Assembly (NCBI GenBank): GCA_018266555.1
Contig: JAFEAF010000014.1
Coordinates: forward strand, 98,181 to 162,180
Length of the DNA: 64,000 bases
DNA from: Bacteroidota bacterium
GTDB lineage: Bacteria > Bacteroidota > Bacteroidia > Chitinophagales > Chitinophagaceae
Reading direction: 5' to 3'
The notes under the pieces are model-generated. The model was not told the DNA's origin. It searched no databases and saw nothing but the letters and a program-made list of their open reading frames with translations. The position numbers were made by a program, and so were the translations under genes. This document shows, in pieces, positions 1 through 64,000 of the stretch. Numbering within the stretch: position 1 is the stretch's first letter; each line of letters begins with the position of its first letter.

Positions 1-1065
1 GGAAATATACCCTACCGCTCCGGAAAAAATCCCTCGTTTCGTCTTTTCAAATTGTTCAATCAGCTGCATTACATTTCTTTTGGGCGCTCCTGTCATGGAT
101 CCCATCGGGAAGGTAGCTTTGATAATATCAATAAAAGAAATCTCTTTTTTTAGTGTCCCGGTTACAGTTGAAATCATTTGATGCACCTGCGGAAAAGTAT
201 AAACTCCAAACAACTCCTCGACTCCAACGGTACCTTCTTCACAAATTTTAGACAAATCATTTCTCACCAGGTCTACCACCATCACATTTTCAGATTTTTC
301 CTTTGAGCTTTTATATAATGCTTCTTTACTTAATGCATCCAAAAGATCATCTCCTGGAATCCTCCGGGACGTTCCTTTGATGGGCTGAGAAAGAATCTTA
401 TTTCCTGATTTTTTTAAAAACCGTTCCGGGCTTGCACATATCAACCATTTGTCGTAAACTCTGTATAAAGCAGAAAACGGGTTTGGAGAAATCTGATTTA
501 ATCTATCATAAATTATTATTGGCTTAATTACTGCATTAGCAGCAAAAAATTCCTGGCAAAAATTAATTTCATAACAATCACCCCGGATGATATGCCGTTT
601 CAGTTGGTTAAGAATGCTGCAATATTCTTCTTTTGAAATCTTATTCTCAATTTTAAACAGGTTGCCGGGATCTTCTGAAAATTCTGAAGTTATCTTATTG
701 ATTGCATCAAATATTTTTTCAGGTGCTTCTCCTTCAATGGCCATTTCAGTATCATTTAATCTGATGATTATCTCCGGTTGAAAGAAAAAAAAATCGGGAA
801 ATTGAATATGATCAGGAAGCACCGAAGAAAGTCCTTCAATTTCGTTTTTTAAGTCATACCCTAGATGACCAAACAGCCATGAAGGTTTCGATTCAATAAA
901 GGATTGCAGATCTGTCAATAATATTTTGGCGTCCGCAGTAATCATCCTTTTCACACCGGCTGCGGCAATACACTCCATGCTGTGTGGCTGTATCCGGTAC
1001 TGATGATTGTCCAGCAGGCAAAAGACATCAAACTGTTGAATCCAATTCAACAATCGTCGCTTCAT
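1..1065 (-). CDS. pabB: aminodeoxychorismate (or anthranilate) synthase component I, a chorismate-binding enzyme; the 3' end runs off the left window edge
   Basis: Absent from the ORF track because there is no stop codon in the window. My minus-strand translation from the ATG at 1065-1063 reads MKRRLLNWIQQFDVF...SPERFLKK...PIKGTSRR...VMVVDLVRNDLSKI...ATFPMGSMTGAPK...GIFSGAVGYIS. It is exactly 355 codons in frame and carries the family motifs PIKGT, DLxRND and GSxTGAPK. Confidence 0.8.
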   Translation of the reverse strand, partial: MKRRLLNWIQQFDVFCLLDNHQYRIQPHSMECIAAAGVKRMITADAKILLTDLQSFIESKPSWLFGHLGYDLKNEIEGLSSVLPDHIQFPDFFFFQPEIIIRLNDTEMAIEGEAPEKIFDAINKITSEFSEDPGNLFKIENKISKEEYCSILNQLKRHIIRGDCYEINFCQEFFAANAVIKPIIIYDRLNQISPNPFSALYRVYDKWLICASPERFLKKSGNKILSQPIKGTSRRIPGDDLLDALSKEALYKSSKEKSENVMVVDLVRNDLSKICEEGTVGVEELFGVYTFPQVHQMISTVTGTLKKEISFIDIIKATFPMGSMTGAPKRNVMQLIEQFEKTKRGIFSGAVGYIS

Positions 1066-1143
1066 TATATGAAGATCATGAATAGGAAAAATACAGCTTG
1101 ATAGGTTGGTGTCACGCAATGTATAAGAAAAGATCAGGTTACA

Positions 1144-1584
1144 TCAGTAGTCATCCTCTTCTTCCTCGAAACCATCATCATTAAAAAGATCCATATCTTT
1201 AAATTCATCATCCATTTTAAATTCATCATCCTCTTCCTGGCCTTTTTTACCATGGCCACCGCCACTTTTTTTGACTTTTGATTTTGGCATATCAAACTCT
1301 TCAAAGTCAGGATCCCATTCTTCCTCTTCTTCTACCTTATCCCAGTCATCCACTTCATCCTCACTTTCATCATCCTCGTCATCATCAGAGTTTTTACTTT
1401 TTTTGGATGAAGCTTTACTTCCTTTTTTAGAAGAAGCTTCTGCTTCAGCTTCATCTTCCAAATCTTCATCATCCTCTTCCATTTGTTTTTTAGATTTAGA
1501 CGAAGCTTTCTTTTCCGAATCTTTTCCGGACTGGGTACCCGTTTTTCCCGTGGGCTTTTTTTCCTTATCGGATTTTGATGCCAT
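1144..1584 (-). CDS. hyper-acidic low-complexity protein (146 aa, D/E/K/S-rich), function unknown
   Basis: The ORF MASKSDKEKKPTGK...DDDEDDESEDEVDDWDKVEEEEEWDPDFEEFDM...FNDDGFEEEEDDY sits in the same orientation as its neighbours. The opposite-strand ORF (1271-1591) is a Ser-rich mirror artefact. Confidence 0.6.
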   Translation of the reverse strand: MASKSDKEKKPTGKTGTQSGKDSEKKASSKSKKQMEEDDEDLEDEAEAEASSKKGSKASSKKSKNSDDDEDDESEDEVDDWDKVEEEEEWDPDFEEFDMPKSKVKKSGGGHGKKGQEEDDEFKMDDEFKDMDLFNDDGFEEEEDDY

Positions 1585-1670
1585 AGTATAATAGGATTAA
1601 TTGTGTAAAATTTCAGCGAAGTTTTTAATTCGCCAAATTTTTAAATAAAATTTTTTGGATAAATATAATT

Positions 1671-2945
<1,275 letters not shown>

Positions 2946-3114
2946 TTAAATTCAAAAGCGCAAAAATAACTCATGAATGAACGGTTAGCGAATTAAACCT
3001 TTGCCGGTTGTGACTTTTTTATTCACACTTTTTGCCTGCAAAGGCAATAAATACTTTTTAAATACTCATTTCTGCATGAAGTCTTTGAAAAATTTAATAC
3101 TATGAAATTTTTCA

Positions 3115-5364
3115 TCAGGAAATTTCCTGTGTGTCAAAGCGTTCTACAGACTCAATTCCGGGTAGTCCTTTTAAACGTTGTACCAGGTTATCAAGTTCTT
3201 CCTTATCGTGTACATATAATTTAATATTGCCTTCAAACAAACCTTCTTTTGCTTCAATTGTGATGGCTGAAATATTTATTTTCATTTCACCGGAAATCAG
3301 GTTTGTGATTTTGCTTACTACTCCCACATCGTCCAACCCAACAATTTTTAAACCGGTTAGAAATGAAATCTCTTTGTTTTTAGCCCATTTTGTTTTCACG
3401 ACTCTGTGCCCATAGCTTGCCAGGAGTTTAGCAGCGTTGGGACAATTGGTACGGTGAATAGTAAGCCCTTTTCCGGTTGTTACAAACCCAAATACATCAT
3501 CACCCGGAATGGGTTTACAACAATTAGCAAGATTATAAACAATCCTGTCGCTGCTTTCGCCAAAAATGATTAACTCGGTATCCTTTTTAGGAATAGTAGT
3601 TGATTGATGAGTAATCATTTCGGCTCGTTGATCGGCAACGGGTCTCAAAGGTTTTGGCGGTTCTATTTTATCACCAAGCACTTTAAAATCCTTTAGTTCT
3701 TTGAGATCAATATTTTTTACAGCTACCTGGTAAAAAAGATCAAGAGGTGAAGACAACTTATACCATTGCACCAGTTCATCAATATTATATTGGGAAAATG
3801 CAGCATTTAGACCTTCTAATTTTCGTTGCACCGCATATTTTCCATCTTCTGCTACTTTTCTTTTTTCTTCCTTCAATGCATCACGGATCCTGCCTTTTGC
3901 TTTGGAGGTAACAACAAAATTTAGCCAATCTTCCGAGGGTTTTTGTTTGTTGGATGTTATGATTTCGACCTGGTCGCCACTTCTGAGCTTATGACTGATG
4001 GGCACAAGTTTATGATTGACTTTAGCGCCGATTGTTTTTACGCCGATCATACTATGAATTGAAAAAGCAAAATCCAGCGCCGAGGATCCAACAGGCAGCA
4101 TTTTTACATCACCTTTCGGTGTATATACATATATTTCTTCTGCAAGAAAACTTGTTTTAAAATCCTGCAAAAAGTCAATTCCATCTGTATCCTGGCTGCT
4201 GATCATTTCCCTGATCTGTTGAAACCATTTTTCAAATCGTCCTTCATCTGATGTACCTTCTTTATACTTCCAGTGTGCTGCTAATCCTTTTTCTGCAATT
4301 TCATTCATTCGCCTGCTACGGATCTGTACTTCCACCCAGCGACCTTCAGGGCCCATTACTGTGGTATGCAGTGCCTCATAGCCATTGGATTTGGGGTTGC
4401 TTAACCAGTCTCTCAATCGTTCGGGTGCAGGTGTGTATTCATCCGTAATCATGGAATAAATTTTCCAGCAATCCTCTTTTTCTTTATCGGGAGGAGAATC
4501 TACAATAACACGAATAGCAAAAAGGTCATATACTTCCTCAAATGACACACCTTTCTTTTTCATTTTGGTCCAAATGGAATGAATGCTTTTAGGACGACCG
4601 TAAATCTCCGCAGCGAAATGATTTTTTTCTAACTCCTCTTTTAACGGCTTTATAAACTCATTGATATAGCGGGTGCGTTCTCTTTTTGTTTCAGCAAGTT
4701 TTTTAACGATTTCACGGTAAGCATCGGGCTCCAGGTATTTCATAGCCAGGTCTTCCATTTCTGTTTTGATATTGTACAATCCCATCCTATGAGCTAAAGG
4801 AGCATAAACATAGACTGTTTCGGAAGCAATTTTTAATTGTTTTTCTCTTTTTACACTGTCCAGGGTTCTCATATTATGAAGACGATCAGACAGTTTGATA
4901 AGTATAACCCGTGGATCATCTGTAAGTGTAAGTAATATTTTTTTGAAATTTTCAGCCTGCTTCGATGCATTGACATCAATTACGTTTGAAATTTTTGTCA
5001 ACCCATCTACAATCCTGGCAATTTCATTCCCAAATTCCCGCTCCACATCCTCCAGAGAAATGTCCGTGTCTTCAACAGTATCATGCATCAGGGAACAAAT
5101 TGTAGAACGAACGCCTAAGCCAATCTCTTCCACGCAAATTTTTGCTACTGCAATGGGATGTAAAATATAAGGTTCACCGCTTTTTCGCCGCATGGTTTTA
5201 TGAGCATCTGCAGCCATTTCAAATGCAGTTCGTATTAAATCTTTGTCACCGGGCTTCAATTTAGCCTTTAAAGAGCGAAGCAAAGAACGGTATTCCCGCA
5301 GGATCAATTTCTTTTCCTGTTCTTGATTCAGATTATATTTCGGTACCTGTGCAATAGTTTCCAT
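3115..5364 (-). CDS. relA: bifunctional (p)ppGpp synthetase/hydrolase of the RelA/SpoT family
   Basis: HD hydrolase region (YILHPIAVAKI...LMHDTVEDT), synthetase region (GRPKSIHSIWTKMKKK, FAIRVIV, YEALHTTV), then TGS- and ACT-like C-terminal regions; 749 aa. Confidence 0.95.
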   Translation of the reverse strand: METIAQVPKYNLNQEQEKKLILREYRSLLRSLKAKLKPGDKDLIRTAFEMAADAHKTMRRKSGEPYILHPIAVAKICVEEIGLGVRSTICSLMHDTVEDTDISLEDVEREFGNEIARIVDGLTKISNVIDVNASKQAENFKKILLTLTDDPRVILIKLSDRLHNMRTLDSVKREKQLKIASETVYVYAPLAHRMGLYNIKTEMEDLAMKYLEPDAYREIVKKLAETKRERTRYINEFIKPLKEELEKNHFAAEIYGRPKSIHSIWTKMKKKGVSFEEVYDLFAIRVIVDSPPDKEKEDCWKIYSMITDEYTPAPERLRDWLSNPKSNGYEALHTTVMGPEGRWVEVQIRSRRMNEIAEKGLAAHWKYKEGTSDEGRFEKWFQQIREMISSQDTDGIDFLQDFKTSFLAEEIYVYTPKGDVKMLPVGSSALDFAFSIHSMIGVKTIGAKVNHKLVPISHKLRSGDQVEIITSNKQKPSEDWLNFVVTSKAKGRIRDALKEEKRKVAEDGKYAVQRKLEGLNAAFSQYNIDELVQWYKLSSPLDLFYQVAVKNIDLKELKDFKVLGDKIEPPKPLRPVADQRAEMITHQSTTIPKKDTELIIFGESSDRIVYNLANCCKPIPGDDVFGFVTTGKGLTIHRTNCPNAAKLLASYGHRVVKTKWAKNKEISFLTGLKIVGLDDVGVVSKITNLISGEMKINISAITIEAKEGLFEGNIKLYVHDKEELDNLVQRLKGLPGIESVERFDTQEIS

Positions 5365-5601
5365 TCATTCAAATTTACGCAAAAGAAATGCCTTGCAGAA
5401 AGTCGGGGCAAATGAACTACATTTGCAGCCCAATTTTCAGGTATAGAATCAATAATTCCAATATTCCTGTTTATTGACATAACAAGGTTGGGATAAGGAT
5501 ATGGGTGTGGTGAACCGAGCTGCTGTCAGGCTATATCGGTTAAATTACTACACCAGGTGAAACAATATAGGATTAAGGTAGATATGATCATTAATTTTCA
5601 T

Positions 5602-5683
5602 GCGGGTGTGGTGAAATTGGTAGACATACCAGACTTAGGATCTGGCGCCGCAAGGCATGGGGGTTCGAGTCCCTCCACCCGCA
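5602..5683 (+). tRNA. tRNA-Leu, anticodon TAG (5636-5638)
   Basis: Cloverleaf read by hand. Acceptor stem GCGGGTG/CACCCGC plus discriminator A. Anticodon stem CCAGA/TCTGG with loop CTTAGGA. Long variable arm (class II). T-arm GGGGG-TTCGAGT-CCCTC. CCA is not encoded. Confidence 0.95.
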
Positions 5684-5774
5684 CAAAAAGGATCAAGGTT
5701 AAAAAAGGTTAGAAAAGTTTACTAAAAATAAACCTTACAATCAACTTGAACTTTTAAACTTTTAATTTTCTACA

Positions 5775-7151
5775 ATGGCTACTGTTACGAAAGAAAACAT
5801 TGGTTTGCTCCATGAAAAAATAACCGTAAAGCTGGAAAAAACAGATTACCTGCCATCATTTGAAAAAGCTTTAAAGGATTATTCGAAGAAAGCAAATATC
5901 CCCGGATTCCGGAAAGGAATGGTTCCTGCTGGCCTGATTAAAAAAATGTACGGCACCTCTGTTTTTACAGACGAAGTGCTTCGCTCGGTGGATAGGGAAC
6001 TGATTAAATATCTTGAAACCGATAAGTTAAACATATTTGCACACCCCCTGCCCCTTGAATCAGATATTCGTCAATTAGATCTGAATAATCCTGCTGAATA
6101 CATTTTTCATTTTGAAGTGGGTATGAAACCTGAGTTTACATTACCGGACCTTTCCAAAGCAAAAACCACCCGATACAAAGTAGTAGTAACTGATGAGATG
6201 ATAGACAATGAAATTTCCCGTCTTCAGAACCGTCATGGGAACATGAAAGATGAGGAAATAGTAGCCACTGATGAAAACGTTTTAAATGTAACTTTTATAG
6301 AATCAGATGCCGCCGGAACAGAAACGGAAGGAGGTATTAAAAAAGATAATTCGCTTTTAGTAAAATATTTTACTGAAAGTTATAGAAAAGTACTTTCCGG
6401 GAAAAAAGCAGGTGACTATGTTTTGTTGCAGCTTCGCAATGCGTTTGATGAAAAAGAAAGGAATTGGATATTAGAAGATCTGGGACTAAACAAAGATGAT
6501 GCTGCCTCTACAGAAAAATATTTCAAACTAATCATTACTAAGATCGGGCTCCTGGAAAAAAGAGAACTAAATGAAGAATTCTTCAAACAACTGTATCCGA
6601 ATCTTGAACTAAAAACCCAGGAGGATTTCCGGAATAAAGTGAAAGAAGAAATTCAAGCTTATTGGGATAGCCAGGCTCGCAACCAGATTCAGGACCAGGC
6701 CTATCATGAACTTCTAGATCACACCATGATCAATTTTCCTGAAGCATTTTTAAAAAAATGGGTGAAAACGCAAGGAGAAAAAGTGAAATCAGATGAAGAA
6801 TTAGAAAAAGAATTTCCGGTTTTTATCAATCAGTTGAAATGGACACTTATTACAGATAAGATAGTTAAAGAAAATAATATTGAAGTACAGCCGGATGAAC
6901 TCCAAAATTTTGCTCATCAGCAATTACTCGGATATATGGGTATGAATGTACCTGACGAACAACAGGGATGGATGAAAGACTATGTAGAAAAAATGATGAA
7001 AGACCGTAAATATGTTGAGGATGCATTCAACAGAATACAGACACAAAAAATATTTGAATGGGCAGAACAACAGGCTAAACCCGTTGAAAAAGAAATCAGC
7101 GCAGAAGAATTTACAAAAATGGCAGAGGCACATCAACATCATCATCACTAA
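5775..7151 (+). CDS. tig: trigger factor (ribosome-associated peptidyl-prolyl isomerase/chaperone)
   Basis: 458 aa. The N-terminal ribosome-binding region contains IPGFRKGMVP (GFRxGxxP signature). The gene lies immediately upstream of clpP-clpX, the classical tig-clpP-clpX order. Confidence 0.93.
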   Translation: MATVTKENIGLLHEKITVKLEKTDYLPSFEKALKDYSKKANIPGFRKGMVPAGLIKKMYGTSVFTDEVLRSVDRELIKYLETDKLNIFAHPLPLESDIRQLDLNNPAEYIFHFEVGMKPEFTLPDLSKAKTTRYKVVVTDEMIDNEISRLQNRHGNMKDEEIVATDENVLNVTFIESDAAGTETEGGIKKDNSLLVKYFTESYRKVLSGKKAGDYVLLQLRNAFDEKERNWILEDLGLNKDDAASTEKYFKLIITKIGLLEKRELNEEFFKQLYPNLELKTQEDFRNKVKEEIQAYWDSQARNQIQDQAYHELLDHTMINFPEAFLKKWVKTQGEKVKSDEELEKEFPVFINQLKWTLITDKIVKENNIEVQPDELQNFAHQQLLGYMGMNVPDEQQGWMKDYVEKMMKDRKYVEDAFNRIQTQKIFEWAEQQAKPVEKEISAEEFTKMAEAHQHHHH

Positions 7152-7343
7152 ACCTCAATGCCTGTTGAGGAGTTATTAAAACATCATTACGGGGATCATT
7201 CTTTTTGTGCCATTTCGTCCTTTAAAATACTCCATTTTTGAAATCCAGGTAATTCATGGCATCATTCGTGACCGAATTTTGCGGTTTTGGCATTTGGACG
7301 GATATTTGATACACAAAACCAATACCTCAATAAAAAAAAGAAT

Positions 7344-8036
7344 ATGAGTTTTCAATCAGAATTTGAAAAGTACGCTGTGAAACACAGGGGATTATCCAGC
7401 AATACACTGAACAGTTATGCATCTCATCTTGTAACAGCCCTTACACCTAATATCATTGAAGAACGTCCAATGAATGTGGCTGTAATGGATGTATATAGTC
7501 GCCTGATGATGGACCGGATTATTTTCCTCGGCTACCCGATCAATGATGAAGTAGCAAATATTGTTACCGCCCAATTGCTTTTCCTTGATTCAACTGACAG
7601 GACAAGAGATATCAATATGTATATAAACAGTCCCGGGGGGAGTGTTTATTCGGGATTAGGGGTTTATGATACCATGCAATATGTTACGCCAAATGTTGCT
7701 ACGATATGTATTGGCATTGCTGCATCTATGGCATCTGTATTACTTGCCTCGGGCACTCATGGCAAAAGAGTCGCATTAAAACATTCCAGGATAATGATGC
7801 ATCAGCCAAGTGGATCTATTGGCGGGCAGGCCAGTGACATTGAGATTACAGTTGCAGAAATTAAAAAACTGAAATCAGAACTTTACGAGGTAATCAGCAA
7901 CCATACGGGCAAGCCTGTTAAACAAATTGAAACAGATTTTGATAGGGATCACTGGATGACTGCGGCTGAAGCTAAAGAATACGGATTTGTAGATGAAGTA
8001 CTCGTTACAAATCCCCGAAAAGAAAAAAAAGATTAA
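7344..8036 (+). CDS. clpP: ATP-dependent Clp protease proteolytic subunit (paralogue 1)
   Basis: Catalytic triad contexts GIAASMASVLL (Ser), MMHQPSG (His) and DFDRDHWMTA (Asp). I place the start at the ATG at 7344 (MSFQSEF...) rather than the alternative start at 7287 given by the track. Confidence 0.93.
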   Translation: MSFQSEFEKYAVKHRGLSSNTLNSYASHLVTALTPNIIEERPMNVAVMDVYSRLMMDRIIFLGYPINDEVANIVTAQLLFLDSTDRTRDINMYINSPGGSVYSGLGVYDTMQYVTPNVATICIGIAASMASVLLASGTHGKRVALKHSRIMMHQPSGSIGGQASDIEITVAEIKKLKSELYEVISNHTGKPVKQIETDFDRDHWMTAAEAKEYGFVDEVLVTNPRKEKKD

Positions 8037-8070
8037 AAGACAACCTTTTTGAAGTTTAAAAAATTAATAA

Positions 8071-8700
8071 ATGAATCCTAAACAATTTTTATACAACGGC
8101 TGGAAAGCAGATGACGAAGAAGAAAAAGATGAACAACCAAAGTCAGACCTGATGATGTTCAGCAAACGTATCGAAAAATATTTTTTTGATCGTCGCAGTG
8201 TGCACCTGTGGGGTGTGGTAGATGATAAGTCTGCAAAAGATATAGTCACTAAATTCTTATTGCTTGATGCGGATAAACCCGGTGAAGAGATTAAGTTTTA
8301 TATCAATAGCCCCGGCGGGGTTGTTACCAGCGGAATGGTTATTTATGACACCATGAAAATGATAAAATCTCCTGTGAGCACAATTTGCATGGGTCTCGCA
8401 GCCTCAATGGGAAGCATCCTGCTTAGTGGAGGAACGAAAGGCAAGAGATATATCTATCCCCATGGAGAGGTTATGATTCATCAGGCTTTATTAGGAGGAT
8501 ATATTCAGGGGGTAAGTGCCGATTTGGAAATTCAGGCAAAACAAACAAAGAGAGTTAAAGAAGTAGGGGCAAAAATTCTTGCCGAAAATTGCGGCAAGAC
8601 CATGCAGCAAATCATGAAAGATTTTGACCGGGATTACTGGATGGATGCTCCCGAGGCAGTTGAATACGGCATAGTAGATCAGGTTATAATTAAGTTATAA
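8071..8700 (+). CDS. second, diverged ClpP-family proteolytic subunit with an acidic N-terminal extension
   Basis: Ser/His/Asp contexts are retained (GLAASMGSILL, VMIHQALLGG, DFDRDYWMDA). A ~45-aa N-terminal extension contains WKADDEEEKDEQPKSD. It is tandem to clpP. Confidence 0.85.
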   Translation: MNPKQFLYNGWKADDEEEKDEQPKSDLMMFSKRIEKYFFDRRSVHLWGVVDDKSAKDIVTKFLLLDADKPGEEIKFYINSPGGVVTSGMVIYDTMKMIKSPVSTICMGLAASMGSILLSGGTKGKRYIYPHGEVMIHQALLGGYIQGVSADLEIQAKQTKRVKEVGAKILAENCGKTMQQIMKDFDRDYWMDAPEAVEYGIVDQVIIKL

Positions 8701-8848
8701 GCCGCTGATTGTAATATAATAACGTATATATTCTTTATAGCGAATAAATTCACCCTTCCATATTTGTCAAATAATGCTGTCCCTGTCAAAATCGTTTTAT
8801 ATTTTTGTGACAGGCAAAATTATTTCTGATTAGTTAGCTATAACCTAA

Positions 8849-10090
8849 ATGGCGAAAAATCCTCTTCATTGTTCATTTTGTGGCCGCAGCCGAGATGAAG
8901 TTAAAATACTCATTGCTGGTCAGGAAGGTCATATTTGCGAAAATTGTGTTGAGCATGCCCGGGAAATTATCGAACAGGAACTGATGATCCGGGATGAAAA
9001 GACAGGTGCTACTTTCAAACTGACCGTTAAAAAGCCGATGGAAATAAAAAAATTCCTCGACGAATATGTTATTGGGCAGGACGATGCAAAAAAAGTTTTA
9101 TCTGTTGCCGTTTACAATCATTATAAAAGATTACAACAAAAAATTTCTGAAACCACCCCCGGTGATATTGAGATAGAAAAAAGCAATATCATCATGGTAG
9201 GTGAAACCGGGACAGGTAAAACCTTATTGGCAAAAACAATTGCCCGTTTGCTGAATGTTCCTTTTACAATTGTAGATGCTACTGTTTTTACCGAAGCAGG
9301 GTATGTGGGTGAAGATGTCGAAAGCATTCTGACAAGATTACTGCAGGTTTGCAACTATGATGTAGCTGCCGCAGAACGTGGAATAGTATATATAGACGAA
9401 ATAGATAAAATTGCTCGCAAAGGAGATAATCCATCTATTACAAGGGATGTAAGCGGAGAAGGCGTTCAGCAAGGATTGCTGAAGTTACTTGAAGGAACTG
9501 ACGTGTTGGTTCCCCCGCAAGGCGGGCGCAAGCATCCTGAACAAAAACTCATCAAGATCAATACTCAGAATATTCTTTTCGTGTGCGGAGGTGCTTTTGA
9601 TGGCATAGATAAAGTAATTGCCCGCCGGGTGCAAACCAATACAATTGGATTTAATGTGGATAAAGAATTGCAGGAGAACATGAAAAAAAATCTTCTGAGT
9701 TATATCAATGCACAGGATCTGAAATCTTTTGGTTTAATCCCTGAACTACTGGGCCGTCTTCCTGTAGTTACACATCTTAATCCCCTCGATGCTGAAACGC
9801 TAAGAGCAATTCTTACAGAACCGAAGAATGCATTAGTGAAACAATATAAAAAATTATTTGAGTTAGAAGGAATTCAATTGATCATTGAGGATGAAGTGCT
9901 TTCTTTCATGGTAGAAAAAGCGGTAGAATATAAATTAGGAGCAAGAGGCTTGCGCAGCATCTGCGAAAGTATTCTGACCGACGCCATGTTTGAACTTCCC
10001 TCTTCCAAGCAAAGCCAGTTTACGCTGGATATTGAATACGCCAAAAGGAAATTTGATAAGAGCAAATTAAGCTTGTTGAAAGTAGCATAA
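8849..10090 (+). CDS. clpX: ATP-dependent Clp protease ATP-binding subunit ClpX
   Basis: N-terminal zinc ribbon CSFCGR...CENC; Walker A GETGTGKT; Walker B VYIDEIDK; GYVGEDVE pore loop; 413 aa. Confidence 0.97.
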
Positions 10091-10129
10091 AAACAGGATT
10101 CAACAGATTTAATGGTTTATTTGGATATT

Positions 10130-10160
10130 TGGCCAGGTATTGAATCTGGCCATTTTTTTT
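10130..10160 (+). terminator. rho-independent terminator after clpX
   Basis: 7-bp perfect stem TGGCCAG (10130-10136) / CTGGCCA (10146-10152), 9-nt loop, followed by a T8 run (10153-10160). Confidence 0.7.
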
Positions 10161-10171
10161 AATACAATAAT

Positions 10172-10315
10172 ATGCAAGAATTAATTGACAAACTGAAAAC
10201 CGAAGCGGGTCTTACTGATGAGCAAGCCCAAAAAGCTTTAACTACAATCAAAAATTTTGTGATAGAAAAATTTCCGATGTTGGAAGGCGCCGTGAATAAC
10301 ATTTTCGGCTACTGA
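10172..10315 (+). CDS. small hypothetical protein (47 aa)
   Basis: Below the track cutoff. ATG at 10172, TGA at 10313-10315. Translation: MQELIDKLKTEAGLTDEQAQKALTTIKNFVIEKFPMLEGAVNNIFGY. The composition is helical and non-low-complexity, and the ORF lies just after the clpX terminator. Confidence 0.4.
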   Translation: MQELIDKLKTEAGLTDEQAQKALTTIKNFVIEKFPMLEGAVNNIFGY

Positions 10316-10324
10316 TTTCACAAA

Positions 10325-10444
10325 CTATTTTACATTTTTGAATGTTCTGAAATGACGATTTGCGGCATCATACGGAGTGAATGAGCGGCTACATGCCTGC
10401 AGAAGAAACGCCATTAGGATAAGGAGTATAATTCTTGTTTTCAT
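10325..10444 (-). CDS. candidate small lipoprotein (39 aa)
   Basis: Below the track cutoff. Minus-strand translation: MKTRIILLILMAFLLQACSRSFTPYDAANRHFRTFKNVK. It has a basic N-terminus, a hydrophobic core and a lipobox-like LQAC. Confidence 0.3.
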   Translation of the reverse strand: MKTRIILLILMAFLLQACSRSFTPYDAANRHFRTFKNVK

Positions 10445-10569
10445 AGATCACAGATTTTGTATTTCAAAATTACAATTAATGAAAATAAATGATTGCAAAG
10501 AAACACTTCTGAAATTTTCATAATTATTTAGGGAATTCACTCCAGACTGAATAGTAAAAGATGCTGCGC

Positions 10570-10601
10570 AAAAAAAGCATCCCGGCAAAATTGCCGGGAT
10601 G
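10570..10601 (-). terminator. putative rho-independent terminator downstream of nrdJ
   Basis: Inverted repeat CATCCCGGC...GCCGGGATG (10578-10601). On the minus strand it is followed by a T7 run (A7 on the plus strand, 10570-10576). Confidence 0.6.
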
Positions 10602-10682
10602 GAATTTAAGGGGTACCGTCTTATATGGTTTTCCGTCCTATACAGTTTTTATCTTTCCTTCCGGAAAGATGATTATAATGTT

Positions 10683-13600
10683 TTAACTGCATCCACCCTG
10701 AGTTCCGCAGTTCAAACATTTGTAACAAGTGCCGCTGCGTACCATGATATGGCCACATACATTACATGAAGGGGCATCACTTTGCATGTTCCGGGCTGCT
10801 GCATTCATCCCATCGGCTCCGGCATCTATTTTTGATTGCTGGAATGTCCTTTGATTTTTTGATGGTTGTGTATTTGTACCACCTGCTGAAGGCACAATTC
10901 TAACATTGGAAAGTTCGGGTGATTTTTCATACTCCAGGTTAGTTGGAATTTCATCCCAATCATCAGCACCCGTGTTCATCACTTCAGGTTTATCCAATAC
11001 ATGAACTAAATCAGTACGTCCCAAATATTCATATCCTAATATCCGGAAAATAAAATCAACAATGGAAGTTGTGGTTTTAATATTAGGATGCTCAACAAAA
11101 CCAGCAGGATCGAATTTGGTAAATGCGAATTTGTCAACAAATTCTTCCAGGGGTACTCCGTATTGTAATCCGATAGAAATAGAAATGGCAAAACAGTTCA
11201 GCATACTACGCATAGTAGCACCTTCCTTTGCCATATCAATAAAAATTTCTCCAAGAGTGCCATCGCTGTATTCACCGGTACGCAGGAAGATAGCCTGGCC
11301 ATTAATCTTTGCTTTTTGTGTAAAGCCACGGCGCTTTGCAGGTAATGAACGGCGTTCCACAATTCTTGCCAGTTGACGTTTTAATTTAGTGTCTGCACTG
11401 TTTTGTACCCGGCGGTTCACTTCATCCAGCAATTCTTCTATGGTCAGACCACCGAGATTCACAATCAGGGATTCTTTGGAAGCATCATTTGTAATACTTT
11501 CTGATTTTTCGGTATTATTTTCTTCTGATTTTTTTCTTGTATCACTTTTGTTACTTAAAGGCTGGCTCATTTTGGATCCATCCCGGTAAAGAGCACAGGC
11601 TTTCAGTCCTAATTCCCAACTCAGCATATATGCATCTGCTATTTCATCTACAGTCGCTTCGTGGGGAAGGTTGATAGTTTTCGAAATGGCGCCGCTGATA
11701 AAAGGCTGCACGGCGCCCATCATACGGATATGGCCTTCGGCATGTATAAAACGCCGGCCTTTTTTTCCGCATTTATTGGCACAGTCAAAAACGGGCAAAT
11801 GTTCATCTTTCAGGTAAGGAGCTTCCTCCATCATCATCGTACCGCATACATAATCATTGGCGGCTTCAATTTCATCTTCATTAAATCCGAGTGCTTCCAG
11901 GAGGCTCCATTCAAAATCATTGTATTGTTCCGAAGTAAATCCCAGGCGTTGCAAACATTCCTCACCTAATGTAAACTTGTTGAAAATAAAATTTATGTGG
12001 AAAGCAGTAGCTACTGCTGTATCTAACTTTTTTATCTCATCAGCAATAAATCCTTTTTCGCTTAAAGTCTGGTGGTTGATATATGGTGCACCTGCAAAAG
12101 AAGCGGAACCTATTACATACTTAATGATTGTGTCGGTTTCTTTTTCAGAATATCCTAAATTTTTCAACGCTGCAGGAACGGATTGGTTGATGATCCGGAA
12201 ATATCCACCACCGGAAAGCTTTTTGAATTTTACCAGGGCAAAATCCGGTTCTACACCTGTAGTATCACAATCCATAATAAATCCTATAGTTCCTGTTGGT
12301 GCAATTACAGTTGCCTGCGCATTGCGATATCCATATTTTTCTCCCAACTCAACTGCTTCATCCCATGCTTTGCAGGCAGCAGTCAATAAATAATCAGGAC
12401 AATATTTAGCCTTAAGTCCCTGAGGATTCAAACTCAGGTTTTCATATTCATCAGCATCATAAGCAGCGAGGCGGTGATTCCGCATCACCTTCAACATGTG
12501 TTTTTTGTTTTCCTCATATTTAGGAAATGCTCCCAATACTCCAGCCATTTCTGCTGAGGTTTTATATGCGGTGCCGGTCATTATAGCTGTTATTGCCCCT
12601 GCTATAGCCCTGGCTTCTTCACTATTATACGGAATGCCACTTACCATCAGCATGGTTCCAAGATTTGCATAGCCCAATCCCAATGTGCGGTATTCATAAC
12701 TGAGTTGTGCTACCTCTTTGGAGGGAAATTGCGCCATCAATACAGAAATTTCCAAAACAATGGTCCACAAACGGCAATTGTATTCGTACCCTGCAACATC
12801 AAAAACTTTTGTTTCACAATCATAAAATTTCATCAGGTTGGAGGAAGCAAGATTGCATGCGGTATTATCAAGGAACATATATTCTGAGCACGGGTTAGAA
12901 GCTCTTATTTCACCGCCCTCCGGGCAGGTATGCCATTCATTGATAGTAGTATTATATTGTGTACCGGGATCGGCACAGCGCCAGGCAGCATACGCAATCT
13001 GATTCCACAATTCTCTTGCAGGAATTTTTTTCATCACCCTTCCATCCATTCTTCCCTTCAGTTCCCAATCGTCATTGTTCTTTAATCTTTCAAAAAAAGA
13101 ATTGGGAATACGAACTGAATTATTGGAGTTCTGGCCGCTAACGGTTTTGTAGGCTTCCCCTTCATAATCGCTGGCATAGCCTGCAGCAATCAAAGCACCT
13201 GCTTTCTTCTCTTCTTCAACTTTCCAGTTAATAAATTCAATGATTTCCGGATGGTCCAGGTCGAGGCATACCATTTTTGCGGCCCGACGGGTAGTGCCTC
13301 CGGATTTAATAGCCCCTGCTGCACGGTCGCCGATTTTTAAGAAACTCATCAGGCCGGATGAAGTTCCACCACCACTTAATTTTTCTCCTTCCCCCCTCAG
13401 GTTGGAAAAATTGGTTCCCACTCCTGATCCATATTTAAATATACGGGCTTCACGAACCCATAGGTCCATGATGCCTCCATCATTGACTAAATCATCATTC
13501 ACACTGAGTATGAAACAGGCATGCGGCTGAGGGCGCTCATATGCTGAGGTAGATTTTTTCAATTCACCATCGGCAGGATCCACGTAATAATGTCCCTGGG

Positions 13601-14063
13601 GTTTTCCATTGATTCCATAGCTTTCATATAAACCAGTGTTGAACCACTGAGGAGAATTAGGAACACACATTTGATTCAGGATGCTGTACACCAGTTCATC
13701 ATAAAATACCTGTGCATCTTTTTCGCTGGCGAAATAACTGTATTTTTCTCCCCATACTTTCCAGCAATTGGCCAGGCGATGCGCTACCTGTTTTGCAGAC
13801 GTCTCCCTGCCCAAGCTACCATCGGGTTGTGGTACACCTGCCTTTCGAAAATATTTTTGCGCCAGGATATCTGTTGCAATCTGACTCCATTGCCTGGGCA
13901 CTTCCACATTCTTCATTTCAAAGACAACCTCACCGGTTGGATTCTTGATTATTGAAGTACGGTAGTCATATTCAAACATGTCGAAAACATTCACGTCGGT
14001 CCGGGTAAAGCGACGTGAAAATTGCAAACCGCCACCGGCGGAAGCTTGCTTTTTACTTATCAT
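10683..14063 (-). CDS. nrdJ: class II (adenosylcobalamin-dependent) ribonucleotide reductase
   Basis: 1126 aa. RNR core motifs SNPCSEY and NLASSNL, the long class II architecture, and a C-terminal Cys-rich tail CNVCGHIMVRSGTCYKCLNCG. Confidence 0.93.
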   Translation of the reverse strand: MISKKQASAGGGLQFSRRFTRTDVNVFDMFEYDYRTSIIKNPTGEVVFEMKNVEVPRQWSQIATDILAQKYFRKAGVPQPDGSLGRETSAKQVAHRLANCWKVWGEKYSYFASEKDAQVFYDELVYSILNQMCVPNSPQWFNTGLYESYGINGKPQGHYYVDPADGELKKSTSAYERPQPHACFILSVNDDLVNDGGIMDLWVREARIFKYGSGVGTNFSNLRGEGEKLSGGGTSSGLMSFLKIGDRAAGAIKSGGTTRRAAKMVCLDLDHPEIIEFINWKVEEEKKAGALIAAGYASDYEGEAYKTVSGQNSNNSVRIPNSFFERLKNNDDWELKGRMDGRVMKKIPARELWNQIAYAAWRCADPGTQYNTTINEWHTCPEGGEIRASNPCSEYMFLDNTACNLASSNLMKFYDCETKVFDVAGYEYNCRLWTIVLEISVLMAQFPSKEVAQLSYEYRTLGLGYANLGTMLMVSGIPYNSEEARAIAGAITAIMTGTAYKTSAEMAGVLGAFPKYEENKKHMLKVMRNHRLAAYDADEYENLSLNPQGLKAKYCPDYLLTAACKAWDEAVELGEKYGYRNAQATVIAPTGTIGFIMDCDTTGVEPDFALVKFKKLSGGGYFRIINQSVPAALKNLGYSEKETDTIIKYVIGSASFAGAPYINHQTLSEKGFIADEIKKLDTAVATAFHINFIFNKFTLGEECLQRLGFTSEQYNDFEWSLLEALGFNEDEIEAANDYVCGTMMMEEAPYLKDEHLPVFDCANKCGKKGRRFIHAEGHIRMMGAVQPFISGAISKTINLPHEATVDEIADAYMLSWELGLKACALYRDGSKMSQPLSNKSDTRKKSEENNTEKSESITNDASKESLIVNLGGLTIEELLDEVNRRVQNSADTKLKRQLARIVERRSLPAKRRGFTQKAKINGQAIFLRTGEYSDGTLGEIFIDMAKEGATMRSMLNCFAISISIGLQYGVPLEEFVDKFAFTKFDPAGFVEHPNIKTTTSIVDFIFRILGYEYLGRTDLVHVLDKPEVMNTGADDWDEIPTNLEYEKSPELSNVRIVPSAGGTNTQPSKNQRTFQQSKIDAGADGMNAAARNMQSDAPSCNVCGHIMVRSGTCYKCLNCGTQGGCS

Positions 14064-14612
14064 AACAAAAAGAATTTATCGGGTTAAGTAATTGTTAACG
14101 CAGAAGACGAAAATATTTTTTAGAATCTACAATTCAAACTTAGAGATATTCACATCTTGTGGAAAAACTTGAATGAATAGGCGGAAGTGCACGACTGTTC
14201 TGAATCCGGTGATTTCTGCACAATTAATAAAATTTTTATGGCTAAATTTTTTTTGGAAAATCAAGTGGAGTAGTGTAAAAAAAATAATACATCCAAAATA
14301 TCTATTGAAACGCAACGCAGGTAAGGGTTTCTGAAAATTTCTCTTTGAATATCGTTCGTATCCCGGATAATTTTATAATTTTTTTCTTTTGAAACCCGCT
14401 ACCAAAAAGGCTTTTAAGGAATCCTATTGCTGAAACAAAAATTTCTCTGCCGGCAATCTCCTGTTTTTTGAATTTTCAATACAACCGCAAGAGGAAAAAC
14501 ATCATACAGAAAAACAAAAATTACGAAAAAAGGAAGTACCTGTAATAATAAAAGCAGGAAGCAGATAAAATGACAAAAACTTTCTGCATTTTTGTAAGAC
14601 AATCAATACAGG

Positions 14613-15368
14613 ATGAAATCAGGAATTATCAAGTCTCTGGCAGAAAAGAAAAAAACAGGCAAAAAATCTTTTGCCGTTTTGATTGATCCTGATAAAGCTA
14701 ACGCATCGATCCTTGACGAACTGATCGAACTTTCTTCTGTTGCTAAAGTGGATTATCTCCTGGTTGGCGGCAGCCTGGTTATTTCCAATTACCTGGATGA
14801 CTGTGTGCAGCATATCAAGCAGAATTGTGATTTGCCGGTAATTCTTTTTCCCGGTAGCCCGACGCAAGTGAGTAAATATGCCGATGCGTTATTATATTTA
14901 TCACTCATCTCCGGCCGCAATCCTGAATTGCTGATAGGGCAACATGTAGTATCTGCTCCATTTGTAAAGCAAAGTGGTTTTGAAATAATGCCGACCGGTT
15001 ATATAGTGATTGATGGCGGGGCTCCTACCACTGTTTCTTATATCAGCAATGCTTCCCCAATACCTGCCGATAAGAATGAAATAGCTATGTGCACCGCTAT
15101 GGCTGGTGAAATGCTGGGTATGAAATTAATTTACATGGATGCAGGCAGTGGCGCCAGGCGGCCCATCACAGAAAGTATGATAAAATTAGTTGCTGATAAT
15201 ATCGAAGCGCCGCTCATTGTTGGCGGCGGTATCATTCATCCTGAAAAAGCATACCTGAATTGCAAAGCAGGCGCTGATGTGATCGTTGTTGGTAATGCGA
15301 TTGAAAAAGATGCCTCTTTGATTAAGGAGATGAGTGCTGCGGTGCATTCTGTGCCGGCGAAAGTTTAA
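14613..15368 (+). CDS. geranylgeranylglyceryl / heptaprenylglyceryl phosphate synthase family protein (PcrB/GGGPS fold)
   Basis: 251 aa. FAVLIDPDK near the N-terminus, YLLVGGS, IYMDAGSGA, and PLIVGGGI near the C-terminus. These are the TIM-barrel phosphate-binding motifs of this family. Confidence 0.85.
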   Translation: MKSGIIKSLAEKKKTGKKSFAVLIDPDKANASILDELIELSSVAKVDYLLVGGSLVISNYLDDCVQHIKQNCDLPVILFPGSPTQVSKYADALLYLSLISGRNPELLIGQHVVSAPFVKQSGFEIMPTGYIVIDGGAPTTVSYISNASPIPADKNEIAMCTAMAGEMLGMKLIYMDAGSGARRPITESMIKLVADNIEAPLIVGGGIIHPEKAYLNCKAGADVIVVGNAIEKDASLIKEMSAAVHSVPAKV

Positions 15369-16666
15369 CGCAGTTCCTCCACTTCAACCCTGGTTGGTGT
15401 TTCTTTTCCTCCCACAATTCCTCTTGAACTTAAAGCAATCGCTTTTATAATCATTGCCATATTACTCATGTCAAGTGTTTCTATCTGGTCACTGACTTTG
15501 TGATAGTTGGGTTCGCTTGGCTCCTCGGGTGGTGTACCCATTTTTGCCGTGGAGATGGTATGCGCCGGAACGCCTAACCTTGCCAGCGTTGCATTGTCTG
15601 AACGGTAAAATAAATTTTGTTGCGGATATGGATCCGGGTAAAAGGTAAATCCAGTTCCTTCTAAATTTTTTTGCAGTATGGCTCCCATATCCGTTTTATC
15701 ATAACCGGTAATGTATGCCGAATTTTTTCCCCATTTTGAATCGGTGCCTATCATTTCAATATTGAACATGGCCACTACTTTATCCGGATCAAATTGCTTG
15801 GAAAAATATTGAGAACCATATCCACCTACTTCTTCTGCCGTAAACGCAGCAAATACGATCGTCCTTTCATTATTGTTGAGTTGCTTAAAATATTTTGCCA
15901 GCATGATCACGGCCGTAGTTCCAGCTGCATCATCATTCGCCCCGTTATATATAGAATCCCCTTTCACCGGCTTGCCTACTCCGAGGTGATCATAATGTGC
16001 AGAGAATATTACATAATCATTCTTCCTGCTCTTTCCCGGCAAGATGCCTACTACGTTTGCCAGTTTTTGTTCTGAGATTTCAATCTTTGCTTCGATGGAA
16101 AAATTTTTAGGAACATGATTTGTCAGCAGGTAAATAACATTGTTGGCAGATTTAAAAGAAGCTCTTTTGCCTGAAGACAGTCTTGAAAAATTAGAAGCAT
16201 AACTTGTATCCACTAAAACAATAATATTTTTCCCGGACTGTGCCAATGCGAATGCTTCTTTGAAAAGGCTGGTCCCAGCTTTTATTGTTTCTAGTTCATA
16301 GCCTGAAGACTGATTCACATTCAACTCAGTTTGACCGCTGTTGATAGCAATATTTCGGGGAGCCAAAACAACACCGTCCAGTACGGCGCTGACGCTGATT
16401 ACTTGAGACCGCACCATAGAAAATTCCTGACGATAGCTCCCCCCGTTGTTCCATGTCTGCAGGCCGATCTTTTTAAATTCATCCGAAATAAAATCTGCTG
16501 CCCTGTCAATATCAGGTGTAAAGGCCCTACGGCCACGCATTTCATCCGAAGACAATGCTTGTTCGATTCGTTCTGCTTCTTTCGCATTTATAATCTCATC
16601 AATATTCTGGGCAAATAGAAAAGAGGTTGTAAGAAGTAACAACCCTGTCAGAGAAAGTAATTTCAT
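15365..16666 (-). CDS. secreted M28-family metallopeptidase (aminopeptidase-like)
   Basis: Signal peptide MKLLSLTGLLLLTTSFLFAQ. Metal-ligand contexts HYDHLG, GANDDAAGTTAV, FTAEEVGGYGS and NIEMIG. Confidence 0.85.
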   Translation of the reverse strand: MKLLSLTGLLLLTTSFLFAQNIDEIINAKEAERIEQALSSDEMRGRRAFTPDIDRAADFISDEFKKIGLQTWNNGGSYRQEFSMVRSQVISVSAVLDGVVLAPRNIAINSGQTELNVNQSSGYELETIKAGTSLFKEAFALAQSGKNIIVLVDTSYASNFSRLSSGKRASFKSANNVIYLLTNHVPKNFSIEAKIEISEQKLANVVGILPGKSRKNDYVIFSAHYDHLGVGKPVKGDSIYNGANDDAAGTTAVIMLAKYFKQLNNNERTIVFAAFTAEEVGGYGSQYFSKQFDPDKVVAMFNIEMIGTDSKWGKNSAYITGYDKTDMGAILQKNLEGTGFTFYPDPYPQQNLFYRSDNATLARLGVPAHTISTAKMGTPPEEPSEPNYHKVSDQIETLDMSNMAMIIKAIALSSRGIVGGKETPTRVEVEELR

Positions 16667-16743
16667 GTGCTTTTATTGTGTTTGATTGTTTTATTGTTTG
16701 ATGGCTAACAAGTAACAAACAAACCATGCAACCATTTTTGCAA

Positions 16744-17472
16744 CTACAAACTCATCATCTCTTTAAACTTCACGGTTTGCCTGCGGCTAACTTCAATCTT
16801 TTCTCCGCCTTTTAATTCGATTAACAACCCCCCGTTGAAATAGGGTTCTATTTTTTCAATCAACCGCATATTAACTATATGCTTACGGTTTGCACGGAAG
16901 AAAGTTTTTTCATCCAGCCGTTCTTCCAGGGCATTCAAAGATTTTAAAATAAGAGGTTTGTTGGGGCCGAAAAAAACTTTGGCATAATTTCCAACGCTTT
17001 CAAATAAACGTATTTCATTTAATTTGACAAACCAGCAACGCTCTCCGTCTTTTACAAACACCTGGTCGTTGTCCGTAAGCAGGCTGTTATTTATATTTTC
17101 TGTAGAAGGTCTGTTTTCTTTTGCTTCAGAAATATGAAGTTTCTGAACCGCATCTGCCAGCCTTTTGGGTTCAATAGGCTTCAATAAATAGTCCAGTGCA
17201 TTAACTTCAAAAGCCTTTAATGCAAATTCATCATAAGCTGTAGTGAAAATAACCTGCGGCGCTCTTTCCAGTTCTGACAACAAATCAAAACCGGTTTTTC
17301 CCGGCATTTGAATATCCAGGAAAATCAGGTCCGGATGTAGGTTTTCAATTTTGGCGATGCCTTCATCAGCATTGGCCGCCTCATCTATCACTTCAATATC
17401 AGGAAAATCCTGCAATAGTTTTTTTAATTCAGCACGGGCTAAACGTTCATCATCAATAATAATTGCTCTCAT
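16744..17472 (-). CDS. LytTR-family response regulator
   Basis: Receiver domain (MRAIIIDDE...DLIFLDIQMPG) followed by a C-terminal LytTR DNA-binding domain. It lies 4 nt downstream of the cognate kinase. Confidence 0.9.
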   Translation of the reverse strand: MRAIIIDDERLARAELKKLLQDFPDIEVIDEAANADEGIAKIENLHPDLIFLDIQMPGKTGFDLLSELERAPQVIFTTAYDEFALKAFEVNALDYLLKPIEPKRLADAVQKLHISEAKENRPSTENINNSLLTDNDQVFVKDGERCWFVKLNEIRLFESVGNYAKVFFGPNKPLILKSLNALEERLDEKTFFRANRKHIVNMRLIEKIEPYFNGGLLIELKGGEKIEVSRRQTVKFKEMMSL

Positions 17473-17476
17473 GTGA

Positions 17477-18559
17477 TTACTTTGAATTTGAATTTACAGG
17501 TAAAACAAGTTTGGCTTCCACCAGGAACGGCTCCAGTTGTTTTATTTCAAATTTTGCTTTATCTCCGTACAATAAATTAAGCCGGTCCGTGGTGCTGGAT
17601 AATCCAAATCCTTCTTTATTAGTCAGTCCATTCAGTTGCCCGGTATTTTGTACACTCAGCTCCAGAAAATTGTCTTTAAACCCTGAACTGATACGAACTA
17701 TTCCACCATGGATCCGTTGACTGATCCCGTGTTTAATGGCGTTTTCCGCTAAGGTCTGCAACATCATTGGAGGCACCTGCTGATCGAGTGTATCTTCATC
17801 AATATTATATTCGATCTTAAGCCGGTCTTCAAACCTCATATTTTCAAGAGCAAGGTAATCTTTTACAATGTTAAGTTCTTTTTCCAAAACAACCGTTTCC
17901 GATTTATCTGCCTGCATACTGCTGCGCAGGATATTGCTGAGCTCGGTTACCGCTTCACGGGCTCTCTGCGGATTCTCCACCACCAGGGCCCTGATACTAT
18001 TTAAGGAATTAAAAATAAAGTGCGGATTAATATGAGATTTGATGGTTTTTAATTCCAGTTCCTTGACAAGGGCTTCCAATCGTAATGTATCGAGTTGTTG
18101 CTTTCTGCTTTTAGTTACATAATGATAAATGAAATAAATAAGATTCCAGATAAGTATATTGATGACAAAATAAAATGCTCCGCTCAGAATAAGCAAAAGC
18201 GGTTGATCAGTAAATTCTTTTTCCTGGTGATTCAATAAATTAAAGCGGCTGCACGCCTCCATATAGAATGAAGAAGCGATTAATGAAAAAATGACGGTCA
18301 CAAGCAAGAACTGAAGTATCTGCTTTTCTATCGGCTTTTGAAGGGTATTTAACCGGATGATGACAAATCGCATCAGGTGAGTAAAAAAAATCCCGAGAAA
18401 TACGAAAATGCCCAGCCTGGTAAATATTACATACCTGGATTCAGCATCCCCTAACCGCTGGAATGAATAAGCAAAAAAAACATTGATGAGAGCAAAAAGT
18501 CCCCAACCTATAATCTGGAATAACCAGTATTTTGAATTACTTATACGCATAAAGTGCAA
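17477..18559 (-). CDS. LytS-type membrane sensor histidine kinase
   Basis: Multi-TM N-terminus, an H-box region KSHINPHFIFNSLNSI (His_kinase family), and a C-terminal ATPase domain. Confidence 0.85.
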   Translation of the reverse strand: MHFMRISNSKYWLFQIIGWGLFALINVFFAYSFQRLGDAESRYVIFTRLGIFVFLGIFFTHLMRFVIIRLNTLQKPIEKQILQFLLVTVIFSLIASSFYMEACSRFNLLNHQEKEFTDQPLLLILSGAFYFVINILIWNLIYFIYHYVTKSRKQQLDTLRLEALVKELELKTIKSHINPHFIFNSLNSIRALVVENPQRAREAVTELSNILRSSMQADKSETVVLEKELNIVKDYLALENMRFEDRLKIEYNIDEDTLDQQVPPMMLQTLAENAIKHGISQRIHGGIVRISSGFKDNFLELSVQNTGQLNGLTNKEGFGLSSTTDRLNLLYGDKAKFEIKQLEPFLVEAKLVLPVNSNSK

Positions 18560-18749
18560 AATTAGTCAATCCTGCTCCCGGCAGGCTCCCTAAATATACC
18601 AGTGGGCAATAACTTTTACAAATGGAAGTTTTTTTTAGCCTATTAACTACAAACTTAATTAAGATCATCACTTTGTACGAAATTTGTCAAGCAATCGTTA
18701 TCAGGAAGCTGGCTGGAATATATTAATTTTACCCAGTCAAATACAATTC

Positions 18750-20687
18750 ATGGAAATCATTCCGGGCCCCCTTTTAAAAACAATTGATTCACCGGCGGAT
18801 CTTAAAAAATTACCGAGGGAAAAATTACACCAGTTGTGCGATGAACTGCGCCAGTATATCATTGACGTGGTAAGTGTCTATGGTGGGCATTTTGCGGCCA
18901 GTTTAGGGGTAGTAGAACTGACAGTTGCCCTCCATTATATATATAATACTCCTTATGATCAATTGGTTTGGGATGTAGGCCACCAGGCTTACGGGCATAA
19001 AATTCTGACCGGCCGCAGAGATACTTTTATTACCAATAGAAAATATAAAGGTATAAGCGGTTTCCCCAAGCGTAGTGAAAGTGATTATGATACATTTGGA
19101 GTTGGCCATTCATCTACATCTATCTCTGCAGCCCTGGGTATGGCAATGGCCGCCAAATACAAGGGAGAAACCAATAGAAAAGTAATTGCTGTCATTGGAG
19201 ATGGAGCTATGACTGCAGGGCTTGCATTTGAAGGTATGAATCATGCCGGCGTAGCAGACAATGACCTGCTAATTATTTTGAATGACAACTGCATGGGTAT
19301 TGATCCCAATGTGGGCGCTTTGAAAGAATACCTGACTGATATTACTACTTCACCCACTTATAATAAAGTAAAAAGCAATGTCTGGAAATTGTTGGGAAAA
19401 TTACCCGTAGGTAAACATTTCACCCGTAAAATGGCGCATAAACTTGTTGGAGGAACCAAGGCTATGGTAAGCAGTAGCGCCAATTTATTTGAATCCCTGA
19501 AGCTCAGGTATTTTGGCCCCATTGACGGTCATAATGTGGCCAAGTTAGTAGATACTTTAAGAGATCTTCGGGAAATTCCCGGACCAAAGATTCTGCATAT
19601 CATCACCACAAAAGGTAAAGGATATGCATTGGCAGAAAAAGATCAAACCAAATGGCATGCACCAGGTTTATTTGATAAAATCACCGGTGAAATTCAAAAA
19701 AAGAAATTTGACTTGCCTCAGCCTCCCAAATACCAGGATGTATTTGGTCATACGATTATTGAATTAGCTGAGAAAAATGAAAAAATATTCGGGATCACTC
19801 CTGCCATGCCTTCAGGATGTTCATTAAAATTTATGATGGAGAAAATGCCGGACCGGGCATTTGATGTTGGTATTGCCGAGCAACACGCTGTTACTTTAAG
19901 CGCCGGAATGGCAACACAGGGAATGAAAGTATTTTGCAACATCTATTCTTCCTTCATGCAAAGAGCCTACGACCAGGTAATTCATGATGTAGCAATTCAA
20001 AACCTGCCGGTGATATTTTGCTTAGATCGTGCCGGGTTGGTAGGTGATGACGGAGCCACACACCACGGCGCTTATGACATACCTTACATGCGTTGCATAC
20101 CCAATATGGTTGTAAGCGCTCCGATGAACGAAGCAGAGTTGAGAAACCTGATGTACACAGCTCAACTAGAGTCAACCAAAAATCCATTTGTGATCCGCTA
20201 TCCGAGAGGTGAAGGAGTATTATCAGATTGGAAAACAGAAATGAAAGAAATCAAAATCGGAACTGGCAGAAAATTAAAAGACGGCCAGGATATTGCCATA
20301 CTTTCATTAGGCCATCCCGGAAATTTTGCTGCGGCAGCAATCCGTGACCTGAAAAATGAAGGACTGAACCCGGCGCATTATGATATGCGGTTTGCCAAAC
20401 CATTGGATGAAGAATTACTTCATGAAGTATTCCACCGTTTCAAGAAAATCATTACCGTTGAAGACGGAACTATAAAAGGCGGCTTCGGCTCAGCCATCCT
20501 GGAGTTCATGAATGAAAATAATTACAATGCAGAAATAAAAATATTAGGCATACCCGACAGAATTGTTGAACACGGAACTCCGAAAGAATTGCAACACGAA
20601 TGTCATTATGATGCCGAAGCCATTAAAGCAGCAGCGCTGGAAATGATGCGGGGAAAGGTTGCTGTTTCCCCACCTGTATTAGGATAA
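18750..20687 (+). CDS. dxs: 1-deoxy-D-xylulose-5-phosphate synthase
   Basis: GGHFAASLG, VWDVGHQAY, IGDGAMTAG (TPP-binding) and later family motifs. I place the start at the ATG at 18750 (MEIIPGPLLKTIDSPADLKK), not at the track's upstream alternative start. Confidence 0.96.
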   Translation: MEIIPGPLLKTIDSPADLKKLPREKLHQLCDELRQYIIDVVSVYGGHFAASLGVVELTVALHYIYNTPYDQLVWDVGHQAYGHKILTGRRDTFITNRKYKGISGFPKRSESDYDTFGVGHSSTSISAALGMAMAAKYKGETNRKVIAVIGDGAMTAGLAFEGMNHAGVADNDLLIILNDNCMGIDPNVGALKEYLTDITTSPTYNKVKSNVWKLLGKLPVGKHFTRKMAHKLVGGTKAMVSSSANLFESLKLRYFGPIDGHNVAKLVDTLRDLREIPGPKILHIITTKGKGYALAEKDQTKWHAPGLFDKITGEIQKKKFDLPQPPKYQDVFGHTIIELAEKNEKIFGITPAMPSGCSLKFMMEKMPDRAFDVGIAEQHAVTLSAGMATQGMKVFCNIYSSFMQRAYDQVIHDVAIQNLPVIFCLDRAGLVGDDGATHHGAYDIPYMRCIPNMVVSAPMNEAELRNLMYTAQLESTKNPFVIRYPRGEGVLSDWKTEMKEIKIGTGRKLKDGQDIAILSLGHPGNFAAAAIRDLKNEGLNPAHYDMRFAKPLDEELLHEVFHRFKKIITVEDGTIKGGFGSAILEFMNENNYNAEIKILGIPDRIVEHGTPKELQHECHYDAEAIKAAALEMMRGKVAVSPPVLG

Positions 20688-20710
20688 GTTTTTTCTGACT
20701 AAATTTAAGC

Positions 20711-23677
20711 ATGCAACGGATCGTCGCCATTCTTGCATACTTTTTTATTTGTGTAGATTGCATCGCACAGCAATATCCCTTTGTTCATTACACTCCTAAA
20801 GATGGTTTGGTAAACAGCCGGGTAAAAAAAGCTTACCAGGACAGCAAGGGCCGAATGTATTTTCTTACTTTCGGAGGATTAAGTGTATTTGATGGAGTGA
20901 GGTTTAGAAACTATACTACACAAAATGGACTTGCAAGCAACATAGTAAATGATATATTGGAAGTCGGGGACGATTCGTTATTGGTAGCTTGTAATGCACC
21001 AACTCTTATTGCTTTGGTGAAAGGAAAATTAGAGACAGTAAAGACAAAAGGTATTCCCTCTCCTCTTATCAATCAATTTTATAAGCATGATGATGATCGC
21101 ATTTATCTTTCATCGGATGATGGATTATTTCTATTGGAAAAAAACACAATCCGTGCTTTAAATATTTCCCGGATTACAAAAGAACAACCCGATCTTCCTT
21201 TCCTCGGAAATATTACCGGCATCGGCAATTTTTTGATTATTACGACAAACGATATGAAATTTAATAAGGGAATTTTTGTTTATGATATAAAAGCCAATCG
21301 CATTTGTGATGCATTACCGATGAGTGGTTATTTGGTTGGAAAAGATAAAAAGGACCGGATCTGGTTTACCACAAACGAAAAACTACTTATCGTAGACCAA
21401 AATGCTCTGCAAAAGGGAAAGCTTTTGATCACGGATCCCAAGGAGGGATTTCAGCAGGTAAAAGATTACTCTACCGTTAATCTCACATTTGATATTGACG
21501 CTATTTGGGTTGTATTCAGAAATAAGGAATTTAGAAACTCCGAGATCCGGCGTATCAATGAAGATGGAACGGTATTCAGTATGCCATTGCCGGAACAAGC
21601 TACCATTTCTTATATCAAAAATATTTTTATTGATCGTGAAAACACGGTTTGGCTGAGTAATGATGGCGAAGGTGTTTTTAAGATCATTAATTCTCCATTG
21701 CAGATCTCTGAAAAGCCTCTTGGTAAAACGATAGAAAGTTCGATTGGAAATGTTTTTTATTCTTCGGGAATTACATGGTATGGAACCACTACAAAAAAAT
21801 TGTTCCGCAGATCTGCGGATAAATTGGAGGAATTCAATTGTAATCTTCCTTTTGCTCCAGTAGTATTTTATGAATGGGGAAATGAGATTCTTGCGAATGA
21901 TGGGAAAAATATATATGAAGCTCTTTTTCGGCCAGCTAAAAGAATCATCGAATTCAAAAAGACTATTTCATTGCCTGACAGCGATTTTTTTATTAAAAAA
22001 ATTGTTACTGATAAAAATGGGGCCATTATTTCTGGCCAAAAAACCGGTATAAATGTATGGATGAATAATAAATCTGTTTTTCATTTGCCGATAGATAAAA
22101 ATGAATTGGCGGAAGAACTTTTTTTTGATAAGAATGATCGGCTTTGGATAGTGAAACGTTCCGGGGAAACAACTGTGTTCGAACTTCATCCTGAAAATCC
22201 TTCACAATATCTGCAACCTGTTTTTCGGTTTGAGAAAGAACAGATCATTGGCTCGCCACGAAGTTTTGTTATTGATAAAAAGGAGATCATATGGATCGGA
22301 ACAAGAAATGACGGGATCAGTGGGTATGAACAAAAAGGTAATCACTTGAAACAATTGTATCATTTTTATTCAGGCAATGGACTCACAGATAATTTCGTTA
22401 CCGCTTTGGCCTGTGATTCGTTGAATAATATTATAGTCGGCACTCAAACTGGCCTTGACCGTATCGTATTTGATTCAACAATCACATGGCGTATAGAAAA
22501 CCTTAGCAAGAGCAGTAATTTTTTTGGCTATATTAATCAAACATGGGCTGATTCAAAACAAGCCTATGCACTTACTCCCTCAGGAGTTCTTTTGCAGGTT
22601 TCACCAATTGTTGAAACAAAAAGAAGTACCAGTCCTGAATTATTATTAGAAGAGATGAGGGTGAATGCACAAATCATGACAGGGAGAACAAATTTTAACC
22701 ATAAAGAAAATAATATTAGTTTTTTGGTGGCAGCTCCAAGTTTTATTGACGAAAAACAAGTGACTTATACCTATTTACTGGAAGGCTCCGGAAACAATCA
22801 ATGGAGTGATACGGCTTCAACTAACGCAGTCATTAATCTTACCAATCTATCAGCAGGTGATTATACACTAAATGTGAAGGCTTTTTTTCCTTCTTCAACT
22901 TATCAGCCTGCAGCACTTTCCTATTCATTCCAGGTAATGCCACCCTGGTGGCAAACATGGTGGTTCCGAAGTATTGCCGGATTAATAGTTTTGGGAATAT
23001 CAGTTCTTGGATTGCGATTCTATTATAAACGGCGATTAGAAAAACAAATGGCCACATTGGAAAAACAAAAAGCCATTGAACAGGAACGAACACGAATCGC
23101 AACCGACATGCATGATGACTTAGGCGCCGGGTTATCCAGAATAAAATTTTTGACTCAATCGATACTTAATAAAAAAGGGAACGATGAAGTGGCCACTGCA
23201 GAATTGGAGAAGATAACTTTGTTCTCTGATGAGATGTCTGAAAAAATGGGCGAGATCATTTGGGCTCTCAACGAAAAAAATGATATACTGGCGGACCTTG
23301 TTGCCTATACAAGGTCTTACACTATGGAATATCTCGCCCAGCACAATATAGAATGTGAGGCCGATACACCTTTGCATTTACCCGATAATTTTATTACGGG
23401 AGAAATGCGCCGTAATATTTTTTTATCTGTAAAAGAATGTTTACACAATATTGTAAAACATGCTCAGGCATCGAAAGTATTTTTCTCCATACAATTGAAT
23501 GGAAGGATGCAGATCATTATTCATGACAATGGAAAAGGCATAGACTGGAATAACCAACGGGCATTTAGTAATGGAATTGAAAATCTCAAAAAAAGGATGA
23601 AAGAAATAAACGGTTCTGTAAGTTTCTCAAATGACGAAGGAACCAAAGTTTTGTTGACGATGCCATTAAATTTATAA
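20711..23677 (+). CDS. sensor histidine kinase (copy 1) with an extracytoplasmic beta-propeller-repeat/Y_Y_Y-type sensor domain; HisKA_3-type
   Basis: 988 aa. Signal/TM at the N-terminus, a ~700-aa repeat-rich sensor, PPWWQTWWFR plus a single TM, the H-box ERTRIATDMHDDLGAGLSRI, and an ATPase domain (HNIVKHAQA, HDNGKGI). It is a paralogue of 31172-34147. Confidence 0.9.
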   Translation: MQRIVAILAYFFICVDCIAQQYPFVHYTPKDGLVNSRVKKAYQDSKGRMYFLTFGGLSVFDGVRFRNYTTQNGLASNIVNDILEVGDDSLLVACNAPTLIALVKGKLETVKTKGIPSPLINQFYKHDDDRIYLSSDDGLFLLEKNTIRALNISRITKEQPDLPFLGNITGIGNFLIITTNDMKFNKGIFVYDIKANRICDALPMSGYLVGKDKKDRIWFTTNEKLLIVDQNALQKGKLLITDPKEGFQQVKDYSTVNLTFDIDAIWVVFRNKEFRNSEIRRINEDGTVFSMPLPEQATISYIKNIFIDRENTVWLSNDGEGVFKIINSPLQISEKPLGKTIESSIGNVFYSSGITWYGTTTKKLFRRSADKLEEFNCNLPFAPVVFYEWGNEILANDGKNIYEALFRPAKRIIEFKKTISLPDSDFFIKKIVTDKNGAIISGQKTGINVWMNNKSVFHLPIDKNELAEELFFDKNDRLWIVKRSGETTVFELHPENPSQYLQPVFRFEKEQIIGSPRSFVIDKKEIIWIGTRNDGISGYEQKGNHLKQLYHFYSGNGLTDNFVTALACDSLNNIIVGTQTGLDRIVFDSTITWRIENLSKSSNFFGYINQTWADSKQAYALTPSGVLLQVSPIVETKRSTSPELLLEEMRVNAQIMTGRTNFNHKENNISFLVAAPSFIDEKQVTYTYLLEGSGNNQWSDTASTNAVINLTNLSAGDYTLNVKAFFPSSTYQPAALSYSFQVMPPWWQTWWFRSIAGLIVLGISVLGLRFYYKRRLEKQMATLEKQKAIEQERTRIATDMHDDLGAGLSRIKFLTQSILNKKGNDEVATAELEKITLFSDEMSEKMGEIIWALNEKNDILADLVAYTRSYTMEYLAQHNIECEADTPLHLPDNFITGEMRRNIFLSVKECLHNIVKHAQASKVFFSIQLNGRMQIIIHDNGKGIDWNNQRAFSNGIENLKKRMKEINGSVSFSNDEGTKVLLTMPLNL

Positions 23678-23719
23678 CGTTCGTCATATTGGTAAATGTA
23701 ATTACCGCCATTAATTTTA
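23675..23719 (+). promoter_or_regulatory. island motif (diverged copy TAACGTTCGTCATATTG) + N20 + TAATTTTA box, upstream of regulator 1
   Basis: The 17-mer occupies 23675-23691; its first 3 nt are the TAA stop of the kinase. Exactly 20 nt later TAATTTTA occupies 23712-23719. The ATG is at 23727. Confidence 0.45.
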
Positions 23720-23726
23720 GACGCAC

Positions 23727-24353
23727 ATGCCGATTAAAGTTTCAATAGTCGAAGATCTTACTGAAGTAAGGGATGGCCTTGCTGAATTAGTTTCATCAGA
23801 TAAAGAACTCTCAATGGTCGGTAGTTTTGAAGATGCCGAGTCTGCGGTTCTAAAATTACCAGTGCTTCATCCTGATATTGTGATAATGGATATCAACCTT
23901 CCCGGTATGAGTGGTATTGATTGCATTCGAAGTGTAAAAGAAAAATGCCCCAATACTCAATTCATGATGTTCACTGTCTATGAGAACGATGAAAAAGTTC
24001 TGCAGGCATTACAAGCAGGAGCATCTGGCTATTTATTGAAAAGGACTGAACCACAAAGAATAGTCGAAAGTATAAAAGAGCTCAACCAGGGAGGCTCGCC
24101 AATGAGCAGCAATATTGCCCGCAAGATTTTAAATATTTTTCTCCAGGAAAAGAAAATAACAAAAAAAGAAATTTTGTCTGATCGTGAGAATGAAGTCTTG
24201 GAGCTATTGGCTGGTGGATTATTGTATAAAGAAATTGCAGAAAAACTTTTCATTACTCATGGTACGGTGCGTCAGCACATCCACAACATTTACGAAAAAC
24301 TGCATGTTAATAATCGGACCGAGGCCGTAAACAAATATTTCGATCGAAAATGA
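23727..24353 (+). CDS. NarL/FixJ (LuxR-type HTH) response regulator, copy 1
   Basis: Receiver domain (IVEDL...PDIVIMDINLPGMSGI...K) followed by a LuxR HTH (LSDRENEVLELLAGGLLYKEIAEKLFITHGTVRQHIHNIYEKL). Confidence 0.92.
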   Translation: MPIKVSIVEDLTEVRDGLAELVSSDKELSMVGSFEDAESAVLKLPVLHPDIVIMDINLPGMSGIDCIRSVKEKCPNTQFMMFTVYENDEKVLQALQAGASGYLLKRTEPQRIVESIKELNQGGSPMSSNIARKILNIFLQEKKITKKEILSDRENEVLELLAGGLLYKEIAEKLFITHGTVRQHIHNIYEKLHVNNRTEAVNKYFDRK

Positions 24354-24363
24354 CCTCCCCTCA

Positions 24364-24381
24364 CTATAACATTCGTTATAG
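24364..24381. promoter_or_regulatory. perfect 7-bp inverted repeat CTATAAC-ATTC-GTTATAG (candidate operator or weak hairpin)
   Basis: Read directly from the sequence. It shares the TAAC-N4-GTT core with the 17-bp island motif and lies about two helical turns upstream of the motif copy at 24389. Confidence 0.4.
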
Positions 24382-24388
24382 ACAATCC

Positions 24389-24433
24389 TGACTTTTTTTC
24401 TATTGTTTTCAATTCATCAGTCTTCTACCTTCA
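24389..24433 (+). promoter_or_regulatory. island motif (TGACTTTTTTTCTATTG, 15/17) + N20 + TACCTTCA, upstream of the OmpA-like gene
   Basis: 17-mer at 24389-24405; a weaker -7-like box at 24426-24433; ATG at 24476. Confidence 0.4.
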
Positions 24434-24475
24434 ATTTGACTTATCCTCACTCGAACTTTTAAATTAAGAATAGTT

Positions 24476-25708
24476 ATGAAAAGAATTTTTATCCTGGCAA
24501 CATTCCTTGTTGTTGCTACTCTTACGAACGGACAAATATTGAAAAAAATTGCTGATAAAGTAAAAAATAAAATCGGAACAACGCCAACAGAAAAAAAAGA
24601 CAATACTCAGAATAAAAAACCAGAAACAAATACTACAAATAATACGCAGACAGACGCCGACACGGTAAAAGAAAATAAATTCGCTTCATCTGCTATACTA
24701 AAAATTTATAGTAAATATGATTTTGTGCCGGGAGAAAAAATTGTTGTCTTTGAAGATTTCATGCAGGACGCTGTCGGTGATCTTCCCGCTAAATGGAATA
24801 CAAATTCAGCCGGGGAAACAGTAACAATCGAAGGAAAACAAGGACATTGGTTCCAATTGACCAAACCGGGCTGGTTCATGCCTGATTTTATAGATTCTCT
24901 TCCCCAGGATTTTACTCTTGAATATGATATGTTCGCAGACGCACCGGTGCACTCCTGGGGAATCACAACTTCCCTGGCTGAATTAAAAAACAAGGAGAAG
25001 CCTACCGACGAACAAGAGCATATCAATTCTTTCACATTAAACATAATCCCGGGAGTTGACGCAAATGGTGTCACTGAATATACTAGAAAAAAAAATAGCG
25101 TTGGTGAACAAGGAACCAATGCAAAGACCAGTCATTTCAGTGATATCACAAAGACTTACCATATAGCTATCTGGCGTCAGAAAGAAAGATTGCGTATCTA
25201 TTTTGATGAAGACAAAGCATGGGATGTTCCCAAAGCATTTTTGCCGGAAGCAAAACTGAATGCAGTTTACTTCTTCATGCAATTAACGGACAACTGGCAT
25301 TTTTTTATCAGTAATATCCGTCTCGCCGTTGGTGCACCGGATACACGCAATAAAATACTTACACAAAACAAATGGGTGACACACGGAATTCTTTTCGATG
25401 TGAACAGCGACAAGATCAAACCAGAGTCATACGGAACATTAAAGGAAATGGCAAATGTTCTGAAAGAATACACAGATCTCAAAGTAAAAATTATTGGACA
25501 TACTGATGCAGATGGAAGTGATGCTGCAAATCTTGATCTGTCAAAACGAAGGGCTGCCGCCGTAAAAGAATCTTTGATAAAAGAATTTAGTATTGATGCA
25601 AGCCGGATGGAAACTGATGGTAAAGGTGAAAGTGAACCGATTGATAAAAATGATACTCCTGCGGGGAAGGCGAATAATAGAAGAGTTGAGTTTATTAAAT
25701 CAAATTAA
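24476..25708 (+). CDS. OmpA-family (peptidoglycan-associating) envelope protein with an unknown beta-rich N-terminal domain
   Basis: Signal peptide MKRIFILATFLVVATLTNGQ. C-terminal OmpA domain: IGHTDADGSDAANLDLSKRRAAAV...NRRVEF. Confidence 0.85.
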   Translation: MKRIFILATFLVVATLTNGQILKKIADKVKNKIGTTPTEKKDNTQNKKPETNTTNNTQTDADTVKENKFASSAILKIYSKYDFVPGEKIVVFEDFMQDAVGDLPAKWNTNSAGETVTIEGKQGHWFQLTKPGWFMPDFIDSLPQDFTLEYDMFADAPVHSWGITTSLAELKNKEKPTDEQEHINSFTLNIIPGVDANGVTEYTRKKNSVGEQGTNAKTSHFSDITKTYHIAIWRQKERLRIYFDEDKAWDVPKAFLPEAKLNAVYFFMQLTDNWHFFISNIRLAVGAPDTRNKILTQNKWVTHGILFDVNSDKIKPESYGTLKEMANVLKEYTDLKVKIIGHTDADGSDAANLDLSKRRAAAVKESLIKEFSIDASRMETDGKGESEPIDKNDTPAGKANNRRVEFIKSN

Positions 25709-25721
25709 AAAAACTGTGGCA

Positions 25722-27875
25722 ATGCGAATACTGATATTCTTTTTCCTGTTTTCTTTTATTATTCAGCCTGCATTTACTCAAGTCCCTACTAAGCAGGAAA
25801 TGCAGAACCAGATGGCTCAGGTAGTTAAAGAATTGAATGAACAGATTGCTGACCTTGAAAAGCAAATTGCAGAAGCAAAGAAAAACAAGGAAGATGATTC
25901 GGTAATAAAAGAATTGCAAGACCAGATGGCCCTATTGAAAAAACAAGTGGAAATGATGGGTGGTCTGAAAAAAAACTTATCGGGCATCTCCGAGAAAACA
26001 ATAAAAAATATTGAAGCAGATGATAACAATACTGAATTACCCAAAAGGGATGTGGCAAGAATAAAACAATTACCCGATAAAATTCTTTCGGATGCAGAAT
26101 TGGTTCCCTATGTACAAAAAATACATGCACAGGTAGAAAACATCCTGACTCAAAAAGATAAAGCAGAAGCTCAAAAAATCTATGCTGCATTAAAAGCAGA
26201 AAAGAAATCATCCAACGAAATAAACAATACTGTAAGCAGTCTCTGGCTGAGCGGCTATACTGAAATAGCCTTGTATATAATGGGAAAAGAATGTGTTGCT
26301 AATATGAAAGATGTAAATATTCTTAACAACTATGCAGCTTTTCTTGCAATGAAAGGTGGCGAACATGCAGCGCTACCCATTCTTCAAAATCTGCACAAGA
26401 AGTATCCTGCTAACAGTACCATATTGAATAACATCAGCCAGTCCTGGTATGGACTGGGTGATATGAACAATGCAAACAGGTATCTCGATAGTACCGTAAA
26501 AATTTATAAGAATCATTCGCAAGCAAACCAAACCAAGAGTAAAATTGAAAAATCTGAAGGCAAGACACAGGAATCAATTGAATCTCTCAAAAGATCAATA
26601 AAAGAAAATTATACCCCTGAAAAAGAAGCGAGGCTGACTGAATTGGGAGGGAAACTGGAATATGATGATATAGTTTTTCGTTACCCGGCCAAAGCAGAAC
26701 CTTTAGGAATAGAAAAATTCATGTTCATAATACCTTCTTATCCATTTGTAGCAGGGGTCGAATCCAAGAAAGCCAGAATGGAATGGGATGATTTTAAAGA
26801 AAAGGTGTGGGCTGCTGTTAAAAAAATTGAAGATGATAGAAGAGTAATCGAAAAAAAAGTTGAAAATTATTCAAACCGTTTATTAACTAATCCGCTATTA
26901 TTAAAACCATACAATAATACGGTGTACTTAACATCTGCCCGCAAACTGAAACTACTCTATGATTGGTACACTGACAGGTTTCTGGCACTTGAAAAAAAAA
27001 GACAAGCAGCATCTGATTCAGTAAAAAAATGGAAGGATGAATTAAATAAAGTCATCCTTGCTCTTGGAGATGATCCGCAAAACCCAAATGCAAATTGTGG
27101 CAAAATTCAATCTTTATCAACGAGTTTTTTAACGAAAGCCAATACACTTTGGCAACAACGAAATGCAGAATTATTGTCTTTAAACAAACAAAAACTGAAT
27201 GCAGAAGCCACCTATAGCCTGTATGGCACTCATGATCAGTCATTATATGAGTTACAGATCGTAAATATCAAATTGTCATTTTTACTGTTCCTTGGAAATT
27301 TGGCCTGTGAATTTTCATCAGGTTGTACCACTACAACAGCTCAAAAACCTCCAGGAAAATTCTTGCCGGATTTTGATTCCCTGAACTGCCAATACAAAGA
27401 GGAATATAATATTCCACCATTTACCAATATTAAAATTGAATGTAATAAAATGACGACTGTGTTTGATATTGACACCGAACTTGGATTAAAGGTAAAATTG
27501 GGATGGGAAGAAAATCTTAATTCCGGAAAAATCACAAAAGGAACAATTGAAATGACTGCAGAAGCAGGAACAGACGTTGCTAAGTTTGGCCCGGTTGGAG
27601 CCGAATTAAAAGGAAGCGGGTCGGTAGGTGTTGAAATTACAAGTGAAGGTGTTCAGGAAGTTTACATCAAAGGAGCTTCTACCATTGATGTTTCCGGAAA
27701 TATTAATGGTGGCGAAATTACTCCCGGAGTACAATCAGATCCGAAAGGGATATCAGCTATGTCTGCTGAAGTAAAGATTAGCTGGAATGTTGGCGCTGGT
27801 CCTGCACAAGGCACCATGAACAGCAGCCTTAGTGGTGGTGGTATGCTGAATGCCGTTAATCTGAGTTTAAGATAA
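25722..27875 (+). CDS. secreted coiled-coil/TPR-like protein with a Gly-rich beta C-terminal module (copy 1), function unknown
   Basis: I place the start at the ATG at 25722 (MRILIFFFLFSFIIQPAFTQ, a signal peptide), just after the OmpA-like stop. The track's extension from 25593 overlaps the previous gene. It is a paralogue of 34894-36969. Confidence 0.7.
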   Translation: MRILIFFFLFSFIIQPAFTQVPTKQEMQNQMAQVVKELNEQIADLEKQIAEAKKNKEDDSVIKELQDQMALLKKQVEMMGGLKKNLSGISEKTIKNIEADDNNTELPKRDVARIKQLPDKILSDAELVPYVQKIHAQVENILTQKDKAEAQKIYAALKAEKKSSNEINNTVSSLWLSGYTEIALYIMGKECVANMKDVNILNNYAAFLAMKGGEHAALPILQNLHKKYPANSTILNNISQSWYGLGDMNNANRYLDSTVKIYKNHSQANQTKSKIEKSEGKTQESIESLKRSIKENYTPEKEARLTELGGKLEYDDIVFRYPAKAEPLGIEKFMFIIPSYPFVAGVESKKARMEWDDFKEKVWAAVKKIEDDRRVIEKKVENYSNRLLTNPLLLKPYNNTVYLTSARKLKLLYDWYTDRFLALEKKRQAASDSVKKWKDELNKVILALGDDPQNPNANCGKIQSLSTSFLTKANTLWQQRNAELLSLNKQKLNAEATYSLYGTHDQSLYELQIVNIKLSFLLFLGNLACEFSSGCTTTTAQKPPGKFLPDFDSLNCQYKEEYNIPPFTNIKIECNKMTTVFDIDTELGLKVKLGWEENLNSGKITKGTIEMTAEAGTDVAKFGPVGAELKGSGSVGVEITSEGVQEVYIKGASTIDVSGNINGGEITPGVQSDPKGISAMSAEVKISWNVGAGPAQGTMNSSLSGGGMLNAVNLSLR

Positions 27876-27963
27876 GCAGGTTAGAATTTTTCAATCTGCC
27901 TTTGCTGATAAATTGATAGTGACCTAAACCTTATAGTTTATTAATTGTAATCAGAAATTATAT

Positions 27964-29082
27964 ATGAAATTCTTTATTGCCATAATTTCCTTTCTTCTTC
28001 TGTATTCTTATTCATCGGGGCAGCGGTTTATAAAAACAACAGAGCCATGCACCGATGAAATATTAAAAAATGTTAAGGGAGAATGGATACACTGGGGTGA
28101 TCCGTGGTATGCAAAAGTTTCTAAACAGCAGGAGCAGGAAATTCGCAGCCGGGTAGCAACCATTCATCAATTTATTTATAACCTTCTTCCCTCATCCATT
28201 CCGGGAATTGATGCAGCATGGGGAATACATTCATCGGATTATGAGTTTGCACAGCAATCAACAAGAGAGCAGGTAACCGCAGATCAAAGCAGGCAAAAGT
28301 TCTTCAATGGTATTCCTCTTGTTCAGTACACTTATACAATCGGATTTTATGAATATTCCTGCGGTATTAGCGGGAACAATTATCTTATGAGAAAAGGATA
28401 CCCGAGGGAAGACGGGGCTGGATTTAGAGTTGCTGTAAATACGCTGAATCGTTTTATACGTACTGACCTTCAAGATGTGGAAGGGATGCAAATTGACGGA
28501 AGAAATATTAAGAGTATGCCTGACATAATAGGCAGCTGGAAGGGATATACATTATATCATTGTGAACAACTCGGCACTGCGGTTCTTTTACATCGGGATG
28601 GTATATTGCCGTATATGCCTGTTACCAGGAAACAATATCTTGAGTTAAGTATTAAACACTTCGAAAGATTTTTTGATGAAACTATCAAGACCTATGATGA
28701 GTTAGGTGATTTAATAGACAAAAAAACAAAAGATGAGAATATTAAAAGAGATCAAAAACAAAGGGATGAATTTTTAAATTATTATCGGAAGGAAATTGAA
28801 TCCACTACAAAAGCAGGACTGCTCGACTCACCTGCAATAACTCCTGCAGTCTTGCCAAGCTTTCCCGGTTTTCCCATTTTTATAACTCTTGAAGCAGGTG
28901 GTCATTTAATGGTAACAGAAAACTCAAAATACTTTCGCAAAGACCTCCCGAAATATATACCGCAATTATTTATTCTGTCTATAGAAAAAATGAAATGGTG
29001 GTTTATTCCAAAGATAGATCCAATAACAACTATCCTGGAAAGTTTCCCTATTGAAAAATTGCAGGCGATGATCGATAAATAA
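27964..29082 (+). CDS. secreted protein of the in-island '...AMIDK' family, member A, function unknown
   Basis: Signal peptide. Shared family motifs: GSWKGY, DGILPYMPVTRKQYL, LPKYIPQLF, and the C-terminus FPIEKLQAMIDK. Confidence 0.75.
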   Translation: MKFFIAIISFLLLYSYSSGQRFIKTTEPCTDEILKNVKGEWIHWGDPWYAKVSKQQEQEIRSRVATIHQFIYNLLPSSIPGIDAAWGIHSSDYEFAQQSTREQVTADQSRQKFFNGIPLVQYTYTIGFYEYSCGISGNNYLMRKGYPREDGAGFRVAVNTLNRFIRTDLQDVEGMQIDGRNIKSMPDIIGSWKGYTLYHCEQLGTAVLLHRDGILPYMPVTRKQYLELSIKHFERFFDETIKTYDELGDLIDKKTKDENIKRDQKQRDEFLNYYRKEIESTTKAGLLDSPAITPAVLPSFPGFPIFITLEAGGHLMVTENSKYFRKDLPKYIPQLFILSIEKMKWWFIPKIDPITTILESFPIEKLQAMIDK

Positions 29083-29089
29083 AATTTTT

Positions 29090-30217
29090 ATGAAAAAACA
29101 AATCATCCTCCTCATTCTTCTCCTTATCTGTTTATCATCGTACAGCCAAAAAAGGTTCGTCAGAAAAACAACTACACCCCGTACCGATGCCATGATAGAT
29201 ACTATCGTTGGCAAATGGATAGATCCCCCAAACAATTTGGAAAAGGAAATGAATAAGGTACAGGCATTAGAAGTAGCAAAAAGATTGAATGCAATCAATA
29301 AAATATCAATGGATGCTTATCCCGCTCCTACCAGCGCCGCTGTACGATGGGGTGGCAGTCTTGTCAAAACATCGTTTGCAAACCAGGTAAAATATGTAAT
29401 AACCCAGAATGGGAAAACAGAAGAAGAGATCGAAAAATATTATCCTGTATCCAGGCTCCAATACAACCTTATTTTATACCCTTACTTCTGCAGCAACTCA
29501 TCTGCCAATGAGATTTTGAATGTTTTTCCCGATATCAGCGGGGGAAATGGTATAACAATATATGCAAATGAACTTTCCATTCTTACTGGGAATATATTGC
29601 AGGAAGAAGGAATGGCCATAGATGGACAGCCGATCAAATACAAAATGCCAACCATGGGAAAATGGAAAGGATATGATATGATGACACCCGAAGGTGGCGC
29701 CAATGCAACAAGTTTTTCTAAACGATATATATTGATCAGCCGGAATGGAATGTTGCCTTATATTCCGGTTACCCGGAAACAATATTTAGACCGGGCTATC
29801 TTATACGCTGTTAAATTTTATGATAAACTGATAGCAGGCTGCAGCCTGGCAACTGATAAAACTGAAAAAGATAAGTATATAAAAATAAATAAGGATGCAA
29901 AGAACAATGCACTAAAAAAATACCAGGATGAATTGGAAAAAACAACAAATGAAGGGTTATTGGAGGCACCGGCAATTGTGCAATTTTTTTGTAGTCCTCT
30001 ACTGAACAACGAGGAAAAGATTTTTGTTGACGAAAAAGAAGGCTCAATGGTTTTGATAGAAAATGCAGACTATATGCGGGGATGCCTTCCAAACTATGTG
30101 CCCCAGTTTTTCGTGGTAAAATGGAGATGGGAACAATGGAAAGCAACGGCGGATCTTGCAAAATTGATCGAAGAAAGATTTCCTTTTGAAAAGTTGCAGG
30201 CAATGATTGATAAATAA
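29090..30217 (+). CDS. secreted protein of the '...AMIDK' family, member B
   Basis: Signal peptide. GKWKGY, NGMLPYIPVTRKQYL, LPNYVPQFF, and the C-terminus FPFEKLQAMIDK. It starts 7 nt after member A. Confidence 0.75.
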   Translation: MKKQIILLILLLICLSSYSQKRFVRKTTTPRTDAMIDTIVGKWIDPPNNLEKEMNKVQALEVAKRLNAINKISMDAYPAPTSAAVRWGGSLVKTSFANQVKYVITQNGKTEEEIEKYYPVSRLQYNLILYPYFCSNSSANEILNVFPDISGGNGITIYANELSILTGNILQEEGMAIDGQPIKYKMPTMGKWKGYDMMTPEGGANATSFSKRYILISRNGMLPYIPVTRKQYLDRAILYAVKFYDKLIAGCSLATDKTEKDKYIKINKDAKNNALKKYQDELEKTTNEGLLEAPAIVQFFCSPLLNNEEKIFVDEKEGSMVLIENADYMRGCLPNYVPQFFVVKWRWEQWKATADLAKLIEERFPFEKLQAMIDK

Positions 30218-30246
30218 AACTTTACAATCAATTTCTTTTTTAAAAA

Positions 30247-30882
30247 ATGACTATCATGAAATTTTTATTTATCGGTTTCCTTTTTTTTATAAACGTTTCT
30301 TATTTGCCAGCATGGGAAGAACCCATCCTGTCCGAATATGAAGTACGGTTCACCCATACAGGTTATACTTTGCTTCATGGAACACTTGCGGATTGCCAGA
30401 TTCGTTCCAACGGGAAAGTAGTATTGAGTGGAATTCTCAAAGGCGAAGAAAGTGGCGAAGCCGACGATCCTGTGCTTTATCTCGGAAAATTGCATTTAGA
30501 TATTGATATGGATATATGCAGTGCTAAACGGCTTGCTAATGGTGAAGATAAGCTCTGCGGTATGCGAGTGACTGGCAATGGAACTGTAAATGTTGAGTTA
30601 GAATTATCCGACAGTTCCACCAACCAGGCTTCGTACATAAAAATCAACTATGATACAACTTTGGGAAGATTTCAAAAAACGGTGAATGGCGATTGCGATC
30701 ATGCACAGATGGTAGAAGAGGAAAAAATGGTACCGGATAAAACTATTGCCACTATATTCAACGGCCGTGAACTGCCTATGATTACAACTCGGTCTCTGAG
30801 CGGGCTTGTTATAGGACGAAGATATATTGAAAGAGATGGAAACAATGAAACGATTGTTGAATTATTGCGAAAAATACGGTGA
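30247..30882 (+). CDS. small secreted hypothetical protein (211 aa)
   Basis: Hydrophobic N-terminus MKFLFIGFLFFINVSYLPA. Several Cys residues. No motif I recognise. It is the last gene of cassette 1. Confidence 0.6.
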   Translation: MTIMKFLFIGFLFFINVSYLPAWEEPILSEYEVRFTHTGYTLLHGTLADCQIRSNGKVVLSGILKGEESGEADDPVLYLGKLHLDIDMDICSAKRLANGEDKLCGMRVTGNGTVNVELELSDSSTNQASYIKINYDTTLGRFQKTVNGDCDHAQMVEEEKMVPDKTIATIFNGRELPMITTRSLSGLVIGRRYIERDGNNETIVELLRKIR

Positions 30883-31171
30883 TAACTGCAGAGATATACC
30901 AGGAGGTTATTATTTCTGTGCTGTACGGCAAGTTTGCAGCAATCGTTCCCATTGCCGATAAAATATGCAATATGGATTCAAAATACCAGCCAATTGGATC
31001 TTTACAAAAGCGTTCTTCATCCGGAATTTGCTGCAGGAAATTCAGGCGAAATGAAATACAGCAGATTCCATGGTTTACATGCTACTTGCAATAAGTATAT
31101 CAAAAATTGAAAATAAAATCATGCTATCCAGCAATAACATATTTCGTTAAATTTTCTCTCTAACTTTAAGT

Positions 31172-34147
31172 ATGCAAAGAGCCTTTTCCATTCTTGCATA
31201 CATCTTTATCCTGGTAATTATCGGGATTCAAAACCTTTTCGCACAGCAATATCCCTTTATCTATTACACACCCAATAATGGCCTGATCAATAGCCGGGTA
31301 AAAAGCATCAAACAAGATAGCAAAGGATTTATGTATTTTATTACCCATGGCGGCCTTAGTATATATGACGGAGCCCGGTTTGTGAACTATTCACAGCAAA
31401 ACGGGTTAGCGAATGAGATTGTTAATGACATTGTTGAAATTACTCCAGATTCTTTTTTGGTTGCCACTAATGTATCATCTCTTAATACCCTGGCCAAAGG
31501 CCGGATCGGGAATTTTAAAACTTCCGATAATTATTGCCCTGTCATTAACCGGTTTTTTAAAAACAAGGAAGGCAGTTGGTATGTTGCTGCAGATGAAGGA
31601 CTTTTTGTATTCGACGGAAAGCGTTTTAACCATATTCACCTGTTCGATGACCAGGGCAAAGAGATCGGGCAGAATATTAACATGATCAGTCAATGGAACA
31701 ATTTCCTTCTTTTATCATCATGGAGTAGTTTAATAAAAGAAAAACTCATCGTTTATGATATGCAGCAAAAAAAAGTATCTGCAATTGAAACAAACCGCAA
31801 TGTACTTTCTACAACCGTAAACTTACAAGGGCAGCTCTGGGTAACTACCGACCAGGGAGTTTTCGAAATCGACACAACAACATTAAAAAAAGGTAAGCTC
31901 AATTATTTATTGCCCGGGTCAAAAATTCTAGCCTTGACAAAGCAATACCCCACGAATGTATTTTTTGATAATGAAAACAATATATGGTTTTATAACAAGG
32001 ACAGTATCTATAAACTCTCACCGGACGGCAGGGACTATCGAATGATATTATCCAAAAAAGGAATGAATACTACAAATCTCAGTGATATTTTTATTGATCG
32101 TGAAGGTATCACCTGGATCGCCATTGATGGAGCTGGGATCGCAAAACTCACCAACTCGGGTGTTGAAATGATCAATGCCCTAAATGGCACTCCCTCAATA
32201 ATCACTTCCATATTTCAGCAACGAGATAGCACCTGGCTTTACAATAACAGTAACAACAAACTATATTGTATCACACCAAAAGGCACTTTGGTATTTCCCC
32301 TGCCGGAAGCACTAAAAAATATTGAAAATATTTTTGTCAGAAACGAGAAATTATACCTCATCAATCAAAAAAGGATCGTTTCTGTTTCCAATAAAAATAA
32401 TCCACAATCCTACAGACATCCCGAACTGATCTTCTCTTCAGAAAATTTCTCCTTCGGTACCGGGCTGGCGGATCCTTATGGTAATATCATTATAGAAGCC
32501 ACTAAAGATGCATCTTCATTTTACATTTACGTAATCAGCAACAAAAAGATCATTGAAAAGTATTCTATTGGCCTGGTCGCCGATCAGATAGTTCTTGATG
32601 GCGTGGGGCGGTTATGGGTAATTACCCGCAAAAATCAATTAATGGTTTTTACTCTTCATCCCGATGATCCGTCAAATTACCTCCGGCTTTTGAAAGACTA
32701 CTCCGGGAAATTGCCTGATTTTAGCCCCCGCTCCTTAATAATTGATAAAGAAAACAATGCCTGGATCGGGACCAGATATCATGGAGTTTATTATATACGA
32801 TTTGATGGACTCCGGATTGATACGGTTCTACAACTCACAACAAAAAATGGCCTGACAGATAATTTTATTTATACGCTCACCTATGATAGTTCGGGAAACA
32901 TTTGGGCCGGAACACAAACAGGTCTGGATAAAATATTTTTAAAAAACGGGCACTATGTCATCAGCAATGTAAGTAAGAATAACAATTTTTTCCAGTCGGT
33001 ACACAAAATATCCATAACCAATGACAATACAGTGCTGGCCCTTTTAGCGGAAGGTTCTTTGCTTAAAATTGTTCCCGGGATACCAAAACTATCCGGCAGT
33101 GTACCGCAACTTCTGATCACAAATATGAATGTGAACGGCATTAAATACAATGAATCTTCCAATAAATTTACCTTTCATCAAAACAATTTTTCATTCAGTA
33201 TTGCTGCGCCTTCCTATTTGGATGAAAAGTCAATCCGGTACAGTTACCTGCTGGAAGGAAGTGGTACTAATAACTGGAGTGAGCCTTCTAATCAATCAGA
33301 TTTCATTTTCATCAACCTCACACCAGCCTCTTATACTTTAAAAGTAAAAAGTTATTTTCCAGGTGAACTATACCCCACTCAGATGATCAGTTATCCGTTT
33401 TCCATAGCCCCGCCCTGGTGGCAGACCTGGTGGTTCAGAATTTTTGCATTTGTATTTATCCTTGTGCTCATGATTTCTGCAGTACGTTTTTATTTTAAAA
33501 GAAAATTAGAAGTAACAAAAGCCCTGCTTGAAAAACAACAAGCGGTAGAAAAAGAGCGAACAAGGATAGCTACGGATATGCATGACGATCTTGGGGCCGG
33601 GCTTTCAAGGATAAAATTTTTAAGTGAAACCATTGGCATCAAAAAACAAAAAAATGAACCGATAGAAGAAGACATTAATAAAATCAGGAACTACTCCCAT
33701 GAAATGATTGATAAAATGGGTGAAATTGTATGGGCATTGAATGAAAAAAACGATACCCTGAGCGATTTGCTCTCCTATACCCGGTCTTATGCTGTTGAAT
33801 ATTTATCTCAAAACGGAATTCAATGCAGCATGGAAGCCCCCGACCAGTTCCCGCAGGATTTTATAAGCGGGGAAGTCCGGAGGAATATTTTCCTTTCTGT
33901 AAAAGAAGCCTTGCATAATGTAGTAAAACATGCACAGGCAAATTTTGTAACCCTGAAAATAAACTCGGGGAAACAACTTGAAATAACTATAATGGATAAT
34001 GGAATTGGATTTGATAAAAAAAATATTCGCCCGTTCAGCAATGGATTGTTCAATATGGAAAAAAGAATACAGGAGATAGGTGGGTCACTAATCATTACTA
34101 CCTGGAAAGGAACCACAGTGTTTATTTCCGTTCCATTGAAGGCCTAA
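31172..34147 (+). CDS. sensor histidine kinase (copy 2) with a beta-propeller-repeat/Y_Y_Y-type sensor domain
   Basis: 991 aa, colinear with 20711-23677. Shared stretches: AQQYPFIYYTPNNGLINSRVK, PPWWQTWWFR, ERTRIATDMHDDLGAGLSRIKFL, GEIVWALNEKND. Confidence 0.9.
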   Translation: MQRAFSILAYIFILVIIGIQNLFAQQYPFIYYTPNNGLINSRVKSIKQDSKGFMYFITHGGLSIYDGARFVNYSQQNGLANEIVNDIVEITPDSFLVATNVSSLNTLAKGRIGNFKTSDNYCPVINRFFKNKEGSWYVAADEGLFVFDGKRFNHIHLFDDQGKEIGQNINMISQWNNFLLLSSWSSLIKEKLIVYDMQQKKVSAIETNRNVLSTTVNLQGQLWVTTDQGVFEIDTTTLKKGKLNYLLPGSKILALTKQYPTNVFFDNENNIWFYNKDSIYKLSPDGRDYRMILSKKGMNTTNLSDIFIDREGITWIAIDGAGIAKLTNSGVEMINALNGTPSIITSIFQQRDSTWLYNNSNNKLYCITPKGTLVFPLPEALKNIENIFVRNEKLYLINQKRIVSVSNKNNPQSYRHPELIFSSENFSFGTGLADPYGNIIIEATKDASSFYIYVISNKKIIEKYSIGLVADQIVLDGVGRLWVITRKNQLMVFTLHPDDPSNYLRLLKDYSGKLPDFSPRSLIIDKENNAWIGTRYHGVYYIRFDGLRIDTVLQLTTKNGLTDNFIYTLTYDSSGNIWAGTQTGLDKIFLKNGHYVISNVSKNNNFFQSVHKISITNDNTVLALLAEGSLLKIVPGIPKLSGSVPQLLITNMNVNGIKYNESSNKFTFHQNNFSFSIAAPSYLDEKSIRYSYLLEGSGTNNWSEPSNQSDFIFINLTPASYTLKVKSYFPGELYPTQMISYPFSIAPPWWQTWWFRIFAFVFILVLMISAVRFYFKRKLEVTKALLEKQQAVEKERTRIATDMHDDLGAGLSRIKFLSETIGIKKQKNEPIEEDINKIRNYSHEMIDKMGEIVWALNEKNDTLSDLLSYTRSYAVEYLSQNGIQCSMEAPDQFPQDFISGEVRRNIFLSVKEALHNVVKHAQANFVTLKINSGKQLEITIMDNGIGFDKKNIRPFSNGLFNMEKRIQEIGGSLIITTWKGTTVFISVPLKA

Positions 34148-34189
34148 CTTTTGTTCTATTGTTACACTGAATTCAAAAAAATACTTTCG
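34145..34189 (+). promoter_or_regulatory. island motif TAACTTTTGTTCTATTG + N20 + TACTTTCG, upstream of regulator 2
   Basis: 17-mer at 34145-34161; its TAA is the kinase-2 stop codon. The box is at 34182-34189 and the ATG at 34196. Confidence 0.5.
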
Positions 34190-34195
34190 AGCCGC

Positions 34196-34825
34196 ATGAG
34201 TATAACTTTAATAATTGTAGAAGACCTGGAAGAAGTAAGAGACGGGCTGAAGAATTTTATTGGCCTCAGCAGTGATTTTAAAATACTGGACACTTATCAA
34301 ACAGCAGAAGAAGCGCTGGTTGGAATTCCAGCATTAAAACCTGATATCGTTATTATGGATATCAATCTGCCCGGTATAAGCGGTATTGATTGTATCCGGC
34401 AGTTAAAAAATATAATTCCTTCTTCTCAGTTTATTATGTTCACCGTATATGAAAATGATGAAAAAGTGTTTGAAGCATTAAAAGCCGGAGCCTCGGGTTA
34501 TATTTTAAAAAACACAGGTTTGGTTCAATTAATACAATCGTTGAAAGAATTACACGAGGGCGGCAGCCCCATGAGCGCCAACATTGCCCGAAAGCTGGTA
34601 AACGTATTTCAGAAAAATGAAAATAATTTACCCTCCATTGAATCACTCACCAACCGGGAAAATGAAATGCTTCAATTACTGTCCAAAGGTTTGTTGTATA
34701 AGGAAATTTCCGATAAAATGAGTATCTCCATCAATACTGTAAAGCAGCATATTCACAACATTTATGAAAAGCTGCATGTTCAAAACAGGACGGAAGCAAT
34801 TAATAAAGCCCTGGGAAAAAATTGA
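34196..34825 (+). CDS. NarL/FixJ (LuxR-type HTH) response regulator, copy 2
   Basis: Start chosen by alignment to copy 1 (MSITLIIVEDLEEVRDG versus MPIKVSIVEDLTEVRDG). The track's TTG start at 34151 lies inside the motif. Shared stretches: PDIVIMDINLPGISGIDCIR and FTVYENDEKV. Confidence 0.92.
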   Translation: MSITLIIVEDLEEVRDGLKNFIGLSSDFKILDTYQTAEEALVGIPALKPDIVIMDINLPGISGIDCIRQLKNIIPSSQFIMFTVYENDEKVFEALKAGASGYILKNTGLVQLIQSLKELHEGGSPMSANIARKLVNVFQKNENNLPSIESLTNRENEMLQLLSKGLLYKEISDKMSISINTVKQHIHNIYEKLHVQNRTEAINKALGKN

Positions 34826-34835
34826 TCTACAGAGC

Positions 34836-34880
34836 TAACTTTTGTGCTATTGCCCCGCTTTATCTGGCTGTGTAGCTTTA
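34836..34880 (+). promoter_or_regulatory. island motif TAACTTTTGTGCTATTG (16/17) + N20 + TAGCTTTA, upstream of the TPR-like gene, copy 2
   Basis: 17-mer at 34836-34852; box at 34873-34880; ATG at 34894. Confidence 0.5.
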
Positions 34881-34893
34881 GTAAAATATTTTC

Positions 34894-36969
34894 ATGAAAG
34901 CATTTCTTTCTGTCATTATTGTTTTGCTATTTCAACTGACCGCCTATGCACAGCAAAACCCTAAGACACAGAAAGAGTTGGAAGCCTATATGAAATCGCT
35001 TCAGAAGAAATCGGACTCGATGCTGAATTCTATGAAAAAGAAAAGCGACGGTAAAACCAACAATATTCCCGGCTCAATAAAAACGGAAAAAAACAAAACG
35101 AATAAAACAACCGAAAGCCTGCCTGCCGGACAAGCAGGCTTAAAACTTCCGGAATTGGACTCTGTAAGAGTTCGCAGCCTGCCAAAAAAAATTCTTACTC
35201 CTGCTGAACTCAGCACTTATCTTAACAACCTTTATGATCAGTTATGCCGAAAATTCCCGGAAGATGCAGTGAATTCTGCAAAATCCATTGCGTCAAAATT
35301 GGGGAATGATCCTGCAAAATTAGAAGCCGCTGCATTAATCGGCTGGCAAAACGGCGCCGATGAAGAAGCAATTATTCTTATTACGAAAGCAACAACTGTA
35401 ATCCAGGATGGATTGCTGCTTACGAATGCAGGAGGCATACTCGATATGTATGGCATGCCTGAAAAAGCCATTCCTGTTTTGCGTACCGTGGTAAGCCATG
35501 CGCCGCAAAATGTTATTGCGCTTAATAATCTTGGCCAGGCCTATACTGCGATTGGCATGAGGGATTCCGCAATGTATTATTTCAGCCGATGCCTCAGTTT
35601 ATCATCACAGCATCCCGAAGCCAATAATACGGCAGGGTATATTGAATTAAAAAGAGGAAACAAAGAAAAAGCACAATCTTATTTTGAAAACTCGCTTCGT
35701 GGCAGTTTTAATATTTCTGCATATAACGGGTTAGCCACCATTTTCAAAGACAACAAAGACAAATTAAAGATTGCGCATCTCATCAAACCAAAGGTGAATA
35801 AGCCTGAATATTTTAACCAGTTTAAATACAACAAATTTCCCAGGCAATGCCTGAATGTATTTGAAACTGCAACAGTACGGGAAGAATTCAATGCGTACAA
35901 AAAAATGCTGAACGCTGAAATGAACAAATTCAGAGTATTGGAAAAAGAAGCAGAAAAAAATATGGGGAAAAACTGGGCAGAAGAAGTTAACAGTAAAACC
36001 ATGGAAAATGTAATGAAGGGGAAAAGCTATATGCGGCCATACCAGTTAATGGGAAGTGTCATGTCGGCTGAAGCAGAACTGGGATACCGGAACGATATTG
36101 CTGATATGCAAAAATTTGAATCAGAAAACAGGGAGCAGTATAATCAGATAGCAAAAGAATACAATGATGCTTATGAGCAATTGATGAAATCAAGTGGTTA
36201 TAGTTGCGCAAAAGAAAATGAACTCAAAAACAGGTATCTGCCGCTGTTTGCACAGTTGAATGAAGAATGGCAAAGTCGCAACATGCTGATCCAAAACAAA
36301 TACATTGACGATCTCCTTTACTGGTGTTATTTCAGTGCTACAGATTTGAATGATTACCGCCACCGGTTTTATTTCTGGGTAAAAAATTATCTGTACAAAG
36401 TAAACGGGTTATCCCAGGTAGAAATATTGGAGCCCTGTGAAGAAACAGAAACAGATGAAATAGAACAACCTGTTCCAGCAGAATTAAAAGAGTTTGATTG
36501 CCCGGCTGAGGTAGAGATAGGCTTTGCGGTGGGTAAGCTTACAATAAATTGTGAAAAATTTTCTTTCAAAGCAGGTGAGCTCATCGTTTTTAAATTCGAA
36601 AAACAATTTACCGGTAAACGGCAATCAACCATTAGTATTGGTGGTGGAATGAGTATAGATGCTGCAGAAAAAGTAGGGCCAGTGAAGGCAGGGTTGGAAG
36701 CCGGTATGGACATGTCCATGTATTTCACTTTTGATAAAGCGGGCAATTGCACGGATGCAGGAATGACGTACAGCGCTTCAGCAGGTGCCGGTATTAATTT
36801 TTCTGCAGGGGAGCGAATTAAAATAAAAAGAGATCTTGGTTACATGGGCGGGTCAGTAGGATGGAAATTCGGAATCAACTCAGGTGTAAGTTTTGAAACG
36901 CCTGCTATGCTGAAGGATAAACCGGAAACACCGGTAAATAAAAATGTAAAAAATTATAATTCTAACTGA
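34894..36969 (+). CDS. secreted coiled-coil/TPR-like protein with a Gly-rich beta C-terminal module (copy 2)
   Basis: Signal peptide MKAFLSVIIVLLFQLTAYAQ. TPR-like stretch NNLGQAYTAIGMRDSAMYYFSRCLSLSSQHPEANN. Gly/Ala/Ser-rich C-terminus (ISIGGGMSIDAAEKVGPVKAGLEAGMDMS...). Confidence 0.7.
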   Translation: MKAFLSVIIVLLFQLTAYAQQNPKTQKELEAYMKSLQKKSDSMLNSMKKKSDGKTNNIPGSIKTEKNKTNKTTESLPAGQAGLKLPELDSVRVRSLPKKILTPAELSTYLNNLYDQLCRKFPEDAVNSAKSIASKLGNDPAKLEAAALIGWQNGADEEAIILITKATTVIQDGLLLTNAGGILDMYGMPEKAIPVLRTVVSHAPQNVIALNNLGQAYTAIGMRDSAMYYFSRCLSLSSQHPEANNTAGYIELKRGNKEKAQSYFENSLRGSFNISAYNGLATIFKDNKDKLKIAHLIKPKVNKPEYFNQFKYNKFPRQCLNVFETATVREEFNAYKKMLNAEMNKFRVLEKEAEKNMGKNWAEEVNSKTMENVMKGKSYMRPYQLMGSVMSAEAELGYRNDIADMQKFESENREQYNQIAKEYNDAYEQLMKSSGYSCAKENELKNRYLPLFAQLNEEWQSRNMLIQNKYIDDLLYWCYFSATDLNDYRHRFYFWVKNYLYKVNGLSQVEILEPCEETETDEIEQPVPAELKEFDCPAEVEIGFAVGKLTINCEKFSFKAGELIVFKFEKQFTGKRQSTISIGGGMSIDAAEKVGPVKAGLEAGMDMSMYFTFDKAGNCTDAGMTYSASAGAGINFSAGERIKIKRDLGYMGGSVGWKFGINSGVSFETPAMLKDKPETPVNKNVKNYNSN

Positions 36970-36970
36970 A

Positions 36971-38026
36971 ATGAACCAGTTTTTATTCCTGATCTTCCTT
37001 TTATTTTCAAACGCCTGCTTTGCTCAGGATTCAAAGAATGAAGCAAGGAGTTTTTATGAAAAAGAAATGGCTGTTTGCGGCGGAGAGGATTCCATATTCA
37101 GCAGAAAAGGAAAATGGAAAAGACAGGGTGAAGATAATTTAGTGTTTCCGGATAAAACATTTCCGAAAAGTCAATATAAATTTTCATTCGTCCGCCTCGA
37201 CAGCATTTTAGCGATGCTGATAAACAGCATCCTTGATTTAAGCGGAATGGAACCTCGCTGGCAAAGAATTATCCGGGAAGATGCTTATATACCTGGCGGG
37301 CCGGTACCCTACCATCTTTCTAATCTCTTTTTCACTTATTACTGTAACACTAACACGAACAAGATCCTATTGGGTGATGAAACTTTTAACTGGGTTTACG
37401 TATTTGTAAACAAAATGAATTGGTTTTTTCATGATGTAGATAAATGGATAATCAACGATGACGGTAAACCAAGAACCATTTACCAGCTTCCGCCCAAAGC
37501 CGGGAAATGGAAGGGAATGACTGTGTATGAACCGGATTTTTTCAATGGCACTCCGGCAAAAGTCACTCATCGGACTGTGGTGATCGGGCGCAATGGAAAA
37601 ATTCCCTGGCGAACGCTGACACAAAAAGAATATTTAACGGGACTGAAGAATGATTATGAAACGAAAGTAAAAAAATTTAAAGCGGGGTCCGGTTATGAAG
37701 CAGATTATAAAAATAAATTAAAGTACATCCATGACTATCTCTCCATCACCGATGAAGAAACCATACAACAGCCCGCTATCATTGATCCTAAATCGGGGAT
37801 TTGGGGTTTCAAAGGAAAATTCGGCGATGAAGAAGAAGGCGGATACCGCCTGGCGCTTTTCGGCGGCGGCACAAAATATTTTGATACCACCCTGCCCCGG
37901 TATGTTCCTCAACTTATTCAACTCATGTGGATATATAACACGAATGAGCCAGTGGCTTTACATTTCAAAAATCAATTTGAAGAAAATTTTCCTTTGGAAA
38001 AACTGAAAGCGATGATTGATAAATAA
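36971..38026 (+). CDS. secreted protein of the '...AMIDK' family, member C
   Basis: Signal peptide. GKWKGM, NGKIPWRTLTQKEYL, LPRYVPQLIQL, and the C-terminus FPLEKLKAMIDK. It starts 1 nt after the preceding stop. Confidence 0.75.
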   Translation: MNQFLFLIFLLFSNACFAQDSKNEARSFYEKEMAVCGGEDSIFSRKGKWKRQGEDNLVFPDKTFPKSQYKFSFVRLDSILAMLINSILDLSGMEPRWQRIIREDAYIPGGPVPYHLSNLFFTYYCNTNTNKILLGDETFNWVYVFVNKMNWFFHDVDKWIINDDGKPRTIYQLPPKAGKWKGMTVYEPDFFNGTPAKVTHRTVVIGRNGKIPWRTLTQKEYLTGLKNDYETKVKKFKAGSGYEADYKNKLKYIHDYLSITDEETIQQPAIIDPKSGIWGFKGKFGDEEEGGYRLALFGGGTKYFDTTLPRYVPQLIQLMWIYNTNEPVALHFKNQFEENFPLEKLKAMIDK

Positions 38027-38053
38027 ATGATCATATAAAAAGGAGAACTTAAT

Positions 38054-39688
38054 ATGAAAACCGTAAATTTTTATTCGGTTGGCTTCGTTGTCCTGATAAT
38101 AGTTGCTTTCTCACAACAGTCGCTCAGCCAACTGACCAATTTTTATAGCAGCCCCAATTATTCAAATTTCATTAGCACCATGATTGATAATAGTATCTGG
38201 AAATCATCTATGGAAAATTATACAAAGGGATATAAAGGCAACTCCTCCGTTACTAAATCCCCCTCTTCAATAACATCTAAGCCCGAAGAAATTCCTGAGT
38301 ATCGCAGGTACCGGGCAGTTCAATTCAAACCAACCGGCACTAGGCTGGTATTGCAGGAATATCTTGATGCCGTCAAGATAAACGCAGCAGATAAAATAGA
38401 ATTAAAAGATTTGATTTTGAAAATTTTTAAAGAATACGAGGCAGAAGCTGCGGCGAAAGGTTATCCGAATGACTGGGCTTTAGCCTTTGTTTCTTACGTG
38501 GGGCTTAATAGCCATGTTTATAATGGTAACACGGAAAAACTGATTATTCCTTTTGAGCAAAATGTGGGATTGCGGGATGTAGTAGCTGAATATGCTACTG
38601 ACAACGGGCTTTTCAACAATGTGACCGATCAAAAAAAACAAGAATTATATGAACTCATGATTATTGCCGGTGGGCTTACCTATCACTATTATGAAAAAGC
38701 CTGCAGGGAAAAAAACGGTGAAGACATAAAAAGTTGCCGGCTTTCTGCGGAGCAAAATTTAAAAATTGCAGGCATCATACCTTCTTTAAAAAAACAAGAT
38801 GATAACTCAAGCAATAATCAAACCATCATGAACGGCTCCATCAGTATGAATGATTATGAATTCATCCCTCCTGAAAATTGGGAAACCAATAAAAATAAAG
38901 ATTTTATTTCCATAAAGAATCCCAGGTCCGGATGTATCATTCAAATACTCACACCACAGCCTTCTTCCGGAAACATAGAGCAAGATGCAAATGCTGTTTT
39001 TGAAATGATGTACAAAGGATGGAGCTATCAGCAGCAAGGTGAAAAAAGTTTTTTATTGTCCACAGGTATTTTACCAAAGGGGCAGGAATATTTTATGAAA
39101 GAAGGAACGATGACGGGGTACAATGGTAACGGACAGTATCTCATTGAAGAGGGTGTTGCTATGGTAGTAAAAGCAGGCAGTAAGATTGTGATTATTGCTG
39201 CCCGGCATAACAGCAGTTCATTGGGCCACGATGAATGTTACAGGAATTACAATACGTGGAGGCGGTTTATAAACAGCTTCTCCATCAAAAATATTTTGCC
39301 CGAAAAAAATAATGCACCTGATGCCAGGCAGAGAATTTTGGGTTTGTGGAAAATTATTTCAACCGGAGTGGTATCTGCAGACTATGTATTTGCCGCCAAT
39401 GGAAATTATGAACATGGTGGCGGGATAGGATCTTCCACTACCACATCCGATATGTATTATAAATATATTTATAACCGGGCCTATCCTTTCCAGGGAAGCG
39501 GCAGCTATACGATTTCCGGCGATCAGCTTTTATTGAAAAAAAGAAGTGAAAACAATACAGAGCAAATAAGATTCCGGTTTGAAAAAATAAATCATGGAGG
39601 CGCCGGATGGAAAGATAAAATCTGGTTGTTAAAAAAAGATAATTTGGGAGAATCGGAAGTATGTTATGAAAAAGAAACGAAGGAATGA
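38054..39688 (+). CDS. secreted hypothetical protein (544 aa)
   Basis: Hydrophobic N-terminus ending SLSQ. No motif recognised. It is in the same operon-like run of genes. Confidence 0.65.
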   Translation: MKTVNFYSVGFVVLIIVAFSQQSLSQLTNFYSSPNYSNFISTMIDNSIWKSSMENYTKGYKGNSSVTKSPSSITSKPEEIPEYRRYRAVQFKPTGTRLVLQEYLDAVKINAADKIELKDLILKIFKEYEAEAAAKGYPNDWALAFVSYVGLNSHVYNGNTEKLIIPFEQNVGLRDVVAEYATDNGLFNNVTDQKKQELYELMIIAGGLTYHYYEKACREKNGEDIKSCRLSAEQNLKIAGIIPSLKKQDDNSSNNQTIMNGSISMNDYEFIPPENWETNKNKDFISIKNPRSGCIIQILTPQPSSGNIEQDANAVFEMMYKGWSYQQQGEKSFLLSTGILPKGQEYFMKEGTMTGYNGNGQYLIEEGVAMVVKAGSKIVIIAARHNSSSLGHDECYRNYNTWRRFINSFSIKNILPEKNNAPDARQRILGLWKIISTGVVSADYVFAANGNYEHGGGIGSSTTTSDMYYKYIYNRAYPFQGSGSYTISGDQLLLKKRSENNTEQIRFRFEKINHGGAGWKDKIWLLKKDNLGESEVCYEKETKE

Positions 39689-39741
39689 TGGTTTGATGGC
39701 TTGAAGGTAATTCTGTGAATTAATTAATAATCGCTATTGAT

Positions 39742-41064
39742 ATGAAAAAAATACTGACTGTTCTTTTACTTTTTGCCCTGCAAAGTTTAAATGCACAAAC
39801 AGACAGTTCATTGCTAAAATTTAATGAGTCTGGAGATTTTACCGGGTTTGGCGACCCTGATGGAAAACCGGTAAGTAAGGAAATAACTGTGGCAGGCGGA
39901 ACCATCCTTTCTGAGGACGGAAGAGTGGAATTAATTTTTCCAGAGGGCGCATTAACAGTAAATACCAACATCAGCATTCAGCCAACTACAAATCTTTTAA
40001 ATAGTGGAACAGGCAAAGCTTATAAGTTTGAACCATCAGGCATACAATTCAAAAAGCCGGTACAAATTATTTTTCATTATACAAAAGAGGAATCTGAAAC
40101 CTGCCCGGCTGACCTGATGAATATTGCCATGCAGGATCAAAATGGTAAGTGGAGTTTTGATAAATATGAAGAATGGGATAGTACCACAAATACTTTAAAG
40201 GGCTTTATCCATCATTTTTCTTATTACGCCAATTCCAATGGAGCCCGGATTTCACCGGCAAAGAATTTTATTATTGTAGAAAGTAATGTAAATATTAATT
40301 TTTATGACCGGTACGGTACTGTTCAGTCGGGTCCGCTTATCGGGAATAGTGATCGTCTTTCAGTAGGAAGCAGGTATTGGGTGGTGAATGGTGTCAGGGA
40401 AGGTAGTGATGTGGAAGGCTTTGCCACTGCGCCACCAATCGGCACTTCGCTGGGTGTATATACAGCCCCAAAAATAATGCCCCCAAAAAATCCGGTAGTC
40501 ATCCATCTGTTTTTTGAATACTATTCGGAAATATTAATGAAAGAAGTTTGGGGCGTAGTAAGCTGCAAAATCCTAGTGTATGATGAATATAAAATAGAGA
40601 TCAATCATGAATATACCGGAAGAGCATCCATGCACAGCAAAATTGGTGATAAAGGAACTTTCGTGGTTCGTGTTTCGCCAAATCGTAATTTCAGAATAAG
40701 TGAAATAAAAAACTATGAACCCGTTGTAATCAAAGAAGGAAGGAATGGTCCTTTCAAAGAAAAAGTGTTTACTGACGGTTACCCGGGAACTATTGATATA
40801 ACCGACTCCCATCTTTCAGACAGTTTAAGCCATGATTATCCTCCCGAAGTTTATTTTGAATTTGCGCCAAAGGAAATTGTCATGTGTGAAATTCAGCACA
40901 ATGCCCGGGGTATTTATGGGGAACGGGGACCGGTTACCTTTATGCGTGTGCCCGAAGAAATCAATTTCATTGCTAATGGACAGAAACAGCGCTATAACAT
41001 AACCATAGGGCGGGGTGAAACATATAAACTTATTGTGACGCCACACGGCAGGGGAAATCAATAA
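39742..41064 (+). CDS. secreted protein with an N-terminal ZU5-like domain carrying an HFS motif, followed by an Ig-like region and an unknown C-terminal domain (copy a)
   Basis: Signal peptide MKKILTVLLLFALQSLNAQ. ZU5-like pattern GGTILSEDGRVELIFPEGAL...ISIQP...YKFEPSGIQFKKPVQIIFHY...GFIHHFSYY. The HFS codons are at 40213-40221. Confidence 0.65.
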   Translation: MKKILTVLLLFALQSLNAQTDSSLLKFNESGDFTGFGDPDGKPVSKEITVAGGTILSEDGRVELIFPEGALTVNTNISIQPTTNLLNSGTGKAYKFEPSGIQFKKPVQIIFHYTKEESETCPADLMNIAMQDQNGKWSFDKYEEWDSTTNTLKGFIHHFSYYANSNGARISPAKNFIIVESNVNINFYDRYGTVQSGPLIGNSDRLSVGSRYWVVNGVREGSDVEGFATAPPIGTSLGVYTAPKIMPPKNPVVIHLFFEYYSEILMKEVWGVVSCKILVYDEYKIEINHEYTGRASMHSKIGDKGTFVVRVSPNRNFRISEIKNYEPVVIKEGRNGPFKEKVFTDGYPGTIDITDSHLSDSLSHDYPPEVYFEFAPKEIVMCEIQHNARGIYGERGPVTFMRVPEEINFIANGQKQRYNITIGRGETYKLIVTPHGRGNQ

Positions 41065-41127
41065 TAATTTTTTGCGAATAGGCTCCTAAATGAACAAATT
41101 ATTTTTTGATAAAGATTAATTCCTGAC

Positions 41128-41711
41128 ATGATACCGGTAAAAAAAACTTCACTGTCATTCTGGCTATCTTTATCCAGCAATTATCTGCACAGAATATTTT
41201 ATTTACCGCCAATTTTGAAAATAAAAAGATTGATTCGTCATCGTGGCAAATTGTAACCGGTAACTGGCGTATTTGCGATGTGGATGAAATGAGAATAGCC
41301 CCGGCAGAAAATGGTTACCGGTATATGTTACTGTCGGGCGGCAAAGGTTATACGGGTGATAATATTATTCGTCTCATTGTAGATCTGCCGGATTCGCTTA
41401 AAGCCAAAAAGATTAAACTAAGTTTCTCTTATTATATTCCCGCCAATGTAATGGGAACAAAAATGGAAGTTGAATTTATTCAAAAGGAAATAAAAGACGG
41501 ACGGAGAGGCATTCTTTGGGTAGATCTTTTACGACGTGTAAAAGAAAAGTGGACGGCCTATCAAAAAACAGTAAATGTTCCTGCGGGTGCCAATTCAGTT
41601 TACATCACTTTCTTTGGTTTTAAATCTTCAGGCGATAAAGACAGGATGGTTTGCTTTGATAATATTGCTGTTTCATGGATAAACCAATTCATTAAAAAAA
41701 CAACGGAATAA
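41128..41711 (+). pseudogene. secreted beta-sandwich (CBM/LamG-like) protein interrupted by a frameshift in an A8 tract
   Basis: The ATG at 41128 (MIPVKK) is in the +1 frame relative to the long ORF. That ORF is open from 41127 and reads ...KKNFTVILAIFIQQLSAQNILFTANFENKK...CFDNIAVSWI. The two frames meet at the A8 run (41139-41146), and A9 would fuse them. The track instead starts at an internal GTG (41280). Confidence 0.55.
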
Positions 41712-41753
41712 CTTTTGTTCTATTGCCGGTAAGAACCAATTCAGTTAGCTTTT
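41709..41753 (+). promoter_or_regulatory. island motif TAACTTTTGTTCTATTG + N20 + TAGCTTTT, upstream of ZU5-like gene b
   Basis: 17-mer at 41709-41725; its TAA is the stop of the preceding gene. The box is at 41746-41753 and the ATG at 41772. Confidence 0.5.
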
Positions 41754-41771
41754 ACACAAATTAAAAGCAAA

Positions 41772-43112
41772 ATGAAACAATTTTTCTTACTGGTTTTTTT
41801 ATCACTGTATGGAATATGTTTATATGCCCAAAATGACAAACAAAGTAAACCATATAGTACTCCCTTTGGAACTCCGTTTGGGAAAATTATCAGTGCAAAA
41901 ATTGATAGCCGGGGTGGTGAACTAAGATCGGAAGATAGCGGGCTTGAAATAATCATTCCGGGAGCTGCGCTTGATACCAGCACAACTATTTCAATACAAT
42001 CCATACATAACGAACTAAACGAAAATGACGAAGGCGCATATCAGTTGGAACCAACAGGAATAAACTTTAAAAAACCGCTTCAGCTCATTTTTCATTTTAA
42101 AGACTCAAACGTTGACATTAAACGTATCGGATGGCAGGATTCAAAAGGAATTTGGCATAGTGTAAATGGAGCGGTTATTGATACAGTACAAAAAACTATT
42201 TGCTGTTTTGTTTCACATTTTAGCCGCTGGTCCAGATTTGATAAAATTTATTTAAGCCCTAACAAAGCAAGGGTTAAAGTGAATAAAACCGTTTCATTTA
42301 CAATTATCAGCCTCGAAGATATCAGGGATCGTCTGGGCGATGAACTTTCCGCATCTTCGGATGATAACAGTAGTGATGATAATGCACTTTTAGCAGCACC
42401 ACATCCTTATCATTACTTTAGCAGAGAATGGACAGTAAATGGAATAGTCAACGGAGATAATACTGTTGGAACAGCAACGAAACAAGATAACCGCCATGCT
42501 GTTTACAAAGCCCCCGGCACCACTCCGCAAAACAATCCCGTTGCTGTTTCAGTACAAATTCTCTCAGATAAAAACCAAAAGCTTTTACTGACAAGCAATG
42601 TTACCGTCATTGGTGATCAATATCATTTCACCTACATTCACATTGACGAAAACGGATGTTTTTTTTTGGTGGATTCTTCAAGCTGCATTATCAACATGCA
42701 AAAAGATAAGGTTAGTATTTCTAATATCATCAATTATAAACCCTGGAGTGATTGGCCTCAGTGTGATAAGCCCTGCAAGACGACCTGGACCAACAAAGAA
42801 TCCCTTAAAGGCTTAGTAGAAATTACAGGCATTACGGGTTCAAGCGTAACGCCTGCTTCAGAAGGAGTGCTTCCAAATGTGAATATTGTTTTTGCACCCG
42901 CAATGGGTAATACACCCTCAGAATCAGTTACCTGCAAAGATCACAGCTTTAACGTTCCAAGCATGCCGAGAATGGCAGATCCAAAAATCATCAACTTTGA
43001 TATTGATGGCGACGATGTCATCATTCATTATGCAGGTAAAGCATCGAGAAATGAATTGGTGCTTACAGGCAAAGAAGAAAAAACGATGATTTACATCTAT
43101 AAGGTGAACTAA
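41772..43112 (+). CDS. secreted ZU5-like/HFS protein (copy b)
   Basis: Signal peptide. GGELRSEDSGLEIIIPGAAL...ISIQS...YQLEPTGINFKKPLQLIFHF...CFVSHFSRW. The HFS codons are at 42216-42224. It is colinear with 39742-41064. Confidence 0.65.
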   Translation: MKQFFLLVFLSLYGICLYAQNDKQSKPYSTPFGTPFGKIISAKIDSRGGELRSEDSGLEIIIPGAALDTSTTISIQSIHNELNENDEGAYQLEPTGINFKKPLQLIFHFKDSNVDIKRIGWQDSKGIWHSVNGAVIDTVQKTICCFVSHFSRWSRFDKIYLSPNKARVKVNKTVSFTIISLEDIRDRLGDELSASSDDNSSDDNALLAAPHPYHYFSREWTVNGIVNGDNTVGTATKQDNRHAVYKAPGTTPQNNPVAVSVQILSDKNQKLLLTSNVTVIGDQYHFTYIHIDENGCFFLVDSSSCIINMQKDKVSISNIINYKPWSDWPQCDKPCKTTWTNKESLKGLVEITGITGSSVTPASEGVLPNVNIVFAPAMGNTPSESVTCKDHSFNVPSMPRMADPKIINFDIDGDDVIIHYAGKASRNELVLTGKEEKTMIYIYKVN

Positions 43113-43154
43113 CTTTTGTTCTATTGTTATTAAATAACCAAGCCGGTAAATTTA
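43110..43154 (+). promoter_or_regulatory. island motif TAACTTTTGTTCTATTG + N20 + TAAATTTA
   Basis: 17-mer at 43110-43126; its TAA is the stop of ZU5-like gene b. The box is at 43147-43154 and the ATG at 43182. Confidence 0.5.
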
Positions 43155-43181
43155 AAATTTAAATCCTCACATATATTTAAA

Positions 43182-43868
43182 ATGAAAATTAATGTTGTCC
43201 TGATCTTAACAGTAAATCTTTGGACCTGTCAACAATCAACGGCACAAACGATTGTCAAAAAAGGAACGAAATACGATACCATTATCCGGAAGCATGTTAC
43301 GAAGCCGGTTCTAAAACCAAAGCCAAAAATTGCCATTGTAAAACCACCGGATACTACAAAAATAGTAGTAATGCCCACTCCGGAATTTGTGAATCAACCT
43401 TATTATTTTGATAAAGACAATAATAAACTGATAAAGCTGGAAAATGCCACAGCTCAAATGGTGACGAGGAAGAAAACATTAGGACTGAAAGGCGCTAAGC
43501 AATCGCTCACTATGGATGGCACATCATCGAATATCCGGTTTACGGCAAAAAAAGATATTGGCTTTATGATCAAAACAAGCGGCGATGTGATTGATCTTAC
43601 TTCTTATATCAAACTATACCAGTTTGTGCCATTAGATCAGAAGCGGGAAGTGACCATCAATTCAAAAGAAGGGCTATTGACTGACAAAGAAGAATCAAAA
43701 GGAAAGCTGATCAACTTTAGTGTAAAAATGATCGCTGCAGATAATTACCTGATCCAATTATCAGATCAATTAGAAGCTGGTGAATATGGATTTGTTTGGG
43801 TAAAAAATATGGAGCTGAAAGAGTTTATCGTTTTTGCTTTTGGAATAGACTGGAAAAGCAGTAATTGA
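43182..43868 (+). CDS. secreted hypothetical protein (228 aa), paralogue of 44567-45196
   Basis: Signal peptide ending STAQ. Motifs shared with the 209-aa protein: PEF.N..YF..KDN..LI.LE, L.G..SN.R, GEY.F, and the C-terminal FAFGI(D/N). Confidence 0.6.
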   Translation: MKINVVLILTVNLWTCQQSTAQTIVKKGTKYDTIIRKHVTKPVLKPKPKIAIVKPPDTTKIVVMPTPEFVNQPYYFDKDNNKLIKLENATAQMVTRKKTLGLKGAKQSLTMDGTSSNIRFTAKKDIGFMIKTSGDVIDLTSYIKLYQFVPLDQKREVTINSKEGLLTDKEESKGKLINFSVKMIAADNYLIQLSDQLEAGEYGFVWVKNMELKEFIVFAFGIDWKSSN

Positions 43869-43877
43869 TCCGTATTC

Positions 43878-43922
43878 TAACTTTTGTTCTATTGCCCGGC
43901 CCTAACTTTAATACGAACTTTC
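43878..43922 (+). promoter_or_regulatory. island motif TAACTTTTGTTCTATTG + N20 + GAACTTTC
   Basis: 17-mer at 43878-43894, 10 nt after the preceding stop. The box is at 43915-43922 and the ATG at 43935. Confidence 0.45.
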
Positions 43923-43934
43923 AAAAAAAATAAT

Positions 43935-44567
43935 ATGAAAAGAAACTATCTCTTCGCTATTGTATTGTTACCATTAAGCGCACTTGCTCAACTCGGCATC
44001 GGGTTAAAAGGTGGATTGAATTTTGCCAATGTCTCCGGTGCCTCTTCCATAAACAGCAGCAACCGCTCCGGATTCCATGTGGGTGTATTCCTGGCACCAG
44101 CCGGTAAAAGTATCATCAGTTCCCGGACAGAATTAGAATATTCCCGGCAGGGTTATAGTTTCAAATCCGGCGCCAATACCGGCAATGTAAACCTGGATTA
44201 TATTTTGTTACCACAATTAATGGGTATCAACATCACTAAGTTTGTCCAGATACAACTCGGTGCCCAGATGGCTTTTCTCCTCAATGCCAAAGCAGACAGT
44301 ACCAATACGGGGGGAAGCTCCGGTCCTTATAGTTCTATTATGAGCTACTACAATAAATTTGATTACAGCTTTGCAGCCGGTGCGGAAATCCATCCTGTAT
44401 CCGGATTACTGATCGGGGCAAGGTATAATATTGGCCTCGGCAAAATTTATAAAAGTATGGAATCCGGTCAAATGCCTTCCTTTAGTACGGAAGACGCCAA
44501 AAACAATGTTGTACAAATTTTTGCAGGTTGGACGTTTGGTAATAACTCATCAAAAAAGAAAAAATAA
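43935..44567 (+). CDS. small outer-membrane beta-barrel protein (porin-family/OMP_b-brl-like)
   Basis: Start at MKRNYLFAIVLLPLSALAQ. Alternating-hydrophobic strands (GIGLKGGLNFANV, GFHVGVFL, ...VVQIFAGWTF), with an aromatic residue near the C-terminus before a Lys tail. Confidence 0.75.
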   Translation: MKRNYLFAIVLLPLSALAQLGIGLKGGLNFANVSGASSINSSNRSGFHVGVFLAPAGKSIISSRTELEYSRQGYSFKSGANTGNVNLDYILLPQLMGINITKFVQIQLGAQMAFLLNAKADSTNTGGSSGPYSSIMSYYNKFDYSFAAGAEIHPVSGLLIGARYNIGLGKIYKSMESGQMPSFSTEDAKNNVVQIFAGWTFGNNSSKKKK

Positions 44568-45196
44568 TGAAAAAAATATTTTTATCATCAATGCTGATAG
44601 CAGTGATGAACTTTCCTAATGCGCAAACATATCCTGATCCGGAATTTGCAAATGAAATCTATTTTTTAAAAAAAGATAACCCGTATTCATTGATACGTCT
44701 TGAGAAAGGCGCTTCCAAAATGGAGACAAAAACCAATATGATCAAAGGTTCTGAACAAGGATATTCTCTGGACGGCACCAAATCCAATGTAAGAATCCAG
44801 GGTGGAAATAATCTGTCTTTTGTTTTTTCAACCGGGACATCATCCTCATCTTCAAACAGCAGATCGGATTCAATGATGAAAGCAAACGGTGTCGACTCCA
44901 AGATGCTGAACCTGGAAGGTATGATGGATCCCACCAACAACATTACACTTTATAAAATGGATATAGCAAAAGATCAAAGAAAAATTTACCTGATGAAACA
45001 AGGTGGTTATTTCGGCAGTCATAAAAACCAGAGCAGTGATAAGTACACATTCAGCCTGAAAAAAATCAGGGACGGATATTGGGAATTAGTGATAGATAAA
45101 CCCTTGCCAAAGGGTGAGTATGCTTTTACTACGATGGGAATGGGCATGCCGTCCATGGATGGAGGGATGACTCTCTTTGCTTTTGGTATCAATTGA
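44567..45196 (+). CDS. secreted hypothetical protein (209 aa), paralogue of 43182-43868
   Basis: ATGA start/stop overlap with the OMP gene. Signal peptide MKKIFLSSMLIAVMNFPNAQ. C-terminus TLFAFGIN. Confidence 0.6.
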   Translation: MKKIFLSSMLIAVMNFPNAQTYPDPEFANEIYFLKKDNPYSLIRLEKGASKMETKTNMIKGSEQGYSLDGTKSNVRIQGGNNLSFVFSTGTSSSSSNSRSDSMMKANGVDSKMLNLEGMMDPTNNITLYKMDIAKDQRKIYLMKQGGYFGSHKNQSSDKYTFSLKKIRDGYWELVIDKPLPKGEYAFTTMGMGMPSMDGGMTLFAFGIN

Positions 45197-45211
45197 AACC
45201 TGAAATAAAAT

Positions 45212-45235
45212 GAGCCACTTTATATAAAGCGGCTC
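45212..45235. terminator. hairpin between convergent genes (possible bidirectional terminator)
   Basis: GAGCCACTTTAT/ATAAAGCGGCTC inverted repeat with one mismatch; T-rich flank on the minus-strand side. Confidence 0.5.
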
Positions 45236-45259
45236 TTCCGATTTCATAAAACAATACTA

Positions 45260-45697
45260 TTATTTTTCAGCTATTGCTTTAAAACTTTTTACCTGCAGCG
45301 CATCAACTGTTATTGGTATAGCCAATGCCTTACTCACCGGGCAGTTTGCTTTGGCTTCCTCAGCATATTGCGGGAAATCTTTTACTTTCAGCTTGGGCAC
45401 TTTTGCCCGTACTTCAAGATGGCTGCCTGTAATAACGCCTGCTTCGAGAGTTACCGTACATTTTGTTTCAATCCGGCTGGGGGTAAAACCAGCAGCCCCT
45501 AAAACAAAACTAAGTTTCATGGAGTAACATCCCGCATGAGCCGCTGCAATCAACTCTTCAGGGTTGGTAAATGTTCCATCTTCAAAACGGCTGCGATAAT
45601 CGTACGCTTTGTTTTTAATAACTCCGGATTGAGTAAGCAATTTCCCGCTTCCTTCTTTTCCGGTTCCTTTCCAGTTTGCTGTTGCTGTTCTTTTCAT
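45260..45697 (-). CDS. osmC: OsmC-family peroxiredoxin
   Basis: 145 aa. Two conserved Cys contexts (AAAHAGCYSMKL and KANCPVSKAL), typical of OsmC/Ohr. Confidence 0.9.
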   Translation of the reverse strand: MKRTATANWKGTGKEGSGKLLTQSGVIKNKAYDYRSRFEDGTFTNPEELIAAAHAGCYSMKLSFVLGAAGFTPSRIETKCTVTLEAGVITGSHLEVRAKVPKLKVKDFPQYAEEAKANCPVSKALAIPITVDALQVKSFKAIAEK

Positions 45698-45711
45698 AAA
45701 ATATATTTTAT

Positions 45712-46497
45712 TTAAAGTTGATGGATCTCTTCCAGTTCGGCAAGCCGGTCTTCAGGCTTGTTATATTCAATCATAAAATTATTTTTCCCTGTCCCAATAA
45801 GTATTTTTAAAAATTTCTGTTGTACCAGTTCCAATAAAGATAGAAATAAAAAGATTGCGTGCACCCTGTTTTCACAAGAATCAAATATTTCATGAAAAGC
45901 CACAGACTTACGTTGCTGTGCCAGTGAAAGCATCTGATCCCGGCTTTCCTCAATAGTATAGTTATACTGGACCACTGTGTGCACCTGCTTATTAAACCGA
46001 TCCGAGTATTTTTGCATGGCTTTCTCAAATGCCCGCATCAATTTAAACATGGTGATGGTCTGTATCTCCGTTCCTTCCCCTGCAGCTTCTCCTATTTCGG
46101 ATAATTCCTTATGAATATTACCCCTTTTTACCAGCAGCATCCGTTGTGCTTCCATTTCGGCCATCTGCGCAGAGGCTTCTTTAAATCTTTTATATTCTAA
46201 AATTTTATTCACCAATTCCTGCCTCGGGTCTATTTCATTACCCATCTCATCCAGCTCTTTACGAGGCAACAACAACCGGGCTTTGATACGCATCAATGTA
46301 GAAATGAAAAGAATAAATTCGCTGGATAACTCAATGTTCAGTGTTTCCTGCTCATGAATGTAATGAAGAAAATCATTGGTAATTTTAGTGATAGGAATAT
46401 TATAAATATCCAATTCGTCTCTTTCGATAAAAAATAAAAGCAAATCGAAAGGTCCTTCAAATTGAGGAAGCTTGATCTGGTAATTCGATGTATTCAC
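45712..46497 (-). CDS. scpA: segregation and condensation protein A
   Basis: N-terminal FEGPFDLLLFFIERDELDIYNIPI signature; 261 aa. Confidence 0.9.
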   Translation of the reverse strand: MNTSNYQIKLPQFEGPFDLLLFFIERDELDIYNIPITKITNDFLHYIHEQETLNIELSSEFILFISTLMRIKARLLLPRKELDEMGNEIDPRQELVNKILEYKRFKEASAQMAEMEAQRMLLVKRGNIHKELSEIGEAAGEGTEIQTITMFKLMRAFEKAMQKYSDRFNKQVHTVVQYNYTIEESRDQMLSLAQQRKSVAFHEIFDSCENRVHAIFLFLSLLELVQQKFLKILIGTGKNNFMIEYNKPEDRLAELEEIHQL

Positions 46498-46628
46498 TAC
46501 ACTGTATTTTAAATGGACATCGTTAATAGAATCAATAAATCGTGGCGCAAAGCTAAGGATTGTAGCCCAATTCCGGTGTGATACAGGTGATTGATACCCA
46601 AAAGGGTGTGTTTATACATATTTGATTA

Positions 46629-47570
46629 TTAAAATTTGACGGCAAACCCGATACCCATTAGCTCTTTTAACTGGAGTGAGGGTCCACCGGTACTGCCATC
46701 ACTCTTCACCGTTTTGATATCGCTGTCATATATCATATCTAGATTTAGATTCATAGTAATGATTTTAGTTACCTTCACTAACAGCATGTTTGTCCAATAA
46801 ATATCTACATTCAGTGGATCATGTTTGTAATTGGAAAACAAATCAAGTCTTCCCTGGAAACTTGCGTTTTTACTCAAATCAGTTTTGTAAGTTGCCGATG
46901 CAAAAGCTCCGATTTCAATCTTTGATTTTTTCCCGGGATCCACACCATAAGCTCCTGCAGATGAAAGGCTATCATCTTTCACAATGACCCATCTTGCTGT
47001 AACAGGGGAAACAAATACAGAAAAATTCTTACATGGCTCATAGGTAATACCCGGAGATACCAGGATATAAGCTGGAGCAAAAAAATCTGAAGTTAGAATT
47101 TTGGAATTATCAGAAAGATAGGAATACCCTTTACTGAATTGTGAACGTAAATTAAAAAGGGCACTGACATACCATTGCTTGTGCAATTCATAGCCATATT
47201 TTGACAAAAGATCAATGCGGTCATCTGATTTCCGGCTACCCAGGCTTGTGGTGTTTATAAATCCATAAGCCATTTCAAGAGTATTATCCCATTGATGTTT
47301 TCTTTTTTTATAATACGCATGAAGCGCCAGCAGCGAAGCAATGGAAAGTGTAGACTTATCTCCGCCGGCGGCCCAGTTTTTCAATGCCCCCTGGTTAAGA
47401 TTCAGATTAAATAGCCCGCCTGTTTTCCAAACTTTTTGTGAAGTGTCTGTAGCATCTTTTGTAATTGTTTTATTGGCATCTGCCTGCAATTGTTTTACAG
47501 TTTGGTCCTGTGAATACAATGCCTGGCTGCCCAAAAGGGACAGGAAAGAAAGACAATAAATGATTTTCAT
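46629..47570 (-). CDS. outer-membrane beta-barrel-like protein (DUF3078-like)
   Basis: Signal peptide, the WKTGGLFNLNLNQGALKNWAAGG motif, alternating beta pattern, and a C-terminal aromatic residue (FAVKF). Confidence 0.6.
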   Translation of the reverse strand: MKIIYCLSFLSLLGSQALYSQDQTVKQLQADANKTITKDATDTSQKVWKTGGLFNLNLNQGALKNWAAGGDKSTLSIASLLALHAYYKKRKHQWDNTLEMAYGFINTTSLGSRKSDDRIDLLSKYGYELHKQWYVSALFNLRSQFSKGYSYLSDNSKILTSDFFAPAYILVSPGITYEPCKNFSVFVSPVTARWVIVKDDSLSSAGAYGVDPGKKSKIEIGAFASATYKTDLSKNASFQGRLDLFSNYKHDPLNVDIYWTNMLLVKVTKIITMNLNLDMIYDSDIKTVKSDGSTGGPSLQLKELMGIGFAVKF

Positions 47571-47593
47571 AATTTTTTTTGTAAAATAATAAA

Positions 47594-47621
47594 GGCAGGG
47601 ATAGCAAAAACTATTCCTGCC
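47594..47621 (-). terminator. rho-independent terminator downstream of mscL
   Basis: 11-bp stem GGCAGGGATAG/CTATTCCTGCC (one G-T pair), 6-nt loop, followed on the minus strand by a T-rich tract (TTTATTATTTTAC). Confidence 0.65.
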
Positions 47622-47640
47622 CTGAATTTAATTGAGAAAT

Positions 47641-48009
47641 TTATTTTTTTAATGCATCTCTTATTTCCATTAATAGTTTATCTGTGGAAGATGGCCCGGC
47701 AGGCGGCGGGGCTTCTTCTTTCTTTTTCATTGAATTCATAGCTTTGATCATAATAAAAAGGAAGAAGGCAATGAGTACAAAATTTACAACGGCCTGAAGA
47801 AAAGCCCCGTATTGAATGTGGACTCCGTTCACTTCTAAGGCAAGCGATTCAAAACTTTTTCCTACAAAGCTGCCGATAATCGGCATCAGGATTTTGTCAG
47901 TTAACGCTGTGATGATAGCGCCAAATGCAGCACCCATAATAACGGCTACTGCCAGGTCCATTACATTGCCTTTGGTAGCAAAATCTTTAAATTCCTTTAG
48001 CATTCCCAT
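47641..48009 (-). CDS. mscL: large-conductance mechanosensitive channel
   Basis: MLKEFKDFATKGNVMDLAVAVIMGAAFG N-terminus, two TM segments, 122 aa. Confidence 0.95.
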   Translation of the reverse strand: MGMLKEFKDFATKGNVMDLAVAVIMGAAFGAIITALTDKILMPIIGSFVGKSFESLALEVNGVHIQYGAFLQAVVNFVLIAFFLFIMIKAMNSMKKKEEAPPPAGPSSTDKLLMEIRDALKK

Positions 48010-48099
48010 ATAATATAAATTTTGGTGAAGTATTAAAAGTACATTTTTAATTTCTAAAACGATTGCCTTCGTTTCAATTATTTTTAAATGACGTTCTAA

Positions 48100-48846
48100 T
48101 TATTTTTTAATGCCCGGGTATTGCATATCCAGGCTTTTCAGTAAATCATAAAGCTGTTTTGCAATTACATATTCTTTGTACCAGTTCTGATCTGAAGGTA
48201 CTATGGTCCAAGGAATTTTATTGCAATGCTCAAAACAATCTTCATAGGCTTTCATATAATCATCCCACAGTTTTGCTTCTTTAAAATCCTGCTCATTATA
48301 CTTCCACATTTTTGACGGGTCTTTAGTGCGTTCTTTCAGCCGCTCTTGTTGCTCTTCTCTTGAGATATGAAGATAAAATTTCAAAATATGGGTCTCATTA
48401 TGTTGGTACAATAACTCTTCAAAATCATTAATGGCTTTCATCCTTTTTGAAGCTGTTTCATCATCACACCATTTATGAACTCTTGTCACTAAAATATCTT
48501 CATAATGAGAACGGTTGAAAATCTGGATCATTCCTTTGGCCGGCGAATGCTGATGCACTCTCCATAAAAAATCATGGGCGGCTTCTTCAACTGTTGGTAC
48601 TTTAAAAGAATGAACCGTAACACCCTGCGGATTCAATGATCCAAATACATGACGAATAGTTCCGTCCTTGCCGCTGGCGTCCAGTCCCTGGAGAACTATC
48701 AATACAGAATGTTTATTTTCTGCAAACAATAAATTTTGCAGTTCATCAAGCCCTTTCAATATTTCTTCCAACCGTTCTTTTGTTTCTTTTTTGTCAAAAT
48801 CCTTAGGCGCTCGTGTATTGATTTCGTTTAATTTTATTTTATCCAT
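48100..48846 (-). CDS. ppk2: polyphosphate kinase 2 family protein (single-domain PPK2)
   Basis: Walker A-like QGLDASGKDG, plus FNRSHYEDILV and WYKEY motifs. The start is probably MDKIKLNE (48846). Confidence 0.88.
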   Translation of the reverse strand: MDKIKLNEINTRAPKDFDKKETKERLEEILKGLDELQNLLFAENKHSVLIVLQGLDASGKDGTIRHVFGSLNPQGVTVHSFKVPTVEEAAHDFLWRVHQHSPAKGMIQIFNRSHYEDILVTRVHKWCDDETASKRMKAINDFEELLYQHNETHILKFYLHISREEQQERLKERTKDPSKMWKYNEQDFKEAKLWDDYMKAYEDCFEHCNKIPWTIVPSDQNWYKEYVIAKQLYDLLKSLDMQYPGIKK

Positions 48847-48942
48847 ATATAAATTTATTAAAAACACAGCAAGGTAAAAAAATCTATCCGGCTAATGTAC
48901 CTTCGCCGAGTTTTATAGCTGTTAAATTGCCAGGCATAGATT

Positions 48943-49827
48943 ATGAATAACAAAGTGCTTAGTTGGGGAATTTTTATTTTGTTGTCATTTATTTGGGGCA
49001 GCCCTTTTATCATTATGAAATTAAGCAAGGAAAGCCTGCCTCCTTTGCTGATAACTTCTCTTTTAATTTTTTCAGCAGGTATCGTATTGCTTCCATTTGC
49101 CTTATTTCATATTTCAAAAATTTCTCCAAAAAAAATTGGGTTTGTATTAATAGCTGGGATTTTTGGGAATCTAGTACCTGCATTTCTTTATCCTATCGCA
49201 ATTTCAAATAATGTTGACAGTGCTTTAGCCGGTATTCTAAATGCCCTTACCCCCATTTTTGTAATTATCCTGGGATTTCTTTTTTTCAGAAACCGGGTAA
49301 GCTCAACAAAAGCAATCGGCGTGTTGATTGGTTTTACCGGCATTTGTCTTCTAACATTCATGGAACAAACAATAAATTTTCAAAATTCCGGTTATGCATT
49401 ACTGATTGTGTTAGCTACCATAAGTTATGCCTTCAATATCCTGCTGGTAAGTTATTTTTTAAAAGAACAGAACCCGATTCATATAACTACTGTTTCTATT
49501 TCATTCCTGATAATTCCTTCTGCTTTTATATTGTGGCAACAGGGTTTTCTTACACTTAATTTTCATAACTCTGATATACTTGAGTCGGTATCAGCTGTTG
49601 CTCTATTAGGTATTGCGGGAACAGCTATTGCAACAGGTTTGTTTTATATACTTCTTAAAAAAGGGGGCGGCGTCTTTGCCTCGATGATCATTTACGGTAC
49701 ACCTTTCGTTGCCTTATTTTGGGGATTCATTTATCATGAAAAAATCACCACAATTCGAATAGTGTCATTAATAATTATTCTTGCAGGAGTCTATCTAGCT
49801 TCACGCAAAAGCAATGAAAATAAATAA
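48943..49827 (+). CDS. DMT-superfamily (EamA-domain) transporter
   Basis: About 10 predicted TM helices in two repeated halves; 294 aa. Confidence 0.8.
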   Translation: MNNKVLSWGIFILLSFIWGSPFIIMKLSKESLPPLLITSLLIFSAGIVLLPFALFHISKISPKKIGFVLIAGIFGNLVPAFLYPIAISNNVDSALAGILNALTPIFVIILGFLFFRNRVSSTKAIGVLIGFTGICLLTFMEQTINFQNSGYALLIVLATISYAFNILLVSYFLKEQNPIHITTVSISFLIIPSAFILWQQGFLTLNFHNSDILESVSAVALLGIAGTAIATGLFYILLKKGGGVFASMIIYGTPFVALFWGFIYHEKITTIRIVSLIIILAGVYLASRKSNENK

Positions 49828-49838
49828 TGTGAAATCAT

Positions 49839-50402
49839 TTACACCGACATAATCTCTTTTTCTTTAGCAGTAAGATGTTTTTCAATGGTTGATATATATT
49901 TATCGGTGATTTGCTGAACATTGTTTTCCGCATCCTTTGCCACATCTTTACTCAAACCGTTTTTCTCCATTTTTTTTATTTGCTCAATAGCATCACGCCG
50001 GATATTTCGAATAGCTATCCGGGATTGTTCTGCTTCAGTATGACACCTTTTAACCAGGTCTTTCCTTCTTTCTTCCGTCAATGGCGGTAAAAATAACCTG
50101 ACCAGGTTACCATCATTTTGAGGGGTTATTCCAATATTGGCAGCAAGAATAGCTTTCTCAATAGGCTGTAACATGTTTTTTTCCCAGGGCTGTATGCTCA
50201 GTGTTCTTGCATCCATAACACTGACATTCGCAACCTGGCTGATAGACATTGAAGATCCATAATAATCTACCATGATTCCGTCAATCATTTGCGGATTAGC
50301 TTTCCCGGCTCTTATTTTAGTTAACTCGGTTTCCAAATGGCCGATTGCTTTTTTCATATTTTCGTCTGCAGTAACTGCAATCGCTGAAATATCTTCTGGC
50401 AT
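49839..50402 (-). CDS. frr: ribosome recycling factor
   Basis: MKKAIGHLETELTKIRAGKANPQMIDGIMVDYYGS...RNIRRDA. The start is either 50402 (MPEDIS) or 50420. Confidence 0.95.
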   Translation of the reverse strand: MPEDISAIAVTADENMKKAIGHLETELTKIRAGKANPQMIDGIMVDYYGSSMSISQVANVSVMDARTLSIQPWEKNMLQPIEKAILAANIGITPQNDGNLVRLFLPPLTEERRKDLVKRCHTEAEQSRIAIRNIRRDAIEQIKKMEKNGLSKDVAKDAENNVQQITDKYISTIEKHLTAKEKEIMSV

Positions 50403-50447
50403 ATTATAATCTTTGAACAAGCAAAACTAAGAAAACGGCATTAACTC

Positions 50448-50485
50448 AAAAAAATGCCGGAAGCTATTTAAAAATAAACTTCCGG
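50448..50485 (-). terminator. rho-independent terminator downstream of the GT4 transferase gene
   Basis: CCGGAAG (50457-50463) / CTTCCGG (50479-50485) stem. On the minus strand it is followed by CATTTTTTT (A7 on the plus strand, 50448-50454). Confidence 0.6.
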
Positions 50486-50510
50486 CTATGATACTTATTG
50501 CTGATAAAAC

Positions 50511-51644
50511 TTATTTTTCGTCAACGGCTGCGGTTTCCTGAGTTAAGGTTACCAATTTTGAAGTTTGTTTAATCTCTGTCATTCCATTTATTTTTCTGGC
50601 AACAACCAAAGTACGGCGGGGTTTGCGGTAATATAATAATCCAAAACCTGCAAAACTTAAAATCAGCATCAAAAGGAACAAATTGGTTGGTCCTATGCTT
50701 CTCACACAATAAGCTAACGCCACGAATCCTGCATTGACGGCCACACAAAATAGAGTGATAGTCTTGTGGCCATATCCTTTTGAAAGCAGTAAGTGATGAA
50801 TATGATTGCGATCGGGAGTAAATGGTGATTTACCATGAAATATACGAATTGAAAAAACTCTCAGGGTATCTAAAAGAGGTACAATAAGAATGGCGAATCC
50901 TATTGTCACTGCTGATTCAACCGGGATGGATACATAAGCCTGATCGGCTGTGTTGATAAATTTTATCACCAGGATTGCATTTATCAATCCAATCATTAAT
51001 GATCCCGAATCACCCATAAATATTTTTGCAGGATGATTATTGAATATTAAAAATGCCACGAGGCTGCCGGTCATGGCAAATGCCAGCAATGAATAGGCTT
51101 GCTCCCCGATTAAGAAAAAGTAGCTTCCGAAGATTATTGTGGTGAAAATACCGAGGCTGCTTGCCAATCCGTCCACCCCGTCAATAAGGTTAAAAGAATT
51201 GATGACGACAATAATTGTCAGATATGATAAGGCTAATCCAAAACCTACTGGCAATTTATCAAATCCAAATAAACCGTGCATACTATCTAGCCGGATGCCG
51301 CCAAGATGTATAAGAATGGAAGCGGCAATTACCTGGCCGATGAATTTTTTTGAAGCAGATAATACGAGTAAATCATCTTTAAGGCCTAAAAAGAAAATAA
51401 CAAGTGAGGCTGCAAAAAAATATTGAAATTCAGGGTTCATGTAACCCTGTATGGAAAGAAGTGATGCCAGTAAAAATCCTCCGAAAATACCAACTCCCCC
51501 TAAAGACGGAACGGGCATGATATGCACTTTTCTTTCGTCAGGCACGTCATAAAGCTTTTTTTGTTCGGCGATTTGCAAGACTACGGGTACTGCAAGGAAA
51601 CAAATGATAAAAGAAACCGAAGCCGTTAGTAAAATATCCAGCAT
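50511..51644 (-). CDS. glycosyltransferase family 4 (MraY/WecA-type undecaprenyl-phosphate sugar-1-phosphate transferase)
   Basis: About 10 TM segments, the NLIDGVDGLA motif, and HHLL near the C-terminus. Confidence 0.88.
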   Translation of the reverse strand: MLDILLTASVSFIICFLAVPVVLQIAEQKKLYDVPDERKVHIMPVPSLGGVGIFGGFLLASLLSIQGYMNPEFQYFFAASLVIFFLGLKDDLLVLSASKKFIGQVIAASILIHLGGIRLDSMHGLFGFDKLPVGFGLALSYLTIIVVINSFNLIDGVDGLASSLGIFTTIIFGSYFFLIGEQAYSLLAFAMTGSLVAFLIFNNHPAKIFMGDSGSLMIGLINAILVIKFINTADQAYVSIPVESAVTIGFAILIVPLLDTLRVFSIRIFHGKSPFTPDRNHIHHLLLSKGYGHKTITLFCVAVNAGFVALAYCVRSIGPTNLFLLMLILSFAGFGLLYYRKPRRTLVVARKINGMTEIKQTSKLVTLTQETAAVDEK

Positions 51645-51866
51645 CTAGCAGGGTTTTGCAGTGCAAAAATAGGTTTTTAACTCCTTAAATTTGCCAATTA
51701 ACAACTATTTATTTCCAGAACATCAGATTCATATTCACTTTTAAAAAATTAACCGGCAATAATCTGTATAGATAAGTTTCGTATTGAAAAAGATTGCAAT
51801 TTTGCTTAGCAAAATTTTGAATTGGAAGATATATGTGACAATAGGTTTAATCAGAAAAAAAATTTT

Positions 51867-52700
51867 ATGCCAGAGCTTAGTGCAATTGCTTCCCAAATCA
51901 GACGTGATATTGTACGAATGGTACATGGTGCCAATAGTGGTCATCCGGGGGGCTCACTGGGATGTACAGATTTCTTTACTGCTTTATATTTCAGAGTAAT
52001 GAAGCATAACCCTGCATTTAATATGAATGCAACGAATGAAGATGTTTTCTTCTTATCAAACGGGCACATTTCTCCAGCCTGGTATTCTACACTTGCCCGT
52101 TCAGGTTATTTTGATGTTAAGGAGTTATCAACCTTCCGGAAAATTAATTCCAGGCTACAGGGACATCCTGCCACTCATGAACATTTACCCGGAATACGAA
52201 TTGCTTCGGGCTCCCTCGGACAGGGAATGAGCGTGGCTATTGGTGCAGCACTAACAAAAAAATTAAATGGGGAAACTACTAAAGTATTTTCCTTGCACGG
52301 AGATGGTGAGTTAGATGAAGGACAAATTTGGGAAGCAGTCATGTTTGCAGCTCATCATAAAGTTGATAATTTAATTTCCACTATTGATTGGAATGGCCAG
52401 CAAATAGATGGGCCCACAGATGTAGTGATGCGGCTTGGAAATATCCGTCAGAAATTTGATGCATTTGGGTGGACTACACTGGAACTGGACGGTAATGACA
52501 TAGATGCCGTAGTAGCTACATTGGAAAAAGCAAAAACAATGACGGGCCAGGGAAAACCCGTTGCTATTTTAATGCATACCATCATGGGAAAAGGAGTTGA
52601 TTTCATGGAAAATGATCATAACTGGCATGGTGTAGCGCCTAACGATGAACAATTAGCAAAAGCGTTAGCTCAATTACCCGAAACTTTGGGAGATTATTGA
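51867..52700 (+). CDS. transketolase, N-terminal (TPP-binding) subunit of a split enzyme
   Basis: SGHPGGSLG, GHISPAWY, GSLGQGMSVAIG and GDGELDEGQIWEA. The product is only ~277 aa, which covers just the N-terminal module. Confidence 0.9.
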   Translation: MPELSAIASQIRRDIVRMVHGANSGHPGGSLGCTDFFTALYFRVMKHNPAFNMNATNEDVFFLSNGHISPAWYSTLARSGYFDVKELSTFRKINSRLQGHPATHEHLPGIRIASGSLGQGMSVAIGAALTKKLNGETTKVFSLHGDGELDEGQIWEAVMFAAHHKVDNLISTIDWNGQQIDGPTDVVMRLGNIRQKFDAFGWTTLELDGNDIDAVVATLEKAKTMTGQGKPVAILMHTIMGKGVDFMENDHNWHGVAPNDEQLAKALAQLPETLGDY

Positions 52701-52826
52701 GAATCCGGATTAGAAGGATTTTAAAAGATTATGAAATCATTGCCAGAACTTCTTTGAAACTCGTAAGACAAAAGACTATCCCTTCTCTTCATAATCTTTT
52801 TTAGTCGTGTAAATCATGGTACTGCC

Positions 52827-54059
52827 CTATTCACTTCTCAACGAAAATTCATATAATGCTGCTTTTCTTGCAGGAATCCAGGATGCAAGTAATGCAATTA
52901 TAAAAACAGTGGCTCCCACTAGCAGAAAATCCATCATTCGAAGTTGTACGGGAAAATAATCAATAAGGAATGAGCCCCCTTGCAATGAAATCAAATGCAG
53001 ATGAATTTGAGCTAACGCAATCAACCAGGCCAGTAACATCCCGGATCCTCCTCCAATAATGGCAATCAGAAGCCCCTCACAGAGAAATATTTTTTGAATA
53101 AATTTCCGGTTTCCTCCCAATGCATGAAGCACACTGATGTCTTTTTGTTTTTCCAGTACCAGCATGGTCAATGCGCCGACCATATTAAATGCAGCCACCA
53201 CAAGGATCAGGCAAAGTATTCCATAAATAACCCACCGTTCCAGGTTCATGACCGAATATAAACTGCGGTTCTGTTCAAACCGGTCTTGTATGAGGTAGTT
53301 ACTTCCAAATATCTTTTTGAGATCTTGTTTCACCATATCAGCTTTTCCAGGATCATATAATGCAATTTCAAGATTGCTGAATTCATCCGGGTTTAGCTTC
53401 AAAGCTCTTTTTACAAAATCAATATTGGTAATACCATATTTATTATCGAAATCTTCCTGTATAAGGAATGTGCCGGAAGTGTTGATTGTATCAGCGCTGA
53501 TATCTTCCAATAAATTGATCTGTTCTGTATTACTTTTTCTCGGTAAATAAATCTTCAATGTAAAGAGATTTCGATCTGCCAGGATATGAATGGCATTTTC
53601 TACTCCGGCACCAAGTATTAATTTAGGGGTATCTACTGTACCCAGATCATAATTCCCCTTTACCAAATGACCGGCTACTCCTGAAGTGTAACGATAATTA
53701 TCATCCACACCTTTCAGGTAAACTACAGACTGATAATCGCCGTTTTGCAATAATGCTTTTTCTTCTACTACCAATGAATAATTCTTAATTTCTTTTAACG
53801 ACTTTATTTTTTGTATCTGAGCCGGTGTAATAAGAATTGTTTTCCCGGTAACGGGGGAAATTTTCAGATCGGTATAAAAAGTGGAATATAAAGATTTTAC
53901 TAGTCCTTCAAAGCCATTGAATACACTCAGTACAAGGATCAATGCTGCGGTACCAATGACAACAGCAATAATACTGATCCACGAAATAATATTAATAGCA
54001 TTAGTGGATTTCTTTGCTTTGAAATAGCGCCATGCAAACAGAAAGTTTAAGAGGCTCAA
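52827..54059 (-). CDS. FtsX-family ABC transporter permease (LolC/E-like)
   Basis: N-terminal TM, a large periplasmic domain and a C-terminal 3-TM FtsX module. The gene sits next to rbfA. Confidence 0.85.
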   Translation of the reverse strand: MSLLNFLFAWRYFKAKKSTNAINIISWISIIAVVIGTAALILVLSVFNGFEGLVKSLYSTFYTDLKISPVTGKTILITPAQIQKIKSLKEIKNYSLVVEEKALLQNGDYQSVVYLKGVDDNYRYTSGVAGHLVKGNYDLGTVDTPKLILGAGVENAIHILADRNLFTLKIYLPRKSNTEQINLLEDISADTINTSGTFLIQEDFDNKYGITNIDFVKRALKLNPDEFSNLEIALYDPGKADMVKQDLKKIFGSNYLIQDRFEQNRSLYSVMNLERWVIYGILCLILVVAAFNMVGALTMLVLEKQKDISVLHALGGNRKFIQKIFLCEGLLIAIIGGGSGMLLAWLIALAQIHLHLISLQGGSFLIDYFPVQLRMMDFLLVGATVFIIALLASWIPARKAALYEFSLRSE

Positions 54060-54078
54060 TGATTTTAAAATTTTGTTG

Positions 54079-54465
54079 TTAGCCTTTTTTCTTCCCGGGT
54101 TTGTCCGGGGCTTGCTGTTCTTTTATTTGCCTGAACAATTCTTCCATCCTGAAAACATGATCTAACGTATCGTCCTGGAAAAATTTCAATTCCGGAATAT
54201 TCCGTAGCTGATGCCGTACCCGTTGCGACAACTCCTTTTTTATTTCCCAACCTTTCTCTTCTATTTTTTTTAAAGCCTGCTTCGGAGATAGAACCTGGAA
54301 AAAACTCAGGTATATTCTTGCCTCCAGCAGGTCAGGAGTTATTTTTACCTCTGAAATGGAAACCATGCCACCATCCAGCATGGTAATACCAAGCCGCTGA
54401 AATATTTCATTCATCTCCTGCTGTATCAATCCGGCTACTTGTTTCTGTCGTTTTCCTTCCTGCAT
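54079..54465 (-). CDS. rbfA: ribosome-binding factor A
   Basis: 128 aa. A basic N-terminus is followed by ...VSISEVKITPDLLEARIYLS..., a KH-like RbfA pattern. Confidence 0.88.
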   Translation of the reverse strand: MQEGKRQKQVAGLIQQEMNEIFQRLGITMLDGGMVSISEVKITPDLLEARIYLSFFQVLSPKQALKKIEEKGWEIKKELSQRVRHQLRNIPELKFFQDDTLDHVFRMEELFRQIKEQQAPDKPGKKKG

Positions 54466-54530
54466 AGTATTAGTGGTTCATTCGCTGCAAAAGTACTTAC
54501 TTTGCTCCGTTTAACAGAGGTATCTGCAGC

Positions 54531-56336
54531 ATGAAACAATATTCCAGGATTTTTAAATATCTCAGGGTTTATAAAGCCAAAATTTTTCTTTATTTCTTTT
54601 GTACACTGCTCAGTATTTTATTCTCCATCATTTCCATTGGTATGTTGATGCCGTTCTTACAGTTGATCTTTCTTGGAAACAAAGCTGGCATCACCACTTC
54701 CAGCAGTAATGCCATTATTCAATGGATCAATGATTTTCTAAATAACTCCATTTCCACACGGGGAAATATTCCCACCCTGGGATTCATTTGCCTGCTGATG
54801 ATAAGTTTCATTGTTTTAAAAAATTTATTCCTCTATCTGTCCTATTATGTACTCAACCCACTCAAAAACGGAGTAGTGAACCGTTTAAGAGAAGACCTTT
54901 ACGATAAACTTTTGCAATTACCGATCGGCTTTTTCACCGAAAAAAGGAAAGGTGACCTGATGAGTCGCATGACCACTGATGTGGCAGAAGTGGAAACCTC
55001 TGTTGTAGGTACATTAGAAGGTTGGATCAGGGATCCGATGACAATTATAGTAACACTGGCAGTTTTATTTCTTATCAGCGTTCAGCTCACCATGTTTATA
55101 CTTATAATGATTCCTTTGCTGGGGCTTGTGATCGGCCGCATCACCCGTTCTCTAAAAAAACATTCAGCTCTGGCAGCTACAAAATACGGGGAAACACTTT
55201 CCATTCTTGATGAAACAATTGGTGGATTAAGAGTGGTAAAAGCATTTACCATTGAAAAAATTGTACGCAATAAATTCTTTACTATTAATAAAGAATTATT
55301 AACTGCCAAAAACAAGGTATCGAACAGAAGAGATCTTGCTTCACCGCTTTCTGAAGTATTGGGTGTCATACTTTTCACTGCTGTGTTATATTATGGAGGC
55401 CGGCTGGTGTTAAAAGGGCATTTCCTGGAAGCATCTGTTTTCTTAGGATTTCTTGGAATTTTTTACAATATCATTAATCCAGCAAAAACATTATCCACTT
55501 CATTCAGCAATATGCGAAAAGGTGCAGCGGCTATCAATCGCATTGAAGAAGTTTTGAATACTCCTGTCACGGTGGATGATAATCCAAATGGGAAAAAAAT
55601 AACATCATTCAAGTATAAGGTTGAATTTAAAAATGTGAGTTTTGCTTATGCAGATGCTATCATTCTCGAAAATGTTTCTCTTACTATTGAAAAAGGAAAG
55701 ACGATTGCATTGGTTGGTTCATCCGGAGCTGGTAAATCCACTTTAGCAGACTTGGTTCCGAGGTTTCATGATGTTACCGGGGGAGAATTGTTAATTGATT
55801 CTGTCAATATCAAGGATTATTCTTTACAATCCCTGCGCAGCCAGATGAGCATTGTAACCCAGGAGCCGATACTCTTCAATGATACTATTGCAAATAATAT
55901 TGCGCTCGGATATCAAGGCGCCAGCCGTGATGAAATTATTCAAGCTGCTAAAATTGCCAATGCGCATGATTTTATAATGCAAAAGGAGCAGGGCTATGAT
56001 ACGAATATCGGAGACCGTGGAAATAAACTCAGCGGTGGCGAAAAACAACGACTAACTATTGCAAGAGCCGTTTTAAAAAACCCTCCTATACTCATTTTAG
56101 ACGAAGCCACTTCCTCTCTCGATACGGAAAGCGAACGGTTGGTACAGGATGCCATCAACAACATGATGCAAAACCGTACGAGCATTGTCATTGCGCACCG
56201 TCTATCCACTATCCGCCATGCTGATGAAATTATCGTTTTGCAAAAAGGGAAAATTGTAGAAAGAGGTACACATGAGGAATTATTAAGTCAAAACGGGTTT
56301 TATAAAAAGCTGGTGGAGATGCAGGAGGTGAGGTAA
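54531..56336 (+). CDS. ABC exporter with fused permease and ATPase (MsbA-like)
   Basis: 6-TM domain, then Walker A GSSGAGKST, the signature LSGGEKQR and Walker B ILILDEATS. Confidence 0.88.
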   Translation: MKQYSRIFKYLRVYKAKIFLYFFCTLLSILFSIISIGMLMPFLQLIFLGNKAGITTSSSNAIIQWINDFLNNSISTRGNIPTLGFICLLMISFIVLKNLFLYLSYYVLNPLKNGVVNRLREDLYDKLLQLPIGFFTEKRKGDLMSRMTTDVAEVETSVVGTLEGWIRDPMTIIVTLAVLFLISVQLTMFILIMIPLLGLVIGRITRSLKKHSALAATKYGETLSILDETIGGLRVVKAFTIEKIVRNKFFTINKELLTAKNKVSNRRDLASPLSEVLGVILFTAVLYYGGRLVLKGHFLEASVFLGFLGIFYNIINPAKTLSTSFSNMRKGAAAINRIEEVLNTPVTVDDNPNGKKITSFKYKVEFKNVSFAYADAIILENVSLTIEKGKTIALVGSSGAGKSTLADLVPRFHDVTGGELLIDSVNIKDYSLQSLRSQMSIVTQEPILFNDTIANNIALGYQGASRDEIIQAAKIANAHDFIMQKEQGYDTNIGDRGNKLSGGEKQRLTIARAVLKNPPILILDEATSSLDTESERLVQDAINNMMQNRTSIVIAHRLSTIRHADEIIVLQKGKIVERGTHEELLSQNGFYKKLVEMQEVR

Positions 56337-56468
56337 AAATTATGATTTACTATTTACAATCTATGAATTGATTGATTCAAAAAGCAATCCTATTCTGAAG
56401 TATCATTATTTCCTTAATCTTAAGGTGCTACAACAAATTCCTCGTCTCCTATTCCCTAAGTTTGCATC

Positions 56469-58994
56469 ATGTCCCTGCCATTGGAAAATACAGTCGGTTA
56501 CCGGGTCATTTGTGACTGGCTTGCTTCGCAACAACGACAGCCTTTTTTGTTTCAGCAAAAAACATGGCAGCATATTATCAATGGTGAAAGCGGTTTGGTG
56601 AATGCACCAACCGGCTGCGGTAAAACCTATTCTATTTTCCTCGGCGCTCTTATTCAATTCATTAATCAGCATCCTGAAGAATATAAGAATATAAAAAATT
56701 CAGGGTTACAATTGTTGTGGGTCACTCCGCTCAGGGCTTTGGCAAAAGATATTGCCAGAGCGATGGAAGAAGTTGTGTCCGCTTTAGATATGAAATGGGG
56801 AATAGGTATCCGGAATGGGGACACTGATACAGCAGAAAGAGCCAGACAAAAAAGACAAATACCCGAAGTGCTTATCATCACTCCGGAAAGTTTGCATTTA
56901 TTGCTGGCGCAAAAAGGATATGCTGAATTATTTTCTTCTCTGAAAATTATTGCCATTGATGAATGGCATGAATTGCTTGGAAGTAAAAGAGGTGTACAGG
57001 TGGAATTGGCGATCAGTAGGATTGTTGGCACACGACACACCAATCATGACTCAACGCTCATGATCTGGGGAATCTCTGCTACCATTGGAAACCTTGAAGA
57101 AGCTAAGGATGTTTTGATAAACCCGTTGGTAAAAAAAGGAGTGATTGTAAAAGCTGATATGAAAAAAGCCGTTGAGGTAGAATCCATTTTTCCAGATGAA
57201 ATAGAAAAATATCCATGGGCAGGCCATCTCGGAATTAAGTTGATTGATAAAGTCATTCCAATAATTCTACAAAGTAAGACGACACTTATTTTTATTAATA
57301 CCAGGGGAATGAGTGAAACATGGTATCAGAAAATCCTGGATGCCTGCCCCGATCTTGCCGGCGTTATTGCGTTGCATCATGGTTCTGTGGATATGGAATT
57401 GCGCAACTGGGTGGAAGAAAATTTACATAACGGAAAATTAAAAGTGGTGATATGTACAGCTTCGCTTGATCTTGGCGTGGATTTCCGCCCGGTAGAAACT
57501 GTAATTCAGGTTGGATCACCAAAAGGTGTGGCCCGGTTTTTACAAAGAGCCGGTAGAAGCGGTCATAGTTTTGATGCAACCAGTAAAATATATTTTCTTC
57601 CTACACATTCATTAGAACTAATGGAAGTGGCCGCTTTGAAGAAAGCAATTTCTGAGAAAATAATTGAAAGCCGCGTGCCAATGCTATTGTGCTATGATGT
57701 GTTGATACAATATTTGAGCACCCTCGCAATTTCTGATGGTTTTAGTCCTGACAAAATTTTTGAAGAGATCATCGCTACCCATTGCTACAAAGAAATGACT
57801 AAAGAGGAATGGGAGCGGATTATATATTTCATCAGTAGTGGCGGCAATGCGCTGCAGCAATATGATGATTATAAAAAACTGGAATGGGAAGACGAATTAT
57901 TCAAAATAAAGAATCGCCGCATTGCCATGCGGCATCGCATGAATATCGGTACCATCGTTAGTGAATCCATGCTGAAAGTAAAATTTATCAGTGGTGGCTA
58001 TGTGGGAGTGATCGAAGAATATTTTATATCAAGATTACAACCGGGCGATGTATTTACCCTGGCAGGTAGAATCCTTGAATTTGTAACAATAAAAGACATG
58101 ACAGCATTGGTAAAAAAATCATCTTCCAAAAAATCAATAGTACCAAGCTGGCAGGGAGGAAGAATGCCCCTGAGTGCTAACTTAGGTTTTATGCTGAGAA
58201 AAACTTTAAATACAGTGAAAAGTGAAATGTCAATCATCAAACAGAAAAATAGAAAGGCAAATGCTTCTATTTCTCCCGTCTCACATTTCATGTTTCACGA
58301 ATTGGAAGCTCTCTTCCCTCTTTTTGAGTTACAACAACAGGTATCCCATGTTCCAAAGGAGAATGAATTGCTCATTGAGCAGATAGAAACGAAAGATGGT
58401 TTTCATTTGTTCGTTTATCCATTTGAAGGAAGGCTGGTGCATGAAGCTATGGCTGCTATTTTAGCTTATCGTATCAGCCGTATCACTTCAATCACATTCT
58501 CCTTTGCTATGAATGATTACGGCTTTGAGTTATTGAGTGATCAGCCTATACCGGTAGATGATTCGAATGTATATGAATTGTTTTCCCTCGAAAATTTAAT
58601 GAATGATATTCAGCGAAGCATCAACAGCACAGAGATGGCGAAAAGAAAGTTCCGGAATGTTGCTGTCATCGGCGGGCTAATTTTCCAGGGATTCCCCGGC
58701 GAACAAAAAAAAGCAAGGCATTTGCAAAACAGTGCATCATTATTATTTAATGTATTAAGCGAATACGAGCCTGATAATTTACTCCTTCGTCAATCATATT
58801 CTGAAGTATTGGAACAGCAAATGGAGGAATCCAGGCTGATGGATATGCTTTGGCGAATACAAAATTCAAAGATCATTATAACGTTTCCGCAACAGCTAAC
58901 ACCTTTTTGTTTTCCCATAAAAGTAGATAGCCTGAGGGAAGATTTATCTTCAGAAAAACTGGAAGACCGGATCAGGAAAATGTTGCCTCAATAA
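56469..58994 (+). CDS. ligase-associated DNA-damage-response DEXH-box helicase (Lhr-core-like)
   Basis: Motif I APTGCGKT, motif II IAIDEWHEL, motif VI LQRAGRSGH, a long C-terminal DEAD-associated region, and an adjacent pdeM. Confidence 0.85.
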   Translation: MSLPLENTVGYRVICDWLASQQRQPFLFQQKTWQHIINGESGLVNAPTGCGKTYSIFLGALIQFINQHPEEYKNIKNSGLQLLWVTPLRALAKDIARAMEEVVSALDMKWGIGIRNGDTDTAERARQKRQIPEVLIITPESLHLLLAQKGYAELFSSLKIIAIDEWHELLGSKRGVQVELAISRIVGTRHTNHDSTLMIWGISATIGNLEEAKDVLINPLVKKGVIVKADMKKAVEVESIFPDEIEKYPWAGHLGIKLIDKVIPIILQSKTTLIFINTRGMSETWYQKILDACPDLAGVIALHHGSVDMELRNWVEENLHNGKLKVVICTASLDLGVDFRPVETVIQVGSPKGVARFLQRAGRSGHSFDATSKIYFLPTHSLELMEVAALKKAISEKIIESRVPMLLCYDVLIQYLSTLAISDGFSPDKIFEEIIATHCYKEMTKEEWERIIYFISSGGNALQQYDDYKKLEWEDELFKIKNRRIAMRHRMNIGTIVSESMLKVKFISGGYVGVIEEYFISRLQPGDVFTLAGRILEFVTIKDMTALVKKSSSKKSIVPSWQGGRMPLSANLGFMLRKTLNTVKSEMSIIKQKNRKANASISPVSHFMFHELEALFPLFELQQQVSHVPKENELLIEQIETKDGFHLFVYPFEGRLVHEAMAAILAYRISRITSITFSFAMNDYGFELLSDQPIPVDDSNVYELFSLENLMNDIQRSINSTEMAKRKFRNVAVIGGLIFQGFPGEQKKARHLQNSASLLFNVLSEYEPDNLLLRQSYSEVLEQQMEESRLMDMLWRIQNSKIIITFPQQLTPFCFPIKVDSLREDLSSEKLEDRIRKMLPQ

Positions 58995-59132
58995 AATGCT
59001 TTTGATACAAATTACACAAATGACACAGATAACAACGAACAGGTCCCGATAATTTTTATGAGATTTGTGTAATACATGGATTTGAAATTAAATTGGTACC
59101 GCTATTAATGACCTGCAGGCTCCTGGCTAATC

Positions 59133-59798
59133 ATGCAAAAACCATTGCTACATAAAATTCATAACAACTCATTTTGGCTTTCTGCTGAACGGTGCATGTT
59201 TTGGGAAGAAGAAAAAGCATTAATAGTTGCTGATCTTCATTTTGGAAAAACAGGCCACTTCAGAAAATCCGGTATCGCCATACCACAAACTGTTTATAAA
59301 GAAGATCTGCAAAGGTTGATACATCAAATACAGCATTTTCAACCTGAAAAAATAATTATCGCTGGAGATTTATTCCACAGCACTGAAAATAAAGAATTGG
59401 AGATGTTTCAAAAATGGAGAAAAGATTTTTCATTACTGAAAATTCATCTTATCAAAGGGAATCATGATATTTTATCAGATGATTGGTATCAAAATGCCGG
59501 TATAGAAGTTCATCAGCAGGGATGGATCGTTCAGGATTTTTGTTTTTGCCACGATCTCATTGATTCATCTCTCATGACTCATCACTCATCACTCTATTCT
59601 TTTTCCGGTCATATTCATCCGGCAATTCATCTGAACGGGATGAGCAAACAGTCGCTACGCTTTCCTTGTTTTTATTTTGCAAAAAAATATGCAGTGCTTC
59701 CTGCATTCAGCCGGTTTACAGGAACTCATCTTATCAAACCGGAAAAAGGTGAAATAGTTTTTGCAATTGCCGCAGAAAAAATTATACAGGTAACCTGA
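59133..59798 (+). CDS. pdeM: ligase-associated DNA-damage-response metallophosphoesterase PdeM
   Basis: Calcineurin-like motifs ADLHFGK, AGDLFH, GNHD and GHIHP; 221 aa; directly downstream of the DEXH helicase. Confidence 0.8.
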   Translation: MQKPLLHKIHNNSFWLSAERCMFWEEEKALIVADLHFGKTGHFRKSGIAIPQTVYKEDLQRLIHQIQHFQPEKIIIAGDLFHSTENKELEMFQKWRKDFSLLKIHLIKGNHDILSDDWYQNAGIEVHQQGWIVQDFCFCHDLIDSSLMTHHSSLYSFSGHIHPAIHLNGMSKQSLRFPCFYFAKKYAVLPAFSRFTGTHLIKPEKGEIVFAIAAEKIIQVT

Positions 59799-59799
59799 A

Positions 59800-59869
59800 T
59801 TTCCTGCATCCTACTTCCTACTTCCTACATCATACATCAGGTATCCTCCTTCCTACTTCTTTCTTCTAA
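59800..59869. repeat. degenerate heptanucleotide tandem repeat, about 10 units of CTTCCTA-like sequence
   Basis: Phased by hand: TTTCCTG CATCCTA CTTCCTA CTTCCTA CATCATA CATCAGG TATCCTC CTTCCTA CTTCTTT CTTCTAA. It fills the convergent spacer and the last codons of the minus-strand gene. Confidence 0.8.
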
Positions 59870-62318
59870 GCTGATTATAATCGAGAAAATAAATAAACCG
59901 GACACTGAATTCATTCCCATGCCTGAGATCGAATTGTTTTGTCAGATTACGCAAGTAGGTATTTTCATTGGGATTAAGATTTACCATTTCATCATCACCC
60001 AACCAGTTTTTATATCCTAATATCAAGCGGCTTCCCAGTCGGAAATCCCACGTCAGGAATACATCGGTATTGAAAATATTTACATTTTGATCTTGATTAC
60101 CTATCGGGGGCGAGAATGGGCTTCGGTTTTTCAGCTTTCCGTTTCCATCTACATCAAAAAATTCTTTATAGTCCACCTTATTCCAGTAATGGCGGGCTCT
60201 CAATGTAATATTCAACCGTGGTGTAAAATTATAAATTCCGGAAAGTACCGAAGTTAAACTGCGGTTATCCCTGAACGCAACAATCGGATCCCCATTATTC
60301 TCCCGAACAAAAGCATAACCTAATTGATTTACTTCTCTGCCGGAGCTTGTTTGCAGATCCAGGTTGAATTTATTTCCAAAACGATAACGCAATCCAAGAT
60401 CAAGTTCAAAATATGTATCATTATATTTTGGAGCAGTAGAATAAATAGCGCCATAGCTAAAGAAAAGTTTTTTGCGGCTGTCTGTGCTTCCGTTCAATAT
60501 GGCCTGGTAATTCTGCGGATAAGCGAGAAATTTTCCCGGAGTTCTTAGTTCAAAATAATCATGATCCCACAATGGATCTACGGTTGCATTTATGGACACA
60601 TCCCAAAAATTATGAAATATCCACATGGCCGAAGCCTGGACATTAAACCGGTTATACGCATAGGGGCGGTACAGGTATTGCAAGGAAGTCGTTAAAGAAT
60701 AATTGTACATCAGAAAATTATTCGTCGGTTTGTTTTGATAATAACTGACACTTCCTTTGTAGGAAACATTATTGGGAAAAAATAAAATACCCAGATCGTT
60801 GGGGTCATAATTTTCTGAGAGAATGCTGTTCGATACATAATATCGCCAACGGCCACTCACTTTAGCATATTTTAAAGACGTATTATATCCGTCATAAGGT
60901 GATGTGCCCCAAATCTTGCTATACCGGGCAGAGGCGCTGAACTGATGAATATTTTTTTTGTCAAATAAGGCAAGATCCAGTGAAGATACATTAGCATCCC
61001 TGTTGCTTCCGTTTCTTAAAACATTGGTGTTGGTAAATGTGATATAAGATCTTCCTTTAAATGCCTGGTCCAGTACGAGAATATTGTAGTTGGCCAAAGG
61101 TTCTGTTTCTATAATGGAATCTTTCCCGGTAGAAATATTCAGGATTTTTGCATGCATAGGCGCTGTGATAGCATTAAAAAATCCAATACCTAATTTTTTG
61201 GGGGTTCTCCCGGAAAGTTTAATGGCATTATAAAGTTGTGTTGTAGAAGGATTTCTGATTATCTCCAGGTTTGGATTTGCATCTACCAAATTTTGTACAT
61301 CATAATAATGTTCAGGCATTGCGCCCACTCTCCTCGAATAAAACAAACCCGCTTTATTAAAGAGTTCCGTTCCTTCAGTAAAGAATTGCCGGTTTTCCTG
61401 GAATTTGATTTCATAGGGTGTTAGATTATTAATCACATCATCTGAAACCACCTGCCCAAAATCGGGGATCAGTGTAGCATCCAGGGTAAAACTTTCATTA
61501 ATTCCATATTTCAGATCCATCCCACCGCTATACAACCATTGTTTATAGAAATCGTTTTTTTCAGGAGTGCTGCGATAGCCTGTAGATAAATAAGGAGAAA
61601 AGCTTAATCGCAACGGTGGTTTTATATCTTTTAACCCTTCCAAAACTCCAAATTGATTTACGAATCCGCCCACATTAGGATCTACTGGATTCCAGGTGCT
61701 GCTTTCGTTGGTTCTTCTTACAGATCTTAAAAACTGAAGGCCCCAATTCTGAACATCCCTTTTAGGAAAACGCAAAGAAAGGTATGGGATTCTCATTTCA
61801 ACCACCCAACCATCTTTTTTGATACTCACTTTACTATTCCAAACTGCATCCCATGTTTTATCACCGTATTCTCCAAAACCTGAAGGAAGGTTAGTCCCAA
61901 GCCGTGCATCACTCTGTACATTAGCTGTGGTAACGAGAAACTGAAACCCATTTTGATGATCATTATATGTATCCAGAAATATTGAAAAATAATCAACGTC
62001 ATTTTGTTGTTCTTCATCTCTTGCTGTGATCTGTTTGCGTATCTGTGCAGGATCATCATATAAATATGCACCTACATAAATAGCATTATTATCATACACA
62101 ATTTTTACTTCCGTTTTTTGTGAAGCTTTTAATCCGAAGGTTGGAAAATTTTCGATAAAATTCGTTGCTACAGGTGCATTTTTCCATGCGGCATCATCCA
62201 GGTTCCCGTCAATCTTTGGCGCCTGTGTAATTTTTACAGCCTGCAACGTTTTAATCTGGGAAAATGCCGGAAGACAAATCAGCAACAAGGATAAGCAGAA
62301 AATGGTTCTGAAACTCAC
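59853..62318 (-). CDS. outer-membrane protein with an N-terminal CBM9-like domain (DUF5916-like)
   Basis: Signal peptide, the DGNLDDAAWKNAPVATNFIENFP motif, and a long beta-rich C-terminal region; 821 aa. Confidence 0.72.
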   Translation of the reverse strand: MSFRTIFCLSLLLICLPAFSQIKTLQAVKITQAPKIDGNLDDAAWKNAPVATNFIENFPTFGLKASQKTEVKIVYDNNAIYVGAYLYDDPAQIRKQITARDEEQQNDVDYFSIFLDTYNDHQNGFQFLVTTANVQSDARLGTNLPSGFGEYGDKTWDAVWNSKVSIKKDGWVVEMRIPYLSLRFPKRDVQNWGLQFLRSVRRTNESSTWNPVDPNVGGFVNQFGVLEGLKDIKPPLRLSFSPYLSTGYRSTPEKNDFYKQWLYSGGMDLKYGINESFTLDATLIPDFGQVVSDDVINNLTPYEIKFQENRQFFTEGTELFNKAGLFYSRRVGAMPEHYYDVQNLVDANPNLEIIRNPSTTQLYNAIKLSGRTPKKLGIGFFNAITAPMHAKILNISTGKDSIIETEPLANYNILVLDQAFKGRSYITFTNTNVLRNGSNRDANVSSLDLALFDKKNIHQFSASARYSKIWGTSPYDGYNTSLKYAKVSGRWRYYVSNSILSENYDPNDLGILFFPNNVSYKGSVSYYQNKPTNNFLMYNYSLTTSLQYLYRPYAYNRFNVQASAMWIFHNFWDVSINATVDPLWDHDYFELRTPGKFLAYPQNYQAILNGSTDSRKKLFFSYGAIYSTAPKYNDTYFELDLGLRYRFGNKFNLDLQTSSGREVNQLGYAFVRENNGDPIVAFRDNRSLTSVLSGIYNFTPRLNITLRARHYWNKVDYKEFFDVDGNGKLKNRSPFSPPIGNQDQNVNIFNTDVFLTWDFRLGSRLILGYKNWLGDDEMVNLNPNENTYLRNLTKQFDLRHGNEFSVRFIYFLDYNQLRRKK

Positions 62319-62418
62319 GCATTAGTTTTTTGGTAGCACAAATATAATAGACTAAAATCAGGTTTTAAAGGCTGCTGAAGTAAATAAAATTTCGTAATGA
62401 CGACCGTAAAAATACGGT

Positions 62419-63168
62419 TTAATTCATCCTTTTTTTAAGGGAACTTACCTGTTCTTGTAATTCAGAAACTATATTGGTGAGTTGATGCATGTCCCAGCGG
62501 TCCTGAGCTTTTACTTTTGAAATAATAATTTGTGCCTGCCACATTTCCAATACATCTTCTGCATTCATAGTGTACGGATGAAAAGTAGGATTATCACTCA
62601 CCATGGTCAGTTTATTTTTGGTGCGATTGTTTTTTAATATTCTTTTATATACAATTCCTTCATTTCTTGATACCACGATACAGGCTGTGCTGTTTTTTAT
62701 ATTATCTAAGTTTTCAATTTTTTCGCCAACGATAATGGAGCCGCTTGGAGTAGGTAACATAGAGTCGCCGATGATTTCAAAAGCACGATACTCTCCTCCT
62801 GAAAGCATTGGTAATGTAAACGTGTTCAATTCATCAATGAAATCCTGGTCAGCATACCCGGCTAAATAACCGGCTGCGGCTTTCACCGGAACAAAAGGAA
62901 TCTGAGCAGGTCCAGACGTCATTTTCATCGCTCTGCGCTTGGCCAGATATCCTCCTTTCGTATCCGAAAGATCTTTCCTTAATAAATCATCAAGTGTCAA
63001 TTTGAAAATTTCGCTTACCACTTCCAGCACATCAATGCGTGGATCAGCTCTCTCTTCTTCGTATGCACCCAGTAGTGAACGTTTGATATGAAGCCTTTGA
63101 GCAAATTCTTCCTGAGTCCACCCCCGTTGATTGCGGAGATATTTGAGATTTTTGTTAGCAATTGACAT
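62419..63168 (-). CDS. XRE-family HTH repressor fused to an S24 (LexA-like) autopeptidase domain
   Basis: N-terminal HTH LKYLRNQRGWTQEEFAQRLHIKRSLLGAYE. C-terminal FEIIGDSMLPT (Ser) and GIVYKRI (Lys). Confidence 0.85.
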   Translation of the reverse strand: MSIANKNLKYLRNQRGWTQEEFAQRLHIKRSLLGAYEEERADPRIDVLEVVSEIFKLTLDDLLRKDLSDTKGGYLAKRRAMKMTSGPAQIPFVPVKAAAGYLAGYADQDFIDELNTFTLPMLSGGEYRAFEIIGDSMLPTPSGSIIVGEKIENLDNIKNSTACIVVSRNEGIVYKRILKNNRTKNKLTMVSDNPTFHPYTMNAEDVLEMWQAQIIISKVKAQDRWDMHQLTNIVSELQEQVSSLKKRMN

Positions 63169-63366
63169 ATACCCAATTTAATTAGCTGCAAAATACTAAT
63201 AATTTTAGATAAAGCAAATATTTTAATGACGAAAAAAATATTTTCCTCAATCTGAACCTGTGAAATAAGTTTTGCAGAATCCCGTTTTAATAACAGTACA
63301 GAGTTGATTTGAATTTCTTTAACCCTGTTCAGAAAAACGAAACATATTACATTTGTTGAAGAATTT

Positions 63367-64000
63367 ATGACTAAAAAGAAAACCGCATCGGTTTCGCTGA
63401 AGCGAAACGAGAAACCAAAACCGGTCATTCTGATTACCAATGATGATGGTGTGACAGCTCCGGGTATTCAAAACCTGGTGGAAGCTGTAAAAGACCTGGG
63501 CAAGATTGTTGTAGTTGCACCGGATAAACCTCAATCAGGTATGGGTCATGCTATCACAATCGGGCAACCTCTTCGACTGCACAAGATGCAAAGAGAAGAT
63601 AATATCGAAACCTGGTCCTGTACCGGTACCCCGGTAGATTGCGTAAAACTTGCAGTTGATAAAATTTTACATCGTAAACCTGATCTCTGCCTCAGTGGTA
63701 TCAATCATGGCGCCAATCATAGCATCAACGTAATTTATTCAGGCACTATGTCTGCGGCTGTAGAAGCTGCTATCGAAAGTATACCTTCAGTTGGTTTTTC
63801 TCTATTAGACTATAGTATTGAAGCTGATTTCTCCGGCGCCAAAAAATATGCACGAATTATAGTTGAGCATCTGCTGAAACAAAAACCCGACAAACATCTT
63901 GTTTTAAATGTAAACATTCCTGCAATCCCTGAAATTCAAATCAAGGGTATTAAAGTTTGCCGCCAGGCCTATGCTAAATATGTGGAAGATTTTATTGAAC
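63367..64000 (+). CDS. surE: 5'/3'-nucleotidase SurE; the 3' end runs off the right window edge
   Basis: Absent from the track because there is no stop in the window. My translation from the ATG at 63367 reads MTKKKTASVSLKRNEKPKPVILITNDDGVTAPGIQNLVEAVKDLGKIVVVAPDKPQSGMGHAIT...GINHGAN..., which contains the SurE signature. Confidence 0.9.
   Translation, partial: MTKKKTASVSLKRNEKPKPVILITNDDGVTAPGIQNLVEAVKDLGKIVVVAPDKPQSGMGHAITIGQPLRLHKMQREDNIETWSCTGTPVDCVKLAVDKILHRKPDLCLSGINHGANHSINVIYSGTMSAAVEAAIESIPSVGFSLLDYSIEADFSGAKKYARIIVEHLLKQKPDKHLVLNVNIPAIPEIQIKGIKVCRQAYAKYVEDFIE

Follow-up and report, generated by a model that had tools for sequence, protein, structure and literature searches.

Two paralogous two-component cassettes and their apparently separate promoter elements in an envelope-protein gene island of Chitinophagaceae-type bacteria

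The 24.5-kb block at positions 20711–45196 of the window (the whole 64,000-nt stretch of DNA that was analysed) holds two sensor kinase and regulator cassettes, each followed by uncharacterised proteins with signal peptides, and raises the question of whether these genes form one system and how they might be controlled. Every open reading frame (ORF) was recovered at the coordinates given below, all on the plus strand. As the initial annotation had stated, the block is flanked by housekeeping genes, dxs to its left and osmC/scpA to its right. Intergenic gaps within the block are short, and its G+C content is uniform, with no shift. Pfam and NCBIfam profile searches detected no SusC/SusD, glycoside hydrolase or transporter genes among the block genes, in agreement with the earlier view that this is not a polysaccharide utilisation locus (PUL); toxin, nuclease, recombinase and mobile-element genes were also absent from the block. 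As a gene island the block is genuine, and it is conserved widely among uncultured Chitinophagaceae-type bacteria. Its recurrent gene order and shared promoter element support the earlier proposal that the genes form a sensor-linked envelope system, conserved and previously undescribed.

The two predicted kinase and regulator cassettes were both present with the expected Pfam domains. The ~990-aa sensor histidine kinases A1 (A-type, 20711–23677) and B1 (B-type, 31172–34147) each carry Reg_prop, Y_Y_Y, HisKA_3 and HATPase_c; the layout of A1 is a signal peptide, a beta-propeller/Y_Y_Y periplasmic sensor, a transmembrane segment, HisKA_3 and HATPase_c. The ~208-aa NarL/LuxR-type response regulators A2 (A-type, 23727–24353) and B2 (B-type, 34196–34825, start corrected to 34196) combine Response_reg (REC) and GerE (HTH) domains, and A2 also gave a NarL-like NCBIfam match below the cut-off. 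The peptides quoted as shared between the cassettes (AQQYPF.., PPWWQTWWFR, ERTRIATDMHDDLGAGLSRIKFL, PDIVIMDINLPG.SGIDCIR and FTVYENDEKV) were found in the translations. By BLASTP, A1 and B1 are 39% identical overall (sensor 37%, kinase core 56%) and A2 and B2 58%. The regulators split into two orthologous clades, A and B, with identities between genomes of 75–92% and 71–78%, respectively, against 58% between the types; A1 orthologues elsewhere are 57–79% identical and B1 orthologues up to 59%, against 39% for A1 and B1. Since each type is closer to foreign orthologues than the two are to each other, the cassettes are, as judged from these identities, ancient paralogous modules that have been shuffled between genomes. 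The in-situ duplication proposed earlier therefore stands as regards the presence of paralogues but not as a recent event at this site.

An identical gene order had been described for both cassettes. This holds for the kinase, regulator, TPR and AMIDK genes but not for the rest, and the OmpA gene occurs in cassette A only. That gene, A3 (24476–25708), encodes a protein with a signal peptide, a peptidoglycan-binding OmpA_C domain (Pfam, E 6e-25) and no canonical lipobox. Its N-terminal domain of ~220 aa is highly conserved in the alignment and is carried by at least 908 proteins, nearly all of those listed also having OmpA_C; weak ConA/LamG-like hints in this domain comprise Laminin_G_3 matches in 1/13 members (E 0.004). 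The signal-peptide protein A4 (25722–27875, 717 aa; start corrected from 25593) was modelled with AlphaFold (pLDDT 77.7) and contains an N-terminal coiled coil (24–103), TPR repeats (124–307), a long helical bundle (346–525) and a Gly-rich beta-hairpin C-terminus (559–707) of low confidence. Foldseek and PDB profile searches found no match outside the TPR part, and four Cys are invariant. Its counterpart B3 (34894–36969, 691 aa; Pfam TPR_1/2/8) aligns with A4 in the N-terminal part only, with 25% identity across ~250 aa (BLASTP, E 9e-18). The AMIDK family, traced by homologue search, is represented by A5 (27964–29082, 372 aa), A6 (29090–30217, 375 aa, 31% identical to A5) and B4 (36971–38026, 351 aa), with mutual BLASTP identities of 28–31%. 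A5 has more than 546 homologues, without a Pfam family or name, and the AMIDK family comprises ~493 clusters at 50% identity; the A5 model is confident (pLDDT 91.2), but fold searches yielded no convincing PDB or viral match, and a sequence search of the PDB no match. The subtypes of TPR and AMIDK proteins show no clean pairing, so co-evolution lends no support to a specific complex of the two.

The remaining proteins lie mostly in cassette B. A7 (30247–30882, 211 aa, with a signal peptide) belongs to a family that, in the neighbourhood survey, often follows AMIDK genes and has longer members with Calx-beta domains (homologue in locus L001). B5 (38054–39688, 544 aa) is a DUF6683 protein (Pfam, E 1.3e-19) whose family co-occurs with ZU5-like genes in one related locus (L075) and is present in another (L064). 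The ZU5 assignment of B6 (39742–41064) and its paralogue B8 (41772–43112), which are 32% identical (BLASTP), is borderline, at 18.3 and 22.0 bits against a cut-off of 21. The HFS motif of B6 is conserved, and HF[ST] is kept in 15/15 family members having that region. Between them lies B7 (41128–41711), a frameshifted gene whose start codon, the ATG at 41128, is out of frame with its body (from 41139) across an A8 run (41140–41147). A sequencing error was ruled out because the same run recurs in 8 independent assemblies. The repaired product gains a signal peptide, as the initial annotation had noted for one ORF, and a weak CBM_4_9 match. B10 (43935–44567) is a small outer-membrane beta-barrel protein (Pfam OMP_b-brl_2, E 5e-17; NCBIfam TDE1717 family, below cut-off), flanked by the signal-peptide paralogues B9 (43182–43868, 228 aa) and B11 (44567–45196, 209 aa), which are 27% identical (BLASTP); this trio recurs in four related loci (L029, L050, L064 and L067). 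BLASTP thus bore out all six paralogue sets listed earlier (25–58% identity; the TPR set in its N-terminal part only), and the three anchoring clues, namely the OmpA_C domain, the barrel and the autoproteolysis-type motif, were recovered as given above.

All 14 downstream ORFs do have a signal-peptide-like N-terminus, of the Sec, signal-peptidase-I type, with Gln directly after the likely cleavage site in 12/14. No canonical lipobox was evident in the cargo, and Pfam and NCBIfam profile searches detected no T9SS C-terminal domain. The description of these products as secreted therefore holds for Sec signal peptides, but an extracellular location is unproven. They more likely reside in the periplasm or outer membrane; with no T9SS signal detected, export beyond these compartments is without support. 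Searches of the cargo against Pfam, NCBIfam, PADLOC, PDB sequence profiles and Foldseek returned generic domains only (OmpA_C, TPR, OMP barrel, DUF6683, borderline ZU5 and weak CBM_4_9) and no functional assignment, so that assignment to well-known unrelated families, which would have spoken against a dedicated system, was not observed. AMIDK, A7, B9 and B11 had no match at all in these searches.

The gene order was surveyed in 70 species-level related genome loci, the number of assessable loci differing by gene. The order [kinase–regulator]–OmpA-like–~700-aa coiled-coil/TPR protein–AMIDK×1–3 recurs among them. In 33 of the 51 assessable loci the gene immediately preceding the first AMIDK gene encodes a TPR homologue, and in 6 more this place is taken by a different ORF of 600 aa or longer; OmpA is found upstream in 31/41 and the kinase and regulator in 18/32. 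Many genomes have homologues of the cargo alongside the same kinase/regulator pair. The pair is not universal, as some lineages have the OmpA–TPR–AMIDK trio without the pair, and the OmpA-type protein was found alone in Niastella vici. Gene content between the conserved flanks varies among genomes.

A 14-nt element that is new here, TAACWTTYGTYMTA, matched 7 times in the window against 0.61 expected, always on the plus strand, inside the block and 51–109 nt upstream of a start codon. In the related loci it had 69 matches against 11 expected, 68/69 on the strand of the system, with 23 upstream of OmpA genes and 23 upstream of regulator genes. The element adjoins a Bacteroidota −33/−7 promoter, TTG-N20-TAnnTT: TTG follows in 41/47 cases and TAnnTT after exactly 20 nt in 43/47, and the spacers between the element-linked TTG and TAnnTT are not conserved. 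This architecture agrees with the published consensus TTTG / TAnnTTTG (PMC2483708; PMC9723704). A-clade regulators are found only with the variant TATAAC-N4-GTTATA (type 1), and B-clade regulators only with TAACTTTYGTTCTA (type 2, TAAC-TTTY-GTTCTA). The own-type element occurs downstream of 18/19 A-type regulators and upstream of 9/19, plus 2 matches fitting both patterns; for B-type regulators the counts are 9/13 downstream and 12/13 upstream. No clear other-type element was found near A-type (27 clear cases) or B-type (21) regulators.

Motif scans placed these promoters on the plus strand. At A2 (23675–23719), the type-1-like operator TAACGTTCGTCATA (23675–23688) is followed by TTG (23689–23691), a 20-nt spacer and the −7-like box TAATTTTA (23712–23719). 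At the A3–A7 operon (24365–24433), the perfect palindrome TATAAC-ATTC-GTTATA (24365–24380) is followed by 19 nt, CTATTG (24400–24405), a 20-nt spacer and the −7-like box TACCTTCA (24426–24433), a layout kept downstream of A-type regulators in 18/19 cases. The type-2 promoters, each with TTG and a 20-nt spacer after the operator, precede B2 (34145–34189; operator TAACTTTTGTTCTA, box TACTTTCG), B3–B7 (34836–34880; TAACTTTTGTGCTA, TAGCTTTA), B8 (41709–41753; box TAGCTTTT), B9 (43110–43154; TAAATTTA) and B10–B11 (43878–43922; GAACTTTC). The operator TAA doubles as the stop codon of the preceding gene at A2 (A1), B2 (B1), B8 (B7) and B9 (B8). In metagenome contigs, 86 ORFs lie downstream of exact copies of the type-2 17-mer; 57 of them belong to families of this locus, and the named remainder are mostly signal-peptide or surface proteins.

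We consider it somewhat probable (about 0.6) that the block comprises two ancient paralogous NarL-type two-component regulons, apparently separate and autoregulated, driving envelope proteins that we read as anchored to peptidoglycan or the outer membrane. From sequence, the shared element is what ties the regulators to the cargo, and each sensor/regulator pair appears to use its own DNA switch. The periplasmic beta-propeller/Y_Y_Y sensor would detect an extracytoplasmic signal, and the HisKA_3 core would phosphorylate the partner regulator. A regulator dimer would then bind its own inverted-repeat operator. This operator abuts the −33 TTG, with its centre near −42, except at the OmpA promoter, where it lies upstream by about two more helical turns. 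The regulator would presumably activate, rather than repress, the internal promoter before its own gene and the operons of signal-peptide proteins. The core cargo would be the OmpA_C protein with its possibly lectin-like N domain, the ~700-aa coiled-coil/TPR/helical-bundle protein and one to three AMIDK proteins; B-type accessories would be the ZU5-like proteins with a possible self-cleavage motif, the barrel flanked by B9/B11, and DUF6683. These products may remain periplasmic or in the outer membrane and form an assembly, tethered to peptidoglycan, by which the envelope or cell surface is remodelled on the sensed cue.

The covariation of element and regulator could partly stem from shared descent of neighbouring DNA, and the element could be recognised by another factor instead. 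It might be an extended −33 region for an alternative sigma factor or other DNA-binding protein encoded elsewhere, the pairs controlling something else or acting indirectly. The fixed distance from the −7-like box and constant coding-strand placement fit promoter elements, and alternative-sigma motifs are known in flavobacteria (PMC9723704). However, the type-1 form has the perfect inverted symmetry to be expected if a dimeric HTH protein binds it, the type of element follows the clade of the neighbouring regulator, the 19 nt separating palindrome from TTG at OmpA promoters set the palindrome apart from the −33 element as a module of its own, and Pfam domain searches found no sigma-factor gene among the block genes; we consider this reading unlikely. 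A non-canonical polymer-sensing and capture system, distantly analogous in function to a PUL, ranks highest among the alternatives and is still improbable. Here Y_Y_Y would sense an oligosaccharide or polymer fragment, and lectin-like, CBM-like and Calx-beta envelope proteins would bind the polymer, for example in floc or biofilm attachment. The Reg_prop/Y_Y_Y architecture is shared with Bacteroides hybrid sensors associated with PULs (PMC3243724), and the weak CBM_4_9 match in repaired B7, the ConA/LamG hints and the Calx-beta domains of A7 homologues point the same way. So do the other genes behind the type-2 element, which encode fibres, propellers and one T9SS-tagged protein, and the source organism is common in activated sludge. 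The island shares the sensor architecture of PULs but misses their SusC/SusD, glycoside hydrolase and transporter genes; the lectin and CBM matches all fall below family cut-offs, and the core proteins lack any surface-export signal.

Less probable than either is a variable defence or immunity locus, in which the sensors detect envelope attack and diversifying periplasmic paralogues (AMIDK x3, ZU5 x2, B9/B11) neutralise envelope-targeting toxins, phage or predators. The variable gene content between conserved flanks, the multiple paralogues at only 25–32% identity and the envelope targeting of all products would suit such a role, but PADLOC gave no defence-family match, generic OmpA/MotB-domain similarity aside. 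The missing toxin, nuclease, recombinase and mobile-element genes and the uniform G+C content also argue against it, as does the OmpA-type component, whose 48–68% identity between genomes is atypical of arms-race genes. That unrelated hypothetical genes merely adjoin two ordinary two-component systems is scarcely credible: most cargo is unannotated, so family searches alone give no functional link, but dozens of species-level genomes show the same order, the gaps are short and the element is confined to the block within the window. Gene-order and motif statistics refute such a chance neighbourhood.

At the right edge of the block, a hairpin scan revealed a 10-bp hairpin (45212–45235) between B11 and the convergent osmC, resembling a terminator at the island end. 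It was called on the minus strand and so formally fits osmC; it may also serve as the island terminator.

The block (20711–45196) comprises 18 genes, all on the + strand and separated by short intergenic gaps, which are numbered in order within the two cassettes as A1–A7 and B1–B11. Cassette A consists of a kinase (A1, 20711–23677), a regulator (A2, 23727–24353), an OmpA_C protein (A3, 24476–25708), a coiled-coil/TPR protein (A4, with its true start at 25722 and its end at 27875), two members of an unnamed family called AMIDK after its C-terminal residues (A5, 27964–29082, and A6, 29090–30217), and A7 (30247–30882). Cassette B consists of a kinase (B1, 31172–34147), a regulator (B2, with its true start at 34196 and its end at 34825), a TPR protein (B3, 34894–36969), an AMIDK protein (B4, 36971–38026), a DUF6683 protein (B5, 38054–39688), a ZU5-like protein (B6, 39742–41064), a frameshifted gene (B7, 41128–41711), a second ZU5-like protein (B8, 41772–43112), B9 (43182–43868), an outer-membrane barrel (B10, 43935–44567) and B11 (44567–45196). 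The domains named in the initial annotation were recovered by Pfam, namely Reg_prop, Y_Y_Y, HisKA_3 and HATPase_c in the kinases, Response_reg and GerE in the regulators, and OmpA, OMP_b-brl_2, TPR and DUF6683 in the cargo, where ZU5 was borderline. Its six paralogue sets were all recovered by BLASTP, and the flanks are indeed housekeeping genes, with dxs to the left and osmC/scpA to the right. The G+C content is even across the block, in which no toxin, nuclease, recombinase or mobile-element genes were found and Rfam matched no RNA family. A scan for sigma-70 promoters was uninformative, as expected since the host belongs to the Bacteroidota.

Signal peptides of the signal-peptidase-I type were present on all 14 downstream products, as had been claimed. 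The residue after the likely cleavage site is Gln in 12 of the 14, which is the usual pattern in Bacteroidota. No canonical lipobox was evident in the 14 cargo proteins, and none of them carried a T9SS C-terminal domain (Por_Secre_tail, TIGR04183 or TIGR04131) in the Pfam and NCBIfam searches. The frameshift suspected in B7 was also borne out: the signal peptide (ATG at 41128) and the body of the protein lie in different frames across a run of eight A's (41140–41147), and a run of six or nine would put the start codon and the body in one frame. A sequencing error was ruled out because the identical run occurs in eight independent assemblies of the organism. The frameshift is therefore real, and B7 is either in a fixed pseudogene-like state or expressed via transcriptional or translational slippage. 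The organism itself turns up repeatedly in metagenome assemblies, among them those from activated sludge.

A scan of one genome per species identified 70 loci with AMIDK patterns, all of them in metagenome-assembled genomes (MAGs) and nearly all labelled Chitinophagaceae, Ferruginibacter, Sphingobacteriales or plain Bacteroidota. When the ORFs of these loci were labelled with the proteins of the window, a recurring order of [kinase-regulator]-OmpA-TPR-AMIDK(x1-3)-[A7] was observed, with the TPR+AMIDK unit repeated in some loci; the B9-barrel-B11 genes, ZU5 and DUF6683 also recurred as accessory modules. In 33 of the 51 assessable loci the first AMIDK gene was immediately preceded by a TPR homologue, and in six of the 51 another ORF of at least 600 aa occupied this position. 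An OmpA protein was found upstream in 31/41 assessable loci. The co-localisation of cargo with kinase and regulator in other genomes, which the initial annotation had raised as a question, was confirmed, given that the pair lay upstream in 18 of 32 assessable loci. The block is thus a unit. It adjoins osmC/scpA in ∼20 loci and dxs in seven, and therefore represents an island of variable content at a fixed chromosomal site.

The large proteins encoded upstream of AMIDK genes fall into subfamilies that share only an N-terminal coiled coil of ∼83 residues. A second subfamily of ∼720–745 aa (for example in the related loci L001, 7836–10004, and L007, 6626–8815) resembles A4 only in its first ∼83 residues, comprising the signal peptide and the coiled coil, and has diverged completely in the rest. 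The coiled coil appears to behave as a swappable docking or oligomerisation module. A separate three-gene module, made up of a B9-like gene, a small OMP barrel and a B11-like gene, was seen in L029, L050, L064, L067 and at 43182–45196 of the window, often with its own type-2 promoters (defined below).

Some lineages have the OmpA-TPR-AMIDK trio but no accompanying kinase/regulator pair. One such case is L004 (6580–11113, equal to L010), in a MAG labelled Bacteroidales, where the neighbours are cell-wall genes: a YkuD L,D-transpeptidase, MurB, an EPSP_synthase-family (MurA-like) protein, Amidase_3 and NamZ. This setting may hint at a peptidoglycan-related role. The hosts found so far are all uncultured. 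A kinase-regulator-OmpA-TPR arrangement was found in one complete genome, where no AMIDK gene was called beside it, and Niastella vici (L091), the one cultured relative examined, carries nothing of the system but a stand-alone OmpA-type gene. Single loci also fell into bins assigned to Acidobacteriota, Acidimicrobiia and Ignavibacteriota; these could reflect mis-binning or transfer.

The non-coding DNA 3′ of the regulator gene was found to be conserved across genomes. With one mismatch allowed, the element TAACWTTYGTYMTA had seven matches in the 64-kb window, where 0.61 would be expected, and the maximum in 100 shuffles was four. All seven sites are on the + strand and within the block, before A2 (23675, 52 nt to the start codon), A3 (24367, 109 nt), B2 (34145, 51 nt), B3 (34836, 58 nt), B8 (41709, 63 nt), B9 (43110, 72 nt) and B10 (43878, 57 nt). 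At four of them (23675–23677, 34145–34147, 41709–41711 and 43110–43112), the TAA with which the element opens doubles as the stop codon of the preceding gene; the promoter here begins exactly at the upstream coding end, which is unusually compact. Across 71 related loci (984 kb), 69 matches were obtained against 11 expected, 68 of them on the strand of the system, and they preceded mainly OmpA (23) and regulator (23) genes. In 41 of 47 cases the element ran on into TTG, and TAnnTT stood exactly 20 nt further on in 43 of 47, the spacer sequence being free. Bacteroidota promoters of the −33/−7 type consist of TTTG and TAnnTTTG (PMC2483708; PMC9723704), and the element adjoins the predicted −33 box of such a promoter. 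The A-type OmpA promoters differ in layout, with a perfect palindrome TATAAC-N4-GTTATA, 19 nt, CTATTG, a 20-nt spacer and TAnnTT.

The internal promoter predicted before the regulator gene suggests autoregulation. Its predicted −7 box ends 6–7 nt before the ATG (23712–23727 and 34182–34196 in the window), and because this distance is so short, transcripts of the autoregulated regulator gene would have little or no leader. The same short layout was seen in the related loci L001, L015, L017, L020, L024, L028, L050 and L054.

The regulators of the related loci separated into two clades, one 75–92% identical to A2 and ∼57% to B2 (A-type), the other 71–78% identical to B2 and ∼62% to A2 (B-type), and the kinases split into the same two clades. 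Because both types form clades across genomes, the regulator/kinase duplication predates the divergence of these genomes, and the in-situ duplication envisaged in the initial annotation was rejected, as a recent event, on orthology grounds. Two operator variants were distinguished, type 1 (TATAAC-N4-GTTATA) and type 2 (TAAC-TTTY-GTTCTA). Of 19 A-type regulators, 18 had a type-1 element downstream and nine had one upstream; two further upstream matches fit both patterns, and none was clearly type 2. B-type regulators had a type-2 element downstream in 9/13 and upstream in 12/13 cases, and never type 1. The element type therefore tracks the regulator clade without clear exception. Within the window, type 1 precedes A2 and A3, and type 2 precedes B2, B3, B8, B9 and B10. 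The kinase sensors have diverged more than the kinase cores (37% versus 56% identity), which is consistent with different signals for the two kinases.

An exact-match search for the type-2 17-mer in one metagenome collection placed families of this locus downstream of it in 57 of 86 cases. The remainder were mostly signal-peptide or surface proteins, including an S8 protease, PD40 propellers, fibres with an S74 chaperone domain, NHL and FG-GAP repeat proteins, and one T9SS-tagged unrelated gene.

The mechanism that we propose builds on the observed gene content, conserved order, promoter/operator architecture and match of regulator type to operator type. The periplasmic sensor would detect a cue outside the cytoplasm, and the kinase would then phosphorylate its regulator. 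A regulator dimer would bind the TAAC/GTTA inverted repeat, whose centre lies near −42, and activate transcription at targets that include the internal promoter of its own gene. We place the probability of this regulatory wiring at roughly 0.8. That the element is instead read by an alternative sigma factor or another protein is improbable, since its palindromic form and its covariation with the regulator clade argue against this reading. A chance cluster is the least credible explanation of all, being refuted by the gene-order and motif statistics.

As for the cargo, its products would cross the inner membrane by Sec and stay in the periplasm or the outer membrane, where A3 may tether to peptidoglycan and A4/B3 and AMIDK may assemble with it, thereby remodelling the envelope or cell surface. 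This envelope-assembly role is put forward tentatively. Pfam, NCBIfam and PADLOC returned nothing for AMIDK, A7, B9 and B11 and only generic domains for the other cargo, and NCBIfam assigned none of the cargo at family cut-offs. Permissive Pfam searches with the OmpA N-domain, the A4/B3 C-termini, A7, B9, B11, the C-terminal halves of B5 and B6, and A5 were uninformative, a DUF6733 match among the sub-regions being at noise level; the repaired B7 gave a weak CBM_4_9 match. Homologues of A7 carry Calx-beta. Profile-profile tests of hidden paralogy were negative for the OmpA N-domain against B7 and for AMIDK against DUF6683, and literature searches on DUF6683 and on Y_Y_Y with HisKA_3 found nothing.

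AMIDK is a small, lineage-restricted family, with >546 clusters at 90% identity, all unnamed, and 493 representatives at 50% identity among 1.84 billion. Its C-terminal AMIDK is invariant and a Cys pair is near-invariant. The AlphaFold model of A5 was confident (pLDDT 91.2, pTM 0.85). The family had no match among PDB sequence profiles at E values up to 10, and Foldseek of the model against viral structures (BFVD) gave nothing below E 0.1. The best PDB structure was HpaA (E 9e-4, TM 0.14–0.29); a CsgG/HpaA-like lipoprotein fold was considered but not accepted, as the local matches were weak and TM was no higher than 0.29. AMIDK thus has a predicted fold with no detectable structural relative in the PDB and BFVD libraries.

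The A4 model (pLDDT 77.7) showed four parts: an N-terminal coiled coil, ∼4–5 TPR repeats, a bundle of 44–49-residue helices and a Gly-rich β-hairpin C-terminus of low confidence. Foldseek retrieved only TPR proteins, and PDB sequence profiles matched only the TPR and coiled-coil parts; some homologues are labelled ‘TolA-binding protein’ in one source. An outer-membrane barrel in A4 was considered but is not supported: the region is low in model confidence, and A4 and B3 lack the aromatic final residue with which barrel proteins usually end. Subtypes of TPR and AMIDK proteins were compared for cognate pairing, and no clean association was found. In A3, the OmpA_C domain spans residues 306–402 (Pfam, E 6e-25). 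The ∼220-aa N-terminal domain is the best-conserved cargo element (48–68% identity across genomes) and is nearly always fused to OmpA_C. This N-terminal domain gave weak ConA/LamG hints only, and noise against PDB sequence profiles.

The OmpA-like anchor, the coiled-coil/TPR/helical-bundle protein with its Gly-rich β-hairpin C-terminus and AMIDK might constitute an undescribed peptidoglycan-tethered envelope machine, specific to Chitinophagaceae-type Bacteroidota, switched on by two insulated circuits and module-shuffled at a fixed site; we regard this as possible rather than probable. One form it might take is that of an assembly spanning the outer membrane or serving surface display. A polymer-sensing and capture system, PUL-like without the enzymes, is unlikely: the lectin and CBM hints favour it, albeit weakly, and against it stands the lack of SusCD genes and carbohydrate-active enzymes. 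The earlier statement that the block is not a PUL accordingly stands, SusC/SusD and such enzymes being absent from the 14 downstream proteins in Pfam and NCBIfam. A defence or immunity island is less likely still. Its variable content would suit this reading, but the core is conserved and no defence family was matched; the only PADLOC match was between ZorB models and the generic OmpA/MotB domain in A3, with nothing for nine other cargo proteins, and a known defence system was rejected on this basis.

The system shares with NarL/FixJ-class two-component systems (NarXL, UhpBA, LiaSR, GacSA) the HisKA_3 kinase core and REC-GerE architecture, and its regulator would likewise bind a short-spacer inverted repeat near the promoter. 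HisKA_3 and HATPase_c were above the Pfam cut-off in A1 and B1, both with the H-box RIATDMHDDLG, and A2 and B2 matched Response_reg (E 1e-24 and 2e-23) and GerE (E 9e-18 and 2e-17) and share the motif DIVIMDINLPG. It differs in its sensor, a ∼745-aa periplasmic double β-propeller/Y_Y_Y rather than a four-helix or intramembrane one, in its Bacteroidota −33/−7 promoter and in its regulon of uncharacterised envelope proteins. Because all NCBIfam equivalog scores were far below cut-off (NarL at best 140 against 250 bits, MctS 57–73 against 700 bits), it is not an orthologue of any named NarL-class system (NarXL, UhpBA, LiaSR, MctSR, MadSR). The Reg_prop and Y_Y_Y periplasmic sensor of A1/B1, with Y_Y_Y above the cut-off in A1 and just below it in B1, is also found in the Bacteroides HTCS of PULs, and both systems control adjacent envelope-protein genes. 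Unlike HTCS, A1 and B1 are not hybrids: HATPase_c is their last domain, and each regulator is a protein of its own with a GerE domain, in place of fused REC and AraC domains.

PorE and Tol-Pal/CpoB resemble A3 and A4 in general logic only, through OmpA_C peptidoglycan binding and periplasmic TPRs. Here, OmpA_C and TPR are on separate adjacent proteins, no T9SS or Tol genes lie near the island, and neither the A3 N-terminal domain nor the remainder of A4 is related to those proteins. In A3, the OmpA_C portion matched the NCBIfam equivalogs PorE, Pal and YiaD, all far below cut-off (PorE 48 against 600 bits). In contrast to OmpA/Pal-type anchoring by an eight-stranded barrel or a lipobox (Pal, YiaD, YfiB), a membrane anchor was not detected in A3; no barrel family matched its N-terminal 300 residues and no Cys lies near the signal-peptide cleavage site. 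ZU5 matches were borderline in B8 (22.0 bits against a Pfam cut-off of 21) and B6 (18.3 bits), and HF[ST] was present in 15 of 15 aligned relatives including the region (13 HFS, 2 HFT). The eukaryotic ZU5 domains of PIDD and UNC5CL self-cleave at an HFS motif, which the HF[ST] of the B6/B8 family would fit; B6 and B8, however, are bacterial and carry signal peptides, and their C-terminal halves are unrelated. No counterpart of the cargo core or of the AMIDK fold is described in the libraries searched. The new feature is a two-component regulon whose conserved cargo module is undescribed and whose operator comes in two insulated variants.

Activated sludge, soil and freshwater all harbour abundant Chitinophagaceae-type bacteria, whose envelope biology and gene regulation have, to our knowledge, hardly been studied. 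The locus provides a ready regulatory model, with two paralogous pairs whose proposed operators differ by a few bases and track the regulator type, and a defined layout for an activator-type Bacteroidota promoter. The regulon can be traced in metagenomes by its DNA motif alone, and the two insulated circuits could serve as regulated expression tools for Bacteroidota. The conserved three-gene core is of unassigned function and includes AMIDK, with its confident model lacking structural relatives; working out what the cargo does could bring to light a new mechanism of the envelope or of adhesion that bears on floc formation.

Just upstream of dxs, a LytS-type (His_kinase family) sensor gene is located on the − strand (17477–18559), adjoined by a 242-aa ORF on the same strand; it would be a third signalling gene beside the island.

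Follow-up and report, generated by a model that had tools for sequence, protein, structure and literature searches.

A 17-bp element, present in exact or variant form at seven positions of the window (the whole 64,000-nt stretch of DNA analyzed here), is most likely a composite promoter element, in which an inverted repeat is joined to the -33 TTG of a housekeeping-sigma promoter. The repeat is most likely a dimer site of the NarL '7-2-7' type for the adjacent NarL/LuxR-type regulator. We consider it probable, on the comparisons described below, that phosphorylated dimers of the adjacent regulators activate their own near-leaderless gene and cargo operons through this predicted site, and the element most likely marks a previously undescribed cell-envelope regulon.

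Two paralogous two-component systems and their cargo genes

The element lies among two kinase-regulator pairs, each followed by an array of cargo genes.

20711..23677, + strand: sensor kinase HK1 (Reg_prop repeats, Y_Y_Y, HisKA_3, HATPase_c)
23727..24353, + strand: response regulator RR1 (receiver domain and GerE/LuxR HTH, NarL/FixJ family)
24476..30882, + strand: cargo array 1 (OmpA-like; TPR-like, 25722-27875; paralogues 27964-29082 and 29090-30217; then 30247-30882)
31172..34147, + strand: sensor kinase HK2, HK1 paralogue (39% identity)
34196..34825, + strand: LuxR-type response regulator RR2, RR1 paralogue (58% identity)
34894..45196, + strand: cargo array 2 (TPR protein; 36971-38026; DUF6683 protein; 39742-41064; frameshifted ORF; ZU5-like; 228-aa protein; OMP beta-barrel; 44567-45196)

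Besides its Reg_prop/Y_Y_Y and HisKA_3/HATPase domains, the kinase carries a signal peptide and a single transmembrane helix. Cargo array 2 is served by sites 4-7 of the element, and the beta-barrel gene behind site 7 matches Pfam OMP_b-brl_2.

Copies of the element in the window

Exact copies of TAACTTTTGTTCTATTG begin at 34145, 41709, 43110, and 43878, and near-copies with one and two mismatches at 34836 and 24389, all on the + strand. These six matches with at most three mismatches compare with 0.71 expected, and none of 100 shuffles reached six. At 23675, the 13/17 copy TAACGTTCGTCATATTG is genuine as well: other genomes have this conserved variant ahead of their RR1-type regulator orthologues, which carry TAAC[GA]TT[CT]GTCCTATTG at this place. 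Both strands of the window were scanned with a 48-column matrix whose training set consisted solely of sites in other genomes. The seven positions alone scored (32.8-43.5 bits, all + strand); the rest of the window stayed below 8 bits, and shuffled sequence reached 4.2 at most. The seven copies of the initial annotation (four exact, one 16/17, one 15/17, and one 13/17) were all recovered in this way, and its impression by eye that the element was unseen outside 23.6-43.9 kb holds throughout the window. The sites and their -7 boxes are listed below.

23675..23691, + strand: site 1, RR1-type variant TAACGTTCGTCATATTG, 33.8 bits; TAA is the HK1 stop; predicted RR1 promoter
23712..23719, + strand: -7 box of site 1, TAATTTTA; predicted start ~23724, RR1 ATG 23727, leader ~3 nt
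24364..24381, + strand: perfect palindrome CTATAACATTCGTTATAG, core TATAAC-ATTC-GTTATA at 24365..24380; centre 22 bp upstream of the site 2 centre, predicted at -65.5
24389..24405, + strand: site 2, degenerate proximal copy TGACTTTTTTTCTATTG, 34.7 bits; predicted promoter of the OmpA-like cargo operon
24426..24433, + strand: -7 box of site 2, TACCTTCA; predicted start ~24438, ATG 24476
34145..34161, + strand: site 3, exact 17-mer, 43.5 bits; TAA is the HK2 stop; predicted RR2 promoter
34182..34189, + strand: -7 box of site 3, TACTTTCG; predicted start ~34194, RR2 ATG 34196, leader ~2 nt
34836..34852, + strand: site 4, TAACTTTTGTGCTATTG, 32.8 bits; predicted promoter of the TPR-protein operon
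34873..34880, + strand: -7 box of site 4, TAGCTTTA; ATG 34894
41709..41725, + strand: site 5, exact 17-mer; TAA ends the frameshifted ORF; predicted promoter of the ZU5-like gene 41772-43112
41746..41753, + strand: -7 box of site 5, TAGCTTTT
43110..43126, + strand: site 6, exact 17-mer; TAA is the stop of 41772-43112; predicted promoter of the 228-aa secreted protein gene 43182-43868
43147..43154, + strand: -7 box of site 6, TAAATTTA
43878..43894, + strand: site 7, exact 17-mer, 40.4 bits; predicted promoter of the outer-membrane beta-barrel gene (ATG 43935 to 44567) and 44567-45196
43915..43922, + strand: -7 box of site 7, GAACTTTC, with G replacing T at -12; loci L029 and L056 have the same box ahead of their homologous cargo gene

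In four of the seven copies, the TAA of the element doubles as the stop codon of the ORF before it (20711-23677, 31172-34147, 41280-41711, and 41772-43112), exactly as had been claimed for both kinases, the frameshifted gene, and the ZU5-like gene. Across all loci, this was observed in 76 of 237 distinct sites, and any other stop position occurred six times at most. Such a place at gene 3' ends, together with the weak inverted-repeat character, would suit a non-regulatory repeat, whether mobile or REP-like, an RNA structure or terminator, or a chance AT-rich word. However, the spacer and flanks are unconserved, terminal repeats and duplications were not found, and the copies strictly follow the downstream gene in orientation and stand at a fixed distance from the -7 box. 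The 17-mer RNA folds no better than shuffles (z-scores +1.07, -1.48, and -0.03), the region holds no Rfam family, and no terminator-like hairpin overlaps any copy; chance is excluded by the shuffle test and the matrix scan. This reading is effectively refuted, and we give it next to no weight.

Promoter layout and inverted repeat

At every one of the seven sites, a TAnnTT box begins exactly 20 nt after the TTG, and the next ATG follows 6-42 nt after the box, which bears out the octamers and the spacing first described. An unbiased metagenome scan gave 135 exact matches to the 17-mer; TA..TT stood at offset 20 in 78 of them and at any other offset in five or fewer. In published Bacteroidota numbering, the -7 element runs from T-12 to G-5 and transcription starts 4-5 nt past the box (PMC6847099); the start positions predicted here derive from this consensus of other Bacteroidota. 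With the box at -12 to -5, the 17-mer occupies -49 to -33, and its last three bases (TTG) form the -33 element. The repeat had been described as an imperfect TAAC-N4-GTT(C/A)TA. A repeat is indeed present, but it is better given as a 16-bp, 7-2-7-like TATAAC-N4-GTT(C/A)TA that begins 2 nt before the 17-mer (positions -1 to 14 of the element); it is predicted to span -51 to -36, centred at -43.5 and abutting the -33 element.

Information content in the motif-selected sites was high at positions 1-17 and in the box, and approximately zero in the 20-nt spacer and flanks; the same sharp footprint appeared in an unbiased set anchored on regulator homology alone. The TA and TT of the box were invariant, and across 156 sites positions -6 (T 66, C 63) and -5 (A 71, G 55) were mixed. 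This layout, the Bacteroidota -33 TTG, fixed spacer, and -7 TAnnTTT preceded by further conserved bases that the initial annotation had recognized, is kept in approximately 200 loci of Chitinophagaceae, Saprospiraceae, and Cytophagales.

Because perfect palindromic versions occur, the site appears to have dimer-type symmetry. The one claimed at 24364-24381 is present there, and the exact TATAAC-N4-GTTATA palindrome, mostly with the ATTC spacer, was found in 16 of 21 other RR1-type loci, past the regulator stop and ahead of the OmpA-like gene; locus L070 carries a second perfect version, GTATAGGAC-TTAA-GTCCTATAC. Conservation is nonetheless asymmetric, with a near-invariant promoter-proximal arm and TTTT spacer and weak outermost distal bases (T 45%, A 60%), which counts against the regulator-dimer reading because a simple symmetric dimer site would not predict it.

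Conservation in relatives

We gathered 114 homologous LuxR/NarL-type regulator genes by protein similarity alone. A -7 box stood 3-10 nt ahead of the ATG in 108 of them, and in 97 of these the 17-mer lay precisely at N20. This short box-to-ATG distance supports autoregulation and near-leaderless regulator mRNAs, with predicted leaders of 0-6 nt, in line with the initial reading. As that annotation had stated, the element precedes both regulator genes (sites 1 and 3) and several cargo genes (the other sites). Within the two-component pair, the site belongs to the regulator gene only; it was found ahead of 0 of 45 kinase genes.

Relatives' loci were sampled as 20-kb pieces. A second copy mostly follows the regulator gene directly and precedes envelope cargo genes. 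Of 156 copies in 80 loci, 148 were on the regulator's strand, typically ~51 nt ahead of the regulator ATG and again just past its stop. In the metagenome scan with the exact 17-mer, a regulator homologue was on the contig for 52 of 81 box-positive sites versus 8 of 55 box-negative sites. Behind the motif elsewhere, unlinked sites included, were the window's cargo families: OMP beta-barrel (26 members, the family of site 7), OmpA-like (19), a 232-aa family (13, that of the 228-aa protein of site 6), ZU5-like (12; after the motif in 11 other loci), and TPR (7). The element is conserved across many Chitinophagales genomes from soil and wastewater. The label "island-specific" could therefore not be kept: the motif is family-wide in a widespread two-component family, and the G+C content of the locus is unshifted, the region resembling ordinary chromosome.

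Regulator residues and site variants

The regulator helix TVRQHIHN aligns to T-V-K188-V189-H190-V191-K192-H193 of NarL. NarL contacts bases through K188, V189, and K192 (PMC10853779). A change from Q to I at the NarL-189 position accompanies GTCATA sites, H to G at the NarL-192 position accompanies AACAAAATACCTATGG sites, and H to Y there accompanies GTCCTAT right arms, with a GGAC...GTCC palindrome in L070 and TGACTTTTGTCCTATTA in L047. The paralogues likewise differ: position 5 is G/A in 18 of 19 RR1-type sites versus T in 76 of 80 others, and position 11 is C in 17 of 19 versus T in 67 of 80. RR1-type regulators retain Q and H yet favour GTCC, so that helix and site do not pair one-to-one. 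The motif was absent from unrelated LuxR-type regulators within the same loci. These findings support the view that site variants track regulator residues aligned with base-contacting positions of NarL, a co-variation confounded by phylogeny.

For a transcription-factor site, the element varies unusually little; it is also asymmetric and rigidly spaced from its box, all typical of sigma promoters, and the GerE domains of the regulators give weak Sigma70_r4 matches. It could thus be an extended -35-like element recognized by a dedicated alternative sigma factor (ECF or other) whose gene lies elsewhere in the genome, with the regulators as mere regulon members. We regard this as very unlikely. 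The box fits the housekeeping Bacteroidota -7 (T-12, A-11, T-8, T-7) rather than an ECF -10, no sigma-factor gene was found in 18.7-45.2 kb, and over approximately 200 loci the element follows the regulator gene and no sigma gene. A dimeric factor, unlike a sigma factor, would account for the palindromic variants and for copies arranged in tandem at a distance of 22 bp, and the variants co-vary with the recognition helix. Of the two options in the initial annotation, an activator site or a dedicated sigma factor, the second is accordingly disfavoured; the first, a common site for the LuxR-type regulators with autoregulation, is supported by gene association, helix co-variation, and paralogue signatures.

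Proposed mechanism

From this conservation, geometry, gene association, and co-variation, we infer binding and phosphorylation-dependent activation by the regulator. The kinase would detect a signal outside the cytoplasm and phosphorylate the regulator, whose dimer would dock at -43.5 and recruit RNA polymerase to promoters that are otherwise presumably weak and have -7 boxes departing from the consensus at -6 and -5. The regulator's own gene would be switched on, with a 0-6 nt leader, from an internal promoter overlapping the kinase stop codon, so that feedback would boost the regulator only; several operons for secreted, outer-membrane, and peptidoglycan-associated proteins would also be switched on. 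At the RR1-type cargo promoter, the second palindrome at -65.5 probably helps to load the weak proximal site cooperatively. The slightly different site signatures may partly insulate the window's two paralogous systems from each other.

Since the site (-51 to -36) overlaps or abuts the -33 element, its occupancy could instead hinder polymerase, and NarL-family regulators do repress some promoters. That the regulator acts here mainly by blocking the -33 region, or that the element is the operator of a different protein, is in our judgment unlikely. The -7 boxes are weak at -6/-5, as is typical of activator-dependent promoters, -43.5 is an established NarL activation position, and the tandem -65.5/-43.5 layout resembles cooperative activation; no further DNA-binding protein gene is conserved beside the sites.

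Comparison with known systems

Bacteroides hybrid two-component systems combine Reg_prop/Y_Y_Y periplasmic sensors with a fused receiver and AraC-type output. The kinases described here share these sensor families (Reg_prop repeats and Y_Y_Y) but are non-hybrid, with a HisKA_3 core and a separate LuxR-type regulator, and the cargo is not a polysaccharide-utilisation locus. In class II promoters with a LuxR/TraR 'lux box' and at the RcsB box, a dimeric LuxR-HTH protein binds a ~14-20 bp inverted repeat that abuts or overlaps the -35 region; LuxR and TraR are activated by ligand and not by phosphorylation. The candidate dimer site here is similarly placed, whereas the half-sites differ, and a lux-type synthase and an RcsA-like partner are absent.

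Like the housekeeping-sigma promoters (-33 TTTG/-7 TAnnTTTG) of B. fragilis, F. johnsoniae, and B. thetaiotaomicron, those described here have an invariant TA and TT in the box, a TTG ~20 nt upstream, and boxes shortly before genes. They differ in that the -33 lies inside a 17-bp invariant block, whereas genome-wide it is barely detectable in F. johnsoniae (PMC6847099), and in that positions -6 and -5 are degenerate. Leaders as short as the ~0-6 nt predicted for regulator and kinase genes are also uncommon in both species studied: B. thetaiotaomicron has ~3.7% of its 5' UTRs below 10 nt, and in F. johnsoniae 87% of leaders are >10 nt (PMC6847099).

In E. coli, NarL binds a single 7-2-7 site centred at -43.5 in yeaR and tandem sites at -44.5 and -77.5 in ogt (PMC10853779). 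The predicted site here differs from NarL in its half-site, TA(T/G)AAC(T/A) versus TACYYMT, in its tandem spacing, 22 bp versus 33 bp in ogt, and in belonging to a Bacteroidota -33/-7 promoter. Where NarX has a P-box/HAMP sensor, the kinase here carries a large beta-propeller/Y_Y_Y sensor; the predicted regulon comprises envelope proteins instead of anaerobic respiration, and autoregulation is predicted for the regulator gene alone, from a promoter overlapping the kinase stop. Both systems nevertheless pair a HisKA_3-type kinase with a regulator made of a receiver and a LuxR/GerE HTH, and both have tandem-site promoters and a 16-bp inverted repeat whose outer ends are TA. As in yeaR, the centre lies at -43.5 (inferred here), immediately upstream of the sigma -35/-33 element, and site changes map to residues aligned with the NarL base contacts.

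The 17-base element recurs in two paralogous modules

A mismatch search of the window revealed four exact copies of the 17-mer TAACTTTTGTTCTATTG, one copy with one mismatch, and one with two, all on the + strand. These six matches with three or fewer mismatches compare with 0.71 expected, and none of 100 shuffled sequences gave six. Both strands of the 64-kb window were also scored with a 48-column matrix trained solely on sites of other genomes. Seven positions scored 32.8-43.5 bits, comprising these six and a degenerate copy at 23675; no further position reached 8 bits on either strand (shuffled-sequence maximum, 4.2), and the scan found no extra copies upstream of either kinase gene or of internal cargo genes, that is, envelope-protein genes behind the sites. 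Because a matrix derived from other genomes hit exactly those seven positions, the copy list of the initial annotation is right and complete. The layout it described also holds: a TAnnTTT-like octamer follows every copy after 20 nt (N20), including the 13/17 copy; the next ATG lies 6-42 nt beyond the octamer at all seven; and the TAA of four copies doubles as the stop of the preceding ORF (20711-23677, 31172-34147, 41280-41711, and 41772-43112). The shuffles and the matrix scan rule out a chance word.

Features of the window
20692-20710, conserved block upstream of HK1
20711-23677, HK1, sensor kinase
23675, site 1, 13/17 copy; predicted start ~23724
23727-24353, RR1, LuxR-type regulator
24365-24380, distal palindrome TATAAC-ATTC-GTTATA, upstream of degenerate site 2
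24389, + strand, site 2, two mismatches; predicted start ~24438
25722-27875, TPR gene, paralogous across modules with 34894-36969
27964-29082, cargo gene, paralogous with 29090-30217 and 36971-38026
31153-31171, conserved block upstream of HK2
31172-34147, HK2, sensor kinase
34145, + strand, site 3, exact; predicted start ~34194
34196-34825, RR2, LuxR-type regulator
34836, + strand, site 4, one mismatch; predicted start ~34885
39742-41064, ZU5-like gene, paralogous with 41772-43112
~41100-41711, frameshifted ORF
41709, + strand, site 5, exact; predicted start ~41758
43110, + strand, site 6, exact; predicted start ~43159
43182-43868, cargo gene, paralogous with 44567-45196
43878, + strand, site 7, exact; predicted start ~43927
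45212-45235, reported on the minus strand, terminator-like hairpin

The region holds two paralogous modules, each consisting of a sensor kinase, then a regulator, then secreted and envelope genes. HK1 and HK2 (~990 aa each; 39% mutual identity) carry Reg_prop repeats, Y_Y_Y, HisKA_3, and HATPase_c, and RR1 and RR2 (208 and 209 aa; 58% mutual identity) carry the Pfam domains Response_reg and GerE (LuxR HTH). The top NCBIfam match was NarL (4e-41, under the equivalog cutoff), and the structure-database matches were VraR, DevR, NarL, DesR, and LiaR. The cargo comprises OmpA-like, TPR, DUF6683, ZU5-like, and small beta-barrel outer membrane proteins (OMPs) and several proteins without a Pfam match; several of these genes are paralogous within or between modules. 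The paralogy of the two modules extends past the kinase and regulator (24476-45196), which implies that the whole sensor-regulator-cargo unit was duplicated and that the site signature diverged afterwards. A mobile island was rejected: the G+C content is flat along the window, and the order dxs-HK1-RR1-first cargo genes is shared with six near-identical metagenome contigs. The nearest relatives of the window are Chitinophagaceae/Ferruginibacter-like MAGs.

The ORF ending in the TAA of site 5 is without an in-frame start; its signal-peptide-like N-terminus starts at an ATG in another frame, crossing an A-run near 41130-41140. The frameshift would reflect an error in sequencing the homopolymer, a pseudogene, or slippage. 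Behind a motif copy in another genome (locus L050) sits an intact homologue of 178 aa. The terminator-like hairpin, followed by T-rich sequence, lies just beyond the last cargo gene, where the + array meets minus-strand genes, and may terminate both.

The element is conserved across Bacteroidota families

The initial annotation regarded the 17-mer as island-specific, a view that did not survive comparison with other genomes. A scan of genome contigs for regulator homologues yielded 80 loci (59-92% identity) in Chitinophagaceae, Saprospiraceae, and Cytophagales MAGs. Their 1.09 Mb contained 156 copies of the 17-mer with at most three mismatches, usually positioned ~51 nt 5' of the regulator ATG and again shortly past the regulator stop. 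Information content was concentrated in positions 1-17 and TA..TT (38-43); the 20-nt spacer and the flanks carried approximately none. A MITE/REP-like repeat was rejected, since conservation ends exactly at positions 1 and 17 and 148 of the 156 copies share the orientation of the regulator gene. Because this set was selected by the motif, the analysis was repeated on regulator genes identified from protein homology alone and anchored on the -7 box. The box lay 3-10 nt before the ATG in 108 of 114 distinct regulator upstream regions, and 97 of these 108 carried the 17-mer with four or fewer mismatches in the exact N20 register. The conservation edges were just as sharp.

In an unbiased scan, exact matches to the 17-mer numbered 139 in metagenome contigs. 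Of 135 matches, 78 had TA..TT starting at offset 20, every other offset accounting for five or fewer. A regulator homologue was found on the same contig and strand for 52 of 81 box-positive sites (15 directly 5' of the regulator and 32 within 1.2 kb past its stop), and for 8 of 55 box-negative sites; the box-negative 17-mers are chance matches in unrelated DNA. A few box-positive sites had 5-12 kb upstream without a regulator and stood ahead of the same cargo families, and the regulon therefore has unlinked members.

Other classes of element were rejected. A structured RNA was not indicated, as the fold z-scores of three 17-mer contexts (+1.07, -1.48, and -0.03) did not exceed those of shuffles, and no Rfam family matched in the region. 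An intrinsic terminator was discarded because no terminator-like site overlaps a copy. The distal palindrome alone folds (z = -2.69) into an AT-rich 7-bp hairpin; in most orthologues its changes lie in the central 4 nt, a pattern compatible with either reading that adds nothing for RNA. Taken together, the 17-mer is almost certainly a functional promoter-linked cis-element. The searchable literature contained neither the 17-mer, its common variant, nor the distal palindrome, and keyword searches for kinases and regulators of this type in Chitinophagaceae or Bacteroidetes returned nothing relevant.

Architecture of the site and its promoter

The base preceding the 17-mer is A in 60% of the 156 sites, and the one further out is T in 45%; both are invariant in the sites of RR1-type regulators (the orthologue group of RR1). 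Because T and A precede the 17-mer, the site can be written as a 16-bp inverted repeat, TATAAC-N4-GTT(C/A)TA, followed by TTG. The two half-sites are compatible with a dimer, and their conservation is asymmetric. Of the other RR1-type loci, 16 of 21 have an exact TATAAC-N4-GTTATA palindrome, mostly with an ATTC spacer; its centre precedes the degenerate proximal copy by 22 bp wherever both are seen. A perfect palindrome, GTATAGGAC-TTAA-GTCCTATAC, lies 5' of the regulator of L070.

Both elements of the Bacteroidota promoter are present. In the -33 TTG, T15, T16, and G17 each reach at least ~94%, and the spacer is exactly 20 nt, or 19 in two divergent groups. In the -7 element TAnnTTTG, T38 (151/156) and A39 (156/156) fall within the site-selection filter; T42 and T43 are each 156/156, T43 lying outside the filter, and the last two box positions are degenerate. 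The -7 element of F. johnsoniae spans T-12...G-5, with the start 4-5 nt downstream (PMC6847099). If the start lies at the same distance here, the 17-mer occupies predicted positions -49 to -33, with the repeat centred at -43.5 and the distal palindrome at -65.5. NarL/FixJ-family operators of class II position have their centre near -41.5 to -44.5, just 5' of the -35/-33 element or overlapping it.

A dedicated sigma factor, which the initial annotation had offered as an alternative owner of the 17-mer, is disfavoured: the 17-mer is followed by a housekeeping-type box, linked sigma genes are lacking and none is present in the region of the two modules, and the palindromic and tandem variants suit a dimer. 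ECF promoters have an AAC-type -35 and a CGT-type -10 ~16-17 nt apart and usually an adjacent sigma/anti-sigma pair. An ECF promoter was rejected on the same box and gene evidence, and the sequence 16-17 nt past the AAC is unconserved spacer. A sigma-70 style scan gave 41 hits against 49.8 expected and is irrelevant to this phylum. That the 17-mer is a repressor operator or the site of another protein is less favoured, as the weak -6/-5 box positions, the predicted centre at -43.5, and the tandem architecture favour activation.

Many cargo promoters of other genomes hold an additional boxless motif copy 22 to ~130 bp upstream of the promoter-proximal one (L039 5729/5751; L067 10761/10793; L031 4890/5023 and 11045/11177; L032 10664/10777; L146; L147; L130), and multi-site promoters therefore seem common in the regulon.

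Family-level divergence has left the TTTT spacer, the proximal arm GTTCTA, and the TTG almost unchanged, and the distal outer bases are loose. A simple dimer site would not predict this asymmetric near-invariance of spacer and proximal arm, which leaves room for a composite surface that the promoter-proximal regulator subunit and region 4 of the unusual Bacteroidota primary sigma factor would read together; we consider this unlikely. If true, it would constitute an obligate regulator-sigma co-recognition mode specific to Bacteroidota, coupled to a conserved design of regulator-only amplification from a leaderless internal promoter over the kinase stop codon.

The adjacent regulator as the candidate binder

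Judged from sequence comparison, the adjacent regulators probably bind the 17-mer and activate; linkage, helix co-variation, and paralogue signatures all point to them as the putative binders. The recognition helix T-V-R-Q-H-I-H-N aligns with the helices of LiaR, VraR, DesR, and GerE, and with the NarL helix, T-V-K188-V189-H190-V191-K192-H193. The base contacts of NarL are made by K188, V189, and K192 (PMC10853779). A change of Q to I at the 189-equivalent position is accompanied by sites of the form TAACTTT[CT]GTCATATTG. At the 192-equivalent position, H to G is accompanied by cAACAAAATACCTATGG at N19, and H to Y by GTCCTAT right arms, with a GGAC...GTCC palindrome in L070 and TGACTTTTGTCCTATTA in L047. 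The motif is absent at five unrelated LuxR-type regulators of the same loci (helix TIDTHRKN or TVDSHRKN). The paralogues also differ in their sites: RR1-type sites have G or A at position 5 (18/19) and C at position 11 (17/19), and the sites of other regulators have T at both (76/80 and 67/80, respectively). Since phylogeny confounds the helix and paralogue correlations and neither is one-to-one, they count as supportive, not decisive.

A divergent regulator subfamily with the helix TVRQHIGK (L063, L073, L079, L082, L083, and L086) carries a distinct element of parallel architecture, cAACAAAATACCTATGG-N19-TAAATTTG, 5' of the regulator at ~9940-10000. This element may be a natural specificity switch.

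Probable autoregulation and predicted short leaders

The initial annotation proposed that a LuxR-type activator regulates its own gene through this site on a Bacteroidota promoter and that the regulator mRNAs are near-leaderless, and the comparative evidence backs this proposal. Regulator genes almost always carry the element, the kinase TAA typically forming its first three bases. The motif TAA was the upstream ORF stop in 76 of 237 sites, every other stop position accounting for six or fewer. None of 45 kinase genes had the 17-mer upstream. Because the element is lacking at kinase genes and overlies the kinase TAA at regulator genes, feedback appears to amplify the regulator alone, with a predicted internal promoter adding to read-through from the kinase promoter. 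A terminator scan found no terminator-like hairpin ahead of the sites.

In the homology-only set, the box-to-ATG distance at regulator genes had a mode of 6-8 nt within its 3-10 nt range, and the predicted leaders are therefore ~0-6 nt. Such leaders are rare among the Bacteroidota studied so far: ~3.7% of 5' UTRs in B. thetaiotaomicron are <10 nt, and 87% of leaders in F. johnsoniae are >10 nt (PMC6847099).

The kinase genes have a conserved upstream block of their own, TTTctaagTAAATTTAAGT-ATG. Of 45 kinase genes (homologues in L007-L139), 39 have a -7-type box exactly 3 nt 5' of the ATG. No conserved -33 and no 17-mer were found in these 45 blocks. This suggests that the kinase promoter may be regulator-independent and its mRNA truly leaderless. 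The spacing is unusual, because the usual 4-5 nt would place the start inside the ATG.

A conserved putative regulon

ORFs starting after motif and box sites were clustered into families.

Main regulon families (members)
Regulator itself: 101
Beta-barrel OMP, ~225 aa: 26
OmpA-like protein: 19
Secreted protein, ~232 aa: 13
ZU5-like protein: 12
TPR protein: 7

The window cargo includes each of these main families. The clustering also produced families that the window lacks: a Peptidase_S74/YadA-head protein, a DUF418/acyltransferase membrane protein, NHL, PD40, and FG-GAP propeller proteins, and a protein with a type-IX secretion tail. Almost all regulon family proteins have signal-peptide-like N-termini. 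The genes for the ~232-aa secreted protein and the ~225-aa OMP form a recurring two-gene cassette with one motif copy per gene (L161 1279/2046; L117 875/1631; L189; L180; window 43110/43878). In some cases the contig has no regulator gene linked to the cassette.

Significance and comparison with known systems

Soil, the rhizosphere, and activated sludge all harbour abundant Chitinophagales; to our knowledge, almost no regulators have been characterised in this order, and activator-dependent promoters are poorly charted in Bacteroidota beyond gut Bacteroides. At ~33-43 bits, the motif is sharp enough that sequence alone can predict the direct regulon of a two-component family that is widespread and often has several paralogues per genome. 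The predicted regulon is a recurring envelope set of OmpA-like, small beta-barrel, TPR, ZU5-like, tail-fibre-like, and DUF418 proteins. The system is a natural test bed for a NarL-type regulator working with the divergent -33/-7 promoter and sigma factor of the phylum, for short-leader and leaderless mRNA use in Bacteroidota, and for insulation between paralogous regulators with nearly identical sites.

The yeaR promoter of E. coli carries a single NarL 7-2-7 site whose 16-bp repeat has its centre at -43.5, immediately before the -35 element, and the E. coli ogt promoter carries tandem NarL sites (PMC10853779). The element described here looks like a NarL/FixJ-family operator at a predicted class II-like position on a Bacteroidota -33/-7 promoter. 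It does not reveal a new kind of mechanism; it differs from the NarL system in the half-site of its repeat, in its kinase, which is a beta-propeller sensor, and in its regulon, which consists of envelope proteins.

What the first reader, a model, noticed from the sequence alone, without database searches (positions are those of the whole stretch)
39742..43112. Two Sec-signal proteins with a ZU5-like domain and an HFS autoproteolysis-type motif
Both proteins (39742-41064 and 41772-43112) show the ZU5 pattern after the signal peptide: GG.(I/L).SEDG..(L)I(F/I)P.GAL ... ISIQ ... Y.(F/L)EP(S/T)GI.FKKP(V/L)Q(I/L)IFH(Y/F). About 45 residues later come FIHHFS|YY (codons 40213-40221) and FVSHFS|RW (42216-42224). 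HFS is the self-cleavage site of eukaryotic ZU5 and related autoproteolytic domains (PIDD, UNC5CL, Nup98), where the scissile bond is F|S. Bacterial ZU5 domains have so far been discussed mainly in cytoplasmic conflict systems. Here the domain is exported and followed by an Ig-like segment (Y.AP...P.NPV.V) and an unknown C-terminal domain. This suggests an extracytoplasmic protein that cleaves itself to release or activate its C-terminal part.
Basis: partly seen in the sequence, partly recalled or inferred. Interest (0 to 1): 0.75.

Follow-up and report, generated by a model that had tools for sequence, protein, structure and literature searches.

The report
Exported proteins with self-cleaving ZU5 domain
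Two neighbouring genes of a Chitinophagaceae (Bacteroidota) bacterium encode exported proteins that start with a ZU5-type domain ending in an invariant His-Phe-Ser self-cleavage motif; the feature is real, but it belongs to a class of bacterial self-cutting modules that was predicted in 2012 and shown to cleave in 2026, here in a little-studied arrangement.

Summary
ORFs 39742-41064 and 41772-43112 encode paralogous proteins of 440 and 446 aa. Each has a signal peptide, a ZU5 domain, HFS, an Ig-like domain and a ~180-aa beta domain.

ZU5 identity holds by sequence and by structure. Pfam gives 22.0 and 18.3 bits against a cut-off of 21. A ZU5-only family profile hits ankyrin, ZO-1 and UNC5B ZU5 domains at E down to 1e-9. 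The AlphaFold model's top 11 Foldseek hits are all ZU5.

In 186 full-length relatives His and Phe are invariant, and the next residue is only Ser (163), Thr (21) or Cys (2). These are the acyl-shift nucleophiles. The motif lies in the turn between the last two ZU5 strands. Self-cleavage at F159|S160 and F150|S151 is therefore very likely, but it is untested.

Sec-exported N-terminal ZU5 autopeptidases were described in 2012. A 2026 preprint showed HF|S cleavage in homologous microbial "MAIN" domains, and its supplementary table lists Chitinophagaceae "ZU5-Ig-Myco_19_kDa/TbpB_B_D" proteins.

Three things are unusual here. The module is N-terminal, there is no membrane or wall anchor, and the gene cluster is conserved and linked to a two-component system. 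The payload's function is unknown. Verdict: a new member of a known kind, of moderate interest.

The parts
39742..41064 (+). ZU5 protein a (440 aa): signal peptide, ZU5, HFS, Ig-like domain, C-terminal beta domain
   Evidence: ORF. More than 184 homologues, all 'hypothetical'. AF2 model pLDDT 87.3, pTM 0.77.
39742..39795 (+). Signal peptide of a (residues 1-18); predicted SPase I cut A18|Q19
   Evidence: MKK, hydrophobic helix 2-18, then NA|Q. Q19 invariant 45/45. Bacteroidetes Q-rule (PMC5837995). No lipobox.
39865..40239 (+). ZU5 domain of a (residues ~42-166)
   Evidence: Pfam PF00791 18.3 bits. Foldseek top 11 hits all ZU5, TM 0.61-0.63 to single-domain ZU5. Profile A3 hits ankyrin, ZO-1 and UNC5B ZU5, E 1e-9 to 0.03.
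40213..40221 (+). H158-F159-S160 of a; predicted scissile bond F159|S160
   Evidence: Lies in the turn between strands 151-158 and 161-166 of the model. HF invariant, third residue only S/T/C.
40243..40527 (+). Ig-like (Big_2-like) beta-sandwich of a (residues ~168-262)
   Evidence: Models. Foldseek gives only generic Ig/Fab/Big_2 matches. No Pfam hit.
40528..41061 (+). C-terminal beta domain of a (residues ~263-440), function unknown
   Evidence: pLDDT above 90 for most of it. No Pfam, NCBIfam or PDB relative. Homologous to the C-domain of b (hhalign 98.6%, E 1e-15).
41772..43112 (+). ZU5 protein b (446 aa), divergent paralogue with the same four-part architecture
   Evidence: Orthologues in L006 (67%), L025 (52%) and L024 (39%).
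41772..41828 (+). Signal peptide of b (residues 1-19); predicted cut A19|Q20
   Evidence: C16 is not in a lipobox context (YGIC).
41868..42242 (+). ZU5 domain of b (residues ~33-157)
   Evidence: Pfam PF00791 22.0 bits, above the 21-bit cut-off. hmmsearch with A3 gives E 2e-46.
42216..42224 (+). H149-F150-S151 of b; predicted scissile bond F150|S151
   Evidence: Aligned with HFS of a. Conserved in b-type orthologues.
42246..43109 (+). Ig-like domain plus C-terminal beta domain of b (residues ~159-446); Cys-rich
   Evidence: BLASTP alignment to a up to residue 261. hhalign of C-domains. Cys at 296, 305, 331, 335, 388.
31172..34825 (+). Sensor histidine kinase (Reg_prop/Y_Y_Y/HisKA_3/HATPase_c, 991 aa) and LuxR-type response regulator (224 aa) that head the conserved cluster
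   Evidence: Pfam. Adjacent to ZU5 genes in 10 related loci.
34894..39688 (+). Three co-conserved exported proteins: TPR protein (691 aa), 351-aa protein, DUF6683 protein (544 aa)
   Evidence: Pfam. Synteny. The TPR and 351-aa proteins are fused into one ~1030-aa protein in L003, L004 and L010.
43182..45196 (+). Co-conserved trio downstream of b: 228-aa exported protein, small OMP beta-barrel (PF13568), 209-aa paralogue of the first

Best explanation
Both genes encode exported members of a Chitinophagaceae protein family whose N-terminal domain is an autoproteolytic ZU5 domain. This domain belongs to the ZU5/GPS-GAIN/'MAIN' superfamily. The proposed course of events is as follows. (1) The protein is exported through Sec. 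Signal peptidase I cuts at A|Q, and the new N-terminal Gln is probably cyclised (inferred from sequence and the Bacteroidetes Q-rule). With no lipobox and no T9SS C-terminal domain, the protein probably stays in the periplasm or is held at the outer membrane by partners (inferred). (2) The ZU5 beta-sandwich folds. HFS sits in the tight turn between its last two strands. The buried Phe strains the backbone. The Ser hydroxyl, helped by the adjacent His, attacks the Phe carbonyl. An N-to-O acyl shift gives an ester that is hydrolysed, which breaks F159|S160 in a and F150|S151 in b. This mechanism is taken from PIDD, Nup98, FIIND, GAIN and MAIN. Here it is supported by fold, position and conservation, but it has not been demonstrated. 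(3) The products are a 15.6-kDa (a) or 14.5-kDa (b) ZU5 fragment and a 31.7-kDa (a) or 32.9-kDa (b) fragment. The larger fragment starts with the last ZU5 strand, so the two pieces are expected to stay non-covalently associated (inferred by analogy). (4) This polarity (ZU5 | payload) is that of FIIND/PIDD and of the lipoprotein relatives (lipid anchor - ZU5 - HF|S/T - ectodomain). The nick pre-arms the protein, so the C-terminal Ig-like plus beta-domain module can be set free by force, partner binding or degradation of the ZU5 piece. That module is probably a ligand-binding unit. It would act within a conserved envelope gene cluster controlled by a two-component system (TPR, DUF6683, small OMP and others). 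This last step is speculative.
For: ZU5 identity: Pfam PF00791 gives 22.0 bits for b (cut-off 21) and 18.3 for a. 34 of 45 family members hit ZU5 and no other family. More distant relatives score 23.7-36.9 bits. The ZU5-only profile A3 matches only ZU5 proteins in PDB: ankyrin-3 9.6e-10, ankyrin-2 1.1e-9, ankyrin-1 5e-7, ZO-1 1.5e-6, UNC5B 0.027. The AF2 model has pLDDT 87.3, and its top 11 Foldseek PDB hits are all ZU5, with TM 0.61-0.63 to single-domain ZU5. GAIN appears only at rank 26. Catalytic motif: HFS lies between strands 151-158 and 161-166, matching the location described for CARD8, PIDD and Nup98 (PMC3210808). H and F are 186/186 and the third residue is S163/T21/C2. 300 of 335 complete modules across phyla have H-[FLY]-[ST]. 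HF[ST] is present in 59 of 60 genomic loci. Precedent: homologous bacterial MAIN domains cut at HF|S by Edman sequencing, S-to-A abolishes cleavage, S-to-T restores it, and the fragments co-purify. Chitinophagaceae ZU5-Ig-Myco_19_kDa/TbpB_B_D proteins were recovered by PSI-BLAST from that domain. Export: signal peptides and the invariant Q, plus covarying Cys pairs such as C338-C388 (78 both / 8 / 3 / 99 neither). Anchor-release logic in relatives: lipobox - ZU5 - TTGHF[ST] - acidic linker - Lcl_C or Cys-rich ectodomains. Cluster: conserved synteny with HK/RR, TPR, DUF6683 and the 228/OMP/209 trio.
Against: No cleavage has been shown for these proteins or any close relative. Everything rests on homology and conservation. 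Protein a alone is below Pfam's ZU5 cut-off. I could not inspect model coordinates, so the burial of Phe and the Ser-carbonyl geometry are unchecked. Many ZU5 domains (ankyrin, UNC5B, ZO-1) do not cleave, and some bacterial tandem ZU5 proteins lack the motif (P0222). There is no anchor, so 'release from what?' has no answer for this family. A possible C121-C275 disulfide (co-occurrence 85/44/12/47) could keep the fragments covalently joined. The payload has no recognisable function: Foldseek best E is 7e-3 with generic Ig hits, and TbpB appears only at E 0.1. Localisation is inferred from the absence of sorting signals.
Confidence: 0.72

Rival explanations
1. The ZU5 domain does cleave, but cleavage is only a one-off maturation step. 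The two chains never separate, so it would be a structural nick with no release or activation. SEA domains and many GAIN domains behave this way.
For: Fragments of MAIN, GAIN and FIIND remain tightly associated. The full-length model has a fairly high pTM of 0.77, which suggests a compact three-domain unit. C121 in ZU5 and C275 in the C-domain tend to co-occur and could form an inter-fragment disulfide. No anchor exists from which release would be useful.
Against: In relatives the same module sits between a lipid anchor and large ectodomains, where release is the obvious purpose. The C121/C275 association is not strict: 44 sequences have C121 alone, and b lacks the pair.
Confidence: 0.2
2. The ZU5 domain is a non-catalytic protein-protein interaction module, as in ankyrin, UNC5B and ZO-1. 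HFS is conserved for structural reasons only.
For: The closest solved structures and sequence hits are all non-cleaving ZU5 domains. The Phe has a structural role in the hydrophobic core. Motif-less bacterial ZU5 repeats exist.
Against: Across 186 family members the residue after HF is restricted to Ser, Thr or Cys. That is hard to explain structurally and is the expected pattern for an acyl-shift nucleophile. The His is also invariant. Homologous bacterial domains with the same motif do cleave.
Confidence: 0.06
3. The proteins are polymorphic-toxin-like effectors. An N-terminal ZU5 releasing peptidase is followed by a variable C-terminal toxin, with neighbouring genes as immunity proteins.
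For: Zhang et al. 2012 found ZU5 at the N-terminus of Sec-exported polymorphic toxins. There are several paralogues per locus, and BLASTP cannot align the C-terminal halves of a and b.
Against: The C-domains of a and b are homologous (hhalign 98.6%, E 1e-15), so this is divergence and not cassette swapping. There are no RHS, SpvB or toxin domains, and no toxin or enzyme fold. All neighbours carry signal peptides, so they do not look like cytoplasmic immunity proteins, and they are syntenic across genera.
Confidence: 0.04

Closest known systems
Microbial GAIN-like 'MAIN' domains (B. subtilis YfkN and about 15,000 RefSeq proteins; Brogan & Rudner, bioRxiv 2026, 10.64898/2026.05.12.724683)
   Same: Exported bacterial proteins. 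[quoted passage not shown] An H-F-S/T motif sits in a beta-turn. Cleavage at HF|S is shown experimentally for other members. Chitinophagaceae proteins labelled ZU5 - Ig - Myco_19_kDa/TbpB_B_D are in their Table S3.
   Different: The paper's typical order is signal peptide - enzymes/adhesins - MAIN - wall anchor, so the N-terminal payload is released. Here the module is N-terminal, the payload is C-terminal, and no SLH, sortase or lipid anchor exists. I could not test whether these two sequences themselves are reachable from YfkN. This subfamily is not discussed or tested in the main text.
N-terminal ZU5 autopeptidases of Sec/TcdB-TcaC-exported polymorphic toxins and surface proteins (Zhang et al. 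2012, PMC3482391)
   Same: Signal peptide followed directly by a ZU5 autopeptidase at the N-terminus of an exported bacterial protein. The predicted role is release at the cell surface.
   Different: Those proteins are large, with SpvB, beta-propeller, RHS repeats and C-terminal toxins or hydrolases. These are ~440 aa with an Ig-like domain and one small beta domain, and have no toxin or immunity pair.
FIIND / ZU5-UPA of PIDD, NLRP1, CARD8 and UNC5CL
   Same: ZU5 fold. An [H/S]-F-S site at the C-terminal end of ZU5 just before a long strand. The polarity is the same: the ZU5 piece holds a C-terminal effector piece, and the fragments stay associated.
   Different: No UPA domain and no death-fold effector follow the site here. 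The proteins are extracytoplasmic and bacterial. The His is adjacent to the site (HFS, as in PIDD and Nup98), unlike the SFS of FIIND.
GAIN/GPS domain of adhesion GPCRs and polycystin-1
   Same: Same superfamily and chemistry (H-L/F-S/T). Extracellular. Fragments stay associated and are separated by force. BAI3 GAIN is a weak Foldseek hit (rank 26, E 0.14). Some top census hits carry a GPS-like C..C.C..H[FL]TNFAILL motif.
   Different: There is no GAIN_A helical subdomain, no 7TM partner and no Cys-rich GPS signature in a or b. ZU5 structures match far better than GAIN.
Non-catalytic ZU5 domains of ankyrins, UNC5B and ZO-1 (Pfam PF00791)
   Same: These are the best sequence and structure matches. 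The shared core motifs are GG, iP.GAL and eP.G..F.KPv.
   Different: They lack the HF[S/T] site and do not self-cleave. They are cytoplasmic eukaryotic adaptor domains.

Membership tests
ZU5 domain (Pfam PF00791; ECOD ZU5/Nup98-C/GAIN-B group) | Significant match to ZU5 sequence profiles | tested here: met
   b scores 22.0 bits against the 21-bit cut-off, while a scores 18.3 and is below it alone. 34 of 45 family members hit ZU5 only. Family profile A3 against PDB gives ankyrin-3 9.6e-10, ZO-1 1.5e-6 and UNC5B 0.027, and all 9 hits are ZU5.
ZU5 domain (Pfam PF00791; ECOD ZU5/Nup98-C/GAIN-B group) | ZU5 beta-sandwich fold | tested here: met
   AF2 model pLDDT 87.3. Foldseek PDB top 11 hits are all ZU5, probability 1.00, with TM 0.61-0.63 and rmsd 3.8-4.1 A to ankyrin-R ZU5.
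Autoproteolytic ZU5/GAIN/MAIN subclass | H-hydrophobic-S/T motif in the turn before the last beta-strand of the sandwich | tested here: met
   HFS at 158-160 lies between strands 151-158 and 161-166. Aligned HF[ST] is present in all of A1, A3 and A4.
Autoproteolytic ZU5/GAIN/MAIN subclass | The nucleophile position accepts only Ser, Thr or Cys; His and Phe are conserved | tested here: met
   In 186 full-length family members HF is 186/186 and the third residue is S163/T21/C2.
Autoproteolytic ZU5/GAIN/MAIN subclass | Cleavage of the F|S bond, abolished by a Ser-to-Ala mutation | not testable with these tools
   Needs protein expression. It has been shown for other MAIN domains and for CARD8/NLRP1.
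Autoproteolytic ZU5/GAIN/MAIN subclass | Fragments remain non-covalently associated after cleavage | not testable with these tools
   Inferred only, because the C-fragment begins with the last ZU5 strand.
MAIN-domain surface proteins (Brogan & Rudner 2026) | Recoverable by PSI-BLAST from the YfkN MAIN domain | tested here: inconclusive
Chitinophagaceae proteins with the same three-part architecture are in their Table S3, but identity with this family is inferred from architecture and taxonomy.
MAIN-domain surface proteins (Brogan & Rudner 2026) | Order is signal peptide - payload - MAIN - cell-surface anchor (SLH, sortase or wall-binding) | tested here: not met
   The module directly follows the signal peptide. 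There is no SLH, LPXTG or other anchor domain in Pfam or NCBIfam, and no lipobox.
FIIND (ZU5-UPA-death fold) | UPA domain and a CARD/DD effector after the cleavage site | tested here: not met
   The separate model of residues 161-440 (pLDDT 86.4) matches only generic Ig/Fab sandwiches, best E 7e-3. No Pfam hits.
Polymorphic toxins with N-terminal ZU5 (Zhang et al. 2012) | RHS/SpvB/beta-propeller scaffold, swappable C-terminal toxin, adjacent immunity gene | tested here: not met
   No such domains were found. The C-domains of a and b are homologous. The neighbours are exported and syntenic across genera.
T9SS cargo proteins of Bacteroidota | C-terminal sorting domain (Por_Secre_tail / TIGR04183 / TIGR04131) | tested here: not met
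   No Pfam hit at E up to 1-10 and no NCBIfam hit at E up to 0.1.
Bacterial lipoproteins | Lipobox with Cys at +1 of the signal peptidase II site | tested here: not met
   a has no Cys before residue 121. C16 of b is in the context YGIC, followed by LYA|Q. Myxococcales, Longimicrobiales and rumen relatives do have lipoboxes.

The most novel reading that the evidence does not exclude
The cleaved ZU5 protein could be a bacterial counterpart of the tethered-agonist logic of adhesion GPCRs. After self-cleavage the two pieces stay together in the periplasm. An envelope cue (force, ligand binding to the C-terminal beta domain, or proteolysis of the ZU5 piece) separates them. The newly exposed end, or the freed fragment, is then sensed by the beta-propeller (Reg_prop/Y_Y_Y) histidine kinase that is encoded next to these genes in most genomes. 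This would couple an irreversible proteolytic 'fuse' to two-component signalling. A second unexcluded variant is that the Ser ester intermediate is resolved by an envelope nucleophile in place of water, which would attach the ZU5 fragment covalently.
Probability: 0.06. Interest if true: 0.8.

Novelty: new member of a known kind. Interest (0 to 1): 0.4.

Why it matters
Self-cleaving ZU5/GAIN-type domains control inflammasomes (NLRP1, CARD8), the PIDDosome and adhesion GPCRs in animals. Their bacterial relatives are only now being tested. This family is a compact (~47 kDa), soluble, anchor-free version with the FIIND-like polarity, where the ZU5 piece holds a C-terminal payload. It occurs in several paralogues per genome, inside a conserved cluster of envelope proteins headed by a two-component system. 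That makes it a convenient model for two questions: what the nick is for when there is no anchor, and what separates the fragments. It would also assign a first biochemical property to a block of 'hypothetical' Chitinophagaceae genes (TPR, DUF6683, 228/OMP/209). It does not overturn anything. It extends a known mechanism to a new architecture and context.

Tried and rejected
(1) Single-sequence and full-length-profile searches of PDB sequences gave nothing significant. Only the ZU5-only profile A3 worked.

(2) NCBIfam has no model for either protein.

(3) The fold of residues 161-440 was searched against PDB and the viral BFVD library. Only generic Ig/Fab/Big_2 similarities came back, so UPA, enzyme, toxin and pore-former readings were dropped.

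(4) The C-fragment profile against PDB sequences returned only TbpB at E about 0.1. I kept this as a lead, not a result.

(5) The search for homologous proteins with the 131-aa ZU5 profile returned mostly fragments with no names, so it said little about architectures.

It was rerun with A4.

(7) The polymorphic-toxin reading was rejected after hhalign showed that the a and b C-domains are homologous and that the neighbours are exported and syntenic.

(8) The promoter/terminator scan found no excess over shuffled sequence and was not used.

I could not measure Phe burial, the Ser-carbonyl distance or the C121-C275 distance.

Full report
OBSERVATION. They are paralogues, with 32% identity over residues 4-256 and BLASTP E 9e-33. 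By BLASTP the last ~180 residues do not align. Both begin with a classical Bacteroidota signal peptide that ends in A|Q: MKKILTVLLLFALQSLNA|QTD and MKQFFLLVFLSLYGICLYA|QND. The Gln is invariant in 45 relatives. This fits the 'Q-rule' for signal peptidase I substrates of this phylum (PMC5837995, found). HFS is encoded at 40213-40221 and 42216-42224, as stated. An HF[STC] tripeptide is expected by chance about 0.08 times per protein of this size, so the weight of the observation comes from conservation, described below.

THE N-TERMINAL DOMAIN IS A ZU5 DOMAIN. Pfam gives only ZU5 (PF00791): 22.0 bits for b, just above the curated 21-bit cut-off, and 18.3 bits for a, just below it. On its own that is borderline, so I tested it three further ways. 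First, 34 of 45 diverse family members hit ZU5 individually and hit nothing else. More distant relatives recovered from genomes score 23.7-36.9 bits. Second, a profile built only from the ZU5 region of diverse members (alignment A3) finds nine proteins among all PDB chain sequences, and all nine are ZU5 proteins: ankyrin-3 (E 9.6e-10), ankyrin-2 (1.1e-9), ankyrin-1 (5e-7), ZO-1 (1.5e-6) and UNC5B (0.027). Third, an AlphaFold2 model of protein a built on a 45-sequence alignment is confident (mean pLDDT 87.3, pTM 0.77). Its eleven best Foldseek matches in PDB are all ZU5 domains, with probability 1.00 and TM-scores of 0.61-0.63 against single-domain ankyrin-R ZU5. A GAIN domain (BAI3) appears only at rank 26, with E 0.14. 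Membership of the ZU5 fold family is therefore established by sequence and by predicted structure.

THE HFS MOTIF BEHAVES LIKE A CATALYTIC SITE. In the model, H158-F159-S160 lies in the turn between the last two strands of the sandwich (strands 151-158 and 161-166). This is the position described for the SF|S and HF|S sites of CARD8, NLRP1, PIDD and Nup98: a loop at the C-terminal end of ZU5, just before a long strand, with the Phe buried (PMC3210808). His and Phe are invariant in the 45-sequence alignment, and residue 160 is Ser (39) or Thr (6). I widened the sample with a scan of one genome per species, two searches of the 5.8-billion-protein collection and an exhaustive HMMER search of 1.84 billion cluster representatives. 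In 186 full-length family members (400-520 aa, a single N-terminal ZU5) HF is present 186/186. The following residue is Ser in 163, Thr in 21 and Cys in 2, and never anything else. Ser, Thr and Cys are exactly the side chains that can perform an N-to-O or N-to-S acyl shift, and a purely structural role would not restrict the position in this way. Across all 335 complete modules retrieved from several phyla, 290 have HF[ST] and 10 have H[LY][ST]. Most of the 35 exceptions are tandem ZU5 repeats with 'RFG.FA', which look like non-catalytic derivatives, or HFC variants. In the genome scan, 59 of 60 loci have HF[ST] at the end of the module, and the exception is truncated by the contig end.

WHAT FOLLOWS THE SITE. 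Residues ~168-262 form an Ig-like sandwich, and residues ~263-440 form a further all-beta domain. I modelled residues 161-440 separately with a trimmed alignment (pLDDT 86.4, pTM 0.81). Against PDB the best E-value is 7e-3, and every match is a generic two-sandwich Ig/Fab arrangement with TM at most 0.31. Against predicted viral structures only Big_2/Hoc-like Ig domains appear. No UPA domain, death fold, enzyme or toxin fold is detectable, and Pfam and NCBIfam are silent even at permissive thresholds. A profile of this region finds only TbpB chains in PDB, at E about 0.1, which is below significance. It does echo the 'TbpB_B_D' and 'Myco_19_kDa' labels given to relatives by a structure-based parser in the literature (see below), so a small ligand-binding lipoprotein-type beta domain is a reasonable lead. 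The C-terminal domains of a and b cannot be aligned by BLASTP, but they are homologous: profile-profile comparison gives 98.6% probability, E 1e-15, over 150 columns at 17% identity. The whole four-part architecture is therefore shared, and the paralogues have simply diverged.

DISTRIBUTION AND RELATIVES. The full-length family is confined to Chitinophagaceae, in MAGs named Flavisolibacter, Terrimonas, Ferruginibacter, 'Sphingobacteriales UTBCD1' and others. Every database copy is 'hypothetical protein'. The ZU5-HF[ST] module alone is far more widespread: 24,378 cluster representatives at E<=1e-3 and 6,389 at E<=1e-10 (this count will include eukaryotic ZU5 domains). Three groups of relatives are informative. 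A Myxococcales lipoprotein shares ZU5 plus the Ig domain. Small lipoproteins occur in Longimicrobiales and other groups. Rumen Spirochaetales/UBP6 bacteria have a large expansion, with five or more copies per genome, of lipoproteins built as lipobox - ZU5 (with 'AAGDPIM' repeat insertions) - TTGHF[ST] - acidic linker - Lcl_C, DUF4215 or Cys-rich ectodomains of up to 1,650 aa. In these the logic is transparent: a lipid anchor, a self-cleaving module and then a payload. Some top hits are polyproteins of three to five tandem modules. Each module ends in C..C.C..H[FL]TNFAILL, which strongly resembles the GPS motif of adhesion GPCRs, and this supports the view that ZU5 and GPS/GAIN form one superfamily.

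GENOMIC CONTEXT. The two genes sit in a cluster that is conserved across Chitinophagaceae genera. It starts with a sensor kinase that has a Reg_prop/Y_Y_Y beta-propeller sensor and HisKA_3 (31172-34147) and a LuxR-type regulator (34151-34825). Next come an exported TPR protein (34894-36969), a 351-aa protein (36971-38026), a DUF6683 protein (38054-39688), ZU5 a, a small exported protein, and ZU5 b. The cluster ends with a 228-aa protein, a small OMP beta-barrel (PF13568) and a 209-aa paralogue of the 228-aa protein. Related loci carry one to three ZU5 paralogues. The a-type gene usually follows DUF6683, and the b-type gene usually precedes the 228/OMP/209 trio. All these products have signal peptides. 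The window also holds a second, paralogous module headed by a two-component system (20711-30882) that lacks ZU5 genes. Only a and b match the ZU5 profile in the window.

MOST LIKELY MECHANISM. Shown: export signals, ZU5 fold, motif position and nucleophile-only conservation. Inferred by homology: after Sec export and signal-peptide removal the ZU5 sandwich folds. The buried Phe strains the HFS turn, and the Ser hydroxyl, assisted by the His, attacks the Phe carbonyl. An N-to-O acyl shift gives an ester that water hydrolyses. The products would be 15.6 + 31.7 kDa for a and 14.5 + 32.9 kDa for b. The larger piece begins with the last ZU5 strand, so the two pieces should stay non-covalently bound, as shown for MAIN, GAIN and FIIND fragments. 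Speculative: the nick pre-arms the protein so that the Ig-like plus beta-domain module can later be separated. The trigger could be force, partner binding or degradation of the ZU5 piece, as in NLRP1/CARD8 'functional degradation'. The module would then act, probably as a binding unit, within the envelope system encoded by the cluster. These proteins have no lipobox and no T9SS C-terminal domain. I therefore expect them in the periplasm or held at the outer membrane by partners, and what they are released from is an open question. Covarying cysteines agree with an oxidising compartment (C338-C388: 78 both, 8 and 3 alone, 99 neither). The partial association of C121 in ZU5 with C275 in the C-domain (85/44/12/47) raises the possibility of an inter-fragment disulfide.

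COMPARISON WITH WHAT IS KNOWN. [quoted passage not shown] They proposed that ZU5 processing is a general feature of bacterial surface proteins, and they united ZU5, GPS and Nup98 in one superfamily. Brogan and Rudner (bioRxiv, May 2026) showed experimentally that homologous 'MAIN' domains of Bacillota cleave between Phe and Ser of HFS, by Edman sequencing. They also showed that Ser-to-Ala blocks cleavage, Ser-to-Thr restores it, and the fragments co-purify. Their ~15,000-protein set came from PSI-BLAST seeded with the YfkN domain. Their structure-based domain table classes the MAIN domain as ECOD 'ZU5' or 'GPS'. It lists many Chitinophagaceae proteins (Chitinophaga, Flavihumibacter, Niabella, Niastella, Flavisolibacter ginsengisoli), several per genome, as 'ZU5 - Ig/Big_2 - Myco_19_kDa' or 'ZU5 - Ig - TbpB_B_D'. 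That is the architecture found here. The family is thus already catalogued, though only in a supplementary table. It does not fit the arrangement the paper describes as near-universal (signal peptide - payload - MAIN - anchor), and it has not been discussed or tested. I could not run the PSI-BLAST that would prove these two sequences fall in that set, so direct membership is marked inconclusive. Relative to FIIND/PIDD the family shares the fold, the site and the polarity, but it lacks UPA and a death-fold effector. Relative to polymorphic toxins it shares the N-terminal placement, but it lacks RHS/SpvB, a toxin and an immunity gene.

VERDICT. Cleavage itself is untested. The kind of system is known: it was predicted in 2012 and demonstrated for relatives in 2026. 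This is a new, uncharacterised member with an unusual anchor-free, N-terminal arrangement and a conserved gene context linked to a two-component system. I rate interest at 0.4. I give 0.72 confidence to the best explanation as a whole. Within it, my own estimate is about 0.85 for 'is an autoproteolytic ZU5/MAIN-type domain that cleaves at F|S' and much lower for the downstream release scenario.

Noticed in passing
window 41128-41711 (+): The gene between the two ZU5 genes appears frameshifted. The ATG at 41128 is out of frame with the long ORF 41280-41711. Adding one A to the A8 run at 41139-41146 restores an intact 194-aa exported protein (MIPVKKNFTVILAIFIQQLSAQ|N...). It could be a homopolymer sequencing error, a pseudogene or slippage. 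Orthologues (185-215 aa) lie upstream of the a-type gene in L003 and L009.
   Followed up: partly
window 20711-30882 and 31172-45196: There are two paralogous modules, each headed by a Reg_prop/Y_Y_Y/HisKA_3 kinase (39% identical) and a LuxR regulator (58% identical), followed by exported proteins. 25593 is related to TPR 34894. 27964 and 29090 are related to 36971. Only the second module has ZU5, DUF6683 and the 228/OMP/209 genes. The first has an OmpA-family protein instead.
   Followed up: partly
window 34894-38026; loci L003 3868-6948, L004 2243-5365, L010 5308-7872: The TPR protein (691 aa) and the following 351-aa protein are encoded as one fused protein in the related loci: 1026 aa in L003, 1040 aa in L004 and 854 aa in L010. 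This Rosetta-stone hint suggests the two work together.
   Followed up: no
window 43182-45196: A 228-aa and a 209-aa exported protein are paralogues (27% identity, E 6e-17; both end in FAFGI[DN]). They flank a small OMP beta-barrel (PF13568). This trio is the most constant neighbour of b-type ZU5 genes across genera. It matches no known family.
   Followed up: partly
loci L027-L062 (rumen Spirochaetales / UBP6 MAGs): There is a large expansion, five or more per genome, of lipoproteins built as lipobox - ZU5 - 4 to 8 'AAGDPIM' repeats inserted before the last strand - invariant TTGHF[ST] - poly-acidic linker - Lcl_C (PF07603), DUF4215 or Cys-rich ectodomains, up to 1,650 aa. It is a clear anchor / self-cleaving module / payload design with the anchor at the N-terminus.
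   Followed up: partly
proteins P0223, P0224, P0227, P0232; P0222: These are polyproteins of 3-5 tandem ZU5-like modules. Each module ends in C..C.C.K(T)[DN]H[FL]TNFAILL, which closely resembles the GPS/Stachel motif of adhesion GPCRs. P0222 has tandem modules without the motif ('RFGIFA').
   Followed up: no
family alignment, positions 121, 275, 338, 388 of protein a numbering: Cys338 and Cys388 covary almost perfectly (78 both, 8 and 3 alone, 99 neither), which suggests a disulfide in a subfamily. Cys121 (ZU5) and Cys275 (C-domain) co-occur more often than expected (85/44/12/47). If they pair, the two autoproteolytic fragments would stay covalently linked until reduced.
   Followed up: partly
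proteins P0034, P0040, P0099, P0260: These are natural HFC variants of the motif, with Cys replacing Ser/Thr, which implies an N-to-S acyl shift. They would be useful natural controls for mutagenesis.
   Followed up: no
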